From contig CAWBKB010000005.1 in the NCBI GenBank assembly GCA_963789265.1, positions 512,001 through 576,000 on the forward strand: a stretch of 64,000 nt of DNA. The letters run 5' to 3'. The position numbers were made by a program, and so were the translations under genes. This document shows, one piece after another, positions 1 to 64,000 of this stretch (its first letter is position 1; each line of letters opens with the position of its first letter). Source of the DNA: an uncultured delta proteobacterium (GTDB lineage: Bacteria; Desulfobacterota; Desulfomonilia; Desulfomonilales; Desulfomonilaceae). The notes below the pieces were generated by a model, which worked only from the letters and a program-made list of their open reading frames with translations, was not told the DNA's origin and ran no database searches.

Positions 1-134
1 CGGAAATCGCTACTGCTGCGAAGGTTTGCGAAGTCATTTTCGCTCGGGGACTGGCAGGTGTTGCGCAGCCGAGCGATTTGAGATCGTTTCTCGAATCCCA
101 GCTCTACAAACCCGAATACCGACCTCTCACGTGA
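1..134 (+). CDS. 3' end of a probable NAD(P)-dependent malic enzyme (partial)
   Basis: Own translation of frame 3: EIATAAKVCEVIFARGLAGVAQPSDLRSFLESQLYKPEYRPLT*, resembling the MaeA/SfcA C-terminus; lies directly upstream of fumC. Confidence 0.6.
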   Translation, partial: EIATAAKVCEVIFARGLAGVAQPSDLRSFLESQLYKPEYRPLT

Positions 135-269
135 GCCCATTGGGGTTTCGCTGTCCCCGCGCTAACAAACCGACGAGCTGACGGTGGACTTTGTTGTCTG
201 CTCCTCGTCGGGGAAGTCTAAACAGACGCGAAGGACTGGCCTTCGGAGCTAAGTCCCCTGGAGGAAATC

Positions 270-1670
270 ATGACGGAGTTCCGTACCGAGACAGATAGCC
301 TGGGCGAGGTCCGAGTCCCGGCGGACAAATTGTGGGGCGCGCAGACACAGCGTTCACTTGAACACTTCAGCATCGGTGACGATCTTATGCCGAGGGAATT
401 GATCGAGGCGTACGCCATCTTGAAAAAGGCGGCGGCCGTGGCCAACCATCGAGGCGGTAGGCTCACATCACAGCAAAAAGATCTCATAATTCAGGTTTGC
501 GACGAGATCCTCTCGGGAAAGCATCGAGATCAGTTTCCGCTCCATGTCTGGATGACAGGCAGCGGTACGCAGTTCAACATGAATGTCAATGAAGTGATCT
601 CGAACCGATGCTGTCAGATCGCAGGCAAGCCACTAGGCAGCAAAACCCCGATCCATCCGAACGATCATGTGAATATGTCGCAGTCGTCAAACGACACGTT
701 TCCATCGGCCATGTACATCGCGGCCGGCGTTGGAACAAAGCAAAGGCTTTGGCCGTCGGTGAAGGCCCTGCGAGACTCTGTCTTTGCCAAGGCCGAGTTG
801 TGGAAAGACATCGTCAAAATCGGCCGGACCCATTTGCAGGATGCGACGCCGTTAACCTTGGGACAGGAATGGTCGGGTTATACCGGCATGCTGGACGAGA
901 ACCTTCAACACACTGAGAACAGCCTTACAGGGGTCTGGAACCTCGCCCTTGGCGGCACGGCAGTGGGGACCGGCCTTAATGCCGCGCCGGGTTTTGCCGA
1001 GCAAGCCGCCGCGGAAATCGCACGTCTGACAGAGCTGCCCTACGTCAGCGCACCAAACAAATTTACCGTGCAAGGTGCGCACGATGCTTTGGTAATGCTC
1101 TCCGGCGCGCTCCGCAGCCTCGCCGCTTCCCTGTACAAGATTGCCAATGACATTCGCTTGTTGAGCTGCGGGCCGCGCTGTGGTTTTTATGAACTGAAGA
1201 TACCGGAGAACGAACCGGGCTCCTCGATAATGCCGGGCAAAGTGAATCCAACCCAATGCGAAGCACTTGCCATGATCGCTGTGCAGGTCATGTCAAACGA
1301 TGTTGCTGTGGGGTTCGGTAATGCTTCGGGCTACCTGGAAATGAATGTGTATAAACCTCTGATCATATCAAACATCATGCAGTCGATCCGCATCCTCACT
1401 GACGGTTGTCACAACTTCCGAACCTTTTTAGTTGAGGGCACTGAACCGAACTTAAAGCAGATCGATCGGTTTGTCCGGCAGTCGCTGATGCTGGTCACTG
1501 CCCTATCCCCGGCAATCGGCTACGACAAAGCCTCGGAGATTGCCCATTACGCAAACGAGCACGGCATGACGCTGAAAGAGGCGGCGCTGAAACTGGGTTA
1601 CGTGAATGAGACGGATTACGATCGAATCGTCGATCCCAAAAAGATGGTTTATCCCTATGTCGCGGATTAG
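270..1670 (+). CDS. fumC: Class II fumarate hydratase
   Basis: [23 protein letters not shown] and [13 protein letters not shown] signature motifs; GGAGG RBS. Confidence 0.97.
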
Positions 1671-1703
1671 CAAACCGCTAAATTAGAAAATTGGAAGGAG
1701 GAT

Positions 1704-2268
1704 ATGAAAATGGACGAAATAGTAAAGATTCTCGGCTTCGCGGGGAGCTTACGCAAAGGTTCTTACAACCGGTCTCTTTTGCGAGCCGCTGGGGAACTTG
1801 TTCCAAAAGGTGCCAAACTTGACACATTCGATCTCGAAGGTATGCCTCTCTTCAACCAAGACTTGGAAGACCAGCCAACCGAAAAGGTTAAGGAGTTTAA
1901 GGCAAGAATTAGAGCCGCGGACGCAATTCTGATTGCCACCCCTGAGTATAACTACTCGATCCCCGGCGTCCTGAAGAATGCCATCGACTGCGCTTCCAGA
2001 CCTTACGGAGACAATGCGTTCGAACATAAGCCGATCGCCATTATGGGGGCCTCGATCGGCATGGCGGGAACCGCCCGAGCTCAGGTCCCATTTGCGCCAA
2101 TCCTTTGTATTTTTGACTTGTTTTGCGTTGAATCAGCCGGAGGTAATGGTCTCATTTGCCCAAGACAAGATTGACAAAGACGGTAACGTCACTGATGAGA
2201 CAACGCGAGAGAAGATCAAAGAATTGTTGGAAGGCCTCGTGGCCTGGACGCAGAGACTCAAAGGATAG
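1704..2268 (+). CDS. NADPH-dependent FMN reductase (ChrR/YieF-like), frameshift near 2085
   Basis: GSLRKGSYN and TPEYNYSIPGVLKNAID motifs; C-terminus (HLRQSFVFL...LVAWTQRL) continues in another frame. Confidence 0.88.
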
Positions 2269-2551
2269 CGCTCAAATTGGCACGACCATGCGAATGAATG
2301 GCTTTGAGAGTATGGTATGGATCTGTCTTCGAAACCGCAGAGCAAACCAGGCTTCGCGTCTTCAATTAGAAGGATCTGTAACTGCATCGGAGAATCCCGG
2401 GCTCAGATTACTTGATAACTTTACATGATCCTCTGCGGGCTCAACGCCCTCCGCGGTGAATGACTGCCTTTGCATAATCGTGATCGCTACCGTCAGCGAA
2501 ATTGACATATACATAAATGATCAGAATTGCTTTTCCGAACGGAAGAACTAT

Positions 2552-3313
2552 ATGACTCACTTCGAGTTAGTTATCGTAGGCGTTGCGGCAGTCGCAGGAG
2601 GTGTTGTAAATGCGCTAGCCGGTGGAGGCACCCTCATCACTTTTCCGATGCTTATTGCGGTAGGAATTCCGGCGGTGGCTGCTAATATTACGAACACGGT
2701 TGCACTTTGCCCCGGGTATCTTGGGGGTACACTTGCACAGCTCAGAGACCTCAGCGGGTCCAAGCAAAAGTTGTATCTATTTGGCCCCGCGGGTGCACTT
2801 GGTGGTATCGTAGGGGGTATTTTGCTCCTAAATACAGGAGAGGCGACGTTTCGCACATTGGTTCCATACCTGATTCTTCTGGCTGCAGGACTCTTAGTCA
2901 TCGAAGGTCCGGTTCGTAGATGGCATGTGGTGCGAGCGGGTCGAAGTGAAGGTCAACACGGGCATGACCTATGGAAAGTGTATCCAGTCTTTCTGGCCTC
3001 GATTTACGGGGGATACTTCGGTGGGGGTTTAAGTGTCATTGTGCTTGCGATCCTTGCACTCGTGTCACAAGAATCGCTCACACGGCTTAATGCTTTAAAG
3101 CAAGTGATCGCATTGTGCGTAAACCTTGCAGTGGCCATTTTCTTCCTCTTTTCAGGTAAGGTGATATGGTCGGCCACCGTCGTCATGGCTGCTGGAGCTT
3201 TGGCAGGCGGAGCGGCCGGAGGATTGCTGGCAGGTTGGGTTCGACCTTCAGTGCTGCGAGGCATTGTAGTGGTGTTCGGGGTAGCAATCTCAATCGTGTA
3301 TTTCGTTCGATAG
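2552..3313 (+). CDS. TauE/SafE family membrane protein
   Basis: NALAGGGTLITFP and YGGYFGGG motifs, about 8 hydrophobic segments; start placed at ATG 2552. Confidence 0.88.
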   Translation: MTHFELVIVGVAAVAGGVVNALAGGGTLITFPMLIAVGIPAVAANITNTVALCPGYLGGTLAQLRDLSGSKQKLYLFGPAGALGGIVGGILLLNTGEATFRTLVPYLILLAAGLLVIEGPVRRWHVVRAGRSEGQHGHDLWKVYPVFLASIYGGYFGGGLSVIVLAILALVSQESLTRLNALKQVIALCVNLAVAIFFLFSGKVIWSATVVMAAGALAGGAAGGLLAGWVRPSVLRGIVVVFGVAISIVYFVR

Positions 3314-3400
3314 GAACTTACCGATTGAATAGGATCCTTGACGAAGTTCCAGAGCAGGCTTGCGCTGGAACGGGTGCTCCTCTAAAGCGATGACTTTGAT

Positions 3401-4147
3401 ATGGTCACTAACATGATTAACTATGCTGTGCCCGACAGTGCAGTCACGCATGCAGGCCGGGACTTGGTGCTCGAAACCAGGAATCTCTCTAGAGCTGTCG
3501 CGGACAAGGTGCTGATAAACGATATCAGTGTGCAGGTGCAGCGGGGCGAGGTACTAGCGGTAGTTGGGCCAAGCGGGGCGGGTAAATCGTCCTTCCTGCG
3601 GCTGCTTAATCGCCTCGATGAGCCAACGAGCGGTACCGTGCTTCTCGACGGCCGGGACTATAACGAGATAACGCCGCGAGAGCTGCGGCGTCGCGTTGGG
3701 ATGGTAATGCAGTCGGCCTATCTATTTCCGGGCACGGTCACGGACAATTTGCGCTTCGGCCCGAGCCAACGCGGCAAAGACGTGGCCGCCTCGGAGATAG
3801 ATTCCCTGCTGGAACACGTCGGGCTGGAAGGGTTTGCCGACAGAGATGTGTTGTATCTGTCGGGAGGCGAAGCCCAGCGAGTTTCACTGGCACGAACTCT
3901 GGCCAACCAACCTGAAGTGCTGTTGCTGGACGAGCCAACTTCGGCTTTGGATGCCCGGGCAGAACGCGAGATTGAAGCGCTGCTAGCCCGCATCCTCAAC
4001 GAGCAACATTTGACGGCCCTGATGGTCACCCACGATACCGCGCAGGCAGCTCGCATCGGCAACCGCGCGATATTAATCCAGTCCGGCCGGCTGATCTGCG
4101 ACGGCACTGTCCCAGAGGTGCTCCATGCTGAATCAACTCTTCCATGA
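3401..4147 (+). CDS. ABC transporter ATP-binding protein, FetA/YbbL-like
   Basis: GPSGAGKSS, LSGGEAQRV and LLLDEPT motifs; overlaps a FetB-like permease. Confidence 0.85.
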   Translation: MVTNMINYAVPDSAVTHAGRDLVLETRNLSRAVADKVLINDISVQVQRGEVLAVVGPSGAGKSSFLRLLNRLDEPTSGTVLLDGRDYNEITPRELRRRVGMVMQSAYLFPGTVTDNLRFGPSQRGKDVAASEIDSLLEHVGLEGFADRDVLYLSGGEAQRVSLARTLANQPEVLLLDEPTSALDARAEREIEALLARILNEQHLTALMVTHDTAQAARIGNRAILIQSGRLICDGTVPEVLHAESTLP

Positions 4148-4926
4148 TCCGATTACGTTACGGGCCGCGCAAGTGATCGGTGCAGCCGCGTTTGCTCTGG
4201 TGGTCGCGTTTTGGGCACGCAGGCAGGGCATACATCTGCAACGCGAGGCGGCGATTGCGCTGGCGCGTGGCATCATCCAGATCATCATCGTCGGTCTGTT
4301 GCTGGTGCTTGTCTTGCGCGACGCCCGGTGGCTCAGCGCGTTTGTGCTTTTGGGGATGATGCTGGCCGGGGCGGTCATCGCCGCACGGCGGACAAAGCAC
4401 ATCCCGGGCATCCTGCAGGTGACGACCCGTTCGATCCTGCTGGGTGCGGGGCTAGTCATCAGCGTCATGGTCGTTTCTAGGAGTCATTGATCGGTCGCCC
4501 GCGACTCTAATCCCGGTTGGAAGCATGCTGATCGCCAACGCTATGAATACTACGGCACTGGCGCTAGATCGCTTTAGGGGAGAGGTTGAAGCGCACGCCG
4601 GGCAGATCGAAGCCGGACTGGCACTGGGCGCGGCCCCGAATGTGGTGGTAGGGCCGTATGTGCGGGCTGCAGTGCAGGCCGGCATGATTCCCAGCGTCAA
4701 CAATTTGCGTTCGCTGGGTATAGTGTGGATTCCCGGGGTGATGGCCGGTATGGTGCTCGCGGGCAGCAACCCCATTGTTGCAGCAAGCTACCAGTTTGTA
4801 GTTGTTGCCATGCTTTTCGCTACGGCCGGGGCCACCGCCCTCCTGTGCGCATTGTTCGTGCGAGAGCACGCGTTTTCTGCCGCGGAACAACTGACGCTTC
4901 GGATAAGGGAGAACGAATCCAAGTAG
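4125..4926 (+). CDS. ABC permease, FetB/YbbM (UPF0014)-like, frameshift near 4478
   Basis: Two ORFs join; IEAGLALGA and SLGIVWIPGVMAGMVLAG..P..AASYQ are typical of UPF0014. Confidence 0.82.
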
Positions 4927-5267
4927 AACAAATGTCGAAATAATGGTCATTCGTGGCCACAACGCAGAACTCTGTTAAGCCTGTGCTGCATCGTTTTCAA
5001 CTTCGGTCGGATCGCCTGGCCCAGCACTGGGCGAGCGGTCAGTATCTCTTGCCGTTGCATCTGATACCGGCGCGCGATCAAACGGTGAACAATCAAGGAA
5101 ATAGAGCACGGATCTGACAAAGCCTCCCGCGGGACGTGGGTTGGCGCCCAAGTCAGCGCCGTTTGCGATCGGTCTATTCTCACTTGTTTGAAAGCGAATC
5201 GATACGAGAGGCTTTTCTTAATCGATTCGCTGCCTGTAGCGCATGTGGTCCTGGACAAGGGGAAGCT

Positions 5268-7159
5268 ATGATCAGCAGACGCGATTTCTTGACATTAGCA
5301 GGATCGGCAGCAGCCTCGCTGGCAATCTCTTCTAAAGTTCAGGGCCGAGGCGCATCGAAAGACTCCGAACCCCATGCTGCACCGAAAACTCGAGTATTTT
5401 CCGGCAGCAAGCCAGGGACTGCGTTTACGAAATACGTCGATCCTCTCCCGATAATGCAGGTGATGCCTAATGCCGGGATAAGGGATCAATATCGGATAGC
5501 GATGAAGCAGTTCGCCCAAAGAATCCATCGAGATCTACCCCCAACCACGCTTTGGGGCTTCGGCGCAGTGGGCTATCGCCCCTCTGTCCCGGCAGCCACT
5601 ATCGAGGTCCAAATAAACAAGCCGGTAAAAGTGCGATGGATTAACGATTTGCCCCGCACTCACTTGTTAGCCGCAGCCGTGGACCATACCATCCACGGCG
5701 CAGAAAGGAAATTTCCAGAGGTGCGGTCGGTCGTGCACTTACATGGTGGCGCCACCGCACCTGATAGCGATGGCTACCCGGAGCATTGGTATTCGTCCGC
5801 CGGTGGCAGGATGGATGGCAAGATTGGGGATAATTACTTAGATTACACTTATCATAACGGCCAGTTGGCCACCGCCCTCTGGTACCATGAGCACGCCCTG
5901 GGGATAACTCGCCTGAATATCATAGTGGGACTGGCCGGTTTGTATATTCTCCGGGACAATAGCGACACCGGGGGACCTCCCGCGGCAAACTCCAGCAATC
6001 CTCATCCGGGGGAAAACACTCTGGGCCTGCCCGGGCCTGCTCCCGGCCACGGCACTGGACTCTTTTACGAGATTCCTCTGGTAATTCAAGACCTGGCCTT
6101 GAATGCCGACGGGTCTCTTGCTTACCCTACCAAAGGGGTTAACCCGGAAATTCATCCCCAGTGGGTGCAGGATTTCTTCGGGGACGTGATATGTGTAAAC
6201 GGCAAGGCCTGGCCCTACATCCAAGTAGAGCCCCGACGGTACCGCTTCCGTATATTGAACGCCTGCAACTCACGTGTCTTAGATCTGACCTTGGATTCCG
6301 GCCAGCCAGTCTATCATATCGGTTCGGATGGCGGCTTTTTGCCTCAAGTGGCGGAATGCCACCGTCTCCGGATTGCCCCCGCGGAACGGCACGACATCGT
6401 GATTGACTTCACTGGATTAGCCGGGGCCGCCATAACCCTGCTGAATCATGGTAGGACGCCGTTCTTTGAAGGCGAGCCTCCAAATCCGCAGACTACCGGT
6501 CAGATTATGCAATTCCGGGTGGCTAAAAGTGCACAAAGTACGGACCATAGCCTGCCTCCACCATCCATCCCGTTGCCCGCTTGCGCTGATCTCAGATCGT
6601 TGGTGACCCCGGCCATGCTTAAGAAACACCCGGCGAGCTTTCCTGAATGTAATTCAAGGGCCGCACGGACCAATCATGCTGACGCTCAGCAACCAACGGT
6701 GGATGGACAAAATCACGGAGACTCCCCGGGTCGGTTCCGTTGAGATTTGGGAGATCATGAATCTCGCTAGAGACCTTCACCCTATCCACCTTCACCTCAT
6801 TCAGTTTCAACTCCTTAACCGGCAAGCGTTTGACGTAAAGGCGTACAAAAAAGGCTTTGGCCCACCAGCGCACTCCATTGCCGGTTCCCGACCCTACTCC
6901 TTTTCTTCACGGCAAACCGATGGCCCCTACTCCCGAGGAATCCGGATGGAAGGACACTATCGTCCACAATACCGGGCAAGTGACCCGGATTGTGACCAGA
7001 TGGGCACCCCAAACGGCCCCACTATTCGGGCCGGGAAGCCATATCCCCGGGGTCAACCAATATCCTTTTGACCCCACTCAGGGGAAATATGTTTGGCACT
7101 GCCATAACCTGCAGCATGAGGATAATGAGATGATGCGCCCTTTCAAGGTTTTGCCCTGA
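5268..7159 (+). CDS. Tat-exported multicopper oxidase (CotA/bilirubin oxidase-like), frameshifts near 6630 and 6870
   Basis: SRRDFL Tat motif; all four Cu motifs (HLHG, WYHEH, HPIHLH, HCHNLQHEDNEMM) spread over three frames. Confidence 0.88.
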
Positions 7160-7238
7160 GACGATCAATAAGGCCATGAAACTCTGCGGTGTAAATACGC
7201 AAAATGAAGACCGGCAGGCGCTCCGCCTTGCGCGGCAC

Positions 7239-7802
7239 TTACTTATTTTCGAGATCCAAAAAGAGGTACAGGGCTGCGATCATTACCGAACAGGTGACCT
7301 TGCCGGATCTTATGTAATCCCTGATTTGATCCAGGGGAACGAGAACAGTTTCAATTTCTTCGGTCTCATCGGGATTCAAATGGCCCGTAGGAGTAGCGTT
7401 TCTGGCCAAATAAACATAGAAACGGTTTGTGAAGATCGCGGGCATGGGGTGCATCCAACCAAGGAACTCCAGCGTGTCGGCCCGGTATCCCGTCTCTTCC
7501 TCCAGTTCCTCACGTGCGCTCTGCTCAGGCGCCTGGCCGTCCTTGACCAGCCCCCCGGGAGGCTCAAGAGAAAGCTCGCCGGTTCCGTGGCGGAATTGCT
7601 TGACCATGACGACCTGATTATCCGGAGTCACAGCCACAACCGCGGCCCAGTCCGGAGATTCTAAAACTTGGAATTCGTGAATCTGCCCTGTTCGTGGGGA
7701 CTTGTTCTTGTGAATGTGAACTGAAAAGAGCCCGTATTCCTTATCTTCACGGCTGTCCACCAATTCCCATGATAGGCGCGGGGTCTCGGTGCCTTTGTCC
7801 AT
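7239..7802 (-). CDS. NUDIX hydrolase (ADP-ribose pyrophosphatase-like)
   Basis: Nudix box GGLVKDGQAPEQSAREELEEETGY. Confidence 0.92.
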   Translation of the reverse strand: MDKGTETPRLSWELVDSREDKEYGLFSVHIHKNKSPRTGQIHEFQVLESPDWAAVVAVTPDNQVVMVKQFRHGTGELSLEPPGGLVKDGQAPEQSAREELEEETGYRADTLEFLGWMHPMPAIFTNRFYVYLARNATPTGHLNPDETEEIETVLVPLDQIRDYIRSGKVTCSVMIAALYLFLDLENK

Positions 7803-7855
7803 ATAAGCCTCCGGTGATGATTATGAGGAATGCACTGAAATTATTACAGTGAAGC

Positions 7856-8595
7856 TCAATGCGCTGCACCATCAGCACTCGAAGTCCGAGGTTTCCGCGC
7901 TTTCCTTTTCATGCCCCACGGGCACACCCTTATACAGACTCCGCAAATAGGACTTTCGATAAAGGGCAGTCTGATAAATTCCTGGCTGACCTTCGCCACG
8001 CAGCGCTCGAAATAAATTGCTTCATTGCGATCGGAGTAATGCCAATCGGTGTTTACGTTTTTAATGGCCCGGGCCGGGCAAGCCTTCGAGCAGGCCAAGC
8101 ACTTACCGCATCGGTTCTTTATCGGCTTATCCGGGGCGAGGAGAGCATCAGTGAGAATCGTAGCCAACCTGACACGCGGCCCGTACTCCGGATTCACAAG
8201 CAAAAGGCTCTTTCCTTGCCAGCCCAGGCCCGCGGCAACGGCTACCGCTTTGTGAGATATATACGAGCGCCAATTCGTCTTATCCAGCACCTGAGATGCG
8301 GGAATCGGGAGAGCTTGGCTCCGGCCCGCTGTAGGAACTGGGAGACACGCACGGCGACGTCGTCGAGCAGCGCGTTTACTTTAAGATAATGCTGCTGGTA
8401 AAGCGGTGTAGGGGAATCGACAATGGGATCTATGATGCCGTCTGCCAGCCTCACCGCGATGCTCACGGCCCTTTCATAGCCTAGCAGAAGGTGTTGAGGT
8501 TCTGTCTCGAGACCTTCGAGCAGAGCCAGATCAGCCACGCCGACAACATCCGCGCCGCACGTGCGGGCAAACTTTTTAAGCCCAGAGCTATTCAA
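7856..8595 (-). CDS. Epoxyqueuosine reductase (QueG)-like Fe-S protein, frameshift near 8315
   Basis: GADVVGVADL, SHKAVAVAAGLGWQGKS, CGKCLACSKACP and CGVCIRVCP motifs; AGGAGG before TTG at 8595. Confidence 0.8.
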
Positions 8596-8939
8596 TCTTG
8601 TCTCCTCCTGGCTCCTGTGCTCCTGATGCAACTTTTGCGACAATCGCAAAGATTCAGCATACGAGATCGGATGTAATCCGGTTGGGCCCAGACATTCCAG
8701 CCGTATGCGCTGTCCTTCTGCACGTCAGAGCACAACTCCGTTCGGAGTCATGCCCAAGGACCTAATACAATTGTCAAAGCGATATAAAAGGATGTTTGGC
8801 AAGAAGTACGCGCCGTACCTCGATATTCTTCTAAAATAAGGCGCCGAAGCATTTTCTGCAAGAGAGTAATCGGCGCCTGCATTTTGGGGAAGGTCCGGCT
8901 CTAGGAAGGAAAGAGCGTCTACCCTATCGGTGCTATCAA

Positions 8940-9398
8940 TCACCCATACGACGGGATGACCTCCTTGAGGCTCCCCTCAGAGATGAATGCTTCATAGTTG
9001 TGGATCAGTCTCTGGACAACTGCTCCGGCCAGCCGTTTGTAGAACATCATTCCGCTTGCGGGGTCTTTATCAAATATCTTGTTCAGGTTTCTGTTTTCGA
9101 TTTTCATTATCGTGCTGGGGGCCGCACACTCCGCGGTGGCTGTGTACACGAGCCGGTCTACCAAGCCAGTCCATCCGAAGGCCTCGCCCTCGACGTTAAC
9201 CGTATAGCTTATCTCCGATTTTTTTCCGATGAACAGACGTACCATTCCCCCGACCAGGATGTAAAAATTTTCGGCTGGCGTTCCTGCCTCAAATATTAAT
9301 TTGCCTGGCTCGTAAGACTCTTCGGTCATGATTTTGGAAATCTCGTTCACAATCTCAGGGCTCAAGTCCTTGAAAAGGTCGGCTTTTTGGATAATCAT
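8940..9398 (-). CDS. Cyclic nucleotide-binding domain protein
   Basis: LFKDLS..., IFEAGTPAENFYILVGG, GEAFGW...YTATAEC; no obvious HTH. Confidence 0.85.
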   Translation of the reverse strand: MIIQKADLFKDLSPEIVNEISKIMTEESYEPGKLIFEAGTPAENFYILVGGMVRLFIGKKSEISYTVNVEGEAFGWTGLVDRLVYTATAECAAPSTIMKIENRNLNKIFDKDPASGMMFYKRLAGAVVQRLIHNYEAFISEGSLKEVIPSYG

Positions 9399-9669
9399 GG
9401 CTTCTCCTTTCTGTTAGGAAGACATGTTTGAAATCCCGCCGGCTCCAACTATCTCCGCAACTTCGTCGCATTCTGTGCTTTTCGTCTATGTTTCGTGGTG
9501 TTCCTCCTCTTCTTCCAGTCTTCTTAAGACTGACTATCCCGAAGTTCTCATAGTGGCCTCCAAAATGAACCCACAGCCGTCACAGAAGCACGTATGTAAA
9601 GAACAATCAGCTCATGTAACTATTGTTACCGGCCGTGACATGGGAGTCAATCAGAACTTTCTTCCACCG

Positions 9670-9816
9670 GTATTCCTTCAGTTACGCGGGGAATCTTCTG
9701 GCTCCTGTCATTGCGAGGAGTGAAACGACGAAGCAATCTAAGCGCCGTTTGAAGGAAGAGATTGCTTCGCTTCGCTCGCAATGACAATCCTTTGCCGCAC
9801 GTAAGTGAATGGATAC
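9670..9816. mobile_element. MITE with GTA..ATTCA-type ends, 8-bp TSD and internal REP-like hairpin doublet
   Basis: Imperfect 17-bp TIR GTATTCCTTCAGTTACG/CGTAAGTGAATGGATAC; TTCCACCG duplicated at 9662-9669 and 9817-9824; internal TGTCATTGCGAG...CTCGCAATGACA. Confidence 0.85.
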
Positions 9817-9833
9817 TTCCACCGGGATTTGGA

Positions 9834-11036
9834 TCAAGCTTTAGCGTTCCTTCCAGCAGCAAACAGTATCGGAAGGGAAATCAGTTGAGCCACTACGGAA
9901 AACTCTACGAGAGCAGGGAGCGAGATATCGTACAGGACGCCCATCAGAGCACTTCCACCAAACCAGAACAGGCCGAATGCCATATTGAATATGCCAAAGG
10001 CAAATCCCAATCGGTCGGTTGGGACCAAATCCGCAATAGCGGCCCTCATGACCGATGACTGCGCGCCCATTCCTACTCCCCATAAGGCCATGCCGACGAG
10101 TGCAGAATAATACCCGCCCAGAAAGACAAATGGGGCAAAAAAAGATGAAAAAAAGACCGCGGCAACCAACGAGGGAAGGCCGATACGATCGAAAATACTA
10201 CCGAAAAAAAGAGAAGCCAGGACATGAACACCCATCGCCACGGCATAAAATATCGGAATCGAACCGTCCGAGACTATGGCCATTTTCTTAAAGTGAAAGG
10301 CAATGAGGGAAAAGTCGGCATACCCGGCTGCCACAAACCCGATAGCAATTACGTAGATCCAAAACTTTCGAGAAAGGGCCTTTCCTTCCAACTCTACCGA
10401 GGTGGATCCAATGTCTTCTGGGGTCGGGTACAAACGTGCTGCCACAACCAGCAGGCTCAAAGCTATGAGGGCGGGAACTAACAGTACACCGAAGCTGGTT
10501 TGATAGGTACCCTTGAAATGTAGGACAGCCGCTACTACCAATGGGCCGATTACAGCTCCAGTCTGGTCCAGAGCCTGGTGAAGACCGAAACCCCATCCTC
10601 GGCCGATCTTTTGTGATGCGAGAGATAACATCACATCGCGCGTAGGGGTCCTGATCCCTTTGCCAATGCGTTCCGTCACGATTAGAGCTGCTGCAGTCGG
10701 CCAATGCCCGGCCAATGCCAGAAGAGGCACCGCCAACAAGTTCATGGCGTACCCGAACAGCACTATGGTCCAGTATCTCTTTGTTTTGTCGGTTAAATAA
10801 CCTGATGCGAGGCGCAGGCCATACCCTAGCAACTCCCCGAATCCCGCTACCACTCCCACTACTGTTGCGCTTGCACCTAGCATCTCCAGGAAAGGACCGG
10901 TGATGCTCCTGGCGCCTTCGTATGTGAAATCGGAAAAGAGGCTTATTATCCCGAGCAAGACTACGAACTTAATCGCGGTGGACTTGGAAATGTCGGATAA
11001 TACGGCTGGTGCGCGTGATGAAGTTTCGATGGCCAT
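9834..11036 (-). CDS. MFS transporter
   Basis: 400 aa, about 12 TM; motif A variants GYLTDKTKR and GSIFDRIG. Confidence 0.92.
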   Translation of the reverse strand: MAIETSSRAPAVLSDISKSTAIKFVVLLGIISLFSDFTYEGARSITGPFLEMLGASATVVGVVAGFGELLGYGLRLASGYLTDKTKRYWTIVLFGYAMNLLAVPLLALAGHWPTAAALIVTERIGKGIRTPTRDVMLSLASQKIGRGWGFGLHQALDQTGAVIGPLVVAAVLHFKGTYQTSFGVLLVPALIALSLLVVAARLYPTPEDIGSTSVELEGKALSRKFWIYVIAIGFVAAGYADFSLIAFHFKKMAIVSDGSIPIFYAVAMGVHVLASLFFGSIFDRIGLPSLVAAVFFSSFFAPFVFLGGYYSALVGMALWGVGMGAQSSVMRAAIADLVPTDRLGFAFGIFNMAFGLFWFGGSALMGVLYDISLPALVEFSVVAQLISLPILFAAGRNAKA

Positions 11037-11138
11037 CTGGTCTCCATACCTCTGGTATTGCCAAGGGTTCGTATTACAAATCTAGCACAGCGGTAAGAGA
11101 TTCAATAAGATTTAAGACGGCCAGTTGGGCGTACAGAA

Positions 11139-13286
11139 TCAAACCAGCGTCTGAATCGCTAGGATCAACAATAGACTCATCAGAACGTATCCCGCGTATG
11201 CGTTTACACGTGCTGAATGCATGCGCACCAGGACTGTTGCCAACCATCGGGCCAATCGCAGAACAGGATTGACGGCCAATCTGTCCATTACATACGTTTC
11301 CTCGCGTCCATTTCTTATCGCGGTTCGGAAATGCCCGGCAATGCTCTCCTTTGCATTTTCAACCAGCGACGGGCGGAAGATGGAGTCGAAGATCACGCGT
11401 ACAGGATTGGAAAATCCGGTGGCAGTGTAGGTCATCTCAGGTAGCAGCCGACGAATTCCGCCATCCCAGACGGCTTGGCGTTTAACCGACCGCCCTCTGA
11501 AGAGCAGCCGGAACACTAAAACACTTGCCCCCAGGAGGAACGCTAATACGACCAGGGTGTAAGATGTAGACATCGCAAAGACGACCGGGTTGCTCTTCGA
11601 ACCCCGATGCAAAATCACCAGCCCTCGGCCCGGCAAGATTTCTCGGCCCACCTGCGCGCCCAAGTCATGAAATTCAGATACAAAAGCTTTGTTAAAACTG
11701 GGATTCCTATGAGCTGCGGAGAGAAAAAATGGCGGTACTAATTCATCGGCTACACTTTGATGTACCACAGGAGTGACGACGCGATCTATGACAGGAATTA
11801 TGAAGGTGGGTAAAATTCCAAACAGAAGGCATGCTGTGGCCAAGAAACCCATGGGAATCGACGTACAGCGCTTGGTTTCAGTCGCGGATTCCGCTTCTCT
11901 CGACCTGGCCATCCCCAAAAAACTCATGCCAAATGCTTTGACAAAGCAGGTGACCGCCAATGCAGCGGTAAGCGCCAATGTGGCACCGCACAAAGCGAAT
12001 GCGATCTTGACCCCTGCGGAGGAAAGCACAGAACTCTGAAGAAGCGTTTGCAGCGTCAGCCACTCAGTCACAAATCCGTTGAAAGGAGGAAGAGCTGCTA
12101 TCGAAAGCGCCCCAATCAGAAAGAAGACTGCCGTCCGCGGCATTCTCTTGATCAGCCCTCCCAGCCGATTCATGTCCCTGGTCCCGGCGTTTACATCCAC
12201 GGCGCCGGCACCGATAAACAAGAGCGCCTTGTACAGAGAGTGATTGAGCATGTGATAAAGCCCGACGATGAAAGCGATCCCGGCCAGCGCGGAATGCCCA
12301 TAGGAAATGAAGATGAACCCTGCACCGAGGCAGGCCGTGATTATGCCCATGTTTTCAATGGAACTGTGCGCCAGCATCTTCTTCATGTCGTTTTCGATAG
12401 TGGCGTAAAGGATGCCAATCAGTGCGGATAGGCTTCCGACAACCAGGACTATAAGCCCTTGCCCGACATGGCTAACGGGAAGCAGATCCATGTTCACGCG
12501 CACAATTCCATAGATACCCAGATTGAGAATGATGCCCGACAAGATCGCAGACACATTCGCAGGAGCAGCAGGGTGGGCTCTGGGCAGCCATGTGGAGGAG
12601 GGAATAAGGCCCGCTTTTACGCCAAAGCCGAAGAACGAAAGGAGAAAGATTGCCCATCTGGCGAATTCTCCGAGCCCGCTTGATGCGCTCTTCAGCGATG
12701 CAAAATCGAAGCTCCCCGACGCCCCCGTCAGCAGGAGAAGCCCGAGCGCCGCTGCAACTGTCCCGCCCTCGCTCATGGCCAACATCAAGAGGCCTGAACG
12801 GGTGACTTCCTCGCGTTCATGCTCATAGTTCACGAGCAGATACGAGAGAATGGTCATCACTTCCCAGGCGATCAAGAATGAGACAACGTCTCCGGCAACC
12901 AAGGTCAGGACGATGGATGCAAAAAGCAAGTGATAGAAAACGCCGAACGTTTTTAGACTATATCGGCCCCGATACTTTTCCATGTATTCGGCCGAGAAAA
13001 TCGAAATCGGTAAGTATACGAGCGCAGCAATGAAAATGAACAAGGACGAAATGCGATCCATGTTGAGATCGATTGTCCCGAAATATGGCAGATTCCAGAG
13101 ACCGGCATGAAAAGAGTATCCGAATAAAAGCACTCCGCCGCTGGCTGTTAAGGCTATGACTGAGGCTATGGACCCCACCGCTGCAAGCACCGGCAGGTTC
13201 ATTCGGTCCGGAAGTATAGCGGCGAGAATGGCCCCGATTCCGCATGTGGCCAAAAAGAGAAGAAAAAGGTGGCACGTATCAATCAT
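11139..13286 (-). CDS. HyfB/HycC-like antiporter-type membrane subunit of Ehr complex
   Basis: AWEVM, GFGVKAGLIP..WLPRAHPAAP and LAHSSIENMG motifs; ATG 13286 overlaps the upstream stop. Confidence 0.9.
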   Translation of the reverse strand: MIDTCHLFLLFLATCGIGAILAAILPDRMNLPVLAAVGSIASVIALTASGGVLLFGYSFHAGLWNLPYFGTIDLNMDRISSLFIFIAALVYLPISIFSAEYMEKYRGRYSLKTFGVFYHLLFASIVLTLVAGDVVSFLIAWEVMTILSYLLVNYEHEREEVTRSGLLMLAMSEGGTVAAALGLLLLTGASGSFDFASLKSASSGLGEFARWAIFLLSFFGFGVKAGLIPSSTWLPRAHPAAPANVSAILSGIILNLGIYGIVRVNMDLLPVSHVGQGLIVLVVGSLSALIGILYATIENDMKKMLAHSSIENMGIITACLGAGFIFISYGHSALAGIAFIVGLYHMLNHSLYKALLFIGAGAVDVNAGTRDMNRLGGLIKRMPRTAVFFLIGALSIAALPPFNGFVTEWLTLQTLLQSSVLSSAGVKIAFALCGATLALTAALAVTCFVKAFGMSFLGMARSREAESATETKRCTSIPMGFLATACLLFGILPTFIIPVIDRVVTPVVHQSVADELVPPFFLSAAHRNPSFNKAFVSEFHDLGAQVGREILPGRGLVILHRGSKSNPVVFAMSTSYTLVVLAFLLGASVLVFRLLFRGRSVKRQAVWDGGIRRLLPEMTYTATGFSNPVRVIFDSIFRPSLVENAKESIAGHFRTAIRNGREETYVMDRLAVNPVLRLARWLATVLVRMHSARVNAYAGYVLMSLLLILAIQTLV

Positions 13287-14053
13287 TCCACAATCCTCCG
13301 TTGGATCGATGCAACGGGCTCTGCCACAGCCCCGGCTCGGCGTCCTGCTGCCACGAGTAATCCGTGAATCAACGCGAGAGGCGGCGGCGGGCAGCCGGGA
13401 ATCTCGACATCCACCGGAATCTCTTCGGCCACTCCAGCGCCGCAGGTGAAGCTCGGTCCAAAGACTCCTCCGGAGAGCGCACATGTGCCTACCGCAATTA
13501 CCTTTTTGGGCGTGGGCACAGCATTGTACGCTCTTTGCAACGGGAGCCGCATGTTATCCGTCACCGGACCGGCAACCAGCAATACGTCCGCTTGCCTGGG
13601 GGTCGGAGTCATGAAGAAGCCCAGCCTGTGGACGTTGTAGTAGGGCTTGCCGAGCTGTTCAATCTCGCTCAAGCATGCCCGGCAAGCTCCCGCGTCGAGC
13701 ACACGTACGTGCATAGAACGAGCAAAGGGCTTGCCCAGCCTACGTGACGAATCGGTCTCATCGGCGAGAGAAACTGCCCATTCATAACCCCACTCGCGAT
13801 CGAGAGGCTCAGACAGCCCACGCGAACACCGAAAACACTGAATGCAATGCCGGTAATCCACGGAGATTCGCTCCTCCGTAAGCCGGATAGCTTTCGTGGG
13901 ACATACGGGGACGACCGAAGACTGCGTTCCTGCTCCCCCGGTCAACATGCCGCAAGGCCGCCCGGGAGAAACGCCGGCAGCGGTCTCGACAGAGTCCGGA
14001 TATAACGTCGTCTTGGTCCCCGTGCGCAGTCCCATTAAAACCCATTTGGACAT
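13283..14053 (-). CDS. Small subunit (HycG/NuoB-like) with N-terminal ferredoxin-like segment
   Basis: CPTKAI...CIQCFRC followed by GACRAC, GTCA and IPGCPP. Confidence 0.88.
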   Translation of the reverse strand: MSKWVLMGLRTGTKTTLYPDSVETAAGVSPGRPCGMLTGGAGTQSSVVPVCPTKAIRLTEERISVDYRHCIQCFRCSRGLSEPLDREWGYEWAVSLADETDSSRRLGKPFARSMHVRVLDAGACRACLSEIEQLGKPYYNVHRLGFFMTPTPRQADVLLVAGPVTDNMRLPLQRAYNAVPTPKKVIAVGTCALSGGVFGPSFTCGAGVAEEIPVDVEIPGCPPPPLALIHGLLVAAGRRAGAVAEPVASIQRRIVE

Positions 14054-14067
14054 GTCTCACTCTCCTC

Positions 14068-15675
14068 CTAACGGTCACATTCTGCGTTCGAAAGTCCGAA
14101 TGTGGCCATAATGATGGGGAAGTCCTGAAAGGCGAAATTTTCGGCCGCCCAATGGAATCCATGCCAATTCGTGAACGACGGCGTTGTGACTCGATATCGC
14201 CCAATTCTTCCGTCGTCTCGGATACTCAACCAATGGAAGGCTGCTCCCAGCGGGGCTTCCACCCATGCCAGGCATTCACCGGCAACAATCTCAAAATCCG
14301 AGGACATAACATCCCCCTGAGGAAGCGAAGAGGCTATTTGTCGCACGATACGCGCCGATTCTTCCGCCTCACTGAATAGGACGCGGAGACGAGCATAGCC
14401 GTCCCCCTCGGATTCGACCGGTGTCCTGAATTCCAGCCCGGCATTGTAAAACCCGTAAGGCAATACCTTGCGCATATCGCGTGAAACTCCGGATCCTCTG
14501 GCAATAGGCCCCACAAGCCCGTATGAAACCGCGTTTTGAAGTGAAACCGTACCCACTTCCTCGAGGCGGTCCAAAAAGCTGCTGGAAAAACGTAACTTTT
14601 CCTGTAAGGCCTTTAATTTGTCTGCGACACGTTCGACCGACTGGCTCAAGTTTCGGCACTGATCTCCGCTCAGATCCAGCGACATCCCGCCCGGAATGCT
14701 GGTGCCGAACAAATAGCGGTGCCCCGCAATCACGCATGAAAGCCGAAGTAGCTCTTCTTCCAGAATGCCGGCCTGACTTGTGGCGACGGCCAGAGCTGTA
14801 GAACCGCAGATGCCTGTTATAGCGCCTACGTGGTGGCGCAAACGCTCCAATTCCGCCAAAAGCACACGTAAGGCTTGGCCGCGGGCAGGTGGTTGAACGC
14901 CGCAGATTTGTTCCACTGCCTGACAAAAAGCAAGCGCGTGGGCAAACGCCGAAGTCCCTGAAAAACGCTCGGCCATCAAAAGGACATGCTCAATAGGCTG
15001 CCCCTCTGCCAGTTTTTCGAGTCCACGATACTTGTAGAAAAAGCGTGGGGTGGTACGAACGACATCCTCGCCAACCGTTTCCAGGAAGAACTGAGCAGAC
15101 TCCGCGTAGTCGGAATAAACCGGCCCTATGGGCATCATAAAGGCTCCGGGGGCTTGAAGGATCTGCAAAGGCCGCCATTCCGGGTCCACTTCTTTATGGG
15201 GATATGGCACGGATGGGTCGAAATCCGACCTCATAGGGTTGACTCCTTCCGGCCATTCCTCGTGCAACACAAAATCCCCGAGCCTTGGATGGCCCTCGAA
15301 GGTGAGTCCAAAAAGGTCTTCCACTTCTCGCTCATGCCAATCCGCCGCATGAACGTGCGCGCTGATACTGGGAATAACCGTGTTTGTTTTGGGCTGGTGA
15401 AGCAGTACATGAATCTGACCACACTCGGGATCTCCATAGAAAACATAGCGGAGAAACCAGTGAGAAGAATTCTCTTGGACAATCAATGTGGCAAAGGTGT
15501 ACTTGGCATGAGAAACAAGCAGTCCGCACACTTCCTGCAACTCACCTGGGCCGCATTCAATCAGGACCGAGAGCTTCTGTGTGTCGACGTTTACCTTCAC
15601 TTCTCCTGTCCAGCGCGTCTCCAGGACCTTGAGTAATTTCTCCGGCTTCAGTGCGCAGTTAGATGAACATGGCAT
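14068..15675 (-). CDS. HycE-like (NuoC-NuoD fused) large subunit lacking NiFe cysteine motifs
   Basis: WHEREVEDLFG.F.GHP (NuoC); ERFSGTSAFAH replaces RxCGxCxxxH; ends GLSNAECDR instead of DPCxxC; GGAGG before ATG 15675. Confidence 0.9.
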   Translation of the reverse strand: MPCSSNCALKPEKLLKVLETRWTGEVKVNVDTQKLSVLIECGPGELQEVCGLLVSHAKYTFATLIVQENSSHWFLRYVFYGDPECGQIHVLLHQPKTNTVIPSISAHVHAADWHEREVEDLFGLTFEGHPRLGDFVLHEEWPEGVNPMRSDFDPSVPYPHKEVDPEWRPLQILQAPGAFMMPIGPVYSDYAESAQFFLETVGEDVVRTTPRFFYKYRGLEKLAEGQPIEHVLLMAERFSGTSAFAHALAFCQAVEQICGVQPPARGQALRVLLAELERLRHHVGAITGICGSTALAVATSQAGILEEELLRLSCVIAGHRYLFGTSIPGGMSLDLSGDQCRNLSQSVERVADKLKALQEKLRFSSSFLDRLEEVGTVSLQNAVSYGLVGPIARGSGVSRDMRKVLPYGFYNAGLEFRTPVESEGDGYARLRVLFSEAEESARIVRQIASSLPQGDVMSSDFEIVAGECLAWVEAPLGAAFHWLSIRDDGRIGRYRVTTPSFTNWHGFHWAAENFAFQDFPIIMATFGLSNAECDR

Positions 15676-15682
15676 TATGCGG

Positions 15683-17131
15683 TCACCTCCCCAGTGCATT
15701 TGCCGCCTGGCGTAAGAGCTCAAGAAGCGGCCCGGGAATATAAAGTCCGAACAGACAAACCGGGATTGCCGCCAGCGACAGACATGCAGCGTAACTCTTT
15801 GGCAACGCGGGCCATCCGGGGCGAGGCATAGGCTTTCCGAATACCATGCGGGAGACGTGAAACATGATTCCACAGAAGGCTATAACTACAAAGAGAGCCA
15901 GCATGCCCGTGATTAAGTATTGGCCGGTGGAAACTCCCGCTTTTAAGATGGTGAGTTCGCTTAAAAAGACAGCAAAGGGAGGAGCCCCTGAAATCGCCAG
16001 TGCCCCCAGGAGAAGTGACACGCCAACCAGGGGCGATTCCCGAATAAGGCCTTGTACCGAGTTAATGTCGCGCGCGCCGGCGATTCTGAGCGCGGCACCG
16101 GCGGCAAAGAAACAGAAAGATTTTGCAACTGTATGGGTAACCATCTGATAGATGGCGCCAAAATCGGCGGCAGCTCCGCCCAGGCCAACGGCCACCAAAA
16201 TAATGCCCATGTGTTTTATGGTAGAAAACGCGAAAAGGCGTTTATATTCTTTTACTTGAATCAACAGGAAGGCCGCGAAACCGGTTGACACCAAACCGAA
16301 AATCAAAATCCATTTCTCGGGGGTGCCACCTGAAATCGCTTGTACGGCCGGTGTTACTCTCAATATGGCGTAAAGAGCAGTGGAAGTCTCCACACCGGAA
16401 AGAAGCGCGCAAACCGGCGACGGCGCCTGGCTGTGAGCATCAGGAAGCCAGGTGTGGAGAGGAACCAAACCGGCCTTGGTTCCGAATCCGATAAGGATGA
16501 ACAGGAATCCTGTCTGCAGCATTGCCGGAGGCATTTTCGGCGCGGCTGCAACCAGGCCCGACCAAGTCAAAGGCCCCCCTCCCGAGAGGGTCATGCCCCA
16601 ATATAGAATCAAGATCCCGAAAAGTGCGAGTGCGGCCCCCATGCACGTGAGCACAGCATATTTCCACGCGGCTTCAACAGCCTCGGGGGTGTTCGGAAAG
16701 CTGACAAGAAATACCGACAAAAGCGTGGTTAGCTCGACCGCGATCCAAACCAGCGTGACATGCGACAAGACTGGAACAGCCAGCATCGAAACAAGGAAAA
16801 GGTTGTAGCGCCAATAATAGCGTCGCGCCCTTTCAGCTCCGTTGGATCCAACTGTCTTTCCGATGTATCCCCACGAAAAAACGGCGGCTGTGAGTCCGAC
16901 AAAGGAAACCAGCAACAGGAGCAACCCACCCAAGGCATCGCATGCGATCCATCCTTTTATTGCCACAACATTGTGGCCGGCAGAGGTTTTCAGAGCTGCA
17001 TGCAAAGAGGCGATGAAAACCACCACAGTCCCCAGGATGGTAGTCAAAGGTGCAAGGCTACGAACTTTTGTCGGAATCCAAGAAAGGGCTGCAGCAACAA
17101 CAGGTACCAGAAGGATGTATATGAGTTCCAT
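15683..17131 (-). CDS. HyfF-like antiporter-type membrane subunit
   Basis: WIAVELTT, EAAWKY and GFGTKAGLVPLHTWLPDAHSQAP motifs. Confidence 0.92.
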   Translation of the reverse strand: MELIYILLVPVVAAALSWIPTKVRSLAPLTTILGTVVVFIASLHAALKTSAGHNVVAIKGWIACDALGGLLLLLVSFVGLTAAVFSWGYIGKTVGSNGAERARRYYWRYNLFLVSMLAVPVLSHVTLVWIAVELTTLLSVFLVSFPNTPEAVEAAWKYAVLTCMGAALALFGILILYWGMTLSGGGPLTWSGLVAAAPKMPPAMLQTGFLFILIGFGTKAGLVPLHTWLPDAHSQAPSPVCALLSGVETSTALYAILRVTPAVQAISGGTPEKWILIFGLVSTGFAAFLLIQVKEYKRLFAFSTIKHMGIILVAVGLGGAAADFGAIYQMVTHTVAKSFCFFAAGAALRIAGARDINSVQGLIRESPLVGVSLLLGALAISGAPPFAVFLSELTILKAGVSTGQYLITGMLALFVVIAFCGIMFHVSRMVFGKPMPRPGWPALPKSYAACLSLAAIPVCLFGLYIPGPLLELLRQAANALGR

Positions 17132-17137
17132 AAGTTG

Positions 17138-17824
17138 CTATTCCTCTATCAGGGCGGCCATCTCGCCTACCGCGGTGGTTCCGATGTGTTCGTGGACCTT
17201 CATAATAAGGATTCCCATTACCCTTGCGATGATGAGTAACTCAAAAGCGGCAGCCAGTTCGGCTATAAGCGGAAGATTCGGGGCAATCGAAATACCGGCG
17301 AAAAATGCCCCGTTCTCCATGGACAGAAGGGCGATTACCTGTGGAACCGCCTCACGCCTCACAGTCATCGCGTAGGCTCCCAGGAGTAGACCTGCCAGAC
17401 CGATGGGCAGGTTAACCGAAGCAGCTCCTCCAGCCGGGGCCGCTTTAAGGAGGGGCACTGAAACGAAATAGGCGAAAACAACTAGGACGAGCGAAATTAA
17501 TAGGGATGTGGGGATATTCAAAGCCTGGGAGATCTCTCGGCGAGAGCGAAGTTCATTTCCCAGCCTTCCTAACAAGAGCCAGGGAAGCAATGCGACCTTG
17601 ACGGCAAGAGTTATTCCGCCGACTACAAAAAGTTCGTTCGAGCCGTTTTGGTACCCCAGGAGAAATGCAGATGCCGCGAGAAGCGCAGCCTGAATCACGA
17701 ATGTCCTAAGACACGCGAGAACCTGCCGCGTGGCAATGAGACCAAAGGCCGTCAAAAGGAAGAGAGCCGCGGCAAGCGCATTTAACTCGGTCAATGGAAG
17801 AATTGTGGTGTTTGTGCCAGGCAT
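17138..17824 (-). CDS. HyfE-like membrane subunit
   Basis: Hydrophobic 228 aa with QVIALLSMENG motif; start placed at ATG 17824. Confidence 0.85.
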   Translation of the reverse strand: MPGTNTTILPLTELNALAAALFLLTAFGLIATRQVLACLRTFVIQAALLAASAFLLGYQNGSNELFVVGGITLAVKVALLPWLLLGRLGNELRSRREISQALNIPTSLLISLVLVVFAYFVSVPLLKAAPAGGAASVNLPIGLAGLLLGAYAMTVRREAVPQVIALLSMENGAFFAGISIAPNLPLIAELAAAFELLIIARVMGILIMKVHEHIGTTAVGEMAALIEE

Positions 17825-17835
17825 GCCGGTCCCTC

Positions 17836-18787
17836 CTAAAATTGCAGCAGTCGCGTGATTACGGCAGCGACGGATGTTACAAAAGCGGCGCCGAGAAATT
17901 CCGGAATTCTGAAAAGTCTCAGTTTGGCAAGCGAGGATTCGATGGCGACCAAAACCAGGACAAATGCCAGGATTTTTGTCAAGATTAGCGGAACTGCCAG
18001 CAACAACTCTCCGACAGATTGTCCGTGAGCAAGACCCCAGGGACTGACCAGCACGTTGAGGAATATGCATAGAAGTACAAAGAACTTCATGCATCCCCCC
18101 CATTTCATCAAAGCGGCGCCTCGGCCAGAATACTCCAGTCCCTTGGACTCATCCACCATGGCTAGCTCGAAATGGCCGGAAGGGCTGTCTACAGGGATGC
18201 TTCCGGTTTCAGCGATGATCAGCATCAGGAACGACAGAACCACCAGCACATGCGCGGGTTCAAAGAAATTCGCCATAGGCGTGACCCAGTGTTTTTGAAC
18301 GATGTATGGAATGGTGGAACCTGCAACGAATGAGACGGTGAAGAAAACAATCATGAACACCGGTTCGGCTAAAAATCCCACCATCCTAGTACCGGCTGGC
18401 CCCCATTGGACCGTACGGGTTTGCAGTATCAATGGCCGCAAGCGTCGCAAAAAAGCCACCGAGAGCTAGAATAAAGCCACCTCCCAGCATGTCTGCCATG
18501 AAAGCGAAGAAGAGCGGGTAGCTCGTGAGGACAGGTATGAGCAGCGTCACGAAGATCGGCGTGACAAATACTATGTACGGGGTGACGCGAAAAATCCAAG
18601 AAGAGTGCTCGGATACGACTTCGTCTTTGTGAAAGAGCTTCCATATATCAAAGTACGGCTGAAAAACGCTGGGGCCTCGCTTGGACTGGATTCGCTCTTT
18701 AAGGCGACCAAGCACTCCCTTTACGAGAGGGGCAAAAGCCATTACCACGAGCACCTGCATTAAATTAAACAGGATTTTCTGGGCCAT
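17836..18787 (-). CDS. HyfC/HycD (NuoH-like) membrane subunit, frameshift near 18388
   Basis: IQSKRGPSVFQPYFDIWKLFHK, AETGSIPVD and LEYSG...MKW motifs; AGGAGG RBS. Confidence 0.88.
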
Positions 18788-18899
18788 GCGTTTACCTCCT
18801 GTCGCCATAGCCGCTTGTTAACAAGTCATGTCGAATCGCTTTCAAGCGAGTGATATTGGTTAGCTATCGAATAAGAGATAACCGGCAAATGGAGAATTG

Positions 18900-18936
18900 C
18901 ACTGACCTGAGCACCATCATGGTGCTCAGGTCAGTG
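18900..18936. repeat. Perfect palindrome, 18-bp arms with 1-nt spacer, in the ehr leader
   Basis: CACTGACCTGAGCACCAT-C-ATGGTGCTCAGGTCAGTG. Confidence 0.9.
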
Positions 18937-19059
18937 GCACCCAACATCCATTCACGAGGTGCTGGGTGCCACGGATCGAGGCTTTGTGAGATCCGTGCTG
19001 TATTTATCGCTTGATAACGAACCAATATCACTGCTCGAATACTCCCTATATAAGTCGAG

Positions 19060-19096
19060 AAAAACAAAAGACCCGCACCAGCAAAGCTGTGCGGGC
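19060..19096 (-). terminator. Second intrinsic-terminator-like hairpin in the ehr leader
   Basis: Minus strand GCCCGCACAGC-TTT-GCTGGTGCGGGT followed by CTTTTGTTTTT. Confidence 0.6.
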
Positions 19097-19108
19097 TACG
19101 TTTAAACT

Positions 19109-19137
19109 AAAAACCCACCCAGCTTACACGGGGTGGG
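19109..19137 (-). terminator. Riboswitch-controlled terminator (ehr unit)
   Basis: CCCACCC-loop-GGGTGGG-TTTTT; 5' arm overlaps antiterminator TGGGGTAGGA/TCTTACCCCA. Confidence 0.75.
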
Positions 19138-19175
19138 GTAAGATCTATCTCTTAAGAGACTCCTACCCCATAGCG

Positions 19176-19233
19176 GTAGGAGTCATAAGCTCATAGGAAA
19201 AATCCCGGAGCAGTTCAGGCAGACTCCATTGCC
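19176..19233 (-). ncRNA. Fluoride riboswitch (crcB motif) upstream of ehr operon
   Basis: Minus strand GGCAATGGAGTCTGCC-TGAACT-GCTC...GAGC-TTATGACTCCTAC: P1 GGCA/TGCC, pseudoknot GGAGT/ACTCC, stem GCTC/GAGC. Confidence 0.85.
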
Positions 19234-19273
19234 TTCAATAGTGTCGCGCATAATTACAAAACAAATGCACCCT

Positions 19274-19279
19274 TGTCAA
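19274..19279 (-). promoter_or_regulatory. Putative sigma70 -35 box for the ehr riboswitch unit
   Basis: TTGACA 41 nt upstream of the aptamer, same spacing as in the other two units; -10 box weak. Confidence 0.55.
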
Positions 19280-19339
19280 GCATGCTGAGAGCAACCAAGC
19301 GATCTGTTTCCTAAGTGCAGTCCTGTGTCATTTTTTAGG

Positions 19340-19413
19340 GTTAAGATTGCTTCGCTGCGCTCGCAATGACAGGTCCCCGAATGTCCTTGCGAGCGCAGCG
19401 AAGCAATCTTAAC
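19340..19413. repeat. REP-like long inverted repeat, same hairpin family as the cargo at 9706 and 25571
   Basis: GTTAAGATTGCTTCGCTGCGCTCGCAATGACA-10nt-TGTCCTTGCGAGCGCAGCGAAGCAATCTTAAC. Confidence 0.85.
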
Positions 19414-19507
19414 TTTGATGCGGACTCATATTTATGCCATCGCGTACTACACCCCCTTGAGCCACCCGAGAGATGACTGCAAGGTTGCCGGCTCCACAAG
19501 TGCTGTA

Positions 19508-20254
19508 CTACAAATCGAGCACAGCGGACAGCGTCTCAGTCAGTTCCATAAAATCCGTTTGCATCTCCTTCGCCGGATCTCTCGCTTCACCAGCCGAATA
19601 AGTATAGCCAAAGTGTTTGTTGATGGCGAACGCTCTGTCTTTGCAATAAGCTTCAAGGGAAGGTTTGGTCATGCTGCCAATCAGGTACGCCCCAATTGAA
19701 CCACCCCATCTGAAATGGGGCCCGTCTCCTCCGCTGTCACCAACGATCACTACTTGATTCGGCCCTATCCCCGAAGAATTCATTACGGATTGGGTATTCT
19801 TGGGCTTGTCTTCAATTTCATTGACCCAATACATGTAACGAGGGGCTTCCGACTCTCCCAAAAAACGGATTAGAGGATTGGAGGCCACAAATGGAACATC
19901 AGGGATGAGATTCCGGGCAAGCATCCGCTGGAAATAGCCTTGCGGTCCGGTGGTATTAATCATGAAAAGAATGCCATGATCCCGGCACCATTGGATGAAA
20001 TCAGGGACGCCGCGATACGTAGCGAAGTTAGCGTCGAGATAAGCATCCATCTGATCTACCGTAATGGGAGCAGGAATCAGGGCCGAGATTTGTTGGGTGG
20101 CCTGGGTCAGAGAAATCTTGTTGCCCGTATACTCGGTAAAGATTTTAGATAGCTTTGGTTCCAGATCCGGATAGGTAAATGAAATCGGATCGAATGGACC
20201 GGATGGCGCCAAACATTGGTTCCAATCCGATGAAACGAGAGCCTGGTACTTCAT
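19508..20254 (-). CDS. HAD-superfamily hydrolase-like protein with atypical motif I
   Basis: VSSDWNQCL (motif I-like), INTTG (II), KPK (III), VGDSGGD (IV); start placed at ATG 20254. Confidence 0.7.
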   Translation of the reverse strand: MKYQALVSSDWNQCLAPSGPFDPISFTYPDLEPKLSKIFTEYTGNKISLTQATQQISALIPAPITVDQMDAYLDANFATYRGVPDFIQWCRDHGILFMINTTGPQGYFQRMLARNLIPDVPFVASNPLIRFLGESEAPRYMYWVNEIEDKPKNTQSVMNSSGIGPNQVVIVGDSGGDGPHFRWGGSIGAYLIGSMTKPSLEAYCKDRAFAINKHFGYTYSAGEARDPAKEMQTDFMELTETLSAVLDL

Positions 20255-20427
20255 TTCTCTTATCCTTCCTTTCTCCTCAGATAAATTGCAACCGCTTCCC
20301 CGCCACCGCCGTGTCGCCAAGCCCAACGAAACTTATCGTGGGTAATGTACAGCGCGAAGAACATCTCGGTTATTTTCTCAGTTCGAAGATTCGGCAGGCC
20401 CAGCGGGGAATCACTCCAGCTTCTGCC

Positions 20428-21936
20428 CTAATTTCGCTCATAGTCCCTTCTGAATGTCCTCTTGTAAAGGTCTTCGCCATAGGCGGTCTGCAACGGCTCT
20501 CCTTCGATTAGCCGAAAAGTTCGTGTCCCGTCGGTTCGCCTTTCTGCTCGTAAGAAAAGGGCGTTGTTCACTTTCTTGTCAAAAAAATCGCGGGCGAATT
20601 CATACAAATGCGTGACAAAGAAAACCTTGATGTTTTTCTCCAATAATGCGCTGACTATCTGCCTTGCGATCTCCGAGCCTTCTCTTGTATTGGTTGCTGC
20701 AAACGATTCATTGAAAAGCACCAGGGAATTTGACGTTATCATGTCTGCAATATCACTCATCCTGCTCAGTTCTTCGTCAAATTTCCCGCTTTTCATGGTA
20801 GGATCTTCTTCCCTCTTGTAGTGCGTGAAAAGGCCACTGCAAATATTGGCACAGAAAGATTCAGCCGGCACAAACATGCCGCATTGCATCATCAATTGGG
20901 ACAAACCTATGCTTCGCAAAAAAGTCGATTTGCCGCCCTGGTTGGCCCCTGTAATGATCACGAGGTCTTTGTTCTCTGCGTTCACATCGTTACCAACGAT
21001 ATCTCGCTTCATGGTAAGGGCCAAACAGACATCGTATAAGCCCTTAAAGGAATGTCTGCGTTCGCCGGCAGCCACCGGTACGGGAAAAGATATTGGCTCC
21101 CCCATTTGGGCAAGCTGTTCAGATAGATTTAAACAGCCGATGTAAAAGGCCAATTCGACTCGTAACATTTCAAAAAAACTATCAATATGATCGGCAGATT
21201 GAGCAAGTGCGTTGGCAACCAGTCTGATCCCCCTGTTTCTTAATTCCGCCACTGCGTTGGCACCGGCTTCATCCCGATCGGCGACATAATAGGTGTAAAC
21301 GGGAGCGCTTTCGCCAAAGATCCGCTCCAACCAACTTTGTCTTTTATCCAGTGGCTTGCGAAGCACGTAATTGGTGCCTTCGTTGCCTTTTCCTAATTCG
21401 GCACTGATCAAAACCCCCTGGCGAAATTTCAATTCCTTTAAATAATTTTCGACAATGGCGAAATATTCATCATCAAGTTCTCTTTTGATCATCGCGAAAA
21501 ACGTGGTAAAGCCTTCTGACTCAAATTTTTCTGCATGCTCGTCGGCAATATTCTTTAGCTTTTTGAGCAAGCCCACAAACATTTGCAGCATTTCTATCGC
21601 GCTATGCAGGAGACTCGAGGGAAGTTTGCTGAAAAAGCCCATCCAACTTCTTCTCTTGTTTTCAATTGATTCAATCGGGAGTTGATAGATGTCCCTGACA
21701 ATAGCCGAATTTTTCAGGCAATCCTTGAGTATGTTTTGGCGATAAATCAATGTATCCGGATCGGCTGAACCGCACAATACAGCGCTCTTTGCCACTTCAA
21801 ACAAGAATTTGTCACCAAGTGCCACGGCATGGAACATCGTGTTCAATTCCAGGTCCTGTGTTAGCGTTTGTTCATTCGACGGCAATTCCTGCTTCAGGTC
21901 GAAATCTCGATCTTTATACATAAGGAAAGCCTTCAT
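20428..21936 (-). CDS. MutS-related ATPase, subunit B (domain V, no mismatch or Smr domain)
   Basis: TGANQGGKST, LFNESFAATN and FVTHLYE motifs; ATG overlaps the upstream TGA (ATGA). Confidence 0.88.
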   Translation of the reverse strand: MKAFLMYKDRDFDLKQELPSNEQTLTQDLELNTMFHAVALGDKFLFEVAKSAVLCGSADPDTLIYRQNILKDCLKNSAIVRDIYQLPIESIENKRRSWMGFFSKLPSSLLHSAIEMLQMFVGLLKKLKNIADEHAEKFESEGFTTFFAMIKRELDDEYFAIVENYLKELKFRQGVLISAELGKGNEGTNYVLRKPLDKRQSWLERIFGESAPVYTYYVADRDEAGANAVAELRNRGIRLVANALAQSADHIDSFFEMLRVELAFYIGCLNLSEQLAQMGEPISFPVPVAAGERRHSFKGLYDVCLALTMKRDIVGNDVNAENKDLVIITGANQGGKSTFLRSIGLSQLMMQCGMFVPAESFCANICSGLFTHYKREEDPTMKSGKFDEELSRMSDIADMITSNSLVLFNESFAATNTREGSEIARQIVSALLEKNIKVFFVTHLYEFARDFFDKKVNNALFLRAERRTDGTRTFRLIEGEPLQTAYGEDLYKRTFRRDYERN

Positions 21937-23468
21937 GATTTTATGCGTTCCTTTAAACAACCATAAGTGATGCGATGCTTCTCGGCGATGGATAGCGCGT
22001 ATGAAAGCCCGTCAGCAGGCCTTCTCACAATTTTATATGTTCGCAATGCAGGATTTTCCGGGACAACCGTGCTGACCATGCTGACGGTTTGTTCGCCCAA
22101 AGAAGCCAATTCGTCGATGAATGTCACCCAAACGCACAAGGAGCCTAATTCCATTATTCTTTCCATTACCTTCTTGCTCAAGAAAACTGCGTCTTGTAAT
22201 GTTGCGGAAGTGAATATTTCATTTAGTATCAGAACGCTGTTCGGCGTGGCCCGGTTTAGAATATCGTGAACCCTGACCAGGTCTTCTTGCAGTTTGCCGC
22301 GGAGATTCCTGATATCTTCGCGCCTCTCAAAATGCGTAAAGATCCTGTCAAACAGAAAGAGTCGTGCTTTCTTGCCCGGCACTGGACAGCCCAAGACGGC
22401 TAGATAATGTAGCTGCCCGAAAGTGCGGCCAAAGGTTGTCTTACCTCCCTGGTTCGGACCGGATACCACAAATATGCGTTCCTTACCTTTCAGGTAAAAA
22501 TCATTACAGACGACGGACGAATTCTCGGTAAGGAGCTTATGCGCCAGGGCTAAATCAAATCCTTCATGATCATAAACTTCCTTGTCCGTACCGGAAAGCT
22601 GCGGGTAACAGAATTTCAACCCGGTCAACCTGAGCTTTTCGATATACTTTAAGTAGGCAACATAAAATTGTATTTCCCGGTCAAAGACGGCTATAGTTTG
22701 GTCCAGATAACCGCGGTTATGTTCGCAATAATTATCGAGATTTAGAAACACTTCGGGATATAATTTGGCTACGAAGTCTAATATTGCCGCTTCAACATGA
22801 TTCATGCCCGACCACATTGGGGGCTTGGTCTTGTAATTTTTTACGTCACCCTGTTTAAATTTTTCGAATGTTTTTTCCACCTCGACGCTGTAATCAATCT
22901 CAGATTCATACTTGCGCACCTTGACAGAGTTATCCTTAACGAGCATGCAATATTTTACCGTTGATAATTCGGCTTTAAGCTTTTTCGTTTCCGCCAGTAG
23001 TGACCCAAAGCCACCGGAGTTGACATAGTTCGTCGCGTATTCGCGGAACATCAAAAGGCCTCGTGATTTCAAATTGGCAAGGTTCAGATCGCGTACCAGG
23101 CTAGTAACGGCCTCGCAATAAATTTCTACTGCCTCCAAAAACCATCCTTCTTTATGGTACTTGTAGTGAAGCTTATCTTCCAGGGAAAGGTATCGATGCA
23201 TTGTAGTCATTTTGAGCGCAAATGATTCTATATTTTCCAGCAGAATTTCGTTTTCAAGGTCCTGTGCTATTTCTTGGCGGTACTTGATGGCATCGATACC
23301 ATTTAACGAAGTGTAAAAAAGCGGTTTTAAATTGTATGTCTCCTTACCGGCCGTAATTGCATCCACAATCTGATCGAGATTCAAATCAACAAAGAAGGCA
23401 GGCGCCTCAAGGATTTCCTCTTTTGCGCCGTCTTCAGGTCTTTCAAATAGTATGCTGTGGAAAGTCAT
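21933..23468 (-). CDS. MutS-related ATPase, subunit A (domain V, no mismatch or Smr domain)
   Basis: SGPNQGGKTT, IFTHFE, ILNEIFTS, WVTFIDEL and SYALSIA motifs. Confidence 0.88.
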   Translation of the reverse strand: MTFHSILFERPEDGAKEEILEAPAFFVDLNLDQIVDAITAGKETYNLKPLFYTSLNGIDAIKYRQEIAQDLENEILLENIESFALKMTTMHRYLSLEDKLHYKYHKEGWFLEAVEIYCEAVTSLVRDLNLANLKSRGLLMFREYATNYVNSGGFGSLLAETKKLKAELSTVKYCMLVKDNSVKVRKYESEIDYSVEVEKTFEKFKQGDVKNYKTKPPMWSGMNHVEAAILDFVAKLYPEVFLNLDNYCEHNRGYLDQTIAVFDREIQFYVAYLKYIEKLRLTGLKFCYPQLSGTDKEVYDHEGFDLALAHKLLTENSSVVCNDFYLKGKERIFVVSGPNQGGKTTFGRTFGQLHYLAVLGCPVPGKKARLFLFDRIFTHFERREDIRNLRGKLQEDLVRVHDILNRATPNSVLILNEIFTSATLQDAVFLSKKVMERIMELGSLCVWVTFIDELASLGEQTVSMVSTVVPENPALRTYKIVRRPADGLSYALSIAEKHRITYGCLKERIKS

Positions 23469-23539
23469 AGCAAACACCCAGGGACACTTGCCATCCCGTT
23501 TGCCTTCGGCATTGAATTGTAGCTTGCTCCAATGAAACC

Positions 23540-23561
23540 AAAAAACCCACCTTGCGGTGGG
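23540..23561 (-). terminator. Riboswitch-controlled terminator (MutS unit)
   Basis: Minus strand CCCACC-GCAA-GGTGGG-TTTTTT. Confidence 0.8.
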
Positions 23562-23599
23562 AGAGTCTTTATTGCACGACCCGCCGCAATGTTCTCGCG

Positions 23600-23645
23600 G
23601 CAGGAGTCATCAGCCTGTCAGGCGGTTTGGGGGAACTCCATCCCC
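23600..23645 (-). ncRNA. Fluoride riboswitch upstream of the MutS-related pair
   Basis: Minus strand GGGGATGGAGTTCCCC-CAAACC-GCCTGACAGGC-TGATGACTCCTGC, near-consensus crcB motif. Confidence 0.93.
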
Positions 23646-23684
23646 TCACGTTTCTTTCTTTCCCTACTTCTCTACTTTTTACAA

Positions 23685-23690
23685 AGTCAA
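23685..23690 (-). promoter_or_regulatory. Putative -35 box for the MutS riboswitch unit
   Basis: TTGACT 40 nt upstream of the aptamer. Confidence 0.5.
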
Positions 23691-23763
23691 GGGCCTCACG
23701 GAAATCGCCGCGGCTATATCATAAGTCAGACTGTCGGGTTTTTCGAAACTGGTTTACAAGATT

Positions 23764-24180
23764 CTACCGGCGCCCAGTCGCCACTACCTCCGCAACTTCT
23801 CTGAGCTTCCCTATCAGCAAGGCCGTCCTAGGATCGAGGTAATCCGCCAAGCCGGGCGGAACCTCCCCGTATCTGCGAAGACGAGAGCCTTCAAGCTCCG
23901 AAAGCGAGACCCAAAGTACCGAGCACGAACTCAAGATCATTTTCTCTGCAATGTGAACCGAACCGTCCAGGTTCAACGTGTCCCGCATTTCTCTAAGGAT
24001 AGTTTGCATGTCCTCCACGAGTTCTGAAATTGTTCGTCCTTGTTCGGACGAAAGGCTGTTCCGAACCTCGTACAGGGTAGACCTGACCTTCTTGCCCGTT
24101 GCCCATTCATCGAACTGGCAGAGAGCCTTGTCCAAGAGGTACAGTGTTGTCGAGATTCCGCGAATATGGTTTTCACTCAT
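23764..24180 (-). CDS. Hypothetical helical protein
   Basis: 138 aa, 44 nt downstream of enolase; LRRYGEVPP motif recalls N-terminal domains of some bacterial dynamin-like proteins (recollection, unverified). Confidence 0.7.
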   Translation of the reverse strand: MSENHIRGISTTLYLLDKALCQFDEWATGKKVRSTLYEVRNSLSSEQGRTISELVEDMQTILREMRDTLNLDGSVHIAEKMILSSCSVLWVSLSELEGSRLRRYGEVPPGLADYLDPRTALLIGKLREVAEVVATGRR

Positions 24181-24224
24181 GGGTAAGATCTTCTCTTTCC
24201 CGGCGAATTTTCCACGCTACGGCC

Positions 24225-25502
24225 TTATTTAGGCAGCGGCGACTCGAAAACAGCCGCCTTGCCTAGTTCCGCCTCAATCTCTAGGAGCCGGTTGTATTTT
24301 GCGATTCGCTCACTGCGACTCGTTGACCCGCTCTTAAGTTGTCCGCCACCCATTGCAACGGCAAAGTCAGCCAAAAAGGTATCTTCGGTTTCGCCGGAAC
24401 GATGGGAAATCACATATCCCCAGCCGGCCTTGTGACACAGTTGAATTGCTTCAATCGTTTCGGTAACTGTACCAATTTGATTCAGCTTGATCAGCGCTGC
24501 ATTGGTGGTCTTTTCCTTAATGCCGCGGGCAATGAACCGTGTATTGGTCACATAGATGTCGTCGCCCACGATCTGAACCTGCTCGCCGAGCACGGCCGTA
24601 TGCTCGCGAAATCCTTCCCAATCATTCTCTGCAAGACCGTCTTCAATTGAAACTATTGGATACTTTTCAACCCAGGATTTGTAGAGATCCGTCATTTCCG
24701 AGCTGCTCTTTTTGCCCTGACCTGATTTGCTCAGGTTATATAGGCCGTCCTCAAAGAAAGAACTGGCTGCCGGATCAAGCGCCAGGGCTATGTCCTTGCC
24801 CGGTTTAAAGCCTGCTGCCTCTATAGCCTCGAGAATTACCTGGCACGCCTCATCGTTGCTTTTGAGATTGGGTGCGAACCCGCCCTCGTCGCCGACGCTC
24901 GTTGTATATCCTTTGCCCTTGAGAATTTTCTTCAGGGCGTGGAAACTCTCGGCACTGTAACGCAGGGCTTCAGCGAATGTTGGAGCGCCAATCGGCGTTA
25001 CCATGAACTCCTGAAAATCCACGCTATTGTCCGCATGCTTTCCGCCATTCAGTATATTATTCTGGGGTACGGGGATTTTCACAGTCCCGGGACCTCCCAG
25101 GTAAGCATACAAAGGGAGGCCGGAGACCACGGCCGCCGCACGAGCCGCCGCCATAGAAACACCCAGAATGGCATTGGCCCCGAGCTTGCTTTTAGTGGGC
25201 GTCCCGTCCAGTTCGATCATTACTCGGTCAAGCTCTGCTTGCCGTGTCGACGGAAGGCCGACTACCGCCGGAGCGATTATCCGGTTCACATTATCTACGG
25301 CCTTGAGAACACCTTTGCCACCGTACCGCTTCTGATCTTTGTCGCGCAATTCAAGTGCCTCGTTCTCCCCCGTGGAAGCCCCTGAAGGGACAGAAGCCGA
25401 AGCCGTTACTCCGTTGCTCAACTCCACAAAAACACGGATCGTCGGGTTTCCACGAGAGTCGAGAACCTCCAGTGCCCTAACAGAAACGATCTTGTCATCC
25501 AT
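24225..25502 (-). CDS. eno: Enolase
   Basis: [33 protein letters not shown] and SHRSGETED motifs. Confidence 0.97.
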
Positions 25503-25534
25503 AACCGTGTCCTTTCTTCAATTGTTGACATTAA

Positions 25535-25683
25535 GTACCAATTCACTTACGCGGAGAAGCTTCTGTCACTTGTCATTGCGAGGAGTCCAGCGACGAAGCA
25601 ATCTAAACGGCGTCTAACGGAAGAGATTGCTTCGCTTTGCTCGCAATGACAATCTTTCACCGCTCGTAAGTGAAAATGCGTGC
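25535..25683. mobile_element. MITE, sister copy of 9670-9816
   Basis: Left end GTACCAATTCACTTACG, degenerate right end CGTAAGTGAAAATGCGTGC; GACATTAA duplicated at 25527-25534 and 25684-25691; same internal hairpin doublet. Confidence 0.85.
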
Positions 25684-25687
25684 GACA

Positions 25688-26428
25688 TTAAGCGGTATTT
25701 GTTTCTCCCATGATCGACAGCAAAAGTCTCCACCCGCTGCACCAACCAACCGCGCTTATCAAAGCGGCTGAATCTTCCTCGGTTTGGCTGCCCTGGAACT
25801 CGAACTGGAACGACCGTGCATATTTTACGAGGTGGTCAAATATGTATGGCACCGAGGACCGGTGGACAGACATTTCACCAGCCAATCTCGAGGATTCGTC
25901 TTCAATCAGGTGCTGCCTGCATCTCAGAGTTGAGGCCGTGCCGGCGCATCTTCCGCAAATGGTGTCGCGCCAATAGGGTTCGGTTCTTTTGGCCAACCGG
26001 AGCAGTTCGCCCAGATCTCGCCCTTGTCGAACGATTTTCTCTTTTACGATTCCTTTGCTGTGAGGGCCGTATCCCTCCTCACACATTAAGCATGGGCCCT
26101 TATCCCCGAGCCGTCTTCTCAATCGCCCATGTTGTGCCGGTCCGTTCAACTGGAAAGCATTCAAAGCGGCTCTCATAAGATCCTCATATAGAAGAGCGGG
26201 GCCGTGCATGTACCCGCTACGAAAGGACGCTTCCACGATCATCCAACCCCACGCATGGCGCTCGCAGAAACCCCAGGCTTTGCGCATACGCTGCCGCGTC
26301 GAGGGGTTCATGATGCTTCCCTGAATAAACCACCAGAGAAAGTGAATTTCCCCGGGCGAGAGCCGGAAAGCATCCGGAGGCGACAACTGCAACGCAGTAC
26401 CTGTGGTACGAATGTGGGTGTGCTGCAT
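25688..26428 (-). CDS. Cys/His-rich hypothetical protein (DUF6062-like, probable Zn binding)
   Basis: GFCERH, CLMC, CGRC and CRQH motifs; the longer ORF start runs through a repeat, so ATG 26428 is preferred. Confidence 0.7.
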   Translation of the reverse strand: MQHTHIRTTGTALQLSPPDAFRLSPGEIHFLWWFIQGSIMNPSTRQRMRKAWGFCERHAWGWMIVEASFRSGYMHGPALLYEDLMRAALNAFQLNGPAQHGRLRRRLGDKGPCLMCEEGYGPHSKGIVKEKIVRQGRDLGELLRLAKRTEPYWRDTICGRCAGTASTLRCRQHLIEDESSRLAGEMSVHRSSVPYIFDHLVKYARSFQFEFQGSQTEEDSAALISAVGWCSGWRLLLSIMGETNTA

Positions 26429-26468
26429 TATTTTCTTGCGGCTGAGCACAATCGGTTCCTTTGCAATA

Positions 26469-26640
26469 GTCTCGGAAGTATTGTCGGCATACGTGATGCA
26501 TGTTGGCGCCCAATTTAATTTGGTGGGACAGGCTTCCAGCCTGTCGCTGATGGACGGGCAGGATGCCCGTCCCCACTGCATGGTGCTCGTTGCCCACAGA
26601 TCATTTTCTCTTTCCGTGATTACTTTCGAGAATCTCTTTA
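26469..26640. repeat. REP doublet (GTGG foot) inside an imperfect inverted-repeat shell; related copy at 42724-42840
   Basis: GTGGGACAGGCTTCCAGCCTGTC...GACGGGCAGGATGCCCGTCCCCAC; tail TTCCGTGATTACTTT.GAG shared with the 42.8 kb copy. Confidence 0.7.
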
Positions 26641-26698
26641 CATCCCTACCGATTATTCGGTCGACGTTCCGAACCACAAAATAGGATCATTTGTCCGT

Positions 26699-28525
26699 TT
26701 ATTTCTGACTTTCTTCACAGATCCCGGTCAAGGCATGTGCAGCGGATTCCAACCGCGCCACTTCATCGAGGATTGCTTCGGCATGTTCCTTCCTCTTGGT
26801 ATACGCGGCCTGAATAGCTCCGTGCGTGGCTGCAATGGTTTCTTCAAAACGTTGATCCAGTGATAAGGCGAAGCCGCGAAACGCGTTGTTAAGGTTTTGC
26901 AAGGTCGCCCATCGAAGGTTTTCCACGTTCTGCCGAACCAGCGCGTCAATCTGTCTGCCCAGGCGCTTCTTGAGTCTGCTGATACGAAGAGACGCCGGCA
27001 GGAGTCTATCAAGGGCCTCTTCCGGAATCACAATTGGCAGAGTGGGTACCCGCTTCCTGAGCACCCAGTGAGGCCGCCGCTTCACCTCAAACGCTTCGGA
27101 GCTTTCCGGAGCATGATATGGGATGTTAAACAGCTCTGCCGCGGCTTTACGAATCGCTTGGATCAACTCGTCTGCTCGCTGCTGGTGCGGACGCAATGTT
27201 TCCGTCACATGCCGGCCAAATCCTTGAGTCACATCCTCGGCCGAACCTTGGAAGAATGAGGTTACCTCCTCTGCCAGAGCATCCATAACAGTCGCTTCCT
27301 TCACTTCCCCGTCTTTCATGGCTGAGAAAGATGCCTCCACTACGCTCTCAAGGTGATCTACGGACGTTTGCCGGAGCGCTTCGGCCTGCTGCTCCAGTGA
27401 TTCCAGCGTACGTTTTCTGTCACCGGTCAACAAATCTTGCGCGGCGACTCGCTGGCCTTCCGCATTTTTCAGCTCTCTTTCGAAGACTTGTAAGCGGCTT
27501 TCCAGGTCATCCAGGGGCATTTGCAGGGTACGGATCGCCAGCCGGAGTCTCATCACAACTTCTTCAAGAGCGTCGGTAACTTTTCGTCCCACGGCTTCAC
27601 GCAAAGCGTTCGCCTTTTCGGAAACGAGAAAACATATCAGATGGTCTTCGACCTCATTTAAGCCGCTCTGGGTCCATAAGTCGGCATCTCCGAAAAGCTT
27701 GGCGTCGAGACCGCGGCGTGAAGATACACAGAAAATCGGATGATCGTTTGTCACCTGAAGTTTTTCGGTGAGCACTTTCTTGAAAAAAGCTAAAGCGGTT
27801 TCTCTTTCATGCCCATTGAGGTAATCCACCTTGTTAAAGATGAAAAAGAGACGGGAAACTCTGGATCGGACCGCTTTCAGAAACTCGGCTTCCACTTCTG
27901 TGAGGGGCGGGTCCGCCGAGACGACAAATAGTGCCGCGTCGCACTGGGGAAGAAAACTGAGAGTAGCTTCCGTATTGTGCGTAAAAGTGGACCCAATCCC
28001 AGGGGTATCAATCAAAACGACGCCATGTTGGAGAATGGCAGCGGGGTGAAAGATCTCCACCTGAAGAACTCCAAGTCGGTTTTTCGGGTTGCCCTCTTCG
28101 GTGACAAAGCTTTGTAAGATTTCGGCAAGCTGTTCGGAGGTTTTTCCGGCAAATTCCTTCACGGGTCTTTCGTCCAGGTAGCAGACCCGGATTTTTCGCT
28201 CGGGACCATATTCCACAAAAGTTGGGATGGCCGTTAACGGCACAACGGAAGTCGGCAAAAGCGCCTCGCCAAGAAAGGCGTTTAGAAGTGTGCTCTTGCC
28301 ACGCTTGAATTGTCCCAATACTGCCAGGTGGAAGCGCCCTTCTTCCAGACACGTGCGGAGGGCGAGTAATCTCTCCCGGTCGCCGTAGAACTGACTTCCG
28401 AGAGATTCCACAATTCTTAACGCTTCGCCGAGGAGTAGCTGGAAATCGATTATAGCTCGGGAATCTTGCTCGTCCGGGCAAGTTAGCGTTTCTAAAGCGG
28501 AATTCTCGCCTATCTCGGATCTCAC
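26699..28525 (-). CDS. Bacterial dynamin-like GTPase
   Basis: G1 GQFKRGKS, G2 LPTSVVPLT, G3 DTPG, G4 NKVD; long helical C-terminus; AGGAGG before GTG. Confidence 0.92.
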   Translation of the reverse strand: MRSEIGENSALETLTCPDEQDSRAIIDFQLLLGEALRIVESLGSQFYGDRERLLALRTCLEEGRFHLAVLGQFKRGKSTLLNAFLGEALLPTSVVPLTAIPTFVEYGPERKIRVCYLDERPVKEFAGKTSEQLAEILQSFVTEEGNPKNRLGVLQVEIFHPAAILQHGVVLIDTPGIGSTFTHNTEATLSFLPQCDAALFVVSADPPLTEVEAEFLKAVRSRVSRLFFIFNKVDYLNGHERETALAFFKKVLTEKLQVTNDHPIFCVSSRRGLDAKLFGDADLWTQSGLNEVEDHLICFLVSEKANALREAVGRKVTDALEEVVMRLRLAIRTLQMPLDDLESRLQVFERELKNAEGQRVAAQDLLTGDRKRTLESLEQQAEALRQTSVDHLESVVEASFSAMKDGEVKEATVMDALAEEVTSFFQGSAEDVTQGFGRHVTETLRPHQQRADELIQAIRKAAAELFNIPYHAPESSEAFEVKRRPHWVLRKRVPTLPIVIPEEALDRLLPASLRISRLKKRLGRQIDALVRQNVENLRWATLQNLNNAFRGFALSLDQRFEETIAATHGAIQAAYTKRKEHAEAILDEVARLESAAHALTGICEESQK

Positions 28526-28586
28526 GATAAGCCCTCCTGTTTGTACCTTTCAATCAGCGGAGTTCCACGGATAGACGGTTGAAAAT

Positions 28587-28609
28587 AAAAAACCCACCTT
28601 TTGGTGGGT
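28587..28609 (-). terminator. Riboswitch-controlled terminator (dynamin unit)
   Basis: Minus strand ACCCACC-AAAA-GGTGGGT-TTTTT. Confidence 0.8.
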
Positions 28610-28647
28610 ATCCGCAGGACCGGTCTCCCACCGCGAAGTCTCCGACG

Positions 28648-28693
28648 GCAGGAGTCATCAGCCCGTGACGAGCATTTGGGGGACTCCATCCCC
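28648..28693 (-). ncRNA. Fluoride riboswitch upstream of the dynamin-enolase unit
   Basis: Minus strand GGGGATGGAGTCCCCC-AAAT-GCTCGTCACGGGC-TGATGACTCCTGC. Confidence 0.9.
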
Positions 28694-28733
28694 TTTTAGC
28701 CATTTCCTATTTTGTATAGCCACGGTTGTGAAA

Positions 28734-28739
28734 AGTCAA
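28734..28739 (-). promoter_or_regulatory. Putative -35 box for the dynamin riboswitch unit
   Basis: TTGACT 41 nt upstream of the aptamer, with TATACAAAAT in the -10 region. Confidence 0.55.
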
Positions 28740-28759
28740 GGCGCAAACTTTGGGCGAAT

Positions 28760-28815
28760 GCAAGCATTCACGTACGTGGGGCAGGCTTTCCAACCTGCCT
28801 CACACGATTGCTTAC
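28760..28815. mobile_element. Minimal MITE with one REP hairpin
   Basis: Ends GCAAGCATTC/GATTGCTTAC; flanks GGGCGAAT and CGGCGAAT (7/8 match); cargo GTGGGGCAGGCTTTCCAACCTGCC. Confidence 0.55.
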
Positions 28816-28830
28816 CGGCGAATAATCGGT

Positions 28831-30922
28831 TCAGATCAGCGGCCTCCTCATCAGAAGCTCAAGCGCTCGCCGGGCTGTAGCGGCGAGTCCCGGCTCCTCG
28901 GCCTCGAGAGCCAGCAATTGGCGGAGGTGATCCGCAGTCCGCAGGATCAGCATTGCCAGATCTCCCTCATCGGCCCCGATGTTGGCCGTAAGTTGAGCCC
29001 AATCCACGTCTTCAGCCCACAGAAATACGGAAGCGGCCGGCCAAAACATTATGGTTGGTGTGTCGAAGCCCTTGGCAGCCATGAACTGGGCCAGAGGCTG
29101 CAATTTTTGCATTGTGTGGCGAAATCTCTTCCAGAGCGGCCGGGTTTGGTCCCATAGTTCCCTGCTTATGAGAATCTCTTTGTCCTTATCCAACACGAAC
29201 GGCGCAATTAGTGCGGCAAGTTCCTGGGGACCCAGCCCGGCAAATTCACCCTGCCTTATCAGTTCCGCTATCAAAAGAGGATGATCCAACCTCAATTGCG
29301 CAGCCCATCTGCCGTCATAGGTTGGAACCCCGGCTTCGTCTAAGTAATTCAGTTTCTGCGAGCAAACTTGCATGCCTTTGAAATTCCCTGAGCAATCTGG
29401 AATGAACTTTGGCTGCTTGACGTGGATTCTCCCGGAAAGCGGCAAAAGACAGGCCGAGCAGTTTTCTGACACCGGCCGGGTCGTGTGAGAGCAAAAGGTT
29501 GAGCGTCATTGAGAAATTGACTGCAATTCTGGATTGTAAGGGCTCCGGGTCGGAAAATATCAATTCCTTTACGAGGCCGATGTTCAAAAATTTGCCTGGT
29601 ACCACAAGAGTGTAGCCCGCATTGTCCATGCCTCGCCTTCCGGCGCGACCTGTCATCTGGTGGAGGTCGGTCGCGGTCATATCCACGAACGTTCTGCCGT
29701 TGAAACGGTCGCTCTGCACTAGGACAACGGTTCGGGCAGGAAAATTGACACCCGCCGCCACTGTAGATGTGGAAAAGATTGCCTCCAAGTGCCCGGAGAC
29801 CATCATTTTTTCGATCAGAAGACGCCAGCCTGGGAGTTGACCGGCATGATGTGAACCGGCCCGACAGTGTAGCAGACGGCTGAGCTGCCTATGTCGTGCC
29901 AATTCCGGATAGCCGGCGAGTTGGTCTTTGACCGCCTGGGCGAACCCCCCGTCCTCCGGCTTCAATGGCGCCGGAAGAAGGGCCTGGAGTGCGCTGTCGC
30001 AGTCCGATCTGGATTTCAGGAAAATAATTGCCGGAAGAAGGTTAAATTCCCTCAGAGTCCCGACAATCCCGTTTATCTCTGGAGGTCTTGCTGCCTGGAC
30101 TCTCTTTCTCCCCTTTTCGGCCTTTGCATACGCTGCAACTTTCGGAAAGATTCTGGTGCCTCGCAAAAACGGGGTGAGTTCTCCGCCTGGGGTCCTGAAA
30201 AGCACGTGAAGAGGAACCGGCCGGATCTTCGAATAGACCACCGAGCAGGTTTTATTTCTAATATGAGTCAGCCACCGGGCAATGGTGCCTGCGTTGGAAA
30301 CAGTGGCTGAGAGCATTAGGAGCCTTACTCTGGCCGGCAGATAGATAAGGACTTCTTCCCAAACCACTCCTCTATCAATGTCGCCCAGGTAATGGGCTTC
30401 ATCCAGGATTACCAGGTCAACGTCGATGTCGGTGCCCGTCTGCATGGCATCATAGAGTTGATTGCGAAGGATCTCCGTTGTGCCGACAATCACGGGTGCG
30501 TCAGCATTCTCCTTGCGATCGCCGGTGAGAATTCCGACGCGGTCGCGGCCGAAGGTTTCCCCGAATTCCTCGTATTTGGCGTTGGACAGGGCTTTCAGAG
30601 GAGTCGCATACCATGTCCGGCAATTCCGCGAGAGAAACTCTTTCGTAGTTTCCAGCGCGATCCAGGTTTTCCCCGAACCGGTCGGCGCGCTCACCAGAAC
30701 ATCGCTCTTACTAACCTTTCGGATGGCTTCGTTCTGGAAAGGATCCGGGATAAAAGGAGAAGGTTCGGGCTTTCCTATGTCCTCCAGGAGACGCTCGGCT
30801 TCCTCATGAACGCGGTGAATCAGGGGTTCTTGAGGGGCGCTCTTGACTCCTCCTCGATGTCCCTCGAAAAAGATTGCTTTCTTGCGAAATGACTTTTTGT
30901 GTTTATGTTGAAACGATCTCAT
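28831..30922 (-). CDS. Ski2/HelY-like DEAH helicase, frameshift near 29385
   Basis: APTGSGKT, PLKALSN, DEAHY and QMTGRAGRRG motifs; C-terminal EGDL..LILR..D.LRQL (DSHCT-like) in a second frame. Confidence 0.88.
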
Positions 30923-31476
30923 TGCTGAACCGAAGGCTACCCCAAGCCTAGCCGGAAGACAAGTCGGCCCGACGCGGCATCAAAAAATTCAGGCCGGGGA
31001 AGACAAGCCGAACTTGATCTTGACCCCGGTCAAAGGCTAAGGTACGTTGAGAATGTACTTTTTGTATTTGCTTATATGAGATTTTCATCCTCTTCTCGCG
31101 CCGTGCTTTGAACGCTCCAGAGTATTGGGATATTGTCCGGAGGAAGCGGTAAGGACAAGATACATGTTTTTAAAAACGCTTTCGAAATTGTCCTGTCAGC
31201 ACTTGAAACTGGACGTTGTGAGGCAAGACTCATCTTCGATTCCTCTATAACTTTTGTCCACAAAGTGGGACCAAAGTTTTGCCGGGAGGTCACACAAATG
31301 CGCCGGCAAACACGTAATTCGCCCGCAAATGGGGGTTACCGTTGCCTCGGCCGGCCATTCGGAACGCGTTGGGGCTGCGCGATTCACCGTACAGGATATT
31401 TTTCGGAATCGAGAAATTTCCTGCGGTATAGTAATGCGCGTTCGAAGACGCGTTGCCTGTAGGCAAGGGCGTAGTA

Positions 31477-32164
31477 ATGCTTAAAGAGAAAATTCTCGTG
31501 GTCGATGACGAGGAAGACATACTGGAACTGGTCCGATACAATCTTGCCAAAGAAGGATACCAGGTGAAGTGTGTCACCTCAGGCGAACAGGCTCTGCAAG
31601 AAGCCAAGGACGGCTTTCCCGATGTGATTTTACTTGACCTGATGCTCCCGGGTCTGGACGGATTGGATGTGTGCCGGCGGTTGAAGAGTGACCCCGTAAC
31701 GAACAGCATCCCGATAATTATGCTAACGGCCAAAGATGAAGACGCAGACATTGTGACAGGCCTTGAATTGGGTGCAGAGGACTATGTTACCAAACCGTTC
31801 AGCCCCCACGTACTACTGGCTCGCCTAAAGGCTTGTCTCCGGCGCAGACGTCAAGAAAGGTCGGATGAAACGGGCGCTCTCAGGGTAGGAGACTTGTCAA
31901 TTAATCCCACGCGGCATGAAGTTTTGGTAAAGGGCAAACCAGCCTTGCTCACTCCGACGGAATTCAGAATTCTCCAATTTCTGGCCACCCGTTCCGGTTG
32001 GGTATTCAGTCGCGATCAGATAATCAGAGCGGTAAGAGGAGAGGATTATCCCGTCACAGACCGCTCTGTCGACGTCCAGATAGCCGGACTGAGGAAAAAG
32101 CTTGGCAGCGCCGGCAACACCATCAGAAACCATCAGAGGAGTGGGCTACAGATTGAAGGAGTAA
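31477..32164 (+). CDS. phoB: PhoB-like OmpR-family response regulator, extra base near 32125
   Basis: LVVDDE, LLDLMLPG, KPFS and DRSVDVQI motifs; removing one base restores the ending ETIRGVGYRLKE*. Confidence 0.85.
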
Positions 32165-32167
32165 CCC

Positions 32168-33946
32168 ATGCGAAAACGGCGAAAGTTGCTGTGGCAACTT
32201 TATCCTTCCTACCTGATCATCATCGTGGTCTCTTTGGCGGCGATGGCCTGGTACATGTCCAGGACCTTGAGAGTAGAAGGCAGAGAAAGAGTTTTCGAGA
32301 ATCTTAAAGTTCAGGCGGACATTGTTGAGCAATTAGTTTCAGGCCGCATCTCTCCGGAACATTCACCCGAGATCGACGCACTCTTAAAGAATCTGGCCGG
32401 GAAGGTATCTACCAGAATTACTGTTGCCATGCCGTCAGGTCTTGTGCTAGGTGACTCGCAGAAAAGTCCGGCAAGCATGGACAACTATTCGGATGACCCC
32501 GAAGTGAAAGAAGCCCGTGGGGGCAAGATTGGCATGGCCACGAGATATGACCCAGCTTTGAACGAGGACATGGTCTACGTGGCTATACCCCGAATCGTCA
32601 ACGGCCGGCCGGCCGGAATAGTCAGGGCAGGGATGCCTGCCACCGCGATGAGTTCCGCGCTGGCCACCATTTATGGGGATACATTAGTAGGATGCCTGGT
32701 CATTGTCTTGTTCGCTGCCATGATAAGCCTCTACGCCTCCCAGAAGATAAGCAGGCCCATCACTCAACTGAAGCTGGGGGCCATCCGATTCGCGGGAGGA
32801 GATCTTCACTACAGGCTTGACGCGCCTAATTCCGAAGAGTTCGCCGCACTTGCCGACGCAATGAACGCAATGGCCTCTCAATTACATGCACGCATAACCA
32901 CCATAACTCAGCAACGAAACGAACTGGAAGCTGTCCTTTCGGGGATGGTGGAGGCCGTGCTTGTTATCGACAAGTACGAAAATATCCGAAGCGTAAATCG
33001 GGCAGCGGAGAAGCTTTTTCAAATCAACCGCGTCAGAGTTGAAGGCAGAAAGGTTCAGGAGGCAATAAGAAATACAGATCTTCGCCGTTTTGTCACTGAA
33101 ACTCTCTCGCGTGAAGAGCCTCTTGAAGCCGATATAGTCATTCTAGGGGATCCGGAAAAGTTCCTCCAGGCCCACAGCGCGATTCTGAGAGATGTCGACG
33201 GCAAGACGATCAGCGCCTTGGTCGTGTTAAACGATGTGACGCGTTTGAAGCGCTTGGAAAACATTCGCCGGGACTTTGTGGCAAACGTTTCTCATGAATT
33301 AAAGACCCCCATCACCTCGATCAAAGGCTTTCTGGAAACCCTACGCGAGGGCGCCTTGAGAGATCCTGAGCATGCGGAACGCTTTTTGGACATTATTATT
33401 AAACACACTGACAGGCTGAGCGCAATAGTGAATGACTTGTTGAGCCTTTCCAGAATAGAACGTGACTCGGAAAAGGGAGAAATTGCTGTCCAGAATGGTT
33501 CGATAACGGAAGTGCTCGACGCAGTGGGTAAAGCTTGCAATGCGAAGGCTCAATCAAAGAATATAAAGTTGGAGTGCGAAGCGGGCGAGGAAATTGTGGC
33601 CCCGATAAATCCCACTCTCCTCGAGCAGGCTATCGTCAATTTAGTGGATAACGCTGTCAAATATAGCGAATCCGGCCAGACGGTTAGTGTCAGAGCGGAA
33701 AAGATATCCGAAGAAGTAGTCATAAAAGTTATTGATGAAGGAAGTGGAATCCCGAGGGAACATCTCGACCGAATATTTGAGCGCTTTTATCGGGTGGACA
33801 AAGCGAGGAGCCGCAAGGTTGGCGGGACGGGCCTCGGACTGGCAATTGTAAAGCACATTGTCAGCGCACATGGCGGCCGCGTCACCGTACAAAGTTTTCC
33901 TGGCAAGGGGAGCACTTTTTCTATTTATTTGCCCGCCAAAACCTAG
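32168..33946 (+). CDS. phoR: PhoR-like sensor histidine kinase (HAMP-PAS-HisKA-HATPase)
   Basis: [13 protein letters not shown] and [25 protein letters not shown] motifs. Confidence 0.9.
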
Positions 33947-33984
33947 GTCCTAGAAAATTGCACGATATCGGAGAGAGGTAAGCC

Positions 33985-34650
33985 ATGAGAGTGAGACTTG
34001 AGAGAGATATTGATAAGCTGAAAACGCGCGTTTTATCCTTGAGTACTCTGGTGGAAGAACGCTTTCGTCTGGCAGTGAAATCTATTGAATGCCGTGAAGC
34101 CGCACTGGCTCGAAAGGTTGTTGAGGGCGACATCGAAATAGATCATCTCGAAGTGGATCTTGAGGAGGAATGCCTAAAGGTCCTCGCTCTCCATCAACCT
34201 GTCGCCGATCACCTTCGCTTTATTGTCGCGATTTTGAAGATGAACAACGACCTTGAGCGCATTGGCGACCTGGCAGTCAATATTGCGGAACGAGCGGAAC
34301 GGATTGCCGCGGCCGGCGATATACACATTCCGTTCGATTATTTCACCATGTGCCAGAAGACAGGGGAAATGCTGAAGAAGAGCCTGGATGCACTTGTAAA
34401 TAGGGACCTGCACCTGGCTTATGAGGTGTGCGCTCAGGACGATGATGTGGATTTTATGAAGAACGTCATGCAGGACCAGTTCGCCCAAGAAATACGGGAA
34501 GACCAAGAACACGTTAAATCAATGATCGACTTATTCTTGGTATCGCGCCACTTGGAGCGCATTGCGGACCATGCCACCAACATAGCTGAAGATGTGATCT
34601 ACATGATCAGCGGCGAAATTCACCGTCACCGCGGTGCTGATTACGTCTGA
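33985..34650 (+). CDS. phoU: Phosphate signalling protein PhoU
   Basis: ALHQPVA.HLR, DLERIGDLAVNIAE and LERIADHATNIAEDVIY motifs. Confidence 0.95.
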   Translation: MRVRLERDIDKLKTRVLSLSTLVEERFRLAVKSIECREAALARKVVEGDIEIDHLEVDLEEECLKVLALHQPVADHLRFIVAILKMNNDLERIGDLAVNIAERAERIAAAGDIHIPFDYFTMCQKTGEMLKKSLDALVNRDLHLAYEVCAQDDDVDFMKNVMQDQFAQEIREDQEHVKSMIDLFLVSRHLERIADHATNIAEDVIYMISGEIHRHRGADYV

Positions 34651-34719
34651 GCAACAGATGGTGTGCGCGGTCTTTCCACTGTACCAAAGGTTCACTGCGT
34701 GCTTTAAGGCAAAGATGAT

Positions 34720-35545
34720 ATGACGGCCAAAGTCTACGAAAAGCGCCTCTGCGAACTCTACCGGACCTACAACCGCCGGGAGTTTGTCCATCCGGACCCT
34801 TTGGAATTCCTTTACGATTACGAGGGCCTTGAAGATCGAGAAATAGTTGGGCTGGTGGCTTCGTCACTCGCCTACGGCGGAGTCCGTCAGATCCTGAAAG
34901 GGGTGAAAGTCGTTCTGGATCGTATGGAGTCCCCGTATGAGTTCCTCAAACATAATTCCCGCGAATCGCTGATAAAGATTTTCAGGAGCTTCAAATACAG
35001 GTTTACTACGGGTGAAGAGCTTGCGTGTATGCTTTACGGCATTAAGCGAGTAGTGGAAGAGCATGGTTCTTTGCAGGCATGCTTTGCAAAGTCACTGCGT
35101 AACGGTCATGAAACAATCATCCCGGCTTTATCAATTTTTGTTAAGGAGCTGTCTGCCGGGTTCGAATGCAAGCCGCGCAGTCTTCTCCCTTCTCCCGAGG
35201 CCGGAAGTGCATGCAAGAGACTGAACCTGTATTTGAGATGGATGGTTAGACGCGATGATGTGGACCCCGGCGGATGGGACGATGTACCCACTTCAAAGTT
35301 ACTGGTGCCTTTGGACACGCACATGCACAGGATCAGCCTTCAACTGGGACTCACCAATCGAAGGCAGGCAAACCTGCGAGCCGCGTGCGAAATCACTGCC
35401 GCGTTCAGAAACTATCGAACCCGACGATCCTGTGCGTTATGATTTTGCTCTCACTCGATTAGGTATCCGCGACGATTTGGATCCCGCCGAATTTCTCAGC
35501 TCTTGCAAGACAGCACTTGCATGCTCTAGGCAGAAAGACGCTTGA
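34720..35545 (+). CDS. TIGR02757/DUF2400 family protein, frameshift near 35408
   Basis: SACKRLNLYLRWMVR and PLDTH motifs; DPVRYDFAL in the next frame. Confidence 0.85.
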
Positions 35546-35674
35546 GGAGCCCTATAATGCAATTGCCAAAAAAGAACGCACTTATGCACTTGACAAAAGT
35601 TACGCGGAACAATGGGGTGAAATCATAAGATAGATGCAGGCAGCCTATTAGGGCTCATGCGGGACTCAATGAGA

Positions 35675-35737
35675 CCGCCACCCCGGCGAAGGCCGGGGTC
35701 CAGAAGACCTGGATTCCGGCCTTCGCCGGAATGACGG
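35675..35737. repeat. REP-like palindromic doublet
   Basis: CCGCCACCCCGGCGAAGGCCGGGGTCCAG-AAGAC-CTGGATTCCGGCCTTCGCCGGAATGACGG. Confidence 0.75.
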
Positions 35738-35904
35738 ACATGGACCTTTTCCAAGTGAATAGTTCCCAAAAAGAATGTTCCGTTTTTGCTATCCGGTGCA
35801 TAGAATTTGCAAAGAGCGATCTGACTGGCCGCGAGACGCGGGATTGCCGTCACGTAAGCGTACCTTGCCGACACATTCCGGGTAGGGGCACGGCATGCCT
35901 TGCC

Positions 35905-36402
35905 CTACTTTACGGGAGCACCGAACCGCACGCTTTGCCCCATTTTGATCCCATACTTCTTGCAAAACCCGGCTTTAATCTCCAGGCAGTATCGGCAAGG
36001 GAACATGGACGGATAAATCAGCCCGGAATTTGGCTCAATGCTGTCATAAATGATCTTGATCTCACCGTTCCCATCTATCCAGACCGCATCAATCGGGAAC
36101 TTCATTCCCTGCATGTGGATCGCGTATTTCCCTACTGTCCTGAAATCAAGCAACATCCCAATCGCTTCAGTTATCTGCTCCCATCCGAGAAGACCTCGGA
36201 TTCTCGAAGCGTAAGTGTCGGCCACCACAGCCTGAATCGTTTGATTGCCTAATGTTATTGGAATCGTTTGCAGTTCCGAATTCGAGATCATTCCGCCTTC
36301 GGCCCGATCAACGATTTGAGACAGATGCGAAACTGTCGGGAACGCCACCAGGGCCGTTAAAATATAGACTGTCTTTCTCAAAGAGCGCAATGAAACCGGC
36401 AT
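35905..36402 (-). CDS. DUF192 family protein
   Basis: VADT..SRIRGL, GMLL.F, MQGMKFPIDAVW and LEIKAG motifs; N-terminal hydrophobic segment. Confidence 0.85.
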   Translation of the reverse strand: MPVSLRSLRKTVYILTALVAFPTVSHLSQIVDRAEGGMISNSELQTIPITLGNQTIQAVVADTYASRIRGLLGWEQITEAIGMLLDFRTVGKYAIHMQGMKFPIDAVWIDGNGEIKIIYDSIEPNSGLIYPSMFPCRYCLEIKAGFCKKYGIKMGQSVRFGAPVK

Positions 36403-36526
36403 GATTTTATTACTCCAGTAACCTTTACCCCGGAACTGGAAAGAATTAATCTGCCACATCCGAACCATTTTTTGAAGGGCCGTGTCCACAAACTCGGGCA
36501 CCAAAAAACCGGCCTCAATTTCACGG

Positions 36527-36556
36527 TTGACACCGCGTAAGTAGGCCGAGTATGAT
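36527..36556 (+). promoter_or_regulatory. Putative sigma70 promoter of the helicase gene
   Basis: TTGACA-18nt-TATGAT, 54 nt before the start. Confidence 0.5.
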
Positions 36557-36609
36557 CGGGGCCGGTTACAGCATAATACAGATATCTATTTAACATTATT
36601 GGAAAGATC

Positions 36610-39600
36610 GTGCTCGATTCATTCCTCGAATGGTTACACAGCCCGCGCAATCACGATTGGGACCTGAGCCATCACGAGATCCTGCCTGAAAAGCCATCCG
36701 AGTTCGCTCCTATTCCGGCCGAGTTGGATCCTCGCGTTGTAGATCTGATAACTTCGTCCGGGATTAAATCTTTGTATTCCCATCAAGCAGCCGCCGCTGA
36801 ATATTGCCTACGAGGCAAGGACACGGTCCTATCAACAAGCACCGCCAGCGGAAAGACGGTTGCATATCAAATCCCGGTGTTGCACCGTCTCATCAGGGAT
36901 CCGCATGCGTGTGCCTTATTCCTTTTCCCGCTGAAGGCTCTGGAACGAGACCAGAGAGACGCATTCCTTACCCTGGGGGCCGATGCGGGCTTGAGTGCCG
37001 CGGTGTACGACGGCGACACATCCGAATCCGAACGCCGCAAGATCAGGAGCAATCCTCCACGAGTCCTCATAACCAATCCTGATATGCTCCATCTTGGACT
37101 TCTAGCATTTCACGACACCTGGAAAGCCTTCTTTTCCCGCCTGTCCTTTATTGTCCTGGATGAAGTTCATACGTACAAAGGGATTTTCGGCAGCCATATT
37201 TCACAGGTGTTGCTGAGAACACTGCGTGTGTGTTTCATCCACGGAGGGAATCCCCAATTCATTGCCTGCTCCGGGACGGTGGCAAATCCGGGCACGTTCG
37301 TTTCCAGACTGATCGGTCGGGACCCCGTTGTTATAGACCGGTCCGGGGCGCCTACGTGGAAGCGGCATTTCATCTTTCTTAATCCGGTCTTGAGCCCCAA
37401 TACGATAGCCGCCCGACTCTTTGTCAAGGCCCTGGAATCGGGCCTTAAAACCATCGTGTTTACCCGTGCCCGTAAAATAACGGAACTGATCACTACCTGG
37501 GTCTTGCACGAAGCCCCTCATTTAAGGAACCGCATCAGCTCTTATCGAGCCGGCTTTCTCCCTGAAGAACGCCGTTATATCGAAGCGAAGTTGTTTTCCG
37601 GAGAAATGGATGGGGTGATTTCTACCTCCGCTCTGGAGATGGGGATCGATGTCGGTGGATTGGATCTCTGTCTGCTCGTGGGCTATCCGGGAACTATTAT
37701 CAATACTTGGCAGAGAGGCGGCAGAGTGGGCCGGGCCGGGCGGCCCAGCGCTATCGTCATGCTTGCAGGCAACGATGCACTGGATCAGTATTTCTTGAGG
37801 AATCCCAGGGACTTTTTCGAGCGTTCTTGCGAGGAAGCTATCTTGGATCCATTTAACTGTGAGGTGCTTAAACGACACCTCCCCTGCGCTGCGGCTGAAA
37901 CGCCAATCTTCCCCGAGGAGGAATGGAGCCGTCGGCCACAAATCCGAGCCGCCCTGGAAGAGCTTGAACAGGATGGCGCACTTTATCGCGGCCAGGACGG
38001 CTCCTGGCATTCATCTTCGAGGCGACCCCATCGTGGGGTTGACCTGCGAGGAATAGGTGAGTCCTACGCCATATTCCTGGAAGACCGAAAGACCCTGATA
38101 GGAAGCTCATCCGGGATGCGTGCATTCACCGAATGCCACGAAGGTGCGGTGTACTTCCATAGGACCAAGCAGTATGTCGTGGCCAAGCTGGATCTGGAGC
38201 GTCGGAACGTTCTGGTGAAGCCGTGCCGTCTTAATTATTACACTCGGGCTCTGAGTGAGAAGGATACCAAGATACTTGGAACCCCGATTCGCGCGAGAGA
38301 ATTCCCCGGCTTTACCGTACGGGAGGGAAGACTTAAGGTCACTACACAAATCGTGGGGTACGAGAAACGCCGGACTTCCGGCCAGGAACTCATCGGTGTC
38401 GTGGACCTGGATCTTCCTCCTGTCCACTTCGAAACCATCGGGATTTGGATAGAAATACCGGACAAAGTCAAGGACGCCATTAAAAAAACGGGACTTCATT
38501 TCATGGGCGGAATTCATGCGATGGAGCACGCCGCGATTTCGATGTTCCCTCTCTTCGCTTTGTGCGACCGGGACGACATAGGAGGTATAAGCACGCCGGA
38601 ACACGAACAGGTATGCAGGGCCGCAGTGTTCATATATGACGGCCACCCGGGTGGAGTAGGGCTCTCGCACCGTGCGTTTGAGGTGATCGACGAACTGTTG
38701 GAGAAAACTCGTCTTCTTGTGGAAAAATGCCCGTGCGAAGACGGATGCCCCTCCTGCATACATTCGCCGAAATGCGGTTCAGGCAACAAGCCATTGGATA
38801 AGAAAGCTTGCCTGGCGACCCTCGAATTCCTGCTGCACCCGGATAGCGCGATTCTACCCCTCAAAACGGGGACAAAGCCGCAAATCCCCACAAAACCCGC
38901 CCTCGGCCCTATTTTCCCCGATCTGCACTACAACTTGCTTGAACAAAGGGACTTACTATGTCGTAGGAAGGAGAACGATGTGAAAACACAGAGATACGAG
39001 GAGAAAACCGCCCGCGAAAACCGCTCTGTGACAAAGTCCCCTGACAAGAAAAGAGTCGCGATCCCAAAACTCAAGAGAACAGTGACGGATTTTTCCAAGA
39101 AAGCGGGGATAACTTTATCGTTTGAGGAGGAACAGCCGGCAATGGTTGCTGAACCCACGCGACAAGGGGCGGTAAAAACCCGAAAAAGGGTCGTGGTGTT
39201 TGATGTGGAAACACAGAAGCTCGCCCAAGAGGTCGGGGGATGGAAACACATTTCCAAAATGCGTCTGTCTCTTGCGGTCGCTCACACTGATGAAGATGGT
39301 TTTCTCACGTTTACCGAGGAAAATGTCTCTGATTTGATAGAGTTGCTTAAAGGGGCCGACCTGGTGGTTGGCTTCAATCACGTGAGATTCGATTACGAAG
39401 TCCTGAGCGCATACACCCGTGAGCCGTTGAGGGATTTGCCGAATTTGGACATTCTTCTCGATGTCAAGGCTGCTCTGGGCTTTCGGTTGAAGCTGGACCA
39501 TTTGGCAGAGATCACGCTGGGCAGGAAGAAGTCGGGAGACGGTCTTGACGCGGTCCGGTGGTTTCGTGAAGAGAAGATGGACCTGATCGAGCAGTATTGT

Positions 39601-39762
39601 CGGGATGATGTCGAGATCACCCGGGATTTGTACCGATTCGGTCTTGAAAAAGGTTTTCTCCTGTATCGTGGAGATCGCCGTGGAATATCGCAGATCCCGG
39701 TTGACTGGAGAGATCGAGTCGGAGGGACGGATAATAAACGGATCGAAAAATCTAGGAATTAG
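36610..39762 (+). CDS. MrfA/YprA (DUF1998) helicase fused to a C-terminal YprB-like RNase H-fold exonuclease
   Basis: TASGKT, DEVH, QRGGRVGR and CPCEDGCPSC motifs; C-terminal FDVET, GFN..RFD, LDHLA and YCRDDV. Confidence 0.9.
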   Translation: MLDSFLEWLHSPRNHDWDLSHHEILPEKPSEFAPIPAELDPRVVDLITSSGIKSLYSHQAAAAEYCLRGKDTVLSTSTASGKTVAYQIPVLHRLIRDPHACALFLFPLKALERDQRDAFLTLGADAGLSAAVYDGDTSESERRKIRSNPPRVLITNPDMLHLGLLAFHDTWKAFFSRLSFIVLDEVHTYKGIFGSHISQVLLRTLRVCFIHGGNPQFIACSGTVANPGTFVSRLIGRDPVVIDRSGAPTWKRHFIFLNPVLSPNTIAARLFVKALESGLKTIVFTRARKITELITTWVLHEAPHLRNRISSYRAGFLPEERRYIEAKLFSGEMDGVISTSALEMGIDVGGLDLCLLVGYPGTIINTWQRGGRVGRAGRPSAIVMLAGNDALDQYFLRNPRDFFERSCEEAILDPFNCEVLKRHLPCAAAETPIFPEEEWSRRPQIRAALEELEQDGALYRGQDGSWHSSSRRPHRGVDLRGIGESYAIFLEDRKTLIGSSSGMRAFTECHEGAVYFHRTKQYVVAKLDLERRNVLVKPCRLNYYTRALSEKDTKILGTPIRAREFPGFTVREGRLKVTTQIVGYEKRRTSGQELIGVVDLDLPPVHFETIGIWIEIPDKVKDAIKKTGLHFMGGIHAMEHAAISMFPLFALCDRDDIGGISTPEHEQVCRAAVFIYDGHPGGVGLSHRAFEVIDELLEKTRLLVEKCPCEDGCPSCIHSPKCGSGNKPLDKKACLATLEFLLHPDSAILPLKTGTKPQIPTKPALGPIFPDLHYNLLEQRDLLCRRKENDVKTQRYEEKTARENRSVTKSPDKKRVAIPKLKRTVTDFSKKAGITLSFEEEQPAMVAEPTRQGAVKTRKRVVVFDVETQKLAQEVGGWKHISKMRLSLAVAHTDEDGFLTFTEENVSDLIELLKGADLVVGFNHVRFDYEVLSAYTREPLRDLPNLDILLDVKAALGFRLKLDHLAEITLGRKKSGDGLDAVRWFREEKMDLIEQYCRDDVEITRDLYRFGLEKGFLLYRGDRRGISQIPVDWRDRVGGTDNKRIEKSRN

Positions 39763-39951
39763 GTAGATAAGTTGTCGGTCTTGTCTACGTGCTCCGTTTC
39801 GCGAGATCGGTGACACAGTTTATACTCCGGTGGGACAGGCAGGATGCCTGTCCCACCAATGCAGCGATCTTTCACTGCCGGCTCCGAGCCGAGTGGCTCT
39901 ATCAAGATAGGCACAATTTCAATCCGGTTTCTTAAGCAATAAGAGCGCGCC

Positions 39952-39980
39952 GGTGCCACTGCTGGCTGGACCAGCAGTGC
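39952..39980 (+). repeat. REP hairpin flanking the RAYT (left)
   Basis: GGTGC-CACTGCTGG-CTGGA-CCAGCAGTG-C. Confidence 0.85.
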
Positions 39981-40003
39981 ATATTAGATATCCTACCGAG
40001 TTG

Positions 40004-40591
40004 TCAGACAGGAACCGCTTCGCCAAGTGTAGTCACCGAAGGAAGTCCGTAATCGGCTTGAAGCGACGGGCCGGCATAATGGCGAGCGCTTGACCACCGC
40101 CAGTCTAATTCGCGGCTTACTAGTCCCCGTCGGACAGGGTTAAAATGGATGTAAGCGGTTGCAGCCGACGCGGTTTCCAAGCTGATAATGTTTCGGTCGT
40201 ACCCCGGGCCTTCCTGCCAGAAACGGAAAACCGTTACTCCTTGGCGCTGGCGAATAGTCAGCTTGCGCAACAGATCACTGCCGTTTTCAATTAATGATCG
40301 CTTGATACGATAGGAAAACGGTCTTTTGATAGCCTTGAGCAGCTCATCAATACGGGAAGCTGTTTCTTGTGGAAGAACCAATAAGTGCACGTGTTCTGGC
40401 ATGTAAACAAACGCTATCAGCCGATAGCTATGGCGCTCCATTGCTCGGTCGATGCTATCAGTGAGCATCAGACGCCACACGTTATTCGTCAACAACGGGA
40501 GGCGCTTGTAACAGGAAAAGGTCAATTCGTGGAACTGGTTAGCCTCATTAAAATGTCGGACTCTTTTGCGATGGACAGCCGGTAGTTCCAT
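40004..40591 (-). mobile_element. REP-associated tyrosine transposase (RAYT, Y1 HUH)
   Basis: LTFSCY.R, MPEHVHLL (HUH), FWQ..YDRNI, YIHFNPVRRGL and WRWSS motifs; flanked by inverted REPs. Confidence 0.9.
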
Positions 40592-40613
40592 ACTTCTACT
40601 GCGTTCAATTTCC

Positions 40614-40642
40614 GCACTGCTGGACAAGCCAGCAGTGGCACC
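40614..40642 (-). repeat. REP hairpin flanking the RAYT (right, inverted)
   Basis: Reverse complement GGTGCCACTGCTGGCTTGTCCAGCAGTGC differs from the left copy at 2 loop positions. Confidence 0.85.
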
Positions 40643-40765
40643 CGAATTTCAAGACCTTGAACTCTTGAGTAGAGATGTCGCGAACTTTTCGTTTCGCGCC
40701 CACACAAAGAAAAGCGACCCCACAGGGTCGCCCATTCGTGTTTTTCCAAGCCTCTCTGTGATCCA

Positions 40766-42271
40766 CTAAAACATGATTCCACCGGAGACACCGACCGTGA
40801 AACCTCCCGGATTAAACGACGTCCTTATTCCAAGGAGTTCGTAGCTCTGCGAATTGGCCCAAGTGTAGTCTGCGGAACCGTTCAAGTAGTATCCGGTGCT
40901 GCCAATTGACAGGTCTCCACCCACAAACAGCCCATAATGAGGCCGCCAGTCGTCGTACGTGCCGGTTTCGGCCAAAAGAACTTGTCCGGCCGTTACCTCA
41001 ATCTCGGGCGAAGTCTCGGCGGCAACGTAGGTCCTGGAGGCGGAGATATTGTAGTGCACGGGAATGAAGGCAGCCCCCATTGTCACCCCTATACGTCCCA
41101 TACCATACAACGGAAACCAGCTTCTGCCACCGTATCTATTTTCAATAACGTTCATTTCAGCCGAATTGGTGATGTTTTCCAGGATGTTTTCAATAGGGAC
41201 CACTGCATTCGTTTGGGTGATGAATTGCCGATTCGGGTATATCCCGCGAAGAGGACTGTTCGTGGCGATATGATAATTCTGTGTCGCTGACGAAGCTGTA
41301 TTGATCGAATTCGATGATTGAAAAGCGCCCAATGATATCGGCCATGGGGTAGTGTCGTCCGATACGAATGGGAAGGTATCTTGAATTATTATACTACCTG
41401 CCTGCCCCTGAATGGTATTGGACACTGCCATTGAATTGCTCGTCCTGAACCAGAAGAATCCGGAGAAGAGATCAAAATAGTTTGACCACTGGTATCCTGC
41501 TTCGATAGTCGGCCCCCAGACAGGGGCTTCAAATACCCTATTAGGGTTGGATACGGGGTCCACCGAAAAAACCAGACTGCCGGGAACCGCTACTGAAAAA
41601 GTGACCTGTGTGGTTAAGGACATATTGCTAAGGCTATTTACCTGAGTCGTGGGGTCATCTATGACAAAGCTGCCTAATGACGAGGGAGCCACTCCGGTAC
41701 AACACGAACCGTCCAATTTGCTCAGCTCTTCTATGAACCGTCCGATTACCGGATCAACAACAGAGTAGGTCCATAGAAAGTCGCGATTGCACGTTATGGT
41801 GGCGGGCGGGGTAACGGTGCTGTCCGTACACGTTACAGGAATTTGTGGATCAATAGCGTTAGCCGGCGGTGGATCGAGGGTCTCGGTACCTGGAATAACA
41901 TCCCCGCTTATCAGGCCGTTGTCATAAACCCAGGCAAAACCGAGCGTAGTTACCAGGTTTCCACTAGTGCCGTCGAAACCGGTTTGCCCTGTTCCCACAC
42001 CGAAGTTACCTGCCGTCCCAGGTCCGAAAGGAATGGTGCCCTGGCTCACGGTGATTGAGTTCGGACCGGGAAGGACGTCGACCCTGAAGGCATCGACGTT
42101 GCGATATTTGGCGCCGGCCTGGAGATAAAACCTGCCGTAGCACAGGGATGGCTGTGTAGGAGCCATGAACGGCGGTTGTAATTCCTGGGCGACTGAGTAG
42201 CTGCTGACGGAGAGGAAAGCAAGGGCTATCCCGAGCAAAGCGACAGGGCGTATATGGCTGCGGAGTGTCAT
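40766..42271 (-). CDS. Secreted protein, probable outer-membrane beta-barrel
   Basis: Signal peptide; Thr/Ser/Pro-rich insert with Cys; alternating strands ending FTVGVSGGIMF (terminal Phe). Confidence 0.6.
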   Translation of the reverse strand: MTLRSHIRPVALLGIALAFLSVSSYSVAQELQPPFMAPTQPSLCYGRFYLQAGAKYRNVDAFRVDVLPGPNSITVSQGTIPFGPGTAGNFGVGTGQTGFDGTSGNLVTTLGFAWVYDNGLISGDVIPGTETLDPPPANAIDPQIPVTCTDSTVTPPATITCNRDFLWTYSVVDPVIGRFIEELSKLDGSCCTGVAPSSLGSFVIDDPTTQVNSLSNMSLTTQVTFSVAVPGSLVFSVDPVSNPNRVFEAPVWGPTIEAGYQWSNYFDLFSGFFWFRTSNSMAVSNTIQGQAGSIIIQDTFPFVSDDTTPWPISLGAFQSSNSINTASSATQNYHIATNSPLRGIYPNRQFITQTNAVVPIENILENITNSAEMNVIENRYGGRSWFPLYGMGRIGVTMGAAFIPVHYNISASRTYVAAETSPEIEVTAGQVLLAETGTYDDWRPHYGLFVGGDLSIGSTGYYLNGSADYTWANSQSYELLGIRTSFNPGGFTVGVSGGIMF

Positions 42272-42563
42272 GTGCAATCCTTGACTGATTTGTCGGGCCG
42301 TTTGCGAGAGGAACTCCCTGCACATCAGATTTTGCATTAGCCTTGGAGGCTGTGGGAGTTATAGCACACTGGAACATGGTAGTCAACAAAAATTACTAAG
42401 TATTTACATGATGTTTTTCCAAATTATTAAAGTTAAACTTGATGTATGAGATGGCCGCCCATTATGCCGCGTATCGAGAACAAGGCATCAACGAATGGAC
42501 AGGGGAAGGATTCAGAAACTGCCTAAAAACTATTTTGATGCCCAAAATCGTGGCGCTATGGCT

Positions 42564-42840
42564 GCCCGGCACTAAAGTACCGGTCTACTCTCAATCGCCC
42601 CGATGGGGCTCGAATAGAGGCGTTCCGGAGGAACTGGTGATAGTAGCCCGGCAATTCATTGCCGGGAAAAGGGGCCATTCGTGTTACGATTTCGTTCGGT
42701 TCCAGGATTTTGAGACACTTTCGTCCAGCCTGTCGCTAGTGGACGGGCAGGATGCCCATCCCCACTGCAACCCCGCGTTCCGCGCGGGGCGTCGCCACTA
42801 CGCCGTTCTTCTTCCGTGATTACTTTTGAGGATCACTTTA
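42564..42840. repeat. Cluster of GTAG- and GTGG-foot REP-like hairpins
   Basis: CCCGGCACTAAAGTACCGGTCTAC and GTAGCCCGGCAATTCATTGCCGGG, followed by a truncated copy of the 26.5 kb element. Confidence 0.65.
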
Positions 42841-42910
42841 ATCGCGCCATCGCGTGTTATCATGGATACAGACAGGCACAACATCAAATTTGCGTGCCGT
42901 TGGTTTTCTT

Positions 42911-43378
42911 ATGAATAAGATCGACAGATCAGAAGAAGAATTCATGGCCGTGGCCCTGGAGCTTGCGGGCAAGGCGGCTGCAATGGGCGAGACGCCTGTC
43001 GGAGCGGTAATCGTTCAAAATGGGATGATCATTGGCATGGGCCACAATCTAGTAGAAGCGGAAAAGGATCCCACCGCTCACGCGGAAATTGTAGCGTTGC
43101 GTGAAGCCACCCGTTTTAACGGCGATTGGCGATTGTCGGATGCGACTGCGTATGTTACATTGGAGCCGTGTGTCATGTGCGCGGCCGCTCTCATGCACGC
43201 GAGAGTCAAACGCCTCGTTTTTGGCGCGAGAGACCTGAGATGGGGCGGAGTAGGCAGTCTGTTCGATCTGGCCCACGATCCGAGAATCAACCACGAGCTG
43301 GAGGTTATCTCGGGGATCATGGAGGACCGGGCCGCTGTCCTGCTCCAGCGGTTTTATAAGAAGCTGCGACAGAACTAA
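42911..43378 (+). CDS. tadA: tRNA-specific adenosine deaminase
   Basis: GETPVGAVIV, DPTAHAE and YVTLEPCVMC motifs. Confidence 0.92.
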   Translation: MNKIDRSEEEFMAVALELAGKAAAMGETPVGAVIVQNGMIIGMGHNLVEAEKDPTAHAEIVALREATRFNGDWRLSDATAYVTLEPCVMCAAALMHARVKRLVFGARDLRWGGVGSLFDLAHDPRINHELEVISGIMEDRAAVLLQRFYKKLRQN

Positions 43379-43403
43379 GGCCGGCTGAGGAATCAGCCCA
43401 AGC

Positions 43404-43492
43404 GGAGAGATGCCCGAGAGGCCGAAGGGGGTTGACTCGAAATCAACTGTGTCCTTGTGGCACCGGGGGTTCGAATCCCTCTCTCTCCGCCA
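43404..43492 (+). tRNA. tRNA-Ser(CGA)
   Basis: GGAGAGA/TCTCTCC acceptor stem, GTTGA-CTCGAAA-TCAAC anticodon arm, long variable arm, GGTTCGAATCC, G discriminator plus CCA. Confidence 0.96.
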
Positions 43493-43627
43493 AACCTCTT
43501 CTAACATCGCCACGTTATGAAACTTCGAGCTTGACGCCTCTTTTCCTCAAGATGAGCGATGGGGGACTTTTGCCTGACTTTTATAGGAATGCCCTGTCAA
43601 ATAAGAGACAATCGTAGGCAGGATAAT

Positions 43628-43710
43628 GTGGGGGAGTCTCGCCTGGGCGAGACTCCCCTTCGTCGCCCCGGACTCTGATCCGCTGTTGACCGGCAAGATG
43701 CCGGTCCTAC
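43628..43710. repeat. Degenerate REP-like hairpin cluster
   Basis: GGGGAGTCTCGCC-T-GGGCGAGACTCCCC, CCCCGGACTCTGATCCG and GACCGGCAAGATGCCGGTCCTAC. Confidence 0.55.
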
Positions 43711-43786
43711 TGACGTTTTCATCCTTCGTTGTAGCTTTCTAGCTATGGGAATTGGTACAAGAGCCTATAAAGATCCTTTGGCCTGT

Positions 43787-44554
43787 TTATTGGGCCAAGA
43801 ACCCCCCGTCCACAACAATGACCGATCCCGTGATGTAACTCGAAGCAGAAGATGCCAACAGAAGTAGGGTTCCAAGAATTTCTCTTGGTTTGGCAAATCT
43901 TCTCAACGGTATCTTTCCGACGATGCCTTCGTAAACTCTGTCAGAATCCCTTAATTTCTTGGTCATCTCAGTTTCGAGATAATGCGGGGCGATGGCATTA
44001 ACCCGGACGTTGTGTTTAGCCCATTCGAGTGCAAGAGACTTGGTCAGACTGATGACCCCTGCTTTTGAAGCGCAGTAAGCCGAAGCTCGGGCAACACCGG
44101 TAAATCCCGCTGTGGAGGCAATATTGATGATATTCCCGCCACCCCCACCGATCATCTGTCTGCCTGTGTATTTACAGCAGAGGAAGGTACCTCTTAGGTT
44201 GACTTGAATCACTTTGTCCCAGTTCTCAACCGGAGTTTCTTCTGTCGGGGTAAAATCGGTTTGAGTGATCCCAGCATTATTAACTAGGATGTCGATCTTC
44301 CCGAATTCAGATGAGGCCCTCTCCACCATCTCCTTGACGGCGGCTTCATCTGAGACGTTCATTTGAATAGGAAGACAACTCGACCCGATTTTTTCCACAA
44401 GTGCCGCTGTTTCCTCGGGATGAACAACGTCGGCAAGAATCAGTGAAACCCCCTGTTCGGCTAGACACACGGCAATCTCTCGCCCAAGTCCTTTACTGCT
44501 CCCGGTGACTATTGCGTTTTTGTCTTGAAGCTGGAACCATTCCGGCGAAACCAT
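43787..44554 (-). CDS. Short-chain dehydrogenase/reductase
   Basis: TGSSKGLG, NNAG and YCASK motifs. Confidence 0.93.
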   Translation of the reverse strand: MVSPEWFQLQDKNAIVTGSSKGLGREIAVCLAEQGVSLILADVVHPEETAALVEKIGSSCLPIQMNVSDEAAVKEMVERASSEFGKIDILVNNAGITQTDFTPTEETPVENWDKVIQVNLRGTFLCCKYTGRQMIGGGGGNIINIASTAGFTGVARASAYCASKAGVISLTKSLALEWAKHNVRVNAIAPHYLETEMTKKLRDSDRVYEGIVGKIPLRRFAKPREILGTLLLLASSASSYITGSVIVVDGGFLAQ

Positions 44555-44657
44555 TCTTCATCCTCTTCAATCATCGCCATTCTTTAGGAATAGATCAGAG
44601 CCGGGATTTCGACTGCGAATGGCCGTAAGAGACCGTGTTTATTATTTCTTTGGCCCT

Positions 44658-45215
44658 TTATGCGCCGCCTTGCGTACCCGCAGTTCCCTGTCTCGCGACA
44701 AAACCCCGACTCTGCAGACCGGTGGCAGATGGTGTCCCGGCAATTTGGGCAAGATATCTTTCGCCGAGCTTCTCAATGTGATCGCTGACATTGTCGAAGT
44801 AGTTGAAATGTATCTGTTCTTCGTCAATGATCGTTTCGAAGAGTTTTACGCTGGTGCTATCTCCGTTTTCTCTGCACACCAACAGGAATTGGTTATATGC
44901 ATCGATCGTATTGTCCTCAAGTTTTGCATCAAACGAAAAGATCGCTTCGACCTGCTGGCCTTTCGCCGCCTTTTCGGCAGGCTCTGTGGTCGGTTCCCCA
45001 ACTAATTCCTTGATTCGCTCTGCCAACATCTCTGCATGACGCATTTCATCGATGGCGATGAGTTTAATCTTAGCCGCCATATCTCCGTAATCCATGTCGT
45101 CCAAATTGTAATGCTGGTTCATGTACTGGGCTATGGCGTGCAACTCCATGCCGCGGGCCTTGTTAAGCACTTCTATGACCTTTTCCTTCCTTTGTTCTTT
45201 AGTGTCTAGGGCCAT
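44658..45215 (-). CDS. bfr: Bacterioferritin
   Basis: ELHAIAQY, DEMRHAE, E...IDAY and EEQIH ferroxidase motifs; AGGAGG before ATG 45215. Confidence 0.88.
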   Translation of the reverse strand: MALDTKEQRKEKVIEVLNKARGMELHAIAQYMNQHYNLDDMDYGDMAAKIKLIAIDEMRHAEMLAERIKELVGEPTTEPAEKAAKGQQVEAIFSFDAKLEDNTIDAYNQFLLVCRENGDSTSVKLFETIIDEEQIHFNYFDNVSDHIEKLGERYLAQIAGTPSATGLQSRGFVARQGTAGTQGGA

Positions 45216-45385
45216 GATACTCCTCCTCATTCGGCTAAAATTTACGTTGACGACCTTCAATCGGGCCTCGATGACCATTATCCGATAACTCGGTTCCGTG
45301 ATCAATGAAACTGTTGCCGCTGCCGACACGACGACGGTGATCGACTACCAGCTAGAGATATTCAATGTCCTTTGCAGATGAGCGA

Positions 45386-45574
45386 TACTAATGCGCTATC
45401 AAACAAGTAGCAATCCTGGACAAGACATGGTGGGACAGGCATCCTGCCTGCCATTCGTCACCCCGGACTCCGATCCGGGGTCCAGTCTGGATGCCCGCGT
45501 CCGCGGGCATGACGACAGGCAGGATGCCTGTCCCACCAGAAACACGGTGTCACTTGCTCGAAAGCGAAATGGTA
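45386..45574. mobile_element. Composite MITE-like element with nested REP hairpins (copy 1)
   Basis: Imperfect TIR TACTAATGCGCTATCAA/TCGAAAGCGAAATGGTA; homologous to 48948-49160. Confidence 0.7.
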
Positions 45575-46262
45575 TAACATATCGAGCTTATCCTTGAAAT
45601 CCACCTCCAGCGAACCAGGAACAATTCTACCGTGTATGTCACGGTCACCCATTAAAAGACCCTCACAAATTGGTAGTTTGAATACCGTAAACCCTACCCA
45701 AAAAGGGGTTGATTTATTTTGTTCAATGTGCGAAAATTGGTCTGTTTCCAACATGATGTGGTCTGCAGACAAGGTTTCGCATGTATTTCCAGTTCGTACG
45801 AAACGACGACCGGGCCTGCGTTTTCGAGTTCAAGCGGAGAATTGCTTCTCTTAACTGGAGCATGAAGCCCAGTGGCTTGACTACCCTATCCGCGCTGACA
45901 GGTCAAGAATCCAATGCCCTTGCTCGGTTTCAAGCTTTCGAGATCCGCGACTAAGCGCTGTGGCCCGTATGAGTTGAGAAGTTGCTCCCGTATTTACCGA
46001 TCCGCGGCCGAAACAAGTCAGCTGAGAGTGTGACAAGGCTCGAGGTGCCTTGCCCTAAACGGCATACTTGGCCTTGTAATTAGCAATAAGAATCAGCAAC
46101 GGAATGATCCATGATGGAGCGAGGCTGGAAACTGAAAGTGTCGCCCGTCAGAAAAAAGAAGGTTAAATCAGCAGGATATGGTTATCCTGCCAAAGCGGAG
46201 CTATATTGATAATTATAATACCACAAGCCTCACTCCACGCCTGCATGATTGTGAACATTGAA

Positions 46263-46383
46263 GTAACCATTCAGTCTTGTGGGGCAGGCTTTCCAGCCTG
46301 CCGGGGAAACCCATGTTCAATGGCGGGCTAGAAAGCCCACCCCACGAAGCCACCGCAAATTCCGGCTGTAACTGAATGCATAC
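46263..46383. mobile_element. MITE with 8-bp TSD and GTGG-REP doublet
   Basis: Ends GTAACCATTCAGT/ACTGAATGCATAC; ACATTGAA duplicated at 46255-46262 and 46384-46391. Confidence 0.85.
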
Positions 46384-46489
46384 ACATTGAACTGTGATCC
46401 GGGGTTACCCGAGATGGCAAGAAAAAGCTGCATTTTGCAAGCAAAAGTCGACCATTTTTGCGCCCGGGCGCGAAAGAGGAGATGCGCGG

Positions 46490-48911
46490 ATGAAAAGGTT
46501 TTTTGACATTATGGCCTCCTTGGGGGGACTAATCGTCGCAGCTCCGTTTATGATAGCCATCGCCGCAGTAATCAAACTGGAGTCCAAGGGGCCGATTTTT
46601 TATCGCTGCACGCGAGTCGGCAGGAACGGGCGGCTATTCGGCATGTTCAAGTTCAGAACAATGCTGGCAAACGCTGACAACGTGGATTGCAAACTCAGCG
46701 GGTGTGGAGACGTGCGCGTAACATCGTTCGGCAGTTTCTTGAGGCGGACCAAGCTCAACGAGCTACCGCAACTGTTCAACGTTTTGCTCGGAGATATGAG
46801 CGCGGTTGGGCCGAGGCCTGAAGATCCAAAATTCACCCAGGATTACAAAGAGCAATGGCAGGTGGTCCTGTCGGTACGGCCCGGGATCGTGGGACCCAAT
46901 CAGATCTTGAACCGCAATGAAGAAGACCTGTTTCCACCTGGAGAAGATCACGAACGATTCTATATCGACCATATCCTACCCGAGAAATTGGAGCGAGACA
47001 CAGACTACGTGCAGACTCACAGCTTCTGGGGGGATCTGATCATTCTGCTTAAGGCCGTATACGTGACCTTGTTCAAAGGATTCACGCTGTGGCGATTATT
47101 CAGCCGGCCGCAACTCCTGAAATTAATTGTTTTGGATGCGGCTCTCTCGGTTTCTGGCGTATTTGGTGGCCAATTTGGTCAGGTTTGAGACTATTCCAAT
47201 CTCCGATTATGCTTTGTGGAATTTCTTTTTCGTTGCCGCGGCCAACCCCATGATCTTCTTATTTATGGGCCTTTACAGGCGAAGTGTTCGTTTCGTATCG
47301 GTGCCGGACATAATGCCGATGATAAGAATGAGCTTTGTTTGCGGGATGGTCCTTATCGTGATGAATTACTTCCTCATGATCGGCTCCGGACATTCCCGAT
47401 CCGTTTATTTTCTTTACCCACTGCTCTTGATGCTCTTGATTACCGGGACACGAGTCATCGCAAGGATCTTCTTGGAACAACGGGAACGCATGAACCACCA
47501 AAGCTCCGGAAAGGAACGTCTCTTAATCTATGGTGCGGGCAGAATGGGAATACACGCTCTCAGGCGTTTTCAATTCGAGCCGGGCGTAGAAGTCGTGGGA
47601 TTTGTGGATGACAACCCGGATTTGAAAAGCGGGTCAATATTGGGGTTGCCCATCCTGGGATCGGGCTGTGATTTGACTTTCTTGAAGTCGTTATACTACG
47701 TGGACAAGGTATTTATTGGATTTAAGCCTTCCAGTCCCGATATGGAGGAAAACGCGCGCCGAAGGTGCATTGAAGCAGGCATGATGGAGTTTATCGACCC
47801 GACACCGGAATTTCGCCCTTCGGGCAACGAAGTCGCGGCGGCAGATCATGGTTATTTTGATTTCATTGACACCCTGGGCATCAAGCCTGTGTCTTTGAAC
47901 ACCGATGAAGTCGCCCCATTTATCGAAGACTCAACGATCGCGCTGGTAGGCACCGGGGACCGATTCGGGGAAGAGCTTTGCCGGGAGATTGTGAATCTGA
48001 AAGCTCGCGGACTCGTCCTGATAGAAGATTGTGCTGCCAGATTGGAAAGAGTCGTTAACCATCTACAGTCGATTCCCAACGATCGTGTTGCGATTTTTCC
48101 CTATTTCTTTCCGCTGGGTTCCCATTCGTTGATTGAAAGGACATTGGCGAGGCACAATCTCGAATGGATTATCTATCATCGCCCTAACAGACCGTTAGTA
48201 GCTGCATCGCTCAACCAGCCCACCCTGGTTCTCACAGAATTCGCTGAAGCTGCGGGATTCGTGGAGATGGCCAAGCGCCTGGACTGCAACGGTTTCTCCT
48301 TCCTGTCGCCTTACGCAAATGATTCTTTTTCCTCTGAGGAAAAGAAGGTTCACCTGCTCACGGAGATATACGTTCGCCTGTCTGCACGAGCCGAAGAGAC
48401 TCAGACTCGATTCGGTGTGGTGCGGCTTCCAAATGTCCTGGAGAATGAGAATGGCATCTTTGTCAGATCCTGCAACAAGATCTCTCGCGGCATGCCCATC
48501 TCGGAACCTTCCGGGCCGCTTTCGTTTTCATCCGCGTGCAATGCCGCGAAAATTTGTCTGAACAGCCTTCCGTTACACGGCAAAGGGGACACCTTCGTAG
48601 GCAATTCCACCATAAGTTTCAGGCTGCAAAGTTTGATCGAGCAGTTTTTTCAATTCCAAGGGAACGGTCGATCTCTCGACAATCTCATCAAATCACCTGA
48701 TGATGCCGGCAAGATTGTGGAGCATCCAGTCTACCCAGGAGCTTGGTCTGAGACCACCTCTCCTTACCTCCTGAGGATCGACGAAGAGCCCGAAGCCGAC
48801 AAGCGTTTGATAGAGCTGTTCAAGGAAATGAACCATTTCTACGATCCAAGCTGCTACGGTCTGGAACTTCCGAGGGTTCTTTCCATCTTAGAGGGGACGG
48901 TAGCCGCATGA
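46490..48911 (+). CDS. Phosphoglycosyl (bacterial sugar) transferase apparently fused to a degenerate CapD/PglF-like module, frameshift near 47150
   Basis: KRFFDI, FKFRTM and KLNELPQLFNVL.GDMS.VGPRPE motifs; then TM region, LIYGAG..G, VGFVDD and a decayed SDR domain. Confidence 0.75.
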
Positions 48912-48947
48912 GCGCTACGGTCTGCCCGCCGCGCATCTAATGCTTTA

Positions 48948-49160
48948 TACCAATGCGCCATCAAACAAGTAACAATCCTAAAACAGGATATAGTGGAGCA
49001 TGCATCCTGCCAGCTATTCGTCACCCCGGACTCCGATCCGGGGTCCAGTCTGTCCCGCGTCTCGCGAGACCGCGTACGCGGGCATGACAACAGACAATCC
49101 CGCCTGGGCGGGACTGTCCCACCAAAACCACGGTATCACTTCCTTGAAGGCGAACCGGTA
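48948..49160. mobile_element. Composite MITE-like element with nested REP hairpins (copy 2)
   Basis: TIR TACCAATGCGCCATCAA/TTGAAGGCGAACCGGTA; shares ATTCGTCACCCCGGACTCCGATCCGGGGTCCAGTCTG with copy 1. Confidence 0.7.
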
Positions 49161-49173
49161 TTAATCGAGGAAC

Positions 49174-50322
49174 TTGCAATTGACCTGGAAGGTTCCGCTC
49201 TCCGACATCGTTTTCGGGCCTGAGGAACAGGAGGCTGTTCAGCGCGTTCTGAAATCCGGATGGGTATCCATGGGTCCGGAAACCGAGCGTTTTGAGGCCG
49301 AATTTGCCGCGTACACCGGGGCCAAGCACGCGGTGGCCGTTTCTTCATGCACCGCGGCCCTTCATCTTTCACTGGTGGCGCTGGGCATCTGTCCGGGAGA
49401 CGAGGTCATAGTGCCCTCTCTGACATTTGTCGCCACAGCCAATGCGGTTCTTTATGTGGGAGCCACCCCGGTCTTTGCCGACATCACAAGCCTTGATGAT
49501 TGGAACATCTCGCCCGAACAAATCGAGCAAAGGATAACACCTCGCACGAAGGCCGTGATCGTTCTTCATTACGCGGGCTTTCCCTGCCAAATGGACCGAA
49601 TCGCCGCCATAGCGCAGCGACACGGGCTCAAAGTGGTTGAAGATGCCGCACATGCTCACGGCTCTACCTTCAGAGGCAAAAAGCTTGGGACCTGGGGTGA
49701 TGCCGGCTGTTTCAGCTTCTTTGCCAACAAAAACATGACATGCGCAGAGGGCGGGATGGTGGTGACCGACAGTGACGAGGCTGCCAAGCGGCTGAGGATA
49801 CTCAGATCGCACGGGATGACCACTCTGACCTGGGACAGGCACCGAGGGCACAGCTTCTCTTATGACGTAATCGAGACCGGATACAATTACCGAATGGACG
49901 AGATTCGAGCCGCGTTGGCAAGAGTGCAGCTTTCCAAGCTGGATGACGGCAATCAAAAGCGGCGAACGATAACCAGGCATATACGGGATAATTTAAAGGA
50001 AGTTCAATCGATTTCGCTCCCGTTCTGCGATCGCAACCTGGATGAATGCTCTGCCCACATTTTTCCGATTCTGCTCGAATCCCCTGAGCTGCGGCCTGCC
50101 TTCATGTCAAGCATGAAAGAAGCCGGCATCCAGACAAGCATTCATTATCCGCCTATTCACAAGTTTTCGGCGTACAGGTCCACTATTTACAACGACCTCC
50201 CGATCACCGAGGACGTTTGCAGCCGGGAAGTCACTTTACCGTTGTTTCCGAGCCTTGGCCCGCAGCAGGAAGAAACAGTGGTGCGTGCGGTTAAAGCCGG
50301 TCTAAGCACTTCCCGAGATTAG
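49174..50322 (+). CDS. DegT/DnrJ/EryC1/StrS sugar aminotransferase
   Basis: SSCTAALHL, EDAAHA, FSFFANKNMT..EGG and GYNYRM motifs. Confidence 0.95.
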   Translation: MQLTWKVPLSDIVFGPEEQEAVQRVLKSGWVSMGPETERFEAEFAAYTGAKHAVAVSSCTAALHLSLVALGICPGDEVIVPSLTFVATANAVLYVGATPVFADITSLDDWNISPEQIEQRITPRTKAVIVLHYAGFPCQMDRIAAIAQRHGLKVVEDAAHAHGSTFRGKKLGTWGDAGCFSFFANKNMTCAEGGMVVTDSDEAAKRLRILRSHGMTTLTWDRHRGHSFSYDVIETGYNYRMDEIRAALARVQLSKLDDGNQKRRTITRHIRDNLKEVQSISLPFCDRNLDECSAHIFPILLESPELRPAFMSSMKEAGIQTSIHYPPIHKFSAYRSTIYNDLPITEDVCSREVTLPLFPSLGPQQEETVVRAVKAGLSTSRD

Positions 50323-50431
50323 CACGCCCCGATCGAATTGGCGGTGGTCGCCTCAGAATCATCGGTTAGTACCAGCGATAGGTATCGACTACCAAAGCGC
50401 TTTTGTCTGGTGTCGTTCGAGCAACATTATC

Positions 50432-51952
50432 TTGGAGGAATTTTTGAGGCTCAGCCGGAAGCAAGCTTCTAAATGGCACTTATTTTTTTTATACACGAAT
50501 TTTTTGTTCAACCTGATCAAGGGCGTGCTCATCGTTCCAATGTACCTGAGATACATGGAGCCTCGCTTGTACGGTGCCTGGCTGGCTTGCGGAGGGATAA
50601 TCGCTTACCTGAGTCTGTGCGAATTCGGTGTAAACCGGGTAATCATCCAGAAAGTGGCGGTTCTGGCGGCATCGTCGAAAAGCGATGAGCTGGCTTCAGT
50701 TGTGGCGACGGGTCTCCGCTTGAATGCCGGCTTCGCGGTCTTGCCCTTTTTGATCAGTCTCGGGGTTGCTCCGTTCGTGGCAAGAATCGTTCAGATTACT
50801 GGGCCCGAAGCACTGGAGCTGCGCAATGCTTTCATTCTGGCAGCCTTGGCTGCCTCGCTTATGATTTTCTCGTTCGCTCCTAGCGGGGTCCTTCAAGGAA
50901 TGCAGCGTCAGGCTTTTGTCAACGTCTGCTATTCTACCGGCTTGGCTTTAGGGATAGTGACGACCCTACTTTTGCTCTGGCGGGGATGCGGACTCCTGGC
51001 TCTTCCGATTGGTTCGCTGATTCACGCGACCATCACTGCCGCGGGCGATTTCGGTTACATGGCGCTGATACTCCGGCGACAGGACTTACTGAGGTGGCCG
51101 AAGATCGAAGTCAGGATCTTCAAGGAGATCCTCGCTTCCTCGTCCTTTGAGTTCGGTGGCATGGTTGCCCGTGCGGTGACCGGGCAATCTGACAATTTGG
51201 TCATAGGCGCCGCTCTTAACCCCGCGCTCTGCAATGTTTTTACCTTTACCGGGATGGCCTACAAGATGTCTGCCACGCTGGCGGGGTACGTGTCTCATGC
51301 CTCCATGCCGTCGCTGGCGCACCTTGTAGGAGAATCCGATGCTGATAAAACAAAGAAGGTCATAGTTGATATCATAAAGATTTCGGCGATTGTCGGTGCA
51401 TTGCTTTTGTGCGGGGCGTTTTTCTTGAATGAGGCGCTGGTAGGCATTTGGGTGGGACCGCAGTTCTACGGTGGCTTCTGGCTGAATCTCTTATTCTTTG
51501 TGGCCGCGGTCCTCATGATTTTCTTTTACACGTTCAACAACATTCTCGTTGCATTTGGAGATTTTCGAGCTTCAGGAACAGCGGTCATGATTCAGGCTTG
51601 TTTGCAAATGCCTTTGATGGTAGGGCTCGGCTATTGGGCGGGGATGGTCGGTTTGGCTTTGGCCTCTGTCTTGGCCTTGGGCGCAGTAGCGATTCCCATT
51701 CAGGCAGTTGCGATCATCAGGCGATTGCACGTTTCATCGGGGGCCCTTGTCCGTGGCGTTTACACGTTGGCTGCGGTGTTTGCGATCCCCCTTACAGCCG
51801 TGCTGGCCATGAAATGTATTTGGATCCCACGAGGTTTGTTGCAACTTGGCTTATTCTGCGCTGTGTACGCTTCGATTTCAGTGGCCTGCTATGCAATCAT
51901 TCACAAAGATCTCCGCGAGTTTGTAATAGGATGCTTCGCCAAGGGAGCGTGA
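50432..51952 (+). CDS. Wzx-like polysaccharide flippase
   Basis: About 12-14 TM segments, YGAWL...EFGV pattern, polysaccharide locus context. Confidence 0.8.
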   Translation: MEEFLRLSRKQASKWHLFFLYTNFLFNLIKGVLIVPMYLRYMEPRLYGAWLACGGIIAYLSLCEFGVNRVIIQKVAVLAASSKSDELASVVATGLRLNAGFAVLPFLISLGVAPFVARIVQITGPEALELRNAFILAALAASLMIFSFAPSGVLQGMQRQAFVNVCYSTGLALGIVTTLLLLWRGCGLLALPIGSLIHATITAAGDFGYMALILRRQDLLRWPKIEVRIFKEILASSSFEFGGMVARAVTGQSDNLVIGAALNPALCNVFTFTGMAYKMSATLAGYVSHASMPSLAHLVGESDADKTKKVIVDIIKISAIVGALLLCGAFFLNEALVGIWVGPQFYGGFWLNLLFFVAAVLMIFFYTFNNILVAFGDFRASGTAVMIQACLQMPLMVGLGYWAGMVGLALASVLALGAVAIPIQAVAIIRRLHVSSGALVRGVYTLAAVFAIPLTAVLAMKCIWIPRGLLQLGLFCAVYASISVACYAIIHKDLREFVIGCFAKGA

Positions 51953-52024
51953 GAGTGGTCTCCCCGATGACCACGGCATAATCGCGGCTAAAGGGGTCCT
52001 TATCGTAGGAGAGGAGGACAAGGT

Positions 52025-52774
52025 TTGGTCAGGCGATTGCAACTAGGCGCAGCACGACTAAAGAATCTCAGCTCCCGAGCCCTCGAAGTGTTCCTGGATG
52101 ACACCTGGCTTCATTTGGGTGACTCAGGTCACGATAGCGACCGCGTGCTGTCTTTCAAGGAAAAAATGGTTAGTTATTCTCCATCCCAAATCATCAGGAT
52201 TTTCTGGAACAGGCTTGGGAGTGGGTTCACCCGCGGCGGACAACCTCAATCGGATATCCATTTTTGCAAGCCGGCTAATTTCAAGGAGTTCAATTATTTG
52301 AAGGGAGACGTCCTGCCATTTGAGGACAGTTCGTTTACGTACATCTATTCCGAGCACTTTTTCGAGCATCTTTTTCTTGATGAAGCTGTAGCCCTCATGG
52401 GCGAATGTTATAGGATTTTGCAGCCATGGGGAGTTATGAGAACATGTGTGCCGGACGCGGACTTGCGAGTGTACGAACCACCTGAACCGATTGGCTATCC
52501 GAAACTGACAATGCCTTTCGGTCATCCCATGAAACACAAAACAAGATGGTCGGTGTATAGCCTTGATGAGGCCCTTCGCTTTTCCGGCTTCAAGCCGTTG
52601 CCTCTCCGATATTGTGACAGATCGGGAAAATATTTGCGCATGCACCCTTTGGAAACCAGAGAATCCTACGGTAATTGCCCCGATACTGAAATGGTATTCG
52701 ATCTGACTTATGTAATGCGCTTGGACTCGCTCATAGTGGACGGCGTAAAGATAACCGATGAGGCGCACGATTAA
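52025..52774 (+). CDS. SAM-dependent methyltransferase-like protein
   Basis: LPFEDSSF.YIYSEHFFEHL and ECYRILQP.G..R..VPD motifs. Confidence 0.75.
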   Translation: MVRRLQLGAARLKNLSSRALEVFLDDTWLHLGDSGHDSDRVLSFKEKMVSYSPSQIIRIFWNRLGSGFTRGGQPQSDIHFCKPANFKEFNYLKGDVLPFEDSSFTYIYSEHFFEHLFLDEAVALMGECYRILQPWGVMRTCVPDADLRVYEPPEPIGYPKLTMPFGHPMKHKTRWSVYSLDEALRFSGFKPLPLRYCDRSGKYLRMHPLETRESYGNCPDTEMVFDLTYVMRLDSLIVDGVKITDEAHD

Positions 52775-52833
52775 TTGATAGGGCCGATGTACTTGACCAT
52801 TGGCCATAACCTTGCCACCAGCAATGGAGTTGA

Positions 52834-53607
52834 ATGAAAAGGAAGAGAATGCGGACTAGTCGGCTCCTAATGCACTTTTTGCGCTTCTATACGGCCACGC
52901 TGTGGCGCACGGCATATCATGCCACGATATCTCCCCTGGTAAGTCCAAGAAAGGCGTTGAAATTCTACGGCGAAGTACTTGATTCTCAAGATCGGTCCAA
53001 GCCTTGCCCCGTGCTGGGATCGCGAGAGGTGAAAGACGTGTTTCCTGTGGCACAGGACATAACGATTCATGGCCGTTTTCATGACGGGACCTCCCTCGGC
53101 ACTCACTCGATGCGAGAGTTGGCGGCTTTGGCAGCAGCCGTCAAATATATCGATCCGGAACGCATCTTCGAGATCGGAACGCACGTGGGCCGCACAAGTC
53201 GCATGATGTTGCTCAATGCCAAGCCGTCCTGCCATCTGTACACGTTGGATTTGCCTCCGGAAAAGTGCCAACACGAGCCTGGGCGAGACCTCAAAGGCAC
53301 TTCGGAGATGTCCCGGACGACATTCCTGTCTGGTGATTCCAAAACGTTCGATTTCACGCCCTGGAAGGGGAAGTGTGACCTTGTTTGGGTGGATGGCTCC
53401 CATGAGTATGACTATGTCAAGGCGGATTCCGAAAACGCCTTCAGTATTGTCTCTGAAGGTGGCTTGGTGCTTTGGCATGATTATCGGCATACACACACGT
53501 GGGACGGGGTAACTCGATACCTGCGTGAACTGAAAAAGAGTCGTCCCGGCCTGTTTCATTTGAACGGAACAACCATTGCCTGTCTTAAGGTCACTTCCCG
53601 GGAGTAA
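52834..53607 (+). CDS. Class I SAM methyltransferase (Methyltransf_24-like)
   Basis: FEIGTHVG, DLVWVDGSH.Y..VK.D and GGLVLWHDY motifs. Confidence 0.85.
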   Translation: MKRKRMRTSRLLMHFLRFYTATLWRTAYHATISPLVSPRKALKFYGEVLDSQDRSKPCPVLGSREVKDVFPVAQDITIHGRFHDGTSLGTHSMRELAALAAAVKYIDPERIFEIGTHVGRTSRMMLLNAKPSCHLYTLDLPPEKCQHEPGRDLKGTSEMSRTTFLSGDSKTFDFTPWKGKCDLVWVDGSHEYDYVKADSENAFSIVSEGGLVLWHDYRHTHTWDGVTRYLRELKKSRPGLFHLNGTTIACLKVTSRE

Positions 53608-53641
53608 TCATCCCGATACGTTGCTGAACGGTGACAAGACT

Positions 53642-54364
53642 ATGGAATATAGAAAGTTAATCTATGATAGTTACGTTTCACTATGGCAGGGTGGAGCCTC
53701 GGTTTTTGACCAATCAGCCGCCCGGAGGTGGGGAGTGTCTCACAGCCGTTTTCTGAAGCGTGTGCTCCCGGAACGAAAGGATGCATCGATTCTGGATGTG
53801 GGATGCGGAGGCGGCAAATTGATCCACCTGTTCAAGTCAATGGGATACGCCAATGTCAGAGGAGTTGATGTCAGTCCGGAACAGGTGGCCCTTGCTCGGC
53901 AGGTATGCGACGATGTGAGTTTGTGTGACGCTGTCGAATACCTTGAAGCCCATAAGGGCGAATTCGATTTTATTACTGCTCTGGACATCATTGAGCATTT
54001 CAAAAAGGATGAAGTGATCGTTTTCCTGCACGCCATCAGAGATGCGTTGCGAGAAAACGGCCGTGTAGTGCTGCAAACTCCCAATTCGGCGGCGCGTGCC
54101 GGCGCGGCCATGCAGTTCCGCGATCTCACTCACGAAGTAGGTTTCACCCCAGAGTGCCTGGAAAGCGTATTACGCGTCTGCGGATTCAAGAGCTATCAGG
54201 CTTGGGAGACCGGACCTGTACCACACGGAGCGGTCTCCGCTATACGTTTCTGTTTATGGCAAACCATCAGGGCCACGTTGCTGCTCTATGATTTCGTGGA
54301 AGTGGGAGGGAACACTTTTCCTGTCTATACACGGGTGTTTCTGGCGTCAGCAGTCAAGAAATGA
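53642..54364 (+). CDS. Class I SAM methyltransferase
   Basis: ILDVGCGGG, DIIEH and VLQTPN motifs. Confidence 0.88.
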   Translation: MEYRKLIYDSYVSLWQGGASVFDQSAARRWGVSHSRFLKRVLPERKDASILDVGCGGGKLIHLFKSMGYANVRGVDVSPEQVALARQVCDDVSLCDAVEYLEAHKGEFDFITALDIIEHFKKDEVIVFLHAIRDALRENGRVVLQTPNSAARAGAAMQFRDLTHEVGFTPECLESVLRVCGFKSYQAWETGPVPHGAVSAIRFCLWQTIRATLLLYDFVEVGGNTFPVYTRVFLASAVKK

Positions 54365-54368
54365 GTCA

Positions 54369-55559
54369 ATGAAGAGACTAGCAGTTTTCTGCACCCATCC
54401 AATTCAGTACTTCGCGCCTATGTGGAGGATGCTTGCGTCAACTCCGGGCGTGTCCGTGCACGTGTATTACGCGTCGGATCATTCCGTTCGAGGCGCGGTA
54501 GACGAGAAATTTGGTGTGCCTCTGAAATGGGACGTTCCAGTCCTTGCAGGTTACCCGCACTCGTTCATGAATCGCAGATCGCTGCTGGAGAATCGGATTC
54601 ATTTCTTCCGACATGACCGCAAGGACGTGAATGACATCCTGAAAAAGGGCGAGTTCGACGCGGCGCTTATCTTTGCATACGATAGTCTGCTGCAATTGCG
54701 GGTACTCAGAGCCGCTAACAGGGCCAAAATACCTATCATGCTGAGAGCGGACAATCTGGACGGGACCAATCCCAAGCGGTCGCTTGCCAAGGCTACGGCA
54801 CGGCGATACATACTTAAATGGCTCTACAGGCGTATGGACGCAATGCTCGGGGTGGGCGCATACACTCAGCGTCATTATCTTGAACACGGTGTGCCTGCTG
54901 AAAGAATCTTCTTTTCACCCCACTGCGTGGACGATCAGCTCTTTGAGGAGCAACGGGCAGCGTTTGCAGGTCTGAGAGATGAAATCCGCAACAAACTCGG
55001 ATTCGGCCCAGGTGATTTCGTATTTCTGTTCGTCGGCAAAATGATTGAAATAAAGAATCCGCTGCTCCTCGCGGAGGCATTGAAGAGATTGCCCGATCTC
55101 CAACGGATGGGATTTCTGGCCGTTGGCGATGGAAAGCTGAGGGCCGCATTCGAGCATAGGACGCGAGACTGTCTGGGTGATCGGGCGGTATTCACCGGGT
55201 TCGTCAACCAGTCGGAACTCGGGCGATATTACACTTCGGCCGACGCAATGATTCTGTCGTCACGCAGCGAAACCTGGGGACTGGTGGTAAACGAGGCCCA
55301 AATTTTCGGCTTGCCTGTGATCGTCAGTGACAAGGTGGGGTGTCGTGAAGACTTGGTCATTCAGGGTGAAACCGGATACGTGTTTCCGTCAGGCGATGCC
55401 GCTGCCCTGGCCGAAGCCATGAGCCGTCTCTCCTTGGATCGTGAGAATGCTCGGCGGATGGGTGAGCAGGGGAGAAAGCTTGCTCGCAATTACAGAGTTG
55501 AAGATGCAGTGAACGGCATTGTGAAAGCTCTGGAATATGTCAAGGGATCGGAGAAGTGA
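54369..55559 (+). CDS. Glycosyltransferase family 4
   Basis: HPIQY, FLFVGK...K and ETWGLVVNEA motifs. Confidence 0.92.
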   Translation: MKRLAVFCTHPIQYFAPMWRMLASTPGVSVHVYYASDHSVRGAVDEKFGVPLKWDVPVLAGYPHSFMNRRSLLENRIHFFRHDRKDVNDILKKGEFDAALIFAYDSLLQLRVLRAANRAKIPIMLRADNLDGTNPKRSLAKATARRYILKWLYRRMDAMLGVGAYTQRHYLEHGVPAERIFFSPHCVDDQLFEEQRAAFAGLRDEIRNKLGFGPGDFVFLFVGKMIEIKNPLLLAEALKRLPDLQRMGFLAVGDGKLRAAFEHRTRDCLGDRAVFTGFVNQSELGRYYTSADAMILSSRSETWGLVVNEAQIFGLPVIVSDKVGCREDLVIQGETGYVFPSGDAAALAEAMSRLSLDRENARRMGEQGRKLARNYRVEDAVNGIVKALEYVKGSEK

Positions 55560-56323
55560 TCAATTTTTCAGGCATCTCAGAAAGTAATCTGCTGGGAAAG
55601 GCCCTGCGTCTCCCCTTGCGACTCATCCCCGGTAGCGCTAGAGTGCCCATTTTACAGGGCCCATTGCGTGGCCACCGGTGGATAGTCGGCGCGGGAAATC
55701 ACGGATATTGGTTGGGCACTTTTGAATTGGAAAAGCAACTTGAATTCGCTGCCGCCCTGCGTCCCGGCTTCATAGTCTTCGATATTGGGGCCCACGTTGG
55801 ATTTTACACATTACTGGCTTCGATACTCGTGGAGGACGAAGGCGGCGTCTTTAGTTTTGAGCCGTTTCCTCGGAATCTTGGCTACTTGAGAGAGCACGTC
55901 AAGATAAATCGGCGAGACAATGTCCGCATATTTGATGCCGCAGTAGGTGGAGCCGGCGGAAGGGCATTGTTCAAGCAGGGACAGGACAGCTCACGGTCCA
56001 CGGGGTATGTTTGCGCACATGGGGACTTGCATGTTCAGGTGGTTGCGCTGGACGAAATGTTTATGCAAGGACAACTTCCAGCCCCTAATGTGATTAAGAT
56101 GGACATTGAGGGTGGAGAAGTCGAGGCTCTTGAGGGGGCAAAACAAATTCTGAGATCGGCTAGACCTGTCATTTTTCTTGCCACTCATGGAGCCGAGATA
56201 AAGCAAAAATGCTGCGAAATTTTGCAAAAGGAAGGATATGCGACCAATGCCTTGAGGGATAGCTTAGGTAATGGAGATGAAATAGTCGCCTCACCAACAG
56301 AAAATTACGCTGCCCATGAATGA
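55556..56323 (+). CDS. FkbM family methyltransferase
   Basis: FDIGAHVG, SFEP and IKMDIEGGE motifs. Confidence 0.92.
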   Translation: MINFSGISESNLLGKALRLPLRLIPGSARVPILQGPLRGHRWIVGAGNHGYWLGTFELEKQLEFAAALRPGFIVFDIGAHVGFYTLLASILVEDEGGVFSFEPFPRNLGYLREHVKINRRDNVRIFDAAVGGAGGRALFKQGQDSSRSTGYVCAHGDLHVQVVALDEMFMQGQLPAPNVIKMDIEGGEVEALEGAKQILRSARPVIFLATHGAEIKQKCCEILQKEGYATNALRDSLGNGDEIVASPTENYAAHE

Positions 56324-57404
56324 CGCAAAATTGAACATCCTATATGTCGGTACGGGGGACTGGGGCACGTGTAAGGCAAGGCGAGAAGCACTGGAACATC
56401 TGGGGCACAATGTTACGGTAATTAATCCTCTCACCTACTTGGGGGGAGTGCCGTCGCTTTGGTCCCGAATTGAAATGAAAATGGGATGGGGAGTGGCTAT
56501 TCGCCGCTTCAACCAAGCTATCCTGCGAGCAGCTATGCAGAAACATTTCGACTGGGCCTGGATCGACAAGGGTGTATTTGTTTTTGCAGATTCAGTCCGA
56601 CAGTTGCGAAACAGCGGTCTGTTTGTCATTCATCATCTCACCGACGACTACATGAATCCCCATAACAGAAGCCGTCACTACAACCGGGCCATACCACATT
56701 ATAATGTACATTTGACGAGCAATACGTTCAATGTGCACGAGCTTAAGGATGCCGGGGCTAAATTTCCCATCCTTACCCAGCTTGGATTCGATCCTGAATT
56801 CTGCCGCCCGGGAGGACAGCGGCCCAGACCGCGTGAAGAATACCGAACTGACGTGGTATTTGTCGGACATTGGCGGGACCACATCGACCAGTTCGTACTC
56901 CCGCTCCTCGAAGCCGGTATCAAAGTGAGATTTTGGGGACCGCGGTGGCAGGGGTCGCCTAATCGTGAAAGGCTGAAATCCTGTTGCGCATTTCGCATAG
57001 TCTCTGACGAGGAATATCCCGTGATTTTGGCGAGTGCAAAAATTGCACTATGCTTCCTTTCACGAGTCAACAGGAATACCTCGACCGGCCGGTCTTTTGA
57101 AATCCCTGCAATCGGAACGTTCATGCTCGGGGAGCGGACAAAAGAGCATGTTTCCTTTTATGAGGAAGGCAAGGAGGCGGAGTTTTTCGATTCTCCCGCG
57201 GAACTGTTGAGAAAGACGCAATATTATTTGAAAAACGATGAGATCAGAAAGCGCATTGCGGAGGCAGGAAATCGAAGAGCTTGGACTTCCGGTTATTCAT
57301 ATTTAGATAGAATAAAATCGGACGTGAAGAACATTATGCCGATTTACGAAGAGTGGGCGAGGTACCCAAAAATTGACCGGCTTGAGAGCAGATGGCCAGG
57401 CTAA
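56316..57404 (+). CDS. CgeB-like glycosyltransferase (GT-B)
   Basis: DVVFVGH, RSFEIPA.GTFML.E and R.RIA.AG motifs. Confidence 0.85.
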   Translation: MNDAKLNILYVGTGDWGTCKARREALEHLGHNVTVINPLTYLGGVPSLWSRIEMKMGWGVAIRRFNQAILRAAMQKHFDWAWIDKGVFVFADSVRQLRNSGLFVIHHLTDDYMNPHNRSRHYNRAIPHYNVHLTSNTFNVHELKDAGAKFPILTQLGFDPEFCRPGGQRPRPREEYRTDVVFVGHWRDHIDQFVLPLLEAGIKVRFWGPRWQGSPNRERLKSCCAFRIVSDEEYPVILASAKIALCFLSRVNRNTSTGRSFEIPAIGTFMLGERTKEHVSFYEEGKEAEFFDSPAELLRKTQYYLKNDEIRKRIAEAGNRRAWTSGYSYLDRIKSDVKNIMPIYEEWARYPKIDRLESRWPG

Positions 57405-60143
57405 ATGATGAGTGTTTCTGCCGCGCATATACGGTTCACCCGAGAACAAACGAACACCCATAAAAGATATGCCACGGGGGTTCACGGGGAGTGGCTTGGT
57501 CGATCGCTGTGGCTCATTCCGCTTGGCGTCTTTGGGGGCTGTTTATGGTTTACAGCTAGTGGAGATCCCGACTACGTGGTGGGCTGGTCCGCCCTTTTGG
57601 CTTCGTTGTCCTGTTTACTTTGCATAGCTCTGGCCGGCTACAGGATCACATCGGCCGTCTTTTTTGTGGCGGCATATCATCTTATAACCTACCCGATCCC
57701 TGCTATGATGAACCTTTGTTTGGATAGACCCGCCATTAGCCCGGACCTTTGGGAAGCCACCCCTTTGGCCATGCTTGGATGCACTGTAGGGTGCTTCTCT
57801 CTTGCTTGCGGCATACTCTTTTATCGTCTATTCCGACTCTCCGGCAGCAGGGAAACCGCTGAAAATTCAAACCGAAAACCCCCACTTCCTGCCCGATACT
57901 TATGCGTGTCGTTGTGGGCCATCCTGATACCGACCCTTGCGGCCATGATGGCTCTAGGATTGTATGACGCCAGGTTCTATGAGGACGCGGAACAACTAGC
58001 TTCACGGGTGGGCCAATATAGCAATATTTTAGGGCTAACAACGACATTAAGCCACGGTGGAATATTCTTGCTGATGTTTCGATACAAGGTCACCGGGGCG
58101 AAACGCGATTTGATTCTTTGTCTTCTGCTATCAGCATTAACTGTCTCGCTAATTATTCCAACAGGATGGAGGGGCACTGCTTTTAGTTTTATTCCGTGGC
58201 TCTTTCTATTGTACGCCGTTGGAGAGACAAACAAGAAGAAGGTATTTACCATTCTTATGATTCTTGCTATTTCGCTTGCCGCTTTTTCTGGGGCTGTCCA
58301 GTCATGGAGGAGCGTTGATCAATCGGGAAAACCGATACTGGAGCGCCTGGTGGAAATCGCCGATGCATTTGTCAAACCGTCAGCTAGCAGCGACATTCAA
58401 GCATCAACCTTCGAAAAGCTGGCGGGGCGCCTGGCTGAGTACCAGGTTCCGGCAAGGATCATGGAATGGACTCCCGAAGTCATACCGTACCGGGGTGCTG
58501 AAGGCTTACAAAATGTTCCACTCATTTTTGTTCCAAAGATCATCTACCGTGACAGGATGGCATTTCTAGATACTGCCGAAATACCGGAGCGATATGGTAT
58601 TGGGAGAGTTTGGGGTGGAAGCTCGCCTGTCATGATCATTGGAGATCTTTTTAGCCGATGGGGTTGGGTTGGATTAACTTTGGGAATGGGTTTACTGGGA
58701 ATTGCTCTGACTTGGCTTGATAAGATTGTGTTAGTTGAGTGGAACACCCAGAGCATTCTCTTTTTCGCGCTTTTCTGCGAGAGAATATACAAGATTACGG
58801 ATATGTCTTTATTTGATTTAATCATGTTTCTGTCCAGAGAGTTGCTGCTGGCCTGGATCATGAGCGTATTGCTGGCCAAGATCGTGTTGGTGCTGTCCGC
58901 CAAAGGCCTGTACTCCACACTCGGTCGACCGTCGTTCAGTCGGCCTTACCTATGGGTGAAGTCCCAGAACAAGCGGACCCGTATTTTTACATTACTTGGC
59001 ATGACAATCGCTGACGACAAGGGAAAGAGTGAGTCGCATTTGACAACGAACTGTTTTGGTAACCCAGTTTATGTTTACCGAGTAGGGCAACTGGGTGATT
59101 CCCTGGTGGCACTTCCCGCTCTCCACGCAATGAAGAGGGCCATTGGGGCAACACCTTTGATCCTGATATCGGACAGAGTCCCTGGTGAGGAGTTCGTGCC
59201 GTCGTGGGACGTTTTCCGGCTCAGCGGATTATTCTCAAAAGCACTATCCTATACGGCAATGAATCGATCCTTTATTTCGTGCATACACGGATTGGCCTCA
59301 GTGGCCCGGGAAGTCCGGCGTATGGGGAAAGGTCCTTTATTTTATCTCATCAACAATGGAGCATTGACCTCCATGGTTAGAAGGCACCGGATTTTTTTCG
59401 AGAAATTCTGCGGGCTGGAGATGATTGGTCTCGATGAAGCGCTTCATCCCTATATGCACCGGGACGAGGCCGGACATTTGATTAGTTGCATTCCCGAACA
59501 TCAACGGTTGTTGCGCATCGTGAAGGAGCACTTCAAACCCTCCGGCGCGGTTGATATTCACGAGCTTCTGCCCCGCTGCTCTGACGCCGAGCGATCGATT
59601 GACCTTCATTGGGAGCAAATAGCAACAGGTCGCGGGGCCGTGGCCCTTGGGCCGGGGAGTAAAATGTCCTGCAAGAGATGGCCCATAGAGCGCTTCGAGG
59701 AGGCTGGCAAATTCTTAATTCGCGAGAAAGGTCTTTTTCCAGTAATATTTGGAGGCCGTCAAGATCGAGAGATAGGGAATTTTCTTCTGAAAAGGTGGGA
59801 AGGGATCGGCCTTAACCTCTGCGGAATCTCCATTGCAGAGTCGGCGGAAGCGATGCGCCGTTGCACGTTCTACTTGGGCAATGATACCGGGACCATGCAC
59901 TTGGCTGCCACAGTGGGTCTTACTTGCGTCGCAATATTTTCAGCACGGGATGCGCCGGGCCGATGGCATCCCATTGGAACCGGGCACGTCATTTTGAGAG
60001 AACAGGTGCCTTGTGAAGGGTGCATGCTGACGGTGTGCGACAGGCCGGTGACAGACTGCCTTGATAAGATCACGGTTCAAAAGGTGATTGCTGCCATCGA
60101 GACGCTTCCTCTCCAGGATTCAGCACTAAGGATTTCTTGTTAA
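57405..60143 (+). CDS. Wzy-like polytopic membrane protein in frame with a GT9 (heptosyltransferase-like) domain
   Basis: N-terminal ~500 aa with more than 10 TM; C-terminal GQLGD...LPAL, KRWP..F and GNDTGTMHLA motifs. Confidence 0.7.
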   Translation: MMSVSAAHIRFTREQTNTHKRYATGVHGEWLGRSLWLIPLGVFGGCLWFTASGDPDYVVGWSALLASLSCLLCIALAGYRITSAVFFVAAYHLITYPIPAMMNLCLDRPAISPDLWEATPLAMLGCTVGCFSLACGILFYRLFRLSGSRETAENSNRKPPLPARYLCVSLWAILIPTLAAMMALGLYDARFYEDAEQLASRVGQYSNILGLTTTLSHGGIFLLMFRYKVTGAKRDLILCLLLSALTVSLIIPTGWRGTAFSFIPWLFLLYAVGETNKKKVFTILMILAISLAAFSGAVQSWRSVDQSGKPILERLVEIADAFVKPSASSDIQASTFEKLAGRLAEYQVPARIMEWTPEVIPYRGAEGLQNVPLIFVPKIIYRDRMAFLDTAEIPERYGIGRVWGGSSPVMIIGDLFSRWGWVGLTLGMGLLGIALTWLDKIVLVEWNTQSILFFALFCERIYKITDMSLFDLIMFLSRELLLAWIMSVLLAKIVLVLSAKGLYSTLGRPSFSRPYLWVKSQNKRTRIFTLLGMTIADDKGKSESHLTTNCFGNPVYVYRVGQLGDSLVALPALHAMKRAIGATPLILISDRVPGEEFVPSWDVFRLSGLFSKALSYTAMNRSFISCIHGLASVAREVRRMGKGPLFYLINNGALTSMVRRHRIFFEKFCGLEMIGLDEALHPYMHRDEAGHLISCIPEHQRLLRIVKEHFKPSGAVDIHELLPRCSDAERSIDLHWEQIATGRGAVALGPGSKMSCKRWPIERFEEAGKFLIREKGLFPVIFGGRQDREIGNFLLKRWEGIGLNLCGISIAESAEAMRRCTFYLGNDTGTMHLAATVGLTCVAIFSARDAPGRWHPIGTGHVILREQVPCEGCMLTVCDRPVTDCLDKITVQKVIAAIETLPLQDSALRISC

Positions 60144-60161
60144 ATAAGATAGTTGCGTGGC

Positions 60162-61348
60162 ATGAAGATTCTCCACCTGGTTTCATACTACAAACCGGCA
60201 TGGAAGCTGGGCGGACCGGTTCATTCAGTGAGCAACCTATGCGAAGGGCTCGCTGCTCTTGGGGCAGAGGTGGAAGTATTTACCAGCAATGCTGCCGGTC
60301 AATCCAATAGGCTAGACGTTCCCATCGGTAAGCCCTCCATGGTGGATGGCGTGAGGGTCACATATCTGAGACAAACAGGACCGTGGCGATATTTCTTCGC
60401 CCCTGCTCTTCCTTTCTTGTTGAGAAAAAGGCTGCATGATTTCGATTTGGTGCATGTAACCGCTTTTTTCACATTCTTTCAAGTCGGCTCCGCTTTTATA
60501 ACGCTAGGCTCTGGCATTCCCTTGGTCCTGTCCCCTCGCGGCTCGCTCATGCCTCATGCAATGCGATGGGGCATGTTGAAAAAGAAGGCGTATCTTGGCC
60601 TGATTGAAGGCCCGATCACAAGGAGGTACGACTCGATCCACTGCACTACTGAAATGGAACGGGAATCCGTGTTGAAGTATTTTCCCGATGTGCCGACATT
60701 TGTAGTTCCAAATGGCCTTGAAATAGAGAGCTTCAAACATTTGCCGGCGCGGGGGCTCTCAGAAACAGGTTGGGTTTACCGGCCGAACGCTTCGTCTTTT
60801 TGTACCTTTCACGTATTCATCCTCTGAAGGGATTGGATCTGACGATTCGGGCCTTGTCGGCTGCGAAGAAACTTGGTTGCGATGCCGATCTGATAGTGGC
60901 AGGAAATCCCGAGCTTGGATCGTTAGAGCCTTGGACAAACCTTGTCAGAGACACTGGCTTAGGCGGAAATGTCCATTTTATCGGGCACGTTAATGGGGAT
61001 GAAAAGCTCCAGTGCCTGGTGGATGCGGACGCGTTTGTGAGGAACTCCTATTACGAAAACTTCTGCGTTGCGGTTGTGGAAGCCCTTCTCTGCGGCTTGC
61101 CATGCCTGATATCAGATCAAACTGGTCTGGCTGACTGGGTTTCGAATCGTGGTGCGGGGATAGTGGTCCCTCAGGACGAGCGCCTGATTGCCCAGGCTAT
61201 GAAGACATTGGTAGAGAATAGGACCAGATTTGCCGAACTGGCGGCAGCCGCACGTGATGACGCGAAGAAAACTTTTGACCATAAGGTTGTGGCGCGTCAG
61301 ATGCTGGAAAATTACGAGGCAATAATACGGCGGCGGCTGGAACATTGA
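60162..61348 (+). CDS. Glycosyltransferase family 4, frameshift near 60757
   Basis: Y.PAW..GGP, SPRGSL, LSRIHPLKG and ENFC..VVEAL motifs over two frames. Confidence 0.85.
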
Positions 61349-62718
61349 AAATAGCTCTTGTCTGCCCGGTATATCCTCCTGAGGTGATGCCCTCGGCCGT
61401 GATGATATCCGAATTGGCGCAACACGCCGCCGACCAGGGGCACGAAGTAACTGTGTTCACAACTTTTCCCAGTCTACCCGGTGGAAAAATATTTCCGGAG
61501 TTCCGGAGGCGAATCCGGCAAGTATTCCGAAGAGATGGTGTGAGAGTTGTACGTTGCTTTTCGTTTACAGTGGGACCCGAGCGAAAAGTGCAGTGGCGAG
61601 TGCTCTCGCACATCTCATTCGGCTTCATGGCCGCATCCCAACTGTTGTTCGGCAAGAGGTTTGATATCGTTGTCTGCGACGTGTTTCCCATAATCGCTGC
61701 ACCATTTATTTTGATTGCGAGCACTGTTCGGGGAACCCCTGTTATCAATTACATCCAAGACGTCTATCCCGAGTCGGCTGAGGCCGCAGGATTCGTTAAG
61801 GCCGGCAGCCTCATATCGCGAATTGCTTTGAGTGTGGATCGATGGGTGTGCAATTGTTCGGCCGTGAATGTGACCATTGATGAGTCACTCAAGAAAACTC
61901 TGGCTAGGACACGTGGTCTGAACGACGAACAACTTGAGGTTGTCCATAACTGGATTGATGGCTCCAGGATTAAACCCACGCCAAGGACTGGAGGTTGGCG
62001 GCGGGAAAACGGCATAGAGAAGGAAAAAATTCTGTTCATGTTCGCCGGAACGATGGGGCACGTCAGTGGCGTGGATATATTAATCACTGTTGCAGAAGAA
62101 TTGCAGAAGCGTAAGAGAGAAGACGTCCTCATTGTGTGCATAGGCGAAGGGCCATTGAAACCAAAGATGGTTAATGACGCTGAAAGGCTGGATCTAAGGA
62201 ACATATTGTTCCTCCCGTTCCAGCCAACGGGCAGACTCTCAGAGGTGCAGTCGGAGGGTGACGTCATGTTTCTTCCAATGCAACAAAACCATCAGGTTTC
62301 GTCGGTTCCGAGTAAGTTGATCGCCTACATGGCCGCAGGCAGACCAATACTCTGTTCCGCTCCTCTGAGTTCGACTGTGTCGCAAATTGTCATGAAGGCC
62401 GATTGTGGCCGTGTTGTTTTTCCCGCTGTCGCCTCTGCTATCGCCGACACATTGGGCGAGATGGTTGAAGATGTGAAGACGCTAATGAGCAACGGGGCAA
62501 ACAGCCGGACCTTCTTTGAGAACCACTTTGATCTTGACATCGCCATGAAACGTTTCGACCGCTTGCTGTCGAGATTTAACCAGGAAGGTCTTACCGCAGG
62601 GGTTCGCAGTGCGGCGCGAGGACAGAATTCGCGTCTGTGGCATGATGCCGGAGTCCTCGGAAACGATCAAAAACTTCCAGCATCCGCCTCGGTCGAGCAT
62701 AGGGGGGAGAATTCTTGA
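61345..62718 (+). CDS. Glycosyltransferase family 4 (WbuB-like)
   Basis: YPPE, QDVYPE, FAGTMG and PSKL..YMAAGRPI motifs. Confidence 0.9.
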   Translation: MKIALVCPVYPPEVMPSAVMISELAQHAADQGHEVTVFTTFPSLPGGKIFPEFRRRIRQVFRRDGVRVVRCFSFTVGPERKVQWRVLSHISFGFMAASQLLFGKRFDIVVCDVFPIIAAPFILIASTVRGTPVINYIQDVYPESAEAAGFVKAGSLISRIALSVDRWVCNCSAVNVTIDESLKKTLARTRGLNDEQLEVVHNWIDGSRIKPTPRTGGWRRENGIEKEKILFMFAGTMGHVSGVDILITVAEELQKRKREDVLIVCIGEGPLKPKMVNDAERLDLRNILFLPFQPTGRLSEVQSEGDVMFLPMQQNHQVSSVPSKLIAYMAAGRPILCSAPLSSTVSQIVMKADCGRVVFPAVASAIADTLGEMVEDVKTLMSNGANSRTFFENHFDLDIAMKRFDRLLSRFNQEGLTAGVRSAARGQNSRLWHDAGVLGNDQKLPASASVEHRGENS

Positions 62719-64000
62719 TAAGGCCGGCCAAAACAGAAGACGCGGCAGCAATGGCCCGTCTTCATTCCAAATACTTATTCGCCGGAGCCGGCCAAAGCGA
62801 GGGACGAGTTGCAATGCTTGCGCTTTGGTACACATACGTGGTCTCTTGTGATGACGCCTTTTGTTTCGTGCACAGTTCAGCAAACGAAGAAATTGACGGC
62901 TTTATAGTCATGTTCATCGGGCGGTCACGGTCTCTGCGTCATCTGGTTTGTCAGTATCCTATTGATTTTTTTGTTCGTGCGTTGACATTAACGATTCAAT
63001 CCCCGGCAGATACTCTTGTTATGGTCAAAGAGTATGTTCTCGAGAATGTCTCTTTTAAACGTACACGAATCAGCGCAAGGTTAGAAGATCAGCAGTCAAA
63101 TGGGTTGGTTGAAATCCAGTTGAGGCCGATTGTTGTGGCCGAAGCTCAGCAGGGGTCTGGATTAGCCGGTGTTCTCCTGGCCACTGCGGAACAGGAGTTA
63201 GTCAGAAGAGGAAAGTCAGAGTATTATCTTGTAGTCTTTAAGGACAACGAACAAGCTGTCCGCTTTTATTTGAAAAATGGATTTGTAGTGGCTCAGGATG
63301 CCGGCACCCGCTGGAGGATGAACAAGCACCTGGTCCCGCTCACAGCGCCTGTCGAATGTGTTCCCGAAAAGCGGTGCCCGTTGTGCAAGGCCGTTTCCGA
63401 CGGTAAACCAGTCTTCACATCTTCATATTCTCTGCTTCAACTGAAGTCCTTGGATCTCGCATGGCATCAGTGCGCCCGGTGTCGCACATATTTCGTCGCG
63501 GACATTCCCGATCAGAAATTAATTTCGAAGCATTTGGAAACTGTAGGATACGGCAAGGAGGAGGCTTCGGATCGCATTCATCGGCAAAAGGCTCCTTTGT
63601 ATCGGTTGATACTGGAAGAGATCTCGTGGTTGAAGTCACCAAACAAAACAGTGCTCGATTTTGGTTGTGCCTTCGGATCATTCATGGAACTGGCTGAGAA
63701 AAGCGGCTTTACCGGCTACGGCATCGACATCAATCCGGTCGCTATCGAATTCTTGAGAAATAAGAGGCTCAGAGCGGTTCTGGGAAACGACGTTGGTGCT
63801 GCTCGCAAATTTGGGATCAGATTTTCTGCAATAGTTATGAATGATGTAGTATATTACCTGAGAGATCTTTTGCAATCATTCAAGACTTCGTATGACCTCC
63901 TGGAGACCGGCGGGGTGCTCGTACTCAGGCTCCCCAACAAGCGGACTTGGCTTGCCGCCTCATTGCGTATGCCTTTTCTAAGGCAAAGAGCTATTAGATC
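62715..64000 (+). CDS. GNAT acetyltransferase / Zn-ribbon / SAM methyltransferase fusion (3' truncated, absent from ORF track)
   Basis: Own translation from TTG 62715 is open to the window end: IRPAKTED, QQGSGLAG.LL, N..A.RFY.KNGF, CPLC...CARC, VLDFGCAFG. Confidence 0.8.
   Translation, partial: MIRPAKTEDAAAMARLHSKYLFAGAGQSEGRVAMLALWYTYVVSCDDAFCFVHSSANEEIDGFIVMFIGRSRSLRHLVCQYPIDFFVRALTLTIQSPADTLVMVKEYVLENVSFKRTRISARLEDQQSNGLVEIQLRPIVVAEAQQGSGLAGVLLATAEQELVRRGKSEYYLVVFKDNEQAVRFYLKNGFVVAQDAGTRWRMNKHLVPLTAPVECVPEKRCPLCKAVSDGKPVFTSSYSLLQLKSLDLAWHQCARCRTYFVADIPDQKLISKHLETVGYGKEEASDRIHRQKAPLYRLILEEISWLKSPNKTVLDFGCAFGSFMELAEKSGFTGYGIDINPVAIEFLRNKRLRAVLGNDVGAARKFGIRFSAIVMNDVVYYLRDLLQSFKTSYDLLETGGVLVLRLPNKRTWLAASLRMPFLRQRAIR

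Follow-up and report, generated by a model that had tools for sequence, protein, structure and literature searches.

Three fluoride-riboswitch units without a recognised fluoride exporter in the genome of an uncultured Desulfomonilaceae bacterium

Canonical fluoride riboswitch operons place the switch before a gene for a known exporter, either crcB (Fluc) or eriC-F (CLC-F). Published companions of the riboswitch include mutS and formate hydrogen lyase, both linked to the motif by Weinberg 2010 (PMC2864571), and enolase, HAD and Na+/H+ antiporter genes, which a 2024 review credits to the 2012 description (PMC11139923); according to the same review, genomes without an exporter tend to be those of reduced intracellular symbionts. 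The fluoride-resistance operon FRM of Enterobacter cloacae is composed of ppaC-uspA-eno-gpmA-crcB-orf5249, its eno gene is up 176-fold under fluoride, and its accessory genes contribute experimentally to fluoride resistance (PMC5533749).

The island described here belongs to an uncultured delta proteobacterium from soil (Desulfomonilaceae; genome of 6.06 Mb). It shares with the canonical operons the aptamer family, above the Rfam cut-off, and companions of the mutS-like, formate hydrogen lyase, enolase, HAD and Na+/H+ antiporter types; most of the single gene associations with the riboswitch are not new. An earlier note on this DNA had named associated genes from the original description; mutS and formate hydrogen lyase were traced to Weinberg 2010, and enolase is upheld by the attribution in the 2024 review. 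Like the FRM operon, it is a multi-gene set under riboswitch control that supplies additional copies of enzymes inhibited by fluoride (enolase) as well as stress proteins, but FRM contains crcB and the island does not, whereas the dynamin-like, MutS4, Ehr and MFS genes of the island are absent from FRM.

Rfam cmscan of the window, i.e. the whole stretch of 64,000 nucleotides that was analysed, gave three aptamers; each is followed by an intrinsic terminator of its own, and those of riboswitches 1 and 2 are listed with them:

28642..28702, minus strand: aptamer of fluoride riboswitch 1 (RF01734, 41.9 bits)
28592..28609, minus strand: intrinsic terminator of riboswitch 1, its expression platform (7-bp stem, then TTTTTTATTTT)
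23594..23654, minus strand: aptamer of fluoride riboswitch 2 (RF01734, 56.1 bits)
23546..23561, minus strand: intrinsic terminator of riboswitch 2 (CCCACCGCAAGGTGGG, then TTTTTT)
19170..19242, minus strand: aptamer of fluoride riboswitch 3 (RF01734, 48.1 bits)

The three crcB-type aptamers claimed by the earlier note are thus confirmed, all of them exceeding the gathering score of 34, and the coordinates that it gave are the cores of the Rfam matches; a search of the whole assembly found no further RF01734 riboswitch. The terminator-like sites ranked first and second between positions 9000 and 28990 lie immediately downstream of riboswitches 1 and 2. Downstream of riboswitch 3 two T-tailed hairpins were read by eye, and its region contains a promoter-like TTGACA-18-AATTAT at 19279-19250. 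A terminator placed after the aptamer indicates an ON switch, as in the canonical operons. By the known mechanism of this riboswitch class, the binding of fluoride and magnesium would stabilise the aptamer, which overlaps the terminator, and the terminator would be blocked and transcription continue; the three switches would in this way turn on 15 genes in the presence of fluoride.

Unlike the canonical operons, the island has no Fluc or CLC-F gene behind its switches, nor does the rest of the genome. The PF02537 search of the genome (completeness 95.57%, contamination 6.07%) gave no match for CrcB/Fluc. Three CLC genes are present, with a chloride-type signature (GHGVP or GHGTD, plus GREGP), the third copy being frameshifted and read at the GREGP motif only. 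The two intact CLC proteins resemble ClcA more closely than the solved CLC-F, and the positive control, a riboswitch-linked CLC of Niastella, reads AGNNLI...GREGT; both signature and similarity to solved structures mark the CLC genes as chloride-type. The absence of Fluc/CrcB and CLC-F, proposed earlier for the window, holds there, and the genome-wide check for fluc and eriC found neither.

The absence extends to nearly the whole class. CrcB above the cut-off was found in 4 of 122 Desulfomonilia-type class genomes, leaving 118 without it (66 of 70 in the high-quality subset), while the riboswitch occurs in 62 of the 122 and the two together in one. A 99%-complete class genome in two contigs contains riboswitch-dynamin-NaH-Usp-MFS and riboswitch-NaH arrangements, with neither CrcB nor CLC. 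Of the 14 control genomes, 11 were positive in the PF02537 search, as were 125 of the 301 phylum genomes. No small CrcB-like gene was found in the fetched stretches behind class riboswitches, except in G022. Compared with the exporter-less genomes of the 2024 review, the class genomes are of free-living size (1.7-10 Mb among those listed). This near-class-wide scarcity of CrcB, despite a frequent riboswitch, is a new observation.

On balance, and with modest confidence, we interpret the island as a modular, fluoride-inducible stress regulon of three separately switched units, working without Fluc/CrcB or CLC-F, for whose genes ion translocation, membrane remodelling and enzyme replacement are proposed as roles. 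Behind the fluoride riboswitches of relatives the same gene families are found again, as the synteny check confirmed for the co-occurrence suggested earlier, but they do not form one fixed coordinated system. Four modules assort independently among relatives: the dynamin, Cys, enolase and helical set; the MutS4 pair; either a Na+/H+ exchanger with Usp or the Ehr complex; and the MFS gene. The earlier interpretation stands as regards switches, recurrence and exporter absence, and is not supported in its wording as regards a single fixed system.

Unit A, behind riboswitch 1, consists of four genes:

26699..28525, minus strand: dynamin-like GTPase, 608 aa (PF00350 Dynamin_N, 100 bits vs cut-off 27)
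25688..26428, minus strand: Cys/His-rich protein, about 246 aa, with an invariant CxxH...CxxC...CxxC...CxxH in the alignment
24225..25502, minus strand: enolase paralog, 425 aa (TIGR01060, 643 bits vs cut-off 300)
23764..24180, minus strand: small helical protein, 138 aa, family-less

In 40 relatives 28 riboswitches exceed the cut-off, and the dynamin-like gene stands first behind 16 of them, counts across relatives not being mutually independent. The Cys/His-rich protein gave no Pfam match even at E<=10 and none with the PF19538 model; some of its ESM Atlas neighbours bear DUF6062. A 329-aa reading frame was rejected for this protein, the alignment giving a start at 26428. Neither a Pfam nor an NCBIfam family was found for the small helical protein, whose orthologs recur within the riboswitch operons of relatives. 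The enolase is the second in the genome (60% identity to the other copy) and, by the precedent of the FRM operon, would compensate for fluoride-inhibited glycolysis. Bacterial dynamin-like proteins include DynA of B. subtilis and IniA/IniC of M. tuberculosis. The unit A protein resembles these in its N-terminal dynamin-type GTPase domain, long helical region and stress-inducible operon, but it differs from DynA in its single GTPase and in the distance of the similarity (NCBIfam 76.8 bits vs cut-off 1600), and from all three in standing under a fluoride switch next to a Cys/His protein gene. By analogy, the GTPase, the Cys/His protein and the helical protein might form a membrane-stress module.

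Unit B, behind riboswitch 2, would contribute to the regulon a pair of ATPases and a HAD-like protein:

21933..23468, minus strand: MutS4A-type ATPase, MutS domain V alone (PF00488, 67.5 bits)
20428..21936, minus strand: MutS4B-type ATPase (PF00488, 86.6 bits)
19508..20254, minus strand: HAD-like protein, 248 aa, motif I SSDWN(E/Q)C

The pair matches by description the MutS4A/MutS4B of Lin, Nei and Ma 2007 (PMC2190696), i.e. adjacent paralogs having the C-terminal ATPase region alone, with a stop/start overlap (here ATGA); that paper reports neither a function nor a link to fluoride. The possible HAD of the earlier note is retained as HAD-like only: its NCBIfam HAD-IB score is 24.2 bits, under the cut-off of 45. 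Its conserved motifs were read in six orthologs.

Unit C, behind riboswitch 3, comprises an Ehr complex (hydrogenase-like, nickel-free) encoded by six genes, together with an MFS transporter, and is preceded by a 361-nt leader:

18846..19039, minus strand: dispersed MITE-like repeat in the leader (leader positions about 132-325)
17836..18808, minus strand: Ehr NuoH/HyfC-like subunit (PF00146 on both halves)
17138..17824, minus strand: Ehr HyfE-like membrane subunit (NF008556, E 1.9e-13, sub-cut-off)
15683..17131, minus strand: Ehr antiporter-like subunit, HyfF-like (PF00361, 170 bits)
14068..15675, minus strand: Ehr large subunit, fused NuoC/NuoD-like (PF00329, PF00346, PF00374)
13283..14053, minus strand: Ehr small subunit, NuoB-like, with an N-terminal ferredoxin-like stretch (PF01058, 87.6 bits)
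11139..13286, minus strand: Ehr antiporter-like subunit, HyfB-like (PF00361, 171 bits)
9834..11036, minus strand: MFS transporter, 400 aa (PF07690, 82 bits)

The leader repeat gave 75 blastn rows genome-wide, the leader itself being one of them. Intergenic gaps in the Ehr unit range from -4 to 14 nt, the HyfB-like gene overlapping the NuoB-like gene as ATGA. Ehr complexes are reportedly the energy-converting-hydrogenase-related complexes of Marreiros et al. 2013. The six subunits are homologous to HyfC, E, F, G-type, I-type and B of this group and of E. coli Hyf/Hyc. As in Ehr, the large subunit lacks the NiFe CxxC pairs at both ends (its one C-terminal Cys lies in SNAECDR), and the small subunit retains the four cluster cysteines on sequence reading. 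Unlike known Ehr and Hyf/Hyc, the complex is controlled by a fluoride riboswitch, adjoins an MFS gene and fills the slot of an exchanger and Usp; no partner redox enzyme is encoded within the Ehr unit. In this assembly the first gene is split by one extra base near 18393, a frameshift compared with the intact gene of a sister genome, and the complex may therefore be inactive here.

Unit C would handle ions. With its two antiporter-like subunits, Ehr would carry out cation/proton translocation and offset both the acid load and the trapping of fluoride that the pH gradient drives, replacing the riboswitch-controlled Na+/H+ exchanger and Usp of sister species. In genus genomes G002 to G006 an Na+/H+ exchanger homolog (Pfam-confirmed in G003, G004 and G006) and Usp precede the MFS gene, Ehr occupies this slot in the source genome and G001, and G012 has the order riboswitch, Ehr, MFS. 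In the source genome PF00999 finds nothing above the cut-off, and the exchanger of the relatives has no homolog there. This module swap between sister species is also new.

Since known exporters are absent, the MFS family and the hydrogenase-like ion pump become candidate stand-ins, and the MFS protein would export fluoride itself or some anion connected with fluoride stress. Of 41 class relatives, 15 carry orthologs of it, 16 copies in all, of which 14 lie downstream of a riboswitch and two stand alone. Among the 80 closest MFS loci (more than 10 phyla, and Methanobacterium), 35 have a riboswitch, which is upstream on the same strand in 25; across all 80 the neighbours include NaH (19), Usp (17), dynamin (14), enolase (12) and the MutS pair (11). 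The flanks of the other 45, including whole clades (Brocadia, cyanobacteria, Legionella-type), contain no riboswitch, hence the family is not specific to fluoride loci. Among the 301 phylum genomes, 172 lack both exporters by the queries used, and only 46 of these have the MFS gene. The recurrence of this family in fluoride neighbourhoods is likewise new, as is its distribution in the phylum sample, where it is anticorrelated with CrcB and yet often adjacent to crcB in genomes that have both.

A less probable reading is that there is no exporter at all, tolerance resulting from pH/ion homeostasis (Ehr or Na+/H+ exchanger), the extra enolase and repair, while the MFS protein carries other cargo. 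For example, an enolase block would accumulate phosphorylated intermediates, the HAD-like protein would act as phosphatase and the MFS protein would release the products; the E. coli sugar-phosphate stress response offers a parallel. The HAD-like and MFS genes do occur together in several operons, and a PHO4 phosphate transporter adjoins the MFS gene in 5 of 80 loci, but the HAD-like gene is found in just 4 of the 80 and its product has Asn in place of the phosphatases' second Asp of motif I. The predicted MFS structure (pLDDT 81.8) matched in Foldseek no more than the generic fold of the superfamily (15-18% identity), with drug, sugar-acid and anion carriers mixed among the matches and no pointer to a halide carrier. 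Simple substitution of the exporters is disfavoured by the Niastella island, where the MFS gene accompanies CrcB and CLC-F. This co-occurrence speaks for other cargo, as do G241 and G316, where the MFS gene directly adjoins crcB. Nor can the MFS gene be the general answer, since G009, G010, G013 and G015 have the riboswitch and neither MFS ortholog nor CrcB. Against other cargo, CrcB is rarer with the MFS gene (11 of 57 MFS-bearing vs 114 of 244 MFS-less phylum genomes) and a CLC-F-like gene is absent with it (0 of 57 vs 15 of 244), an anticorrelation which fits partial redundancy better than unrelated cargo.

An ordinary, already described regulon, with the MFS gene as an operon-end passenger without a fluoride role, is improbable: the published gene links cited at the outset, the 102 nt that separate the MFS gene from the last Ehr gene and the many riboswitch-less MFS loci agree with it, but riboswitch linkage arises at no fewer than eight separate places on the MFS tree, the switch lies directly upstream of the MFS gene in Moorella (61 nt, the nearest) and, at 392 nt, in a Fervidifonticultor MAG, and in 5 of the 11 genomes having both, crcB and the MFS gene are no more than 3.5 kb apart on the same strand. 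Least probable is a missed fluoride channel, whether encoded in the 4-5% of the genome that is unassembled or so divergent that PF02537 overlooks it. Completeness and contamination leave room for it, small dual-topology proteins easily escape notice, and sub-threshold CrcB fragments adjoin the MFS gene in two phylum genomes, but the lack of CrcB in nearly the whole class, the two-contig genome, the positive controls and the stretches behind class riboswitches all speak against it.

The gene following the MFS gene recurs at this position in seven relatives' loci and in 8 of the 80 MFS loci:

8940..9398, minus strand: cyclic-nucleotide-binding-domain protein (PF00027)

The Rfam cmscan of the 64 kb window identified three fluoride riboswitches (RF01734), all on the minus strand, above the gathering score of 34 bits and spanning the complete model (positions 1-64), so that each of the three crcB-type aptamers proposed in the earlier note was recovered with Infernal. 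The search of the whole assembly (6.06 Mb in 9 contigs, 95.57% complete, 6.07% contamination) returned these three and no others. The main features are the following:

28702-28642, minus strand, switch 1 (41.9 bits), heading unit A: dynamin-like GTPase, Cys/His protein, enolase and helical protein
28609-28592, terminator-like site directly 3' of switch 1
23654-23594, minus strand, switch 2 (56.1 bits), heading unit B: MutS pair and HAD-like protein
23561-23546, terminator-like site directly 3' of switch 2
19242-19170, minus strand, switch 3 (48.1 bits), heading unit C: Ehr genes in the order NuoH/HyfC-like, HyfE-like, HyfF-like, fused NuoC/NuoD-like large subunit, NuoB-like small subunit and HyfB-like, then a major facilitator (MFS) gene

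The two terminator-like sites were the top two within 9000-28990, and switch 3 was seen by eye to be followed by two T-tailed hairpins. A promoter-like TTGACA-18-AATTAT element lies ahead of switch 3, and TTGACT boxes were read by eye ahead of switches 1 and 2. The position of T-tailed terminators directly behind each aptamer indicates that the island consists of three transcription units, each with its own switch of the terminator (ON) type. In all three units the hairpins would compete with the aptamers, and fluoride, by analogy with the known behavior of the family, would open the switches. Among public sequencing data, no RNA run was listed as containing the region.

The six-frame search of the genome with the CrcB profile (PF02537) gave 0 matches, the same search being positive in 11 of 14 control genomes. 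Three CLC genes (PF00654) were found, one of them frameshifted; the two intact proteins read GHGVP or GHGTD plus GREGP, and the third could be read at GREGP only. The signature of CLC-F in PMC11139923 is GNNLI or GMGLI plus GREGT/V, and it was recognized in a positive control, a Niastella CLC directly behind a riboswitch (AGNNLI...GREGT). The CLCs of the genome were rejected as CLC-F, since they lack this signature and the two intact proteins match ClcA-type chloride/proton chains (E 1.7e-45 and 1e-27) far better than they match the solved CLC-F 6d0j (4e-13 and 7e-16). The absence of Fluc/CrcB and CLC-F, noted previously for the window, therefore holds for the genome, and the island can be described with high confidence as a fluoride regulon without a canonical exporter.

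The same situation was found in almost all of the class. Among 41 relatives, including this genome, the riboswitch was above cut-off in 24 and CrcB in one; among 122 genomes of the class the riboswitch reached the cut-off in 62 and CrcB in four (4/70 of those of high quality), the two occurring together in a single genome. CLC genes were present in 72 of the 122, none directly behind a riboswitch, and the CLC-F signature was absent from the nine CLCs fetched from the class. One 99%-complete genome in two contigs carries a riboswitch followed by dynamin, Na+/H+ exchanger, Usp and MFS genes and another followed by an exchanger, with neither CrcB nor CLC, which argues that the absence in the class is not an artefact of draft assemblies. 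A phylum sample of 301 genomes, at least 90% complete, contained CrcB above cut-off in 125 and a CLC-F-like gene in 15, of which 14 matched the Niastella protein at E<=1e-55 and one was split over contig ends, so that 172 possessed neither, by these queries. The 2024 review PMC11139923 states that, in a reference set, over 85% of the genomes possess Fluc or CLC-F and that exporter-less genomes tend to be those of reduced intracellular symbionts; the 172/301 found here are far more than the <15% of that set.

Fluoride resistance is generally accepted to depend on Fluc or CLC-F, a view that does not fit this class of environmental anaerobes with large genomes: about half of its members keep fluoride riboswitches and almost none has either exporter. 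Such a near-total absence in a riboswitch-rich class was not found in the literature searched. It raises the testable question of what removes or neutralizes fluoride in exporter-less cells, the answer to which bears on the fluoride tolerance of anaerobic communities and on the engineering of fluoride-tolerant strains for organofluorine work.

The genes controlled in relatives were surveyed by fetching up to 14 kb behind each riboswitch of 40 genomes (28 sites above cut-off and three below) and annotating these stretches by blast to the proteins of the window and by Pfam. The families of the island recur there: a dynamin-like GTPase is the first gene at 16 of the 28 above-cut-off sites, and the recurring modules are dynamin/Cys-His/enolase/helical protein, the exchanger with Usp, the MutS pair, Ehr and MFS. 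The exchanger (PF00999) was confirmed by Pfam in 11 of the relatives' genomes and Usp was present in seven. In five genomes of the same genus (G002-G006) an exchanger homolog and Usp stand just before the MFS gene, PF00999 being confirmed in G003, G004 and G006. This slot is occupied by Ehr in the genome of the window and in its sister genome, and a further relative (G012) also has a riboswitch followed by Ehr and MFS. In the genome of the window, PF00999 gave nothing above cut-off, and the exchanger of the relatives had no homolog. From this exchange of position we infer that Ehr and the exchanger may do the same kind of job, namely cation/proton translocation under fluoride stress. PMC11139923 credits Baker et al. 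2012 with the links to exporters, Na+/H+ antiporters, pyrophosphatase, HAD, enolase and formate hydrogen lyase; the swap between Ehr and the exchanger was not found in the literature searched.

Unit C opens with six tightly packed genes (gaps -4 to 14 nt) whose subunits match PF00146, a HyfE-like profile, PF00361 (twice), PF00329 with PF00346, and PF01058. Among the cysteines of the 535-aa large subunit, neither terminus shows a CxxC pair, and the NuoB-like small subunit keeps four cluster cysteines. We take the Ehr pattern to be that of a six-subunit complex related to the modules of group-4 hydrogenases and complex I, whose large subunit is devoid of the two CxxC pairs that hold NiFe. By subunit set and missing NiFe pairs, the six genes probably encode an Ehr complex, which, orphan and standing here in the place of the exchanger, is a candidate for cloning. 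The MFS gene follows the last Ehr gene after 102 nt, and a protein with a cNMP-binding domain is encoded 435 nt further on.

Compared with the intact gene of the sister genome, the NuoH-like gene has one additional base near 18393, which splits it. Public contigs on the island list no indel, and the frameshift site coincides exactly with a loose end of one contig from sequencing run X2. Other genes of the assembly are also split (a CLC on contig 1 and the helicase upstream of the island), so indel errors of the assembly are possible for this frameshift. Switch 3 is separated from the first Ehr gene by a 361-nt leader, which holds a dispersed MITE-like repeat (18846-19039, minus strand) and gave 75 blastn rows against the genome, one being the leader itself. 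A second dispersed repeat family, for which blastn gave 137 rows in the genome, includes a long and perfect palindrome at 19330-19420, between the HAD-like gene and switch 3; public contigs have loose ends at this palindrome, as expected of a repeat. Several gene starts were over-extended in the ORF list.

The MFS protein of unit C (400 aa) matched PF07690 with 82.1 bits versus a cut-off of 33.4. Its predicted model (pLDDT 81.8) has the twelve-helix fold of the superfamily and resembled MdfA, NorA, sialin and OxlT with TM 0.69-0.76 in Foldseek, matching drug, sugar-acid and anion carriers equally at 15-18% identity, and hence tells the fold and not the substrate; the family profile had no match at E<=0.01 among sequences of solved structures. 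Signature stretches are TYEGARS(I/V)T and FGLH(E/Q)ALDQ. Of the 41 class relatives, 15 possess orthologs with 57-89% identity; 14 of the 16 copies are downstream of a riboswitch and two stand alone. At least 594 loci were found in species representatives, the best 80 of which (53-88% identity) come from Desulfobacterota, Chloroflexota, Planctomycetota, Nitrospirota, Bacillota, Acidobacteriota, Bacteroidota, Cyanobacteriota, several proteobacterial classes and Methanobacterium.

These 80 loci were scanned with two covariance models (R1 and R2) built from riboswitches of this analysis, whose results agree with the matches of Rfam in the same genomes where comparable; 45 matches with E up to 0.0054 were kept and the three weakest rows were left out. 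A riboswitch was present in 35 of the best 80 loci and upstream on the MFS strand in 25, at distances from 61 nt (Moorella) to 8.7 kb. When only the 52 of these loci that have 5 kb or more of sequence upstream were counted, the numbers were 25 and 18, respectively. Homologs around the best 80 loci included the exchanger (19), Usp (17), dynamin (14), enolase (12) and the MutS pair (11). In a quick maximum-likelihood tree of 79 rows, from which two loci shorter than 300 aa had been dropped, the riboswitch-linked rows were scattered (17 label changes, at least eight of them forced by well-supported branches), and Brocadia, cyanobacterial and Legionella-type clades were without riboswitch link. 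A search of titles for the fluoride riboswitch with the major facilitator returned none on such a link.

Within the phylum sample, CrcB was present in 11 of 57 MFS-bearing genomes versus 114 of 244 others (odds ratio 0.27; Fisher p 1.6e-4, which overstates the significance because related genomes are not independent), and the CLC-F-like gene in 0/57 versus 15/244. Where MFS and CrcB co-occurred, they lay within 3.5 kb on one strand in five of the 11 genomes, with a spacing of 50 nt in one and 306 nt in another. Anticorrelation together with adjacency shows the pattern of functionally related, partly redundant genes, and this highly conserved MFS, beside crcB in some genomes and anticorrelated with it overall, is a further candidate for cloning. 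Its occurrence as a recurrent, exporter-anticorrelated member of fluoride neighborhoods was not found in the literature searched. Fifty MFS-bearing genomes of other lineages had the riboswitch in 37, CrcB in 16 and any CLC in 24; neither CrcB nor CLC was present in 21, 17 of which had the riboswitch.

It is tempting to speculate that the MFS family represents a third, unrecognized kind of fluoride efflux system, transferred across more than ten phyla and methanogens, which with riboswitch-controlled Ehr or exchanger would let a class of free-living anaerobes dispense with Fluc and CLC-F; taken as a whole, we consider this unlikely. Against an exporter role of the MFS stand 45 of the best 80 loci, which have no riboswitch in their flanks; a Niastella island that holds the MFS along with CrcB and two riboswitch-linked CLCs; four class genomes (G009, G010, G013 and G015) with a riboswitch and no MFS ortholog; the 172 phylum genomes without an exporter, no more than 46 of which have the MFS; and the predicted structure, which fits generic MFS carriers for drugs, sugar acids and anions alike. 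Of the overall reading in the earlier note, the three switches and the missing exporters stand, and the roles proposed for Ehr and MFS in ion handling carry moderate to low confidence.

Two genomes of a second family of the class (L046:9797-11344 and L060:2707-4263) have, downstream of the riboswitch, an MFS that differs from this one and is longer (515-518 aa, PF07690), which suggests that a second MFS type may belong to fluoride regulons.

In unit A, the dynamin-like GTPase (608 aa) scored 100 bits with PF00350 against a cut-off of 27 and contains GQFKRGKST, DTPG and NKVD, presumably the GTPase motifs of a dynamin-type domain. The label rests on this domain, and a function in membrane remodelling is only putative; the literature search found no paper joining the fluoride riboswitch and dynamin. 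The Cys/His protein has a true length of about 246 aa and, in the alignment, an invariant CxxH, CxxC, CxxC, CxxH pattern, and no Pfam family was found for it. Assignment to DUF6062 (PF19538), carried by 16-27% of the members of its ESM Atlas neighbors, was rejected, as seven family members gave no match at E<=10 and the gene was not matched by the model in the genome search. In two public contigs of run X1, a joint across 25586-26521 would delete this gene; the joint is weak because its shorter side has only 25 letters.

The enolase (24225-25502) matched the TIGR01060 equivalog with 643 bits versus a cut-off of 300 and is the second copy in the genome. It shares 77% identity with the fluoride-island enolases of a Moorella and one further bacterium, compared with 60% for the other enolase of its own genome, which suggests that the gene travels with the island and hints, on sequence grounds, at a horizontally spread lineage of island enolases. 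The use of an additional enolase against fluoride has a precedent in the FRM operon of E. cloacae (PMC5533749). The helical protein (138 aa) had no family match. Upstream of switch 1 lies a Ski2-like helicase (DEAD and DSHCT domains; 28831-30922, minus strand), read as two overlapping ORFs; five genomes of the genus share this helicase as the conserved upstream neighbor of the island.

Genes for mutS, as well as for formate hydrogen lyase, were already placed behind this motif by Weinberg 2010 (PMC2864571); the literature search for the fluoride riboswitch with MutS gave only an unrelated match. Both MutS proteins of unit B have PF00488 as their sole Pfam match, so that only the domain V ATPase region is kept, and the stop of the first gene overlaps the start of the second (ATGA at 21936-21933). 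By domain content and gene overlap the pair would fit MutS4A/MutS4B, described in PMC2190696 as adjacent genes with stop/start overlap. The MutS pair of the earlier note is thereby upheld, and its possible HAD is not: the 248-aa protein has D-W-N at motif I in six of six aligned orthologs and scores 24.2 bits with HAD-IB, below the cut-off of 45. With motif I other than DxD and a score under the family cut-off, it was rejected as a HAD superfamily phosphatase, and since the later HAD-type motifs are present it is labelled HAD-like only. In the sister genome (L039:4789-5214) a 141-aa hotdog protein is encoded between switch 2 and MutS4A, with a match (E 1.1e-34) to PF22636, the family of fluoroacetyl-CoA thioesterases; its one homolog in the genome of the window, 36% identical, is located on contig 7, outside the island.

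Follow-up and report, generated by a model that had tools for sequence, protein, structure and literature searches.

A MutS4A/MutS4B gene pair behind a fluoride riboswitch: conserved pairing, a predicted MutS core fold and asymmetric ATP sites

The closest described relatives of the two genes analyzed here are MutS4A and MutS4B, which the available part of Lin, Nei and Ma 2007 (Nucleic Acids Res 35:7591, PMC2190696) presents as adjacent genes with the MutSac domain only, the stop codon of one overlapping the start codon of the next, in proteins from Thermoanaerobacter, Thermoplasma and Ferroplasma. A "mutS" gene was also reported among those located behind the crcB (now fluoride) RNA motif and, in the accessible text, read as DNA repair (Weinberg 2010, PMC2864571). 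Our literature search found MutS4 treated only by Lin 2007 and Kim 2017 and no biochemical study of MutS4A/B, and the word MutS is absent from the 2024 Stockbridge/Wackett review and from the E. cloacae FRM paper. The sole MutS4 experiment in print, as far as the available portion of that paper goes, ties MutS4 to homologous recombination and not to fluoride, since M. smegmatis with the MutS4 operon showed more frequent and longer recombination tracts (Kim 2017).

The window, i.e., the whole stretch of 64,000 nucleotides analyzed here from an uncultured delta proteobacterium, contains a pair that is MutS4A/MutS4B (A and B in what follows), a kind that had therefore already been named. It shares with the proteins of Lin 2007 (PMC2190696, available part) the MutSac domain (domain V) as the only one visible by sequence, the A-then-B order, the stop/start overlap, a scattered presence in bacteria and archaea including Thermoplasmata, and separate A and B clades. 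No difference was found at the family level, while the riboswitch, the active-site asymmetry and domains III-IV are added here and go unmentioned in the available part of that paper. The first-pass annotation of this DNA named neither the pair nor the published riboswitch link (PMC2864571). Coordinates are collected in Table 1.

Table 1. Features of the MutS4A/B locus, in positions of the window
Feature	Position	Strand	Description
MutS4A (A)	21933..23477	minus	514-aa ORF from GTG; predicted MutS domains III-IV-V
MutS4B (B)	20428..21936	minus	502 aa from ATG at 21936; predicted MutS domains III-IV-V
HAD-like protein	19508..20326	minus	272-aa ORF, 3' of B; TIGR01488 24.2 bits, cut-off 45
Fluoride riboswitch aptamer (crcB motif, RF01734)	23594-23654	minus	56.1 bits
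Expression platform	23536..23593	minus	hairpin able to sequester the aptamer 3' strand, then terminator-like hairpin
Promoter-like site	23718..23746	minus	TCGAAA, 17-nt spacer, TATGAT; 9/12 matches; weak; 5' of riboswitch

The first-pass annotation had described two paralogs of about 500 aa with an ATGA overlap, directly behind a fluoride riboswitch, and the junction and the RF01734 match both confirm it. The two proteins are 27% identical over 211 aa (E 3e-23), and their junction reads AAATCATGAAGGCT on the minus strand, so the TGA of A and the ATG of B have four bases in common. A longer ORF for B starts at a TTG (20428..21960, minus strand). A probably starts at the ATG at 23468 (511 aa) rather than at the GTG, because the ortholog consensus opens with MxFxSILF and the modal ortholog length is also 511. 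The HAD-like gene may be co-transcribed with B; it occurs in just 2 of 80 related loci, i.e., it is no conserved partner.

The aptamer matches RF01734 over the full model (1-64), above the gathering score of 34 (E 7.2e-13), on the strand of A and in its 5' leader, and scores 65 bits with a model built in the analysis (R1). It lies 117 nt from the GTG of A and extends 9 bases past the end coordinate of the original finding. Between aptamer and GTG there is a terminator-like hairpin (stem 23561..23546, CCCACC-GCAA-GGTGGG, plus a T-run), one of five matches to this consensus in a region where 6.2 were expected, i.e., without enrichment. The leader folds with an MFE of -51.3 kcal/mol (z -3.1), and we infer an antiterminator pairing of GCGGCGGG with CCCACCGC. 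The promoter-like site is a positional hint only, as shuffled sequence would be expected to contain 6.4 such sites and the region has 8. The fluoride riboswitch regulon (crcB motif) was reportedly described by Baker in 2012. The locus shares with it the riboswitch in a 5' leader, the terminator-type platform and the setting, since the island in the window also holds enolase, formate-hydrogenlyase-like complexes and antiporters. It differs in that the three riboswitches found genome-wide are each on non-exporter genes; CrcB was not found in the source assembly (95.6% complete).

MutS_V was the only Pfam match in A and in B, and it was present in all of 70 A and 68 B orthologs (E up to 1). MutS_I, II, IV and Smr were absent from the 25 families listed for these orthologs (at most one member each is possible), and the string GxFYE appears in neither translation, so that what the first-pass annotation had said about GxFYE and Smr stands. 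Its label of MutS-ATPase-only proteins does not, given the AlphaFold models of A and B (pLDDT of 88.5 and 88.3). Residues 25-511 of the predicted A correspond to residues 270-789 of E. coli MutS (Z of 28.2, 408 aligned residues, rmsd of 5.2) and residues 16-491 of the predicted B to 261-777 (Z of 28.0, 375 aligned residues, rmsd of 4.8), so that the alignment begins at about residue 261-270, past domains I and II. End to end, the two models align with MutS domains III-IV-V and with the MutS2 core (1-495) at Z values of 26 to 31, and both chains end with the ATPase domain. According to these models, the N-terminal ~320 residues of A and B are the MutS core/lever and clamp domains III-IV, and each chain has the MutS fold, with core/lever helices, clamp insertion and an ABC-type ATPase domain.

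An identity as a MutS1 mismatch-repair protein was rejected, as there is no domain I or II match and the NF003810 scores of the two proteins (75 and 88 bits) fall below the cut-off of 480, in agreement with the earlier view that this is no mismatch-repair enzyme. An identity as a MutS2 endonuclease or ribosome-rescue protein was rejected too, with no Smr match and with TIGR01069 scores (59 and 80 bits) that fall far short of the cut-off of 400. The source genome has a separate canonical MutS1 and a separate MutS2-like gene. MutS2 acts in ribosome collisions, and it is through its KOW and Smr domains that it docks on collided ribosomes. A MutS2-like function of A and B in translation, splitting or clearing ribosomes stalled by fluoride-poisoned translational GTPases, is quite improbable in our judgment, even though MutS2 cores fit the models no less well than MutS1 does, including the B. 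subtilis MutS2-disome entry 7qv3 (Z of 26.6 and 27.0) and the MutS2 of T. thermophilus and T. maritima (Z of 26 to 28.5). No KOW or Smr domains were found in A, B or the orthologs, the TIGR01069 scores are those just given, and the pair moves between Bacteria and Archaea, whose ribosome surfaces differ. With the MutS2 core (7vuf/7vuk of T. thermophilus, 9kce of T. maritima and 7qv3 of B. subtilis) the models share the extent of core/lever, clamp and ATPase at a similar length of 470 to 500 aa (Z of 25 to 28.5 over 355 to 430 aligned residues). However, MutS2 forms homodimers, has the canonical Asp-Glu in Walker B and carries KOW and Smr domains, whereas MutS4 has two diverged chains, Asn-Glu and no C-terminal tail.

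Aligned residue by residue with the MutS proteins of E. coli and Taq, A and B show the motifs proposed at first pass, namely, a Walker A of the form GxNQGGK(T/S)T (GPNQGGKTT in A and GANQGGKST in B), an Asn in both chains in place of the Walker B Asp, which is D693 in E. coli (LILNE in A and LFNE in B, with the next Glu retained) and, at the H-loop position of E. coli H728, a Phe in A (VTFIDE) and a His in B (VTHLYE). The Asn/Asn and Phe/His asymmetry is family-wide: the Walker B Asn was found in 74 of 75 A rows (the other is a gap) and 72/72 B rows, the H-loop Phe in 73/75 A rows (two gaps) and the His in every one of the 72 B rows. The trans "signature" Ser-Thr is Gly-Lys in the A/B family, with the Lys in 72/75 A rows and 68/72 B rows. 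MutS1 and MutS2 of the source genome show the canonical form, LVLLDE. The best structural matches of the two models include MSH2, MSH3 and MSH6 chains (Z up to 30.8), and MSH2-MSH6 and MSH2-MSH3 resemble the dimer predicted here in having two paralogous chains, their composite ATP sites being non-equivalent. The eukaryotic MSH proteins retain domain I, domain II and an Asp in Walker B, whereas in MutS4A/B the Asn is common to both sites and the asymmetry lies in the H-loop residue, His or Phe. Heterodimeric ABC exporters are a precedent for an ATPase pair with one degenerate site.

Given the Walker B Asn in both sites and the signature Gly-Lys, weak Mg binding at the nucleotide is predicted. 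Exactly this substitution, at the aligned position, has been engineered in E. coli MutS D693N (3k0s), where, in the available text, the metal pocket is empty, ATP affinity is Mg independent, and ATPase activity is retained but strongly Mg dependent (Lebbink 2010, PMC2857095). According to the same text, D693N impairs a homodimeric repair enzyme; unlike this engineered change, the Asn of MutS4A/B is natural, invariant and accompanied by the Lys in the trans signature loop. One could go further and regard the pair as a "fluoride-hardened" nucleotide switch, in which loss of the Mg ligand (the invariant Asp to Asn in both chains) and replacement of its charge by Gly-Lys in the trans signature loop would let ATP bind and the clamp close independently of a tightly held Mg ion. 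The sites would then escape trapping by ADP-MgFx transition-state mimics, and a clamp function of the MutS/MutS2 type, on DNA or on stalled nucleoprotein complexes, would continue in a cell whose ordinary Mg-dependent NTPases are poisoned. We think this unlikely, although, if true, it would explain a "repair" gene behind a fluoride riboswitch. Entry 1nne is, by its title, a MutS-ADP-BeF3-DNA structure. A parallel "hardening" of the neighboring dynamin-like GTPase was considered and rejected: its P-loop, DTPG and NKVD, read from the translation, look canonical, which indicates no general NTPase "hardening" in the regulon.

The two genes are inherited together. B lies directly 3' of A in all 80 loci found with A, and A directly 5' of B in 4/4 genomes found with B. 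The 79 A/B junctions called include 72 with a 4-nt overlap, 3 with a 1-nt overlap and 1 with a 47-nt gap; the 3 further ones show ATGA, but A is broken. The A and B distance matrices of 64 loci are closely correlated (Mantel r of 0.94; none of 999 permutations as high). Single chains in the order A then B make up 17 of 20 longer relatives, with linkers of 0 to 37 aa, and VTF preceded VTH, one in each half, wherever the motif patterns matched, although some fused entries, those in single-member clusters, could be frameshift or gene-calling artifacts. The paired MutS4-like groups that the first pass proposed for comparison proved to be where the pair belongs. When the ATPase region was analyzed with FastTree, the 73 rows of A and the 72 rows of B each fell on one side of a supported branch (SH-like support of 99 and 98, no bootstrap, the outgroups being only the MutS1 and MutS2 of the source genome). 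Archaeal loci of Thaumarchaeota, Methanolinea and Thermoplasmata are among these rows.

Adjacency, the family-wide Phe/His difference and the fusions thus bear out the first-pass proposal of an obligate A+B unit with one deviant site. At the level of sequence, an obligate unit with one consensus and one deviant ATP site, which is no mismatch-repair enzyme, is supported. The fusions, the correlated distances and the conserved His/Phe asymmetry lend the predicted physical A-B dimer indirect support. The most improbable explanations, in our estimate, are that A and B are independent homodimeric ATPases which happen to be in one operon, or that they form an anti-phage or other conflict system. Separate roles for A and B are conceivable because their identity is only 27%, and, like many conflict systems, the pair has a patchy distribution (5 of the 201 genomes in the phylum) and is found on plasmids (45 plasmid records). 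Independent homodimers, however, are at odds with the 80/80 adjacency and its conserved start/stop overlap, with the equal divergence of A and B, with the A-then-B fusions and with the complementary site asymmetry, and the context of the regulon is fluoride, not phage. A defense-system reading was rejected, since A had no match in PADLOC and that of B, a P-loop match to NsnB, was marginal (E 3e-4). The PHROGs matches were to just two MutS-like families, both unannotated.

Homologs are very numerous, with at least 8,000 matches for A and for B each, and MutS4A/B identities range from 45 to 75% across bacterial phyla and archaea. Names from Thermoanaerobacteraceae and Thermoplasmata were seen among the relatives, and the name given to the closest homolog of B points to Desulfomonilaceae. 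The plasmids include conjugative and mobilizable ones of Enterobacteriaceae that carry the pair beside crcB and eno. A riboswitch on the same strand was found upstream of A in 61 of 80 loci, no more than 300 nt away in 38 of these, and the Rfam model matched in 15 of 20 loci scanned. Among the 19 loci without an upstream riboswitch, 4 have no upstream sequence, and loci such as L036, L042, L058 and L077 lack one in 4.7 to 6 kb of upstream sequence; fluoride control of MutS4A/B is therefore not universal.

The neighbors are genes of the fluoride regulon, namely, enolase, CrcB, DUF190, pyrophosphatase, Usp, antiporters and a dynamin-like GTPase. Proteins of the island in the window recur unevenly in the 80 related loci (dynamin-like GTPase in 22, enolase in 17, MFS in 15, p138 in 4 and p329 in 3), and a conserved third partner for A and B was rejected, as none of the island's other proteins is found in most of these loci. 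A chaperone of the reactivase type, comparable to the MutS-like KamC, might use ATP to remove Mg-fluoride-phosphate from poisoned enzymes such as enolase. We consider it very improbable that A and B act in this way: enolase accompanies the pair in the 17 loci and in the window but is missing from 63 of the 80, no conserved protein partner exists besides A and B themselves, and the match of B to NF052383 (KamC reactivase ATPase, E 1e-23), which is no better than its MutS1 match, involves the ATPase domain only and scores 83.9 bits (42.4 for A) against a cut-off of 300. With these scores, membership in the KamC-type reactivases was rejected.

Of the 263 flanking ORFs, the first 145, which belong to 42 loci (L001-L042), were scanned with Pfam, and the families recurring among them were ion transport, glycolysis, phosphatase and stress genes; DNA-metabolism genes were not recurrent beside the pair in this set. 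This bears on a role as a modulator of DNA recombination or repair, in which the heterodimer would clamp branched or damaged DNA and alter recombination outcomes, being induced because fluoride disturbs replication or repair. Such a role appears possible but doubtful. The clamp-like beta hairpin region predicted within the III-IV-V fold would suit it, as would the recombination tracts in M. smegmatis and the DNA-repair reading of 2010, each as given in the available parts of those papers (Kim 2017; Weinberg 2010, PMC2864571). However, besides the lack of recurrent DNA-metabolism neighbors, Pfam detected no domain I and no nuclease domain in the window pair or the 70 A and 68 B orthologs, and the M. 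smegmatis result, as far as the accessible text goes, is a single gain-of-function assay with the whole operon (Kim 2017). This role overlaps with the reading that we prefer, from which it differs just in naming a substrate and a purpose.

The reading that we prefer, and hold to be probably correct, is that MutS4A/B is a fluoride-induced clamp and nucleotide switch, an obligate heterodimer whose Mg coordination is weakened and which is likely to act on nucleic acid. Rising fluoride would fold the aptamer and the terminator hairpin would be bypassed (an ON riboswitch), so that A and B would be made from one mRNA, with the start codon of B embedded in the stop of A. Each would consist of domains III-IV-V, without the mismatch-binding and connector domains (I and II) or a KOW/Smr tail, and they would most likely pair through their ATPase domains, by analogy with all solved MutS proteins. 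This would create two composite ATP sites, one of catalytic type on B, with the H-loop His retained, and a deviant one on A (His to Phe), which probably binds ATP with slow turnover or in a regulatory role only. The clamp would then open and close, driven by ATP, on a universal polymer during fluoride stress. That this polymer is most likely nucleic acid is a guess from the fold, because no DNA-metabolism genes recur beside the pair in the 42 loci scanned. The altered metal site may keep the clamp working while Mg-fluoride complexes poison ordinary NTPases, an idea that has its sole basis in one engineered mutant (D693N) of a distant paralog.

The locus in the window is an ordinary example of MutS4A/B. 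What is new here are the pairing and riboswitch counts, the family-wide asymmetry, the A-then-B single chains and the correlation of A and B distances. MutS4A/B is a long-standing, unexplained and very widespread member of the fluoride regulon, and the site asymmetry, the Asn and Lys changes and the A-B fusions turn its "unknown function" into questions that can be addressed experimentally.

The pair of genes MutS4A and MutS4B (here A and B) meets at the junction AAATCATGAAGG, in which four bases are common to the TGA of A and the ATG of B. This overlap and the fluoride riboswitch in front of the pair, here a full-length Rfam match, had both been claimed in the first-pass annotation, and its observation was confirmed in every checkable particular. 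The true start of A is probably the ATG at 23468, nine bases inside the GTG-initiated ORF, since the consensus of the orthologs begins MxFxSILF and their commonest length is 511 aa. Pfam detected only MutS domain V in A (E 1.9e-18) and in B (E 2.7e-24), and the two proteins are 27% identical over 211 residues.

Features of the MutS4 locus and the surrounding fluoride island (window coordinates)
Feature	Position	Strand	Remarks
Three-riboswitch fluoride island	11139-28702	minus	riboswitches 28642-28702, 23594-23654, 19170-19242
Dynamin-like GTPase	26699-28525	minus	Dynamin_N, E 2e-28; directly behind riboswitch 28642-28702
329-aa protein of dynamin-enolase operon	25688-26677	minus	no convincing Pfam or NCBIfam match; relatives in 3/80 loci
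Riboswitch-island enolase	24225-25502	minus	second copy; other enolase on another contig of the genome (G000 contig C3)
138-aa protein of dynamin-enolase operon	23764-24180	minus	no convincing Pfam or NCBIfam match; relatives in 4/80 loci
Fluoride riboswitch (RF01734)	23594-23654	minus	Rfam 56.1 bits vs gathering score 34, E 7.2e-13, full-length
Terminator-like hairpin, T-run after stem	stem 23561..23546	minus	downstream of riboswitch, before A
A (MutS4A)	21933..23477	minus	ORF, 514 aa from GTG
B (MutS4B)	20428..21936	minus	ORF, 502 aa from ATG
NADHdh (HyfC/NuoH-like) gene, split	17836-18808	minus	overlapping ORFs 18386-18808 and 17836-18459

Residue-level alignments of A and B to E. coli MutS, Taq MutS and T. 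thermophilus MutS2 ran without gaps from the 'DRIFT' block through Walker B, so that the mapping of positions is firm, and they bore out what had been claimed of Walker A, the Walker B Asn and the H-loop. Walker A is complete in both chains, as GPNQGGKTT in A and as GANQGGKST in B. At Walker B, both have Asn instead of the Asp of E. coli MutS (D693), with retention of the catalytic Glu. At the H-loop position of E. coli H728, A has Phe and B retains the His. In place of the trans "signature" Ser-Thr-Phe (S668-F670), A carries Gly-Lys-Leu and B carries Gly-Lys-Phe. When residues were counted in 75 A and 72 B sequences, the window's own included, Walker B had Asn in 74 A rows (the other is a gap) and all 72 B rows, and at the H-loop 73 A rows carried Phe, the other two being gaps, and every B row carried His. 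The signature position was Lys in 72/75 A and 68/72 B rows; most of the remainder had Arg. The asymmetry between the A and B sites is therefore a trait of the whole family. MutS1 and MutS2 of the same genome, separate genes located elsewhere, carry the canonical LVLLDE. The comparison of Walker B covered five canonical references.

AlphaFold models (pLDDT 88.5 for A and 88.3 for B, from alignments of 70 and 68 sequences) place in both proteins a long helical N-terminal half, into which a beta hairpin is inserted (approximately residues 176 to 193), and then the ATPase domain. Residues 25-511 of the A model align with E. coli MutS 270-789 (Z 28.2) and residues 16-491 of the B model with 261-777 (Z 28.0), while MutS2 cores fit equally well (e.g., 7vuk 1-469 and 9kce 1-495, Z 26-28.5) and MSH2, MSH3 and MSH6 chains were also matched, with Z up to 30.8. 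As modeled, A and B are thus MutS domains III-IV-V almost end to end, and the description of the pair as "ATPase-only" has to be dropped, as the N-terminal halves are predicted to fold as domains III-IV. Pfam MutS_III was weakly detected in 11 of 70 A orthologs. Domain I, already taken to be lacking, and domain II are absent from both proteins, and neither chain ends in a KOW or Smr domain. Against the NCBIfam models of MutS, MutS2 and KamC, both proteins scored far under the cut-offs.

A scan of one genome per species yielded 97 relatives of A, of which the best 80 loci were retained. In all 80, a B ortholog starts within a few bases of the end of A (tblastn), a result opposite to the mostly single homologs that would have spoken against the proposed pairing. 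Among the 79 junctions that could be called by script, 72 have a 4-nt overlap, three overlap by one base, one has a 47-nt gap (L056) and three (L002, L014 and L043) show an ATGA junction with a frameshifted or interrupted A. Orthologs broken by frameshifts, in-frame stops or insertions were seen in L002, L010, L014, L016, L032, L034 and L043; these are pseudogenes or assembly errors. Within the window's phylum, B was present in 5 of 201 genomes, counting the window's own, and in 0 of 3 genomes of its family; A lies directly upstream in the other four B-bearing genomes. A tree (FastTree without bootstrap) set A and B each on its own side of a well-supported branch (SH-like 99 and 98). Pairwise distances of A and B over 64 loci were correlated (r 0.94, with 0/999 permutations as high), and mean divergence was equal (0.447 and 0.448).

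Among 20 relatives longer than 900 aa, 17 are single chains in which a B part comes after an A part, although the A part is incompletely covered by the match in several of them. The linkers measure 0 to 37 residues where both halves are full length, and wherever the motif patterns matched, VTF belonged to the first half and VTH to the second. In eight of the 17 fusion clusters there are 4 to 11 sequences; entries with a single member may be artefacts. The fusions offer indirect, Rosetta-stone evidence that A and B function as a single molecule. Such single-chain proteins (P0241-P0259) occur in several lineages. In one, P0246, DUF6062 is fused ahead of MutS4A, and in locus L001 a gene for DUF6062 comes after MutS4B (L001:7129-7803).

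Of 20 loci submitted to Rfam, 15 contained fluoride riboswitches, 16 in total, and our own covariance model, built from 19 Rfam-found riboswitch sequences, gave 123 matches in 66/80 loci. A same-strand match lies upstream of A in 61 loci (38 at ≤300 nt, 13 at 301 to 1500 nt and 10 farther) and is missing in 19, four of which have no upstream DNA. Judged by these matches, fluoride control thus applies as a rule, though not in every locus. Two archaeal loci (L029 and L038) have no riboswitch upstream of MutS4A, where a TiaS gene is found, but one directly after MutS4B, before crcB; a match also follows B in L032 and L047. In the two closest Desulfomonilaceae-like relatives, an FlK-type (fluoroacetyl-CoA thioesterase family) hotdog protein absent from the window stands between riboswitch and MutS4A (L002:5530-5955 and L004:5356-5925). 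Plasmid records with the pair number 45, among them ones from Klebsiella, Enterobacter, Citrobacter, Salmonella, Burkholderia and Rhodococcus. On a Citrobacter amalonaticus Y19 plasmid (L085; NZ_CP011133.1 96246-115769), a riboswitch-like match is followed by an antiporter, usp, MutS4A and MutS4B, and the opposing arm, with its own riboswitch-like match, holds a P-type ATPase, crcB, gpmA, eno and usp.

All three fluoride riboswitches found in the 6.06-Mb assembly sit in one island. Besides the one heading MutS4A/B, the first heads the dynamin-like GTPase, the 329-aa protein, enolase and the 138-aa protein, and the third a hydrogenlyase/Mrp-like membrane complex; none heads a known fluoride exporter. 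The genome (95.6% complete) has no CrcB family match; CLC homologs are found on other contigs. The NADHdh gene of the third cluster is split by a frameshift or sequencing error. Relatives of the GTPase, whose G motifs look canonical, occur in 22 of the best 80 MutS4 loci and share the strand in 20. In a set of 145 flanking ORFs from 42 loci, the families seen repeatedly were dynamin-like GTPase, MFS, CrcB, DUF190, enolase, HEAT/zinc-ribbon proteins, Usp, antiporters and phosphatases, and no DNA-metabolism genes recurred beside the pair.

The riboswitch, with its downstream terminator-like hairpin, heads translationally coupled A and B, whose architecture resembles the MutS2 core and whose ATP sites differ in a conserved way. 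We propose that the two dimerise via their ATPase domains, like solved MutS proteins. The B-built site (His) would be the hydrolytic one, and the A-built site (Phe) would bind ATP in a mainly regulatory role. The first-pass interpretation, an obligate heterodimer of ATPase-only proteins, was partly right, the "ATPase-only" part not being borne out. The Asn has an experimental precedent in the engineered D693N variant of E. coli MutS: its metal pocket is empty in the crystal structure, Mg no longer affects its affinity for ATP, and its ATPase activity is kept and becomes strongly Mg-dependent; the electrostatic balance of metal, nucleotide and trans signature loop was stressed (Lebbink et al. 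2010, PMC2857095). MutS4 has the same Asp-to-Asn change together with a conserved Lys in the trans signature loop, and we read its site as re-balanced and Mg-poor. The poisoning of phosphoryl-transfer enzymes by fluoride is due largely to metal-fluoride complexes. As canonical MutS also accepts ADP-BeF3 (title of structure 1nne), one might speculate, at long odds, that a Mg-poor site keeps switching under fluoride. The modeled MutS fold hints that a polymer is gripped by a pair of clamp arms, and a universal target is suggested because the pair works after transfer across bacterial phyla and archaea and on plasmids. In the sole experiment in print, M. smegmatis with a MutS4 operon is reported to show more recombination (Kim et al. 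2017).

MutS4A and MutS4B were defined by Lin, Nei and Ma (2007, PMC2190696), and mutS was listed with other genes preceded by the crcB RNA motif (Weinberg et al. 2010, PMC2864571), a motif that subsequently proved to sense fluoride (Sherlock and Breaker 2020). The pair is a further member of this known, widespread and still unexplained family. No description of the site asymmetry and Asn/Lys changes was found in the literature searched, which left out most subscription journals, and their family-wide description is the useful residue of the finding.
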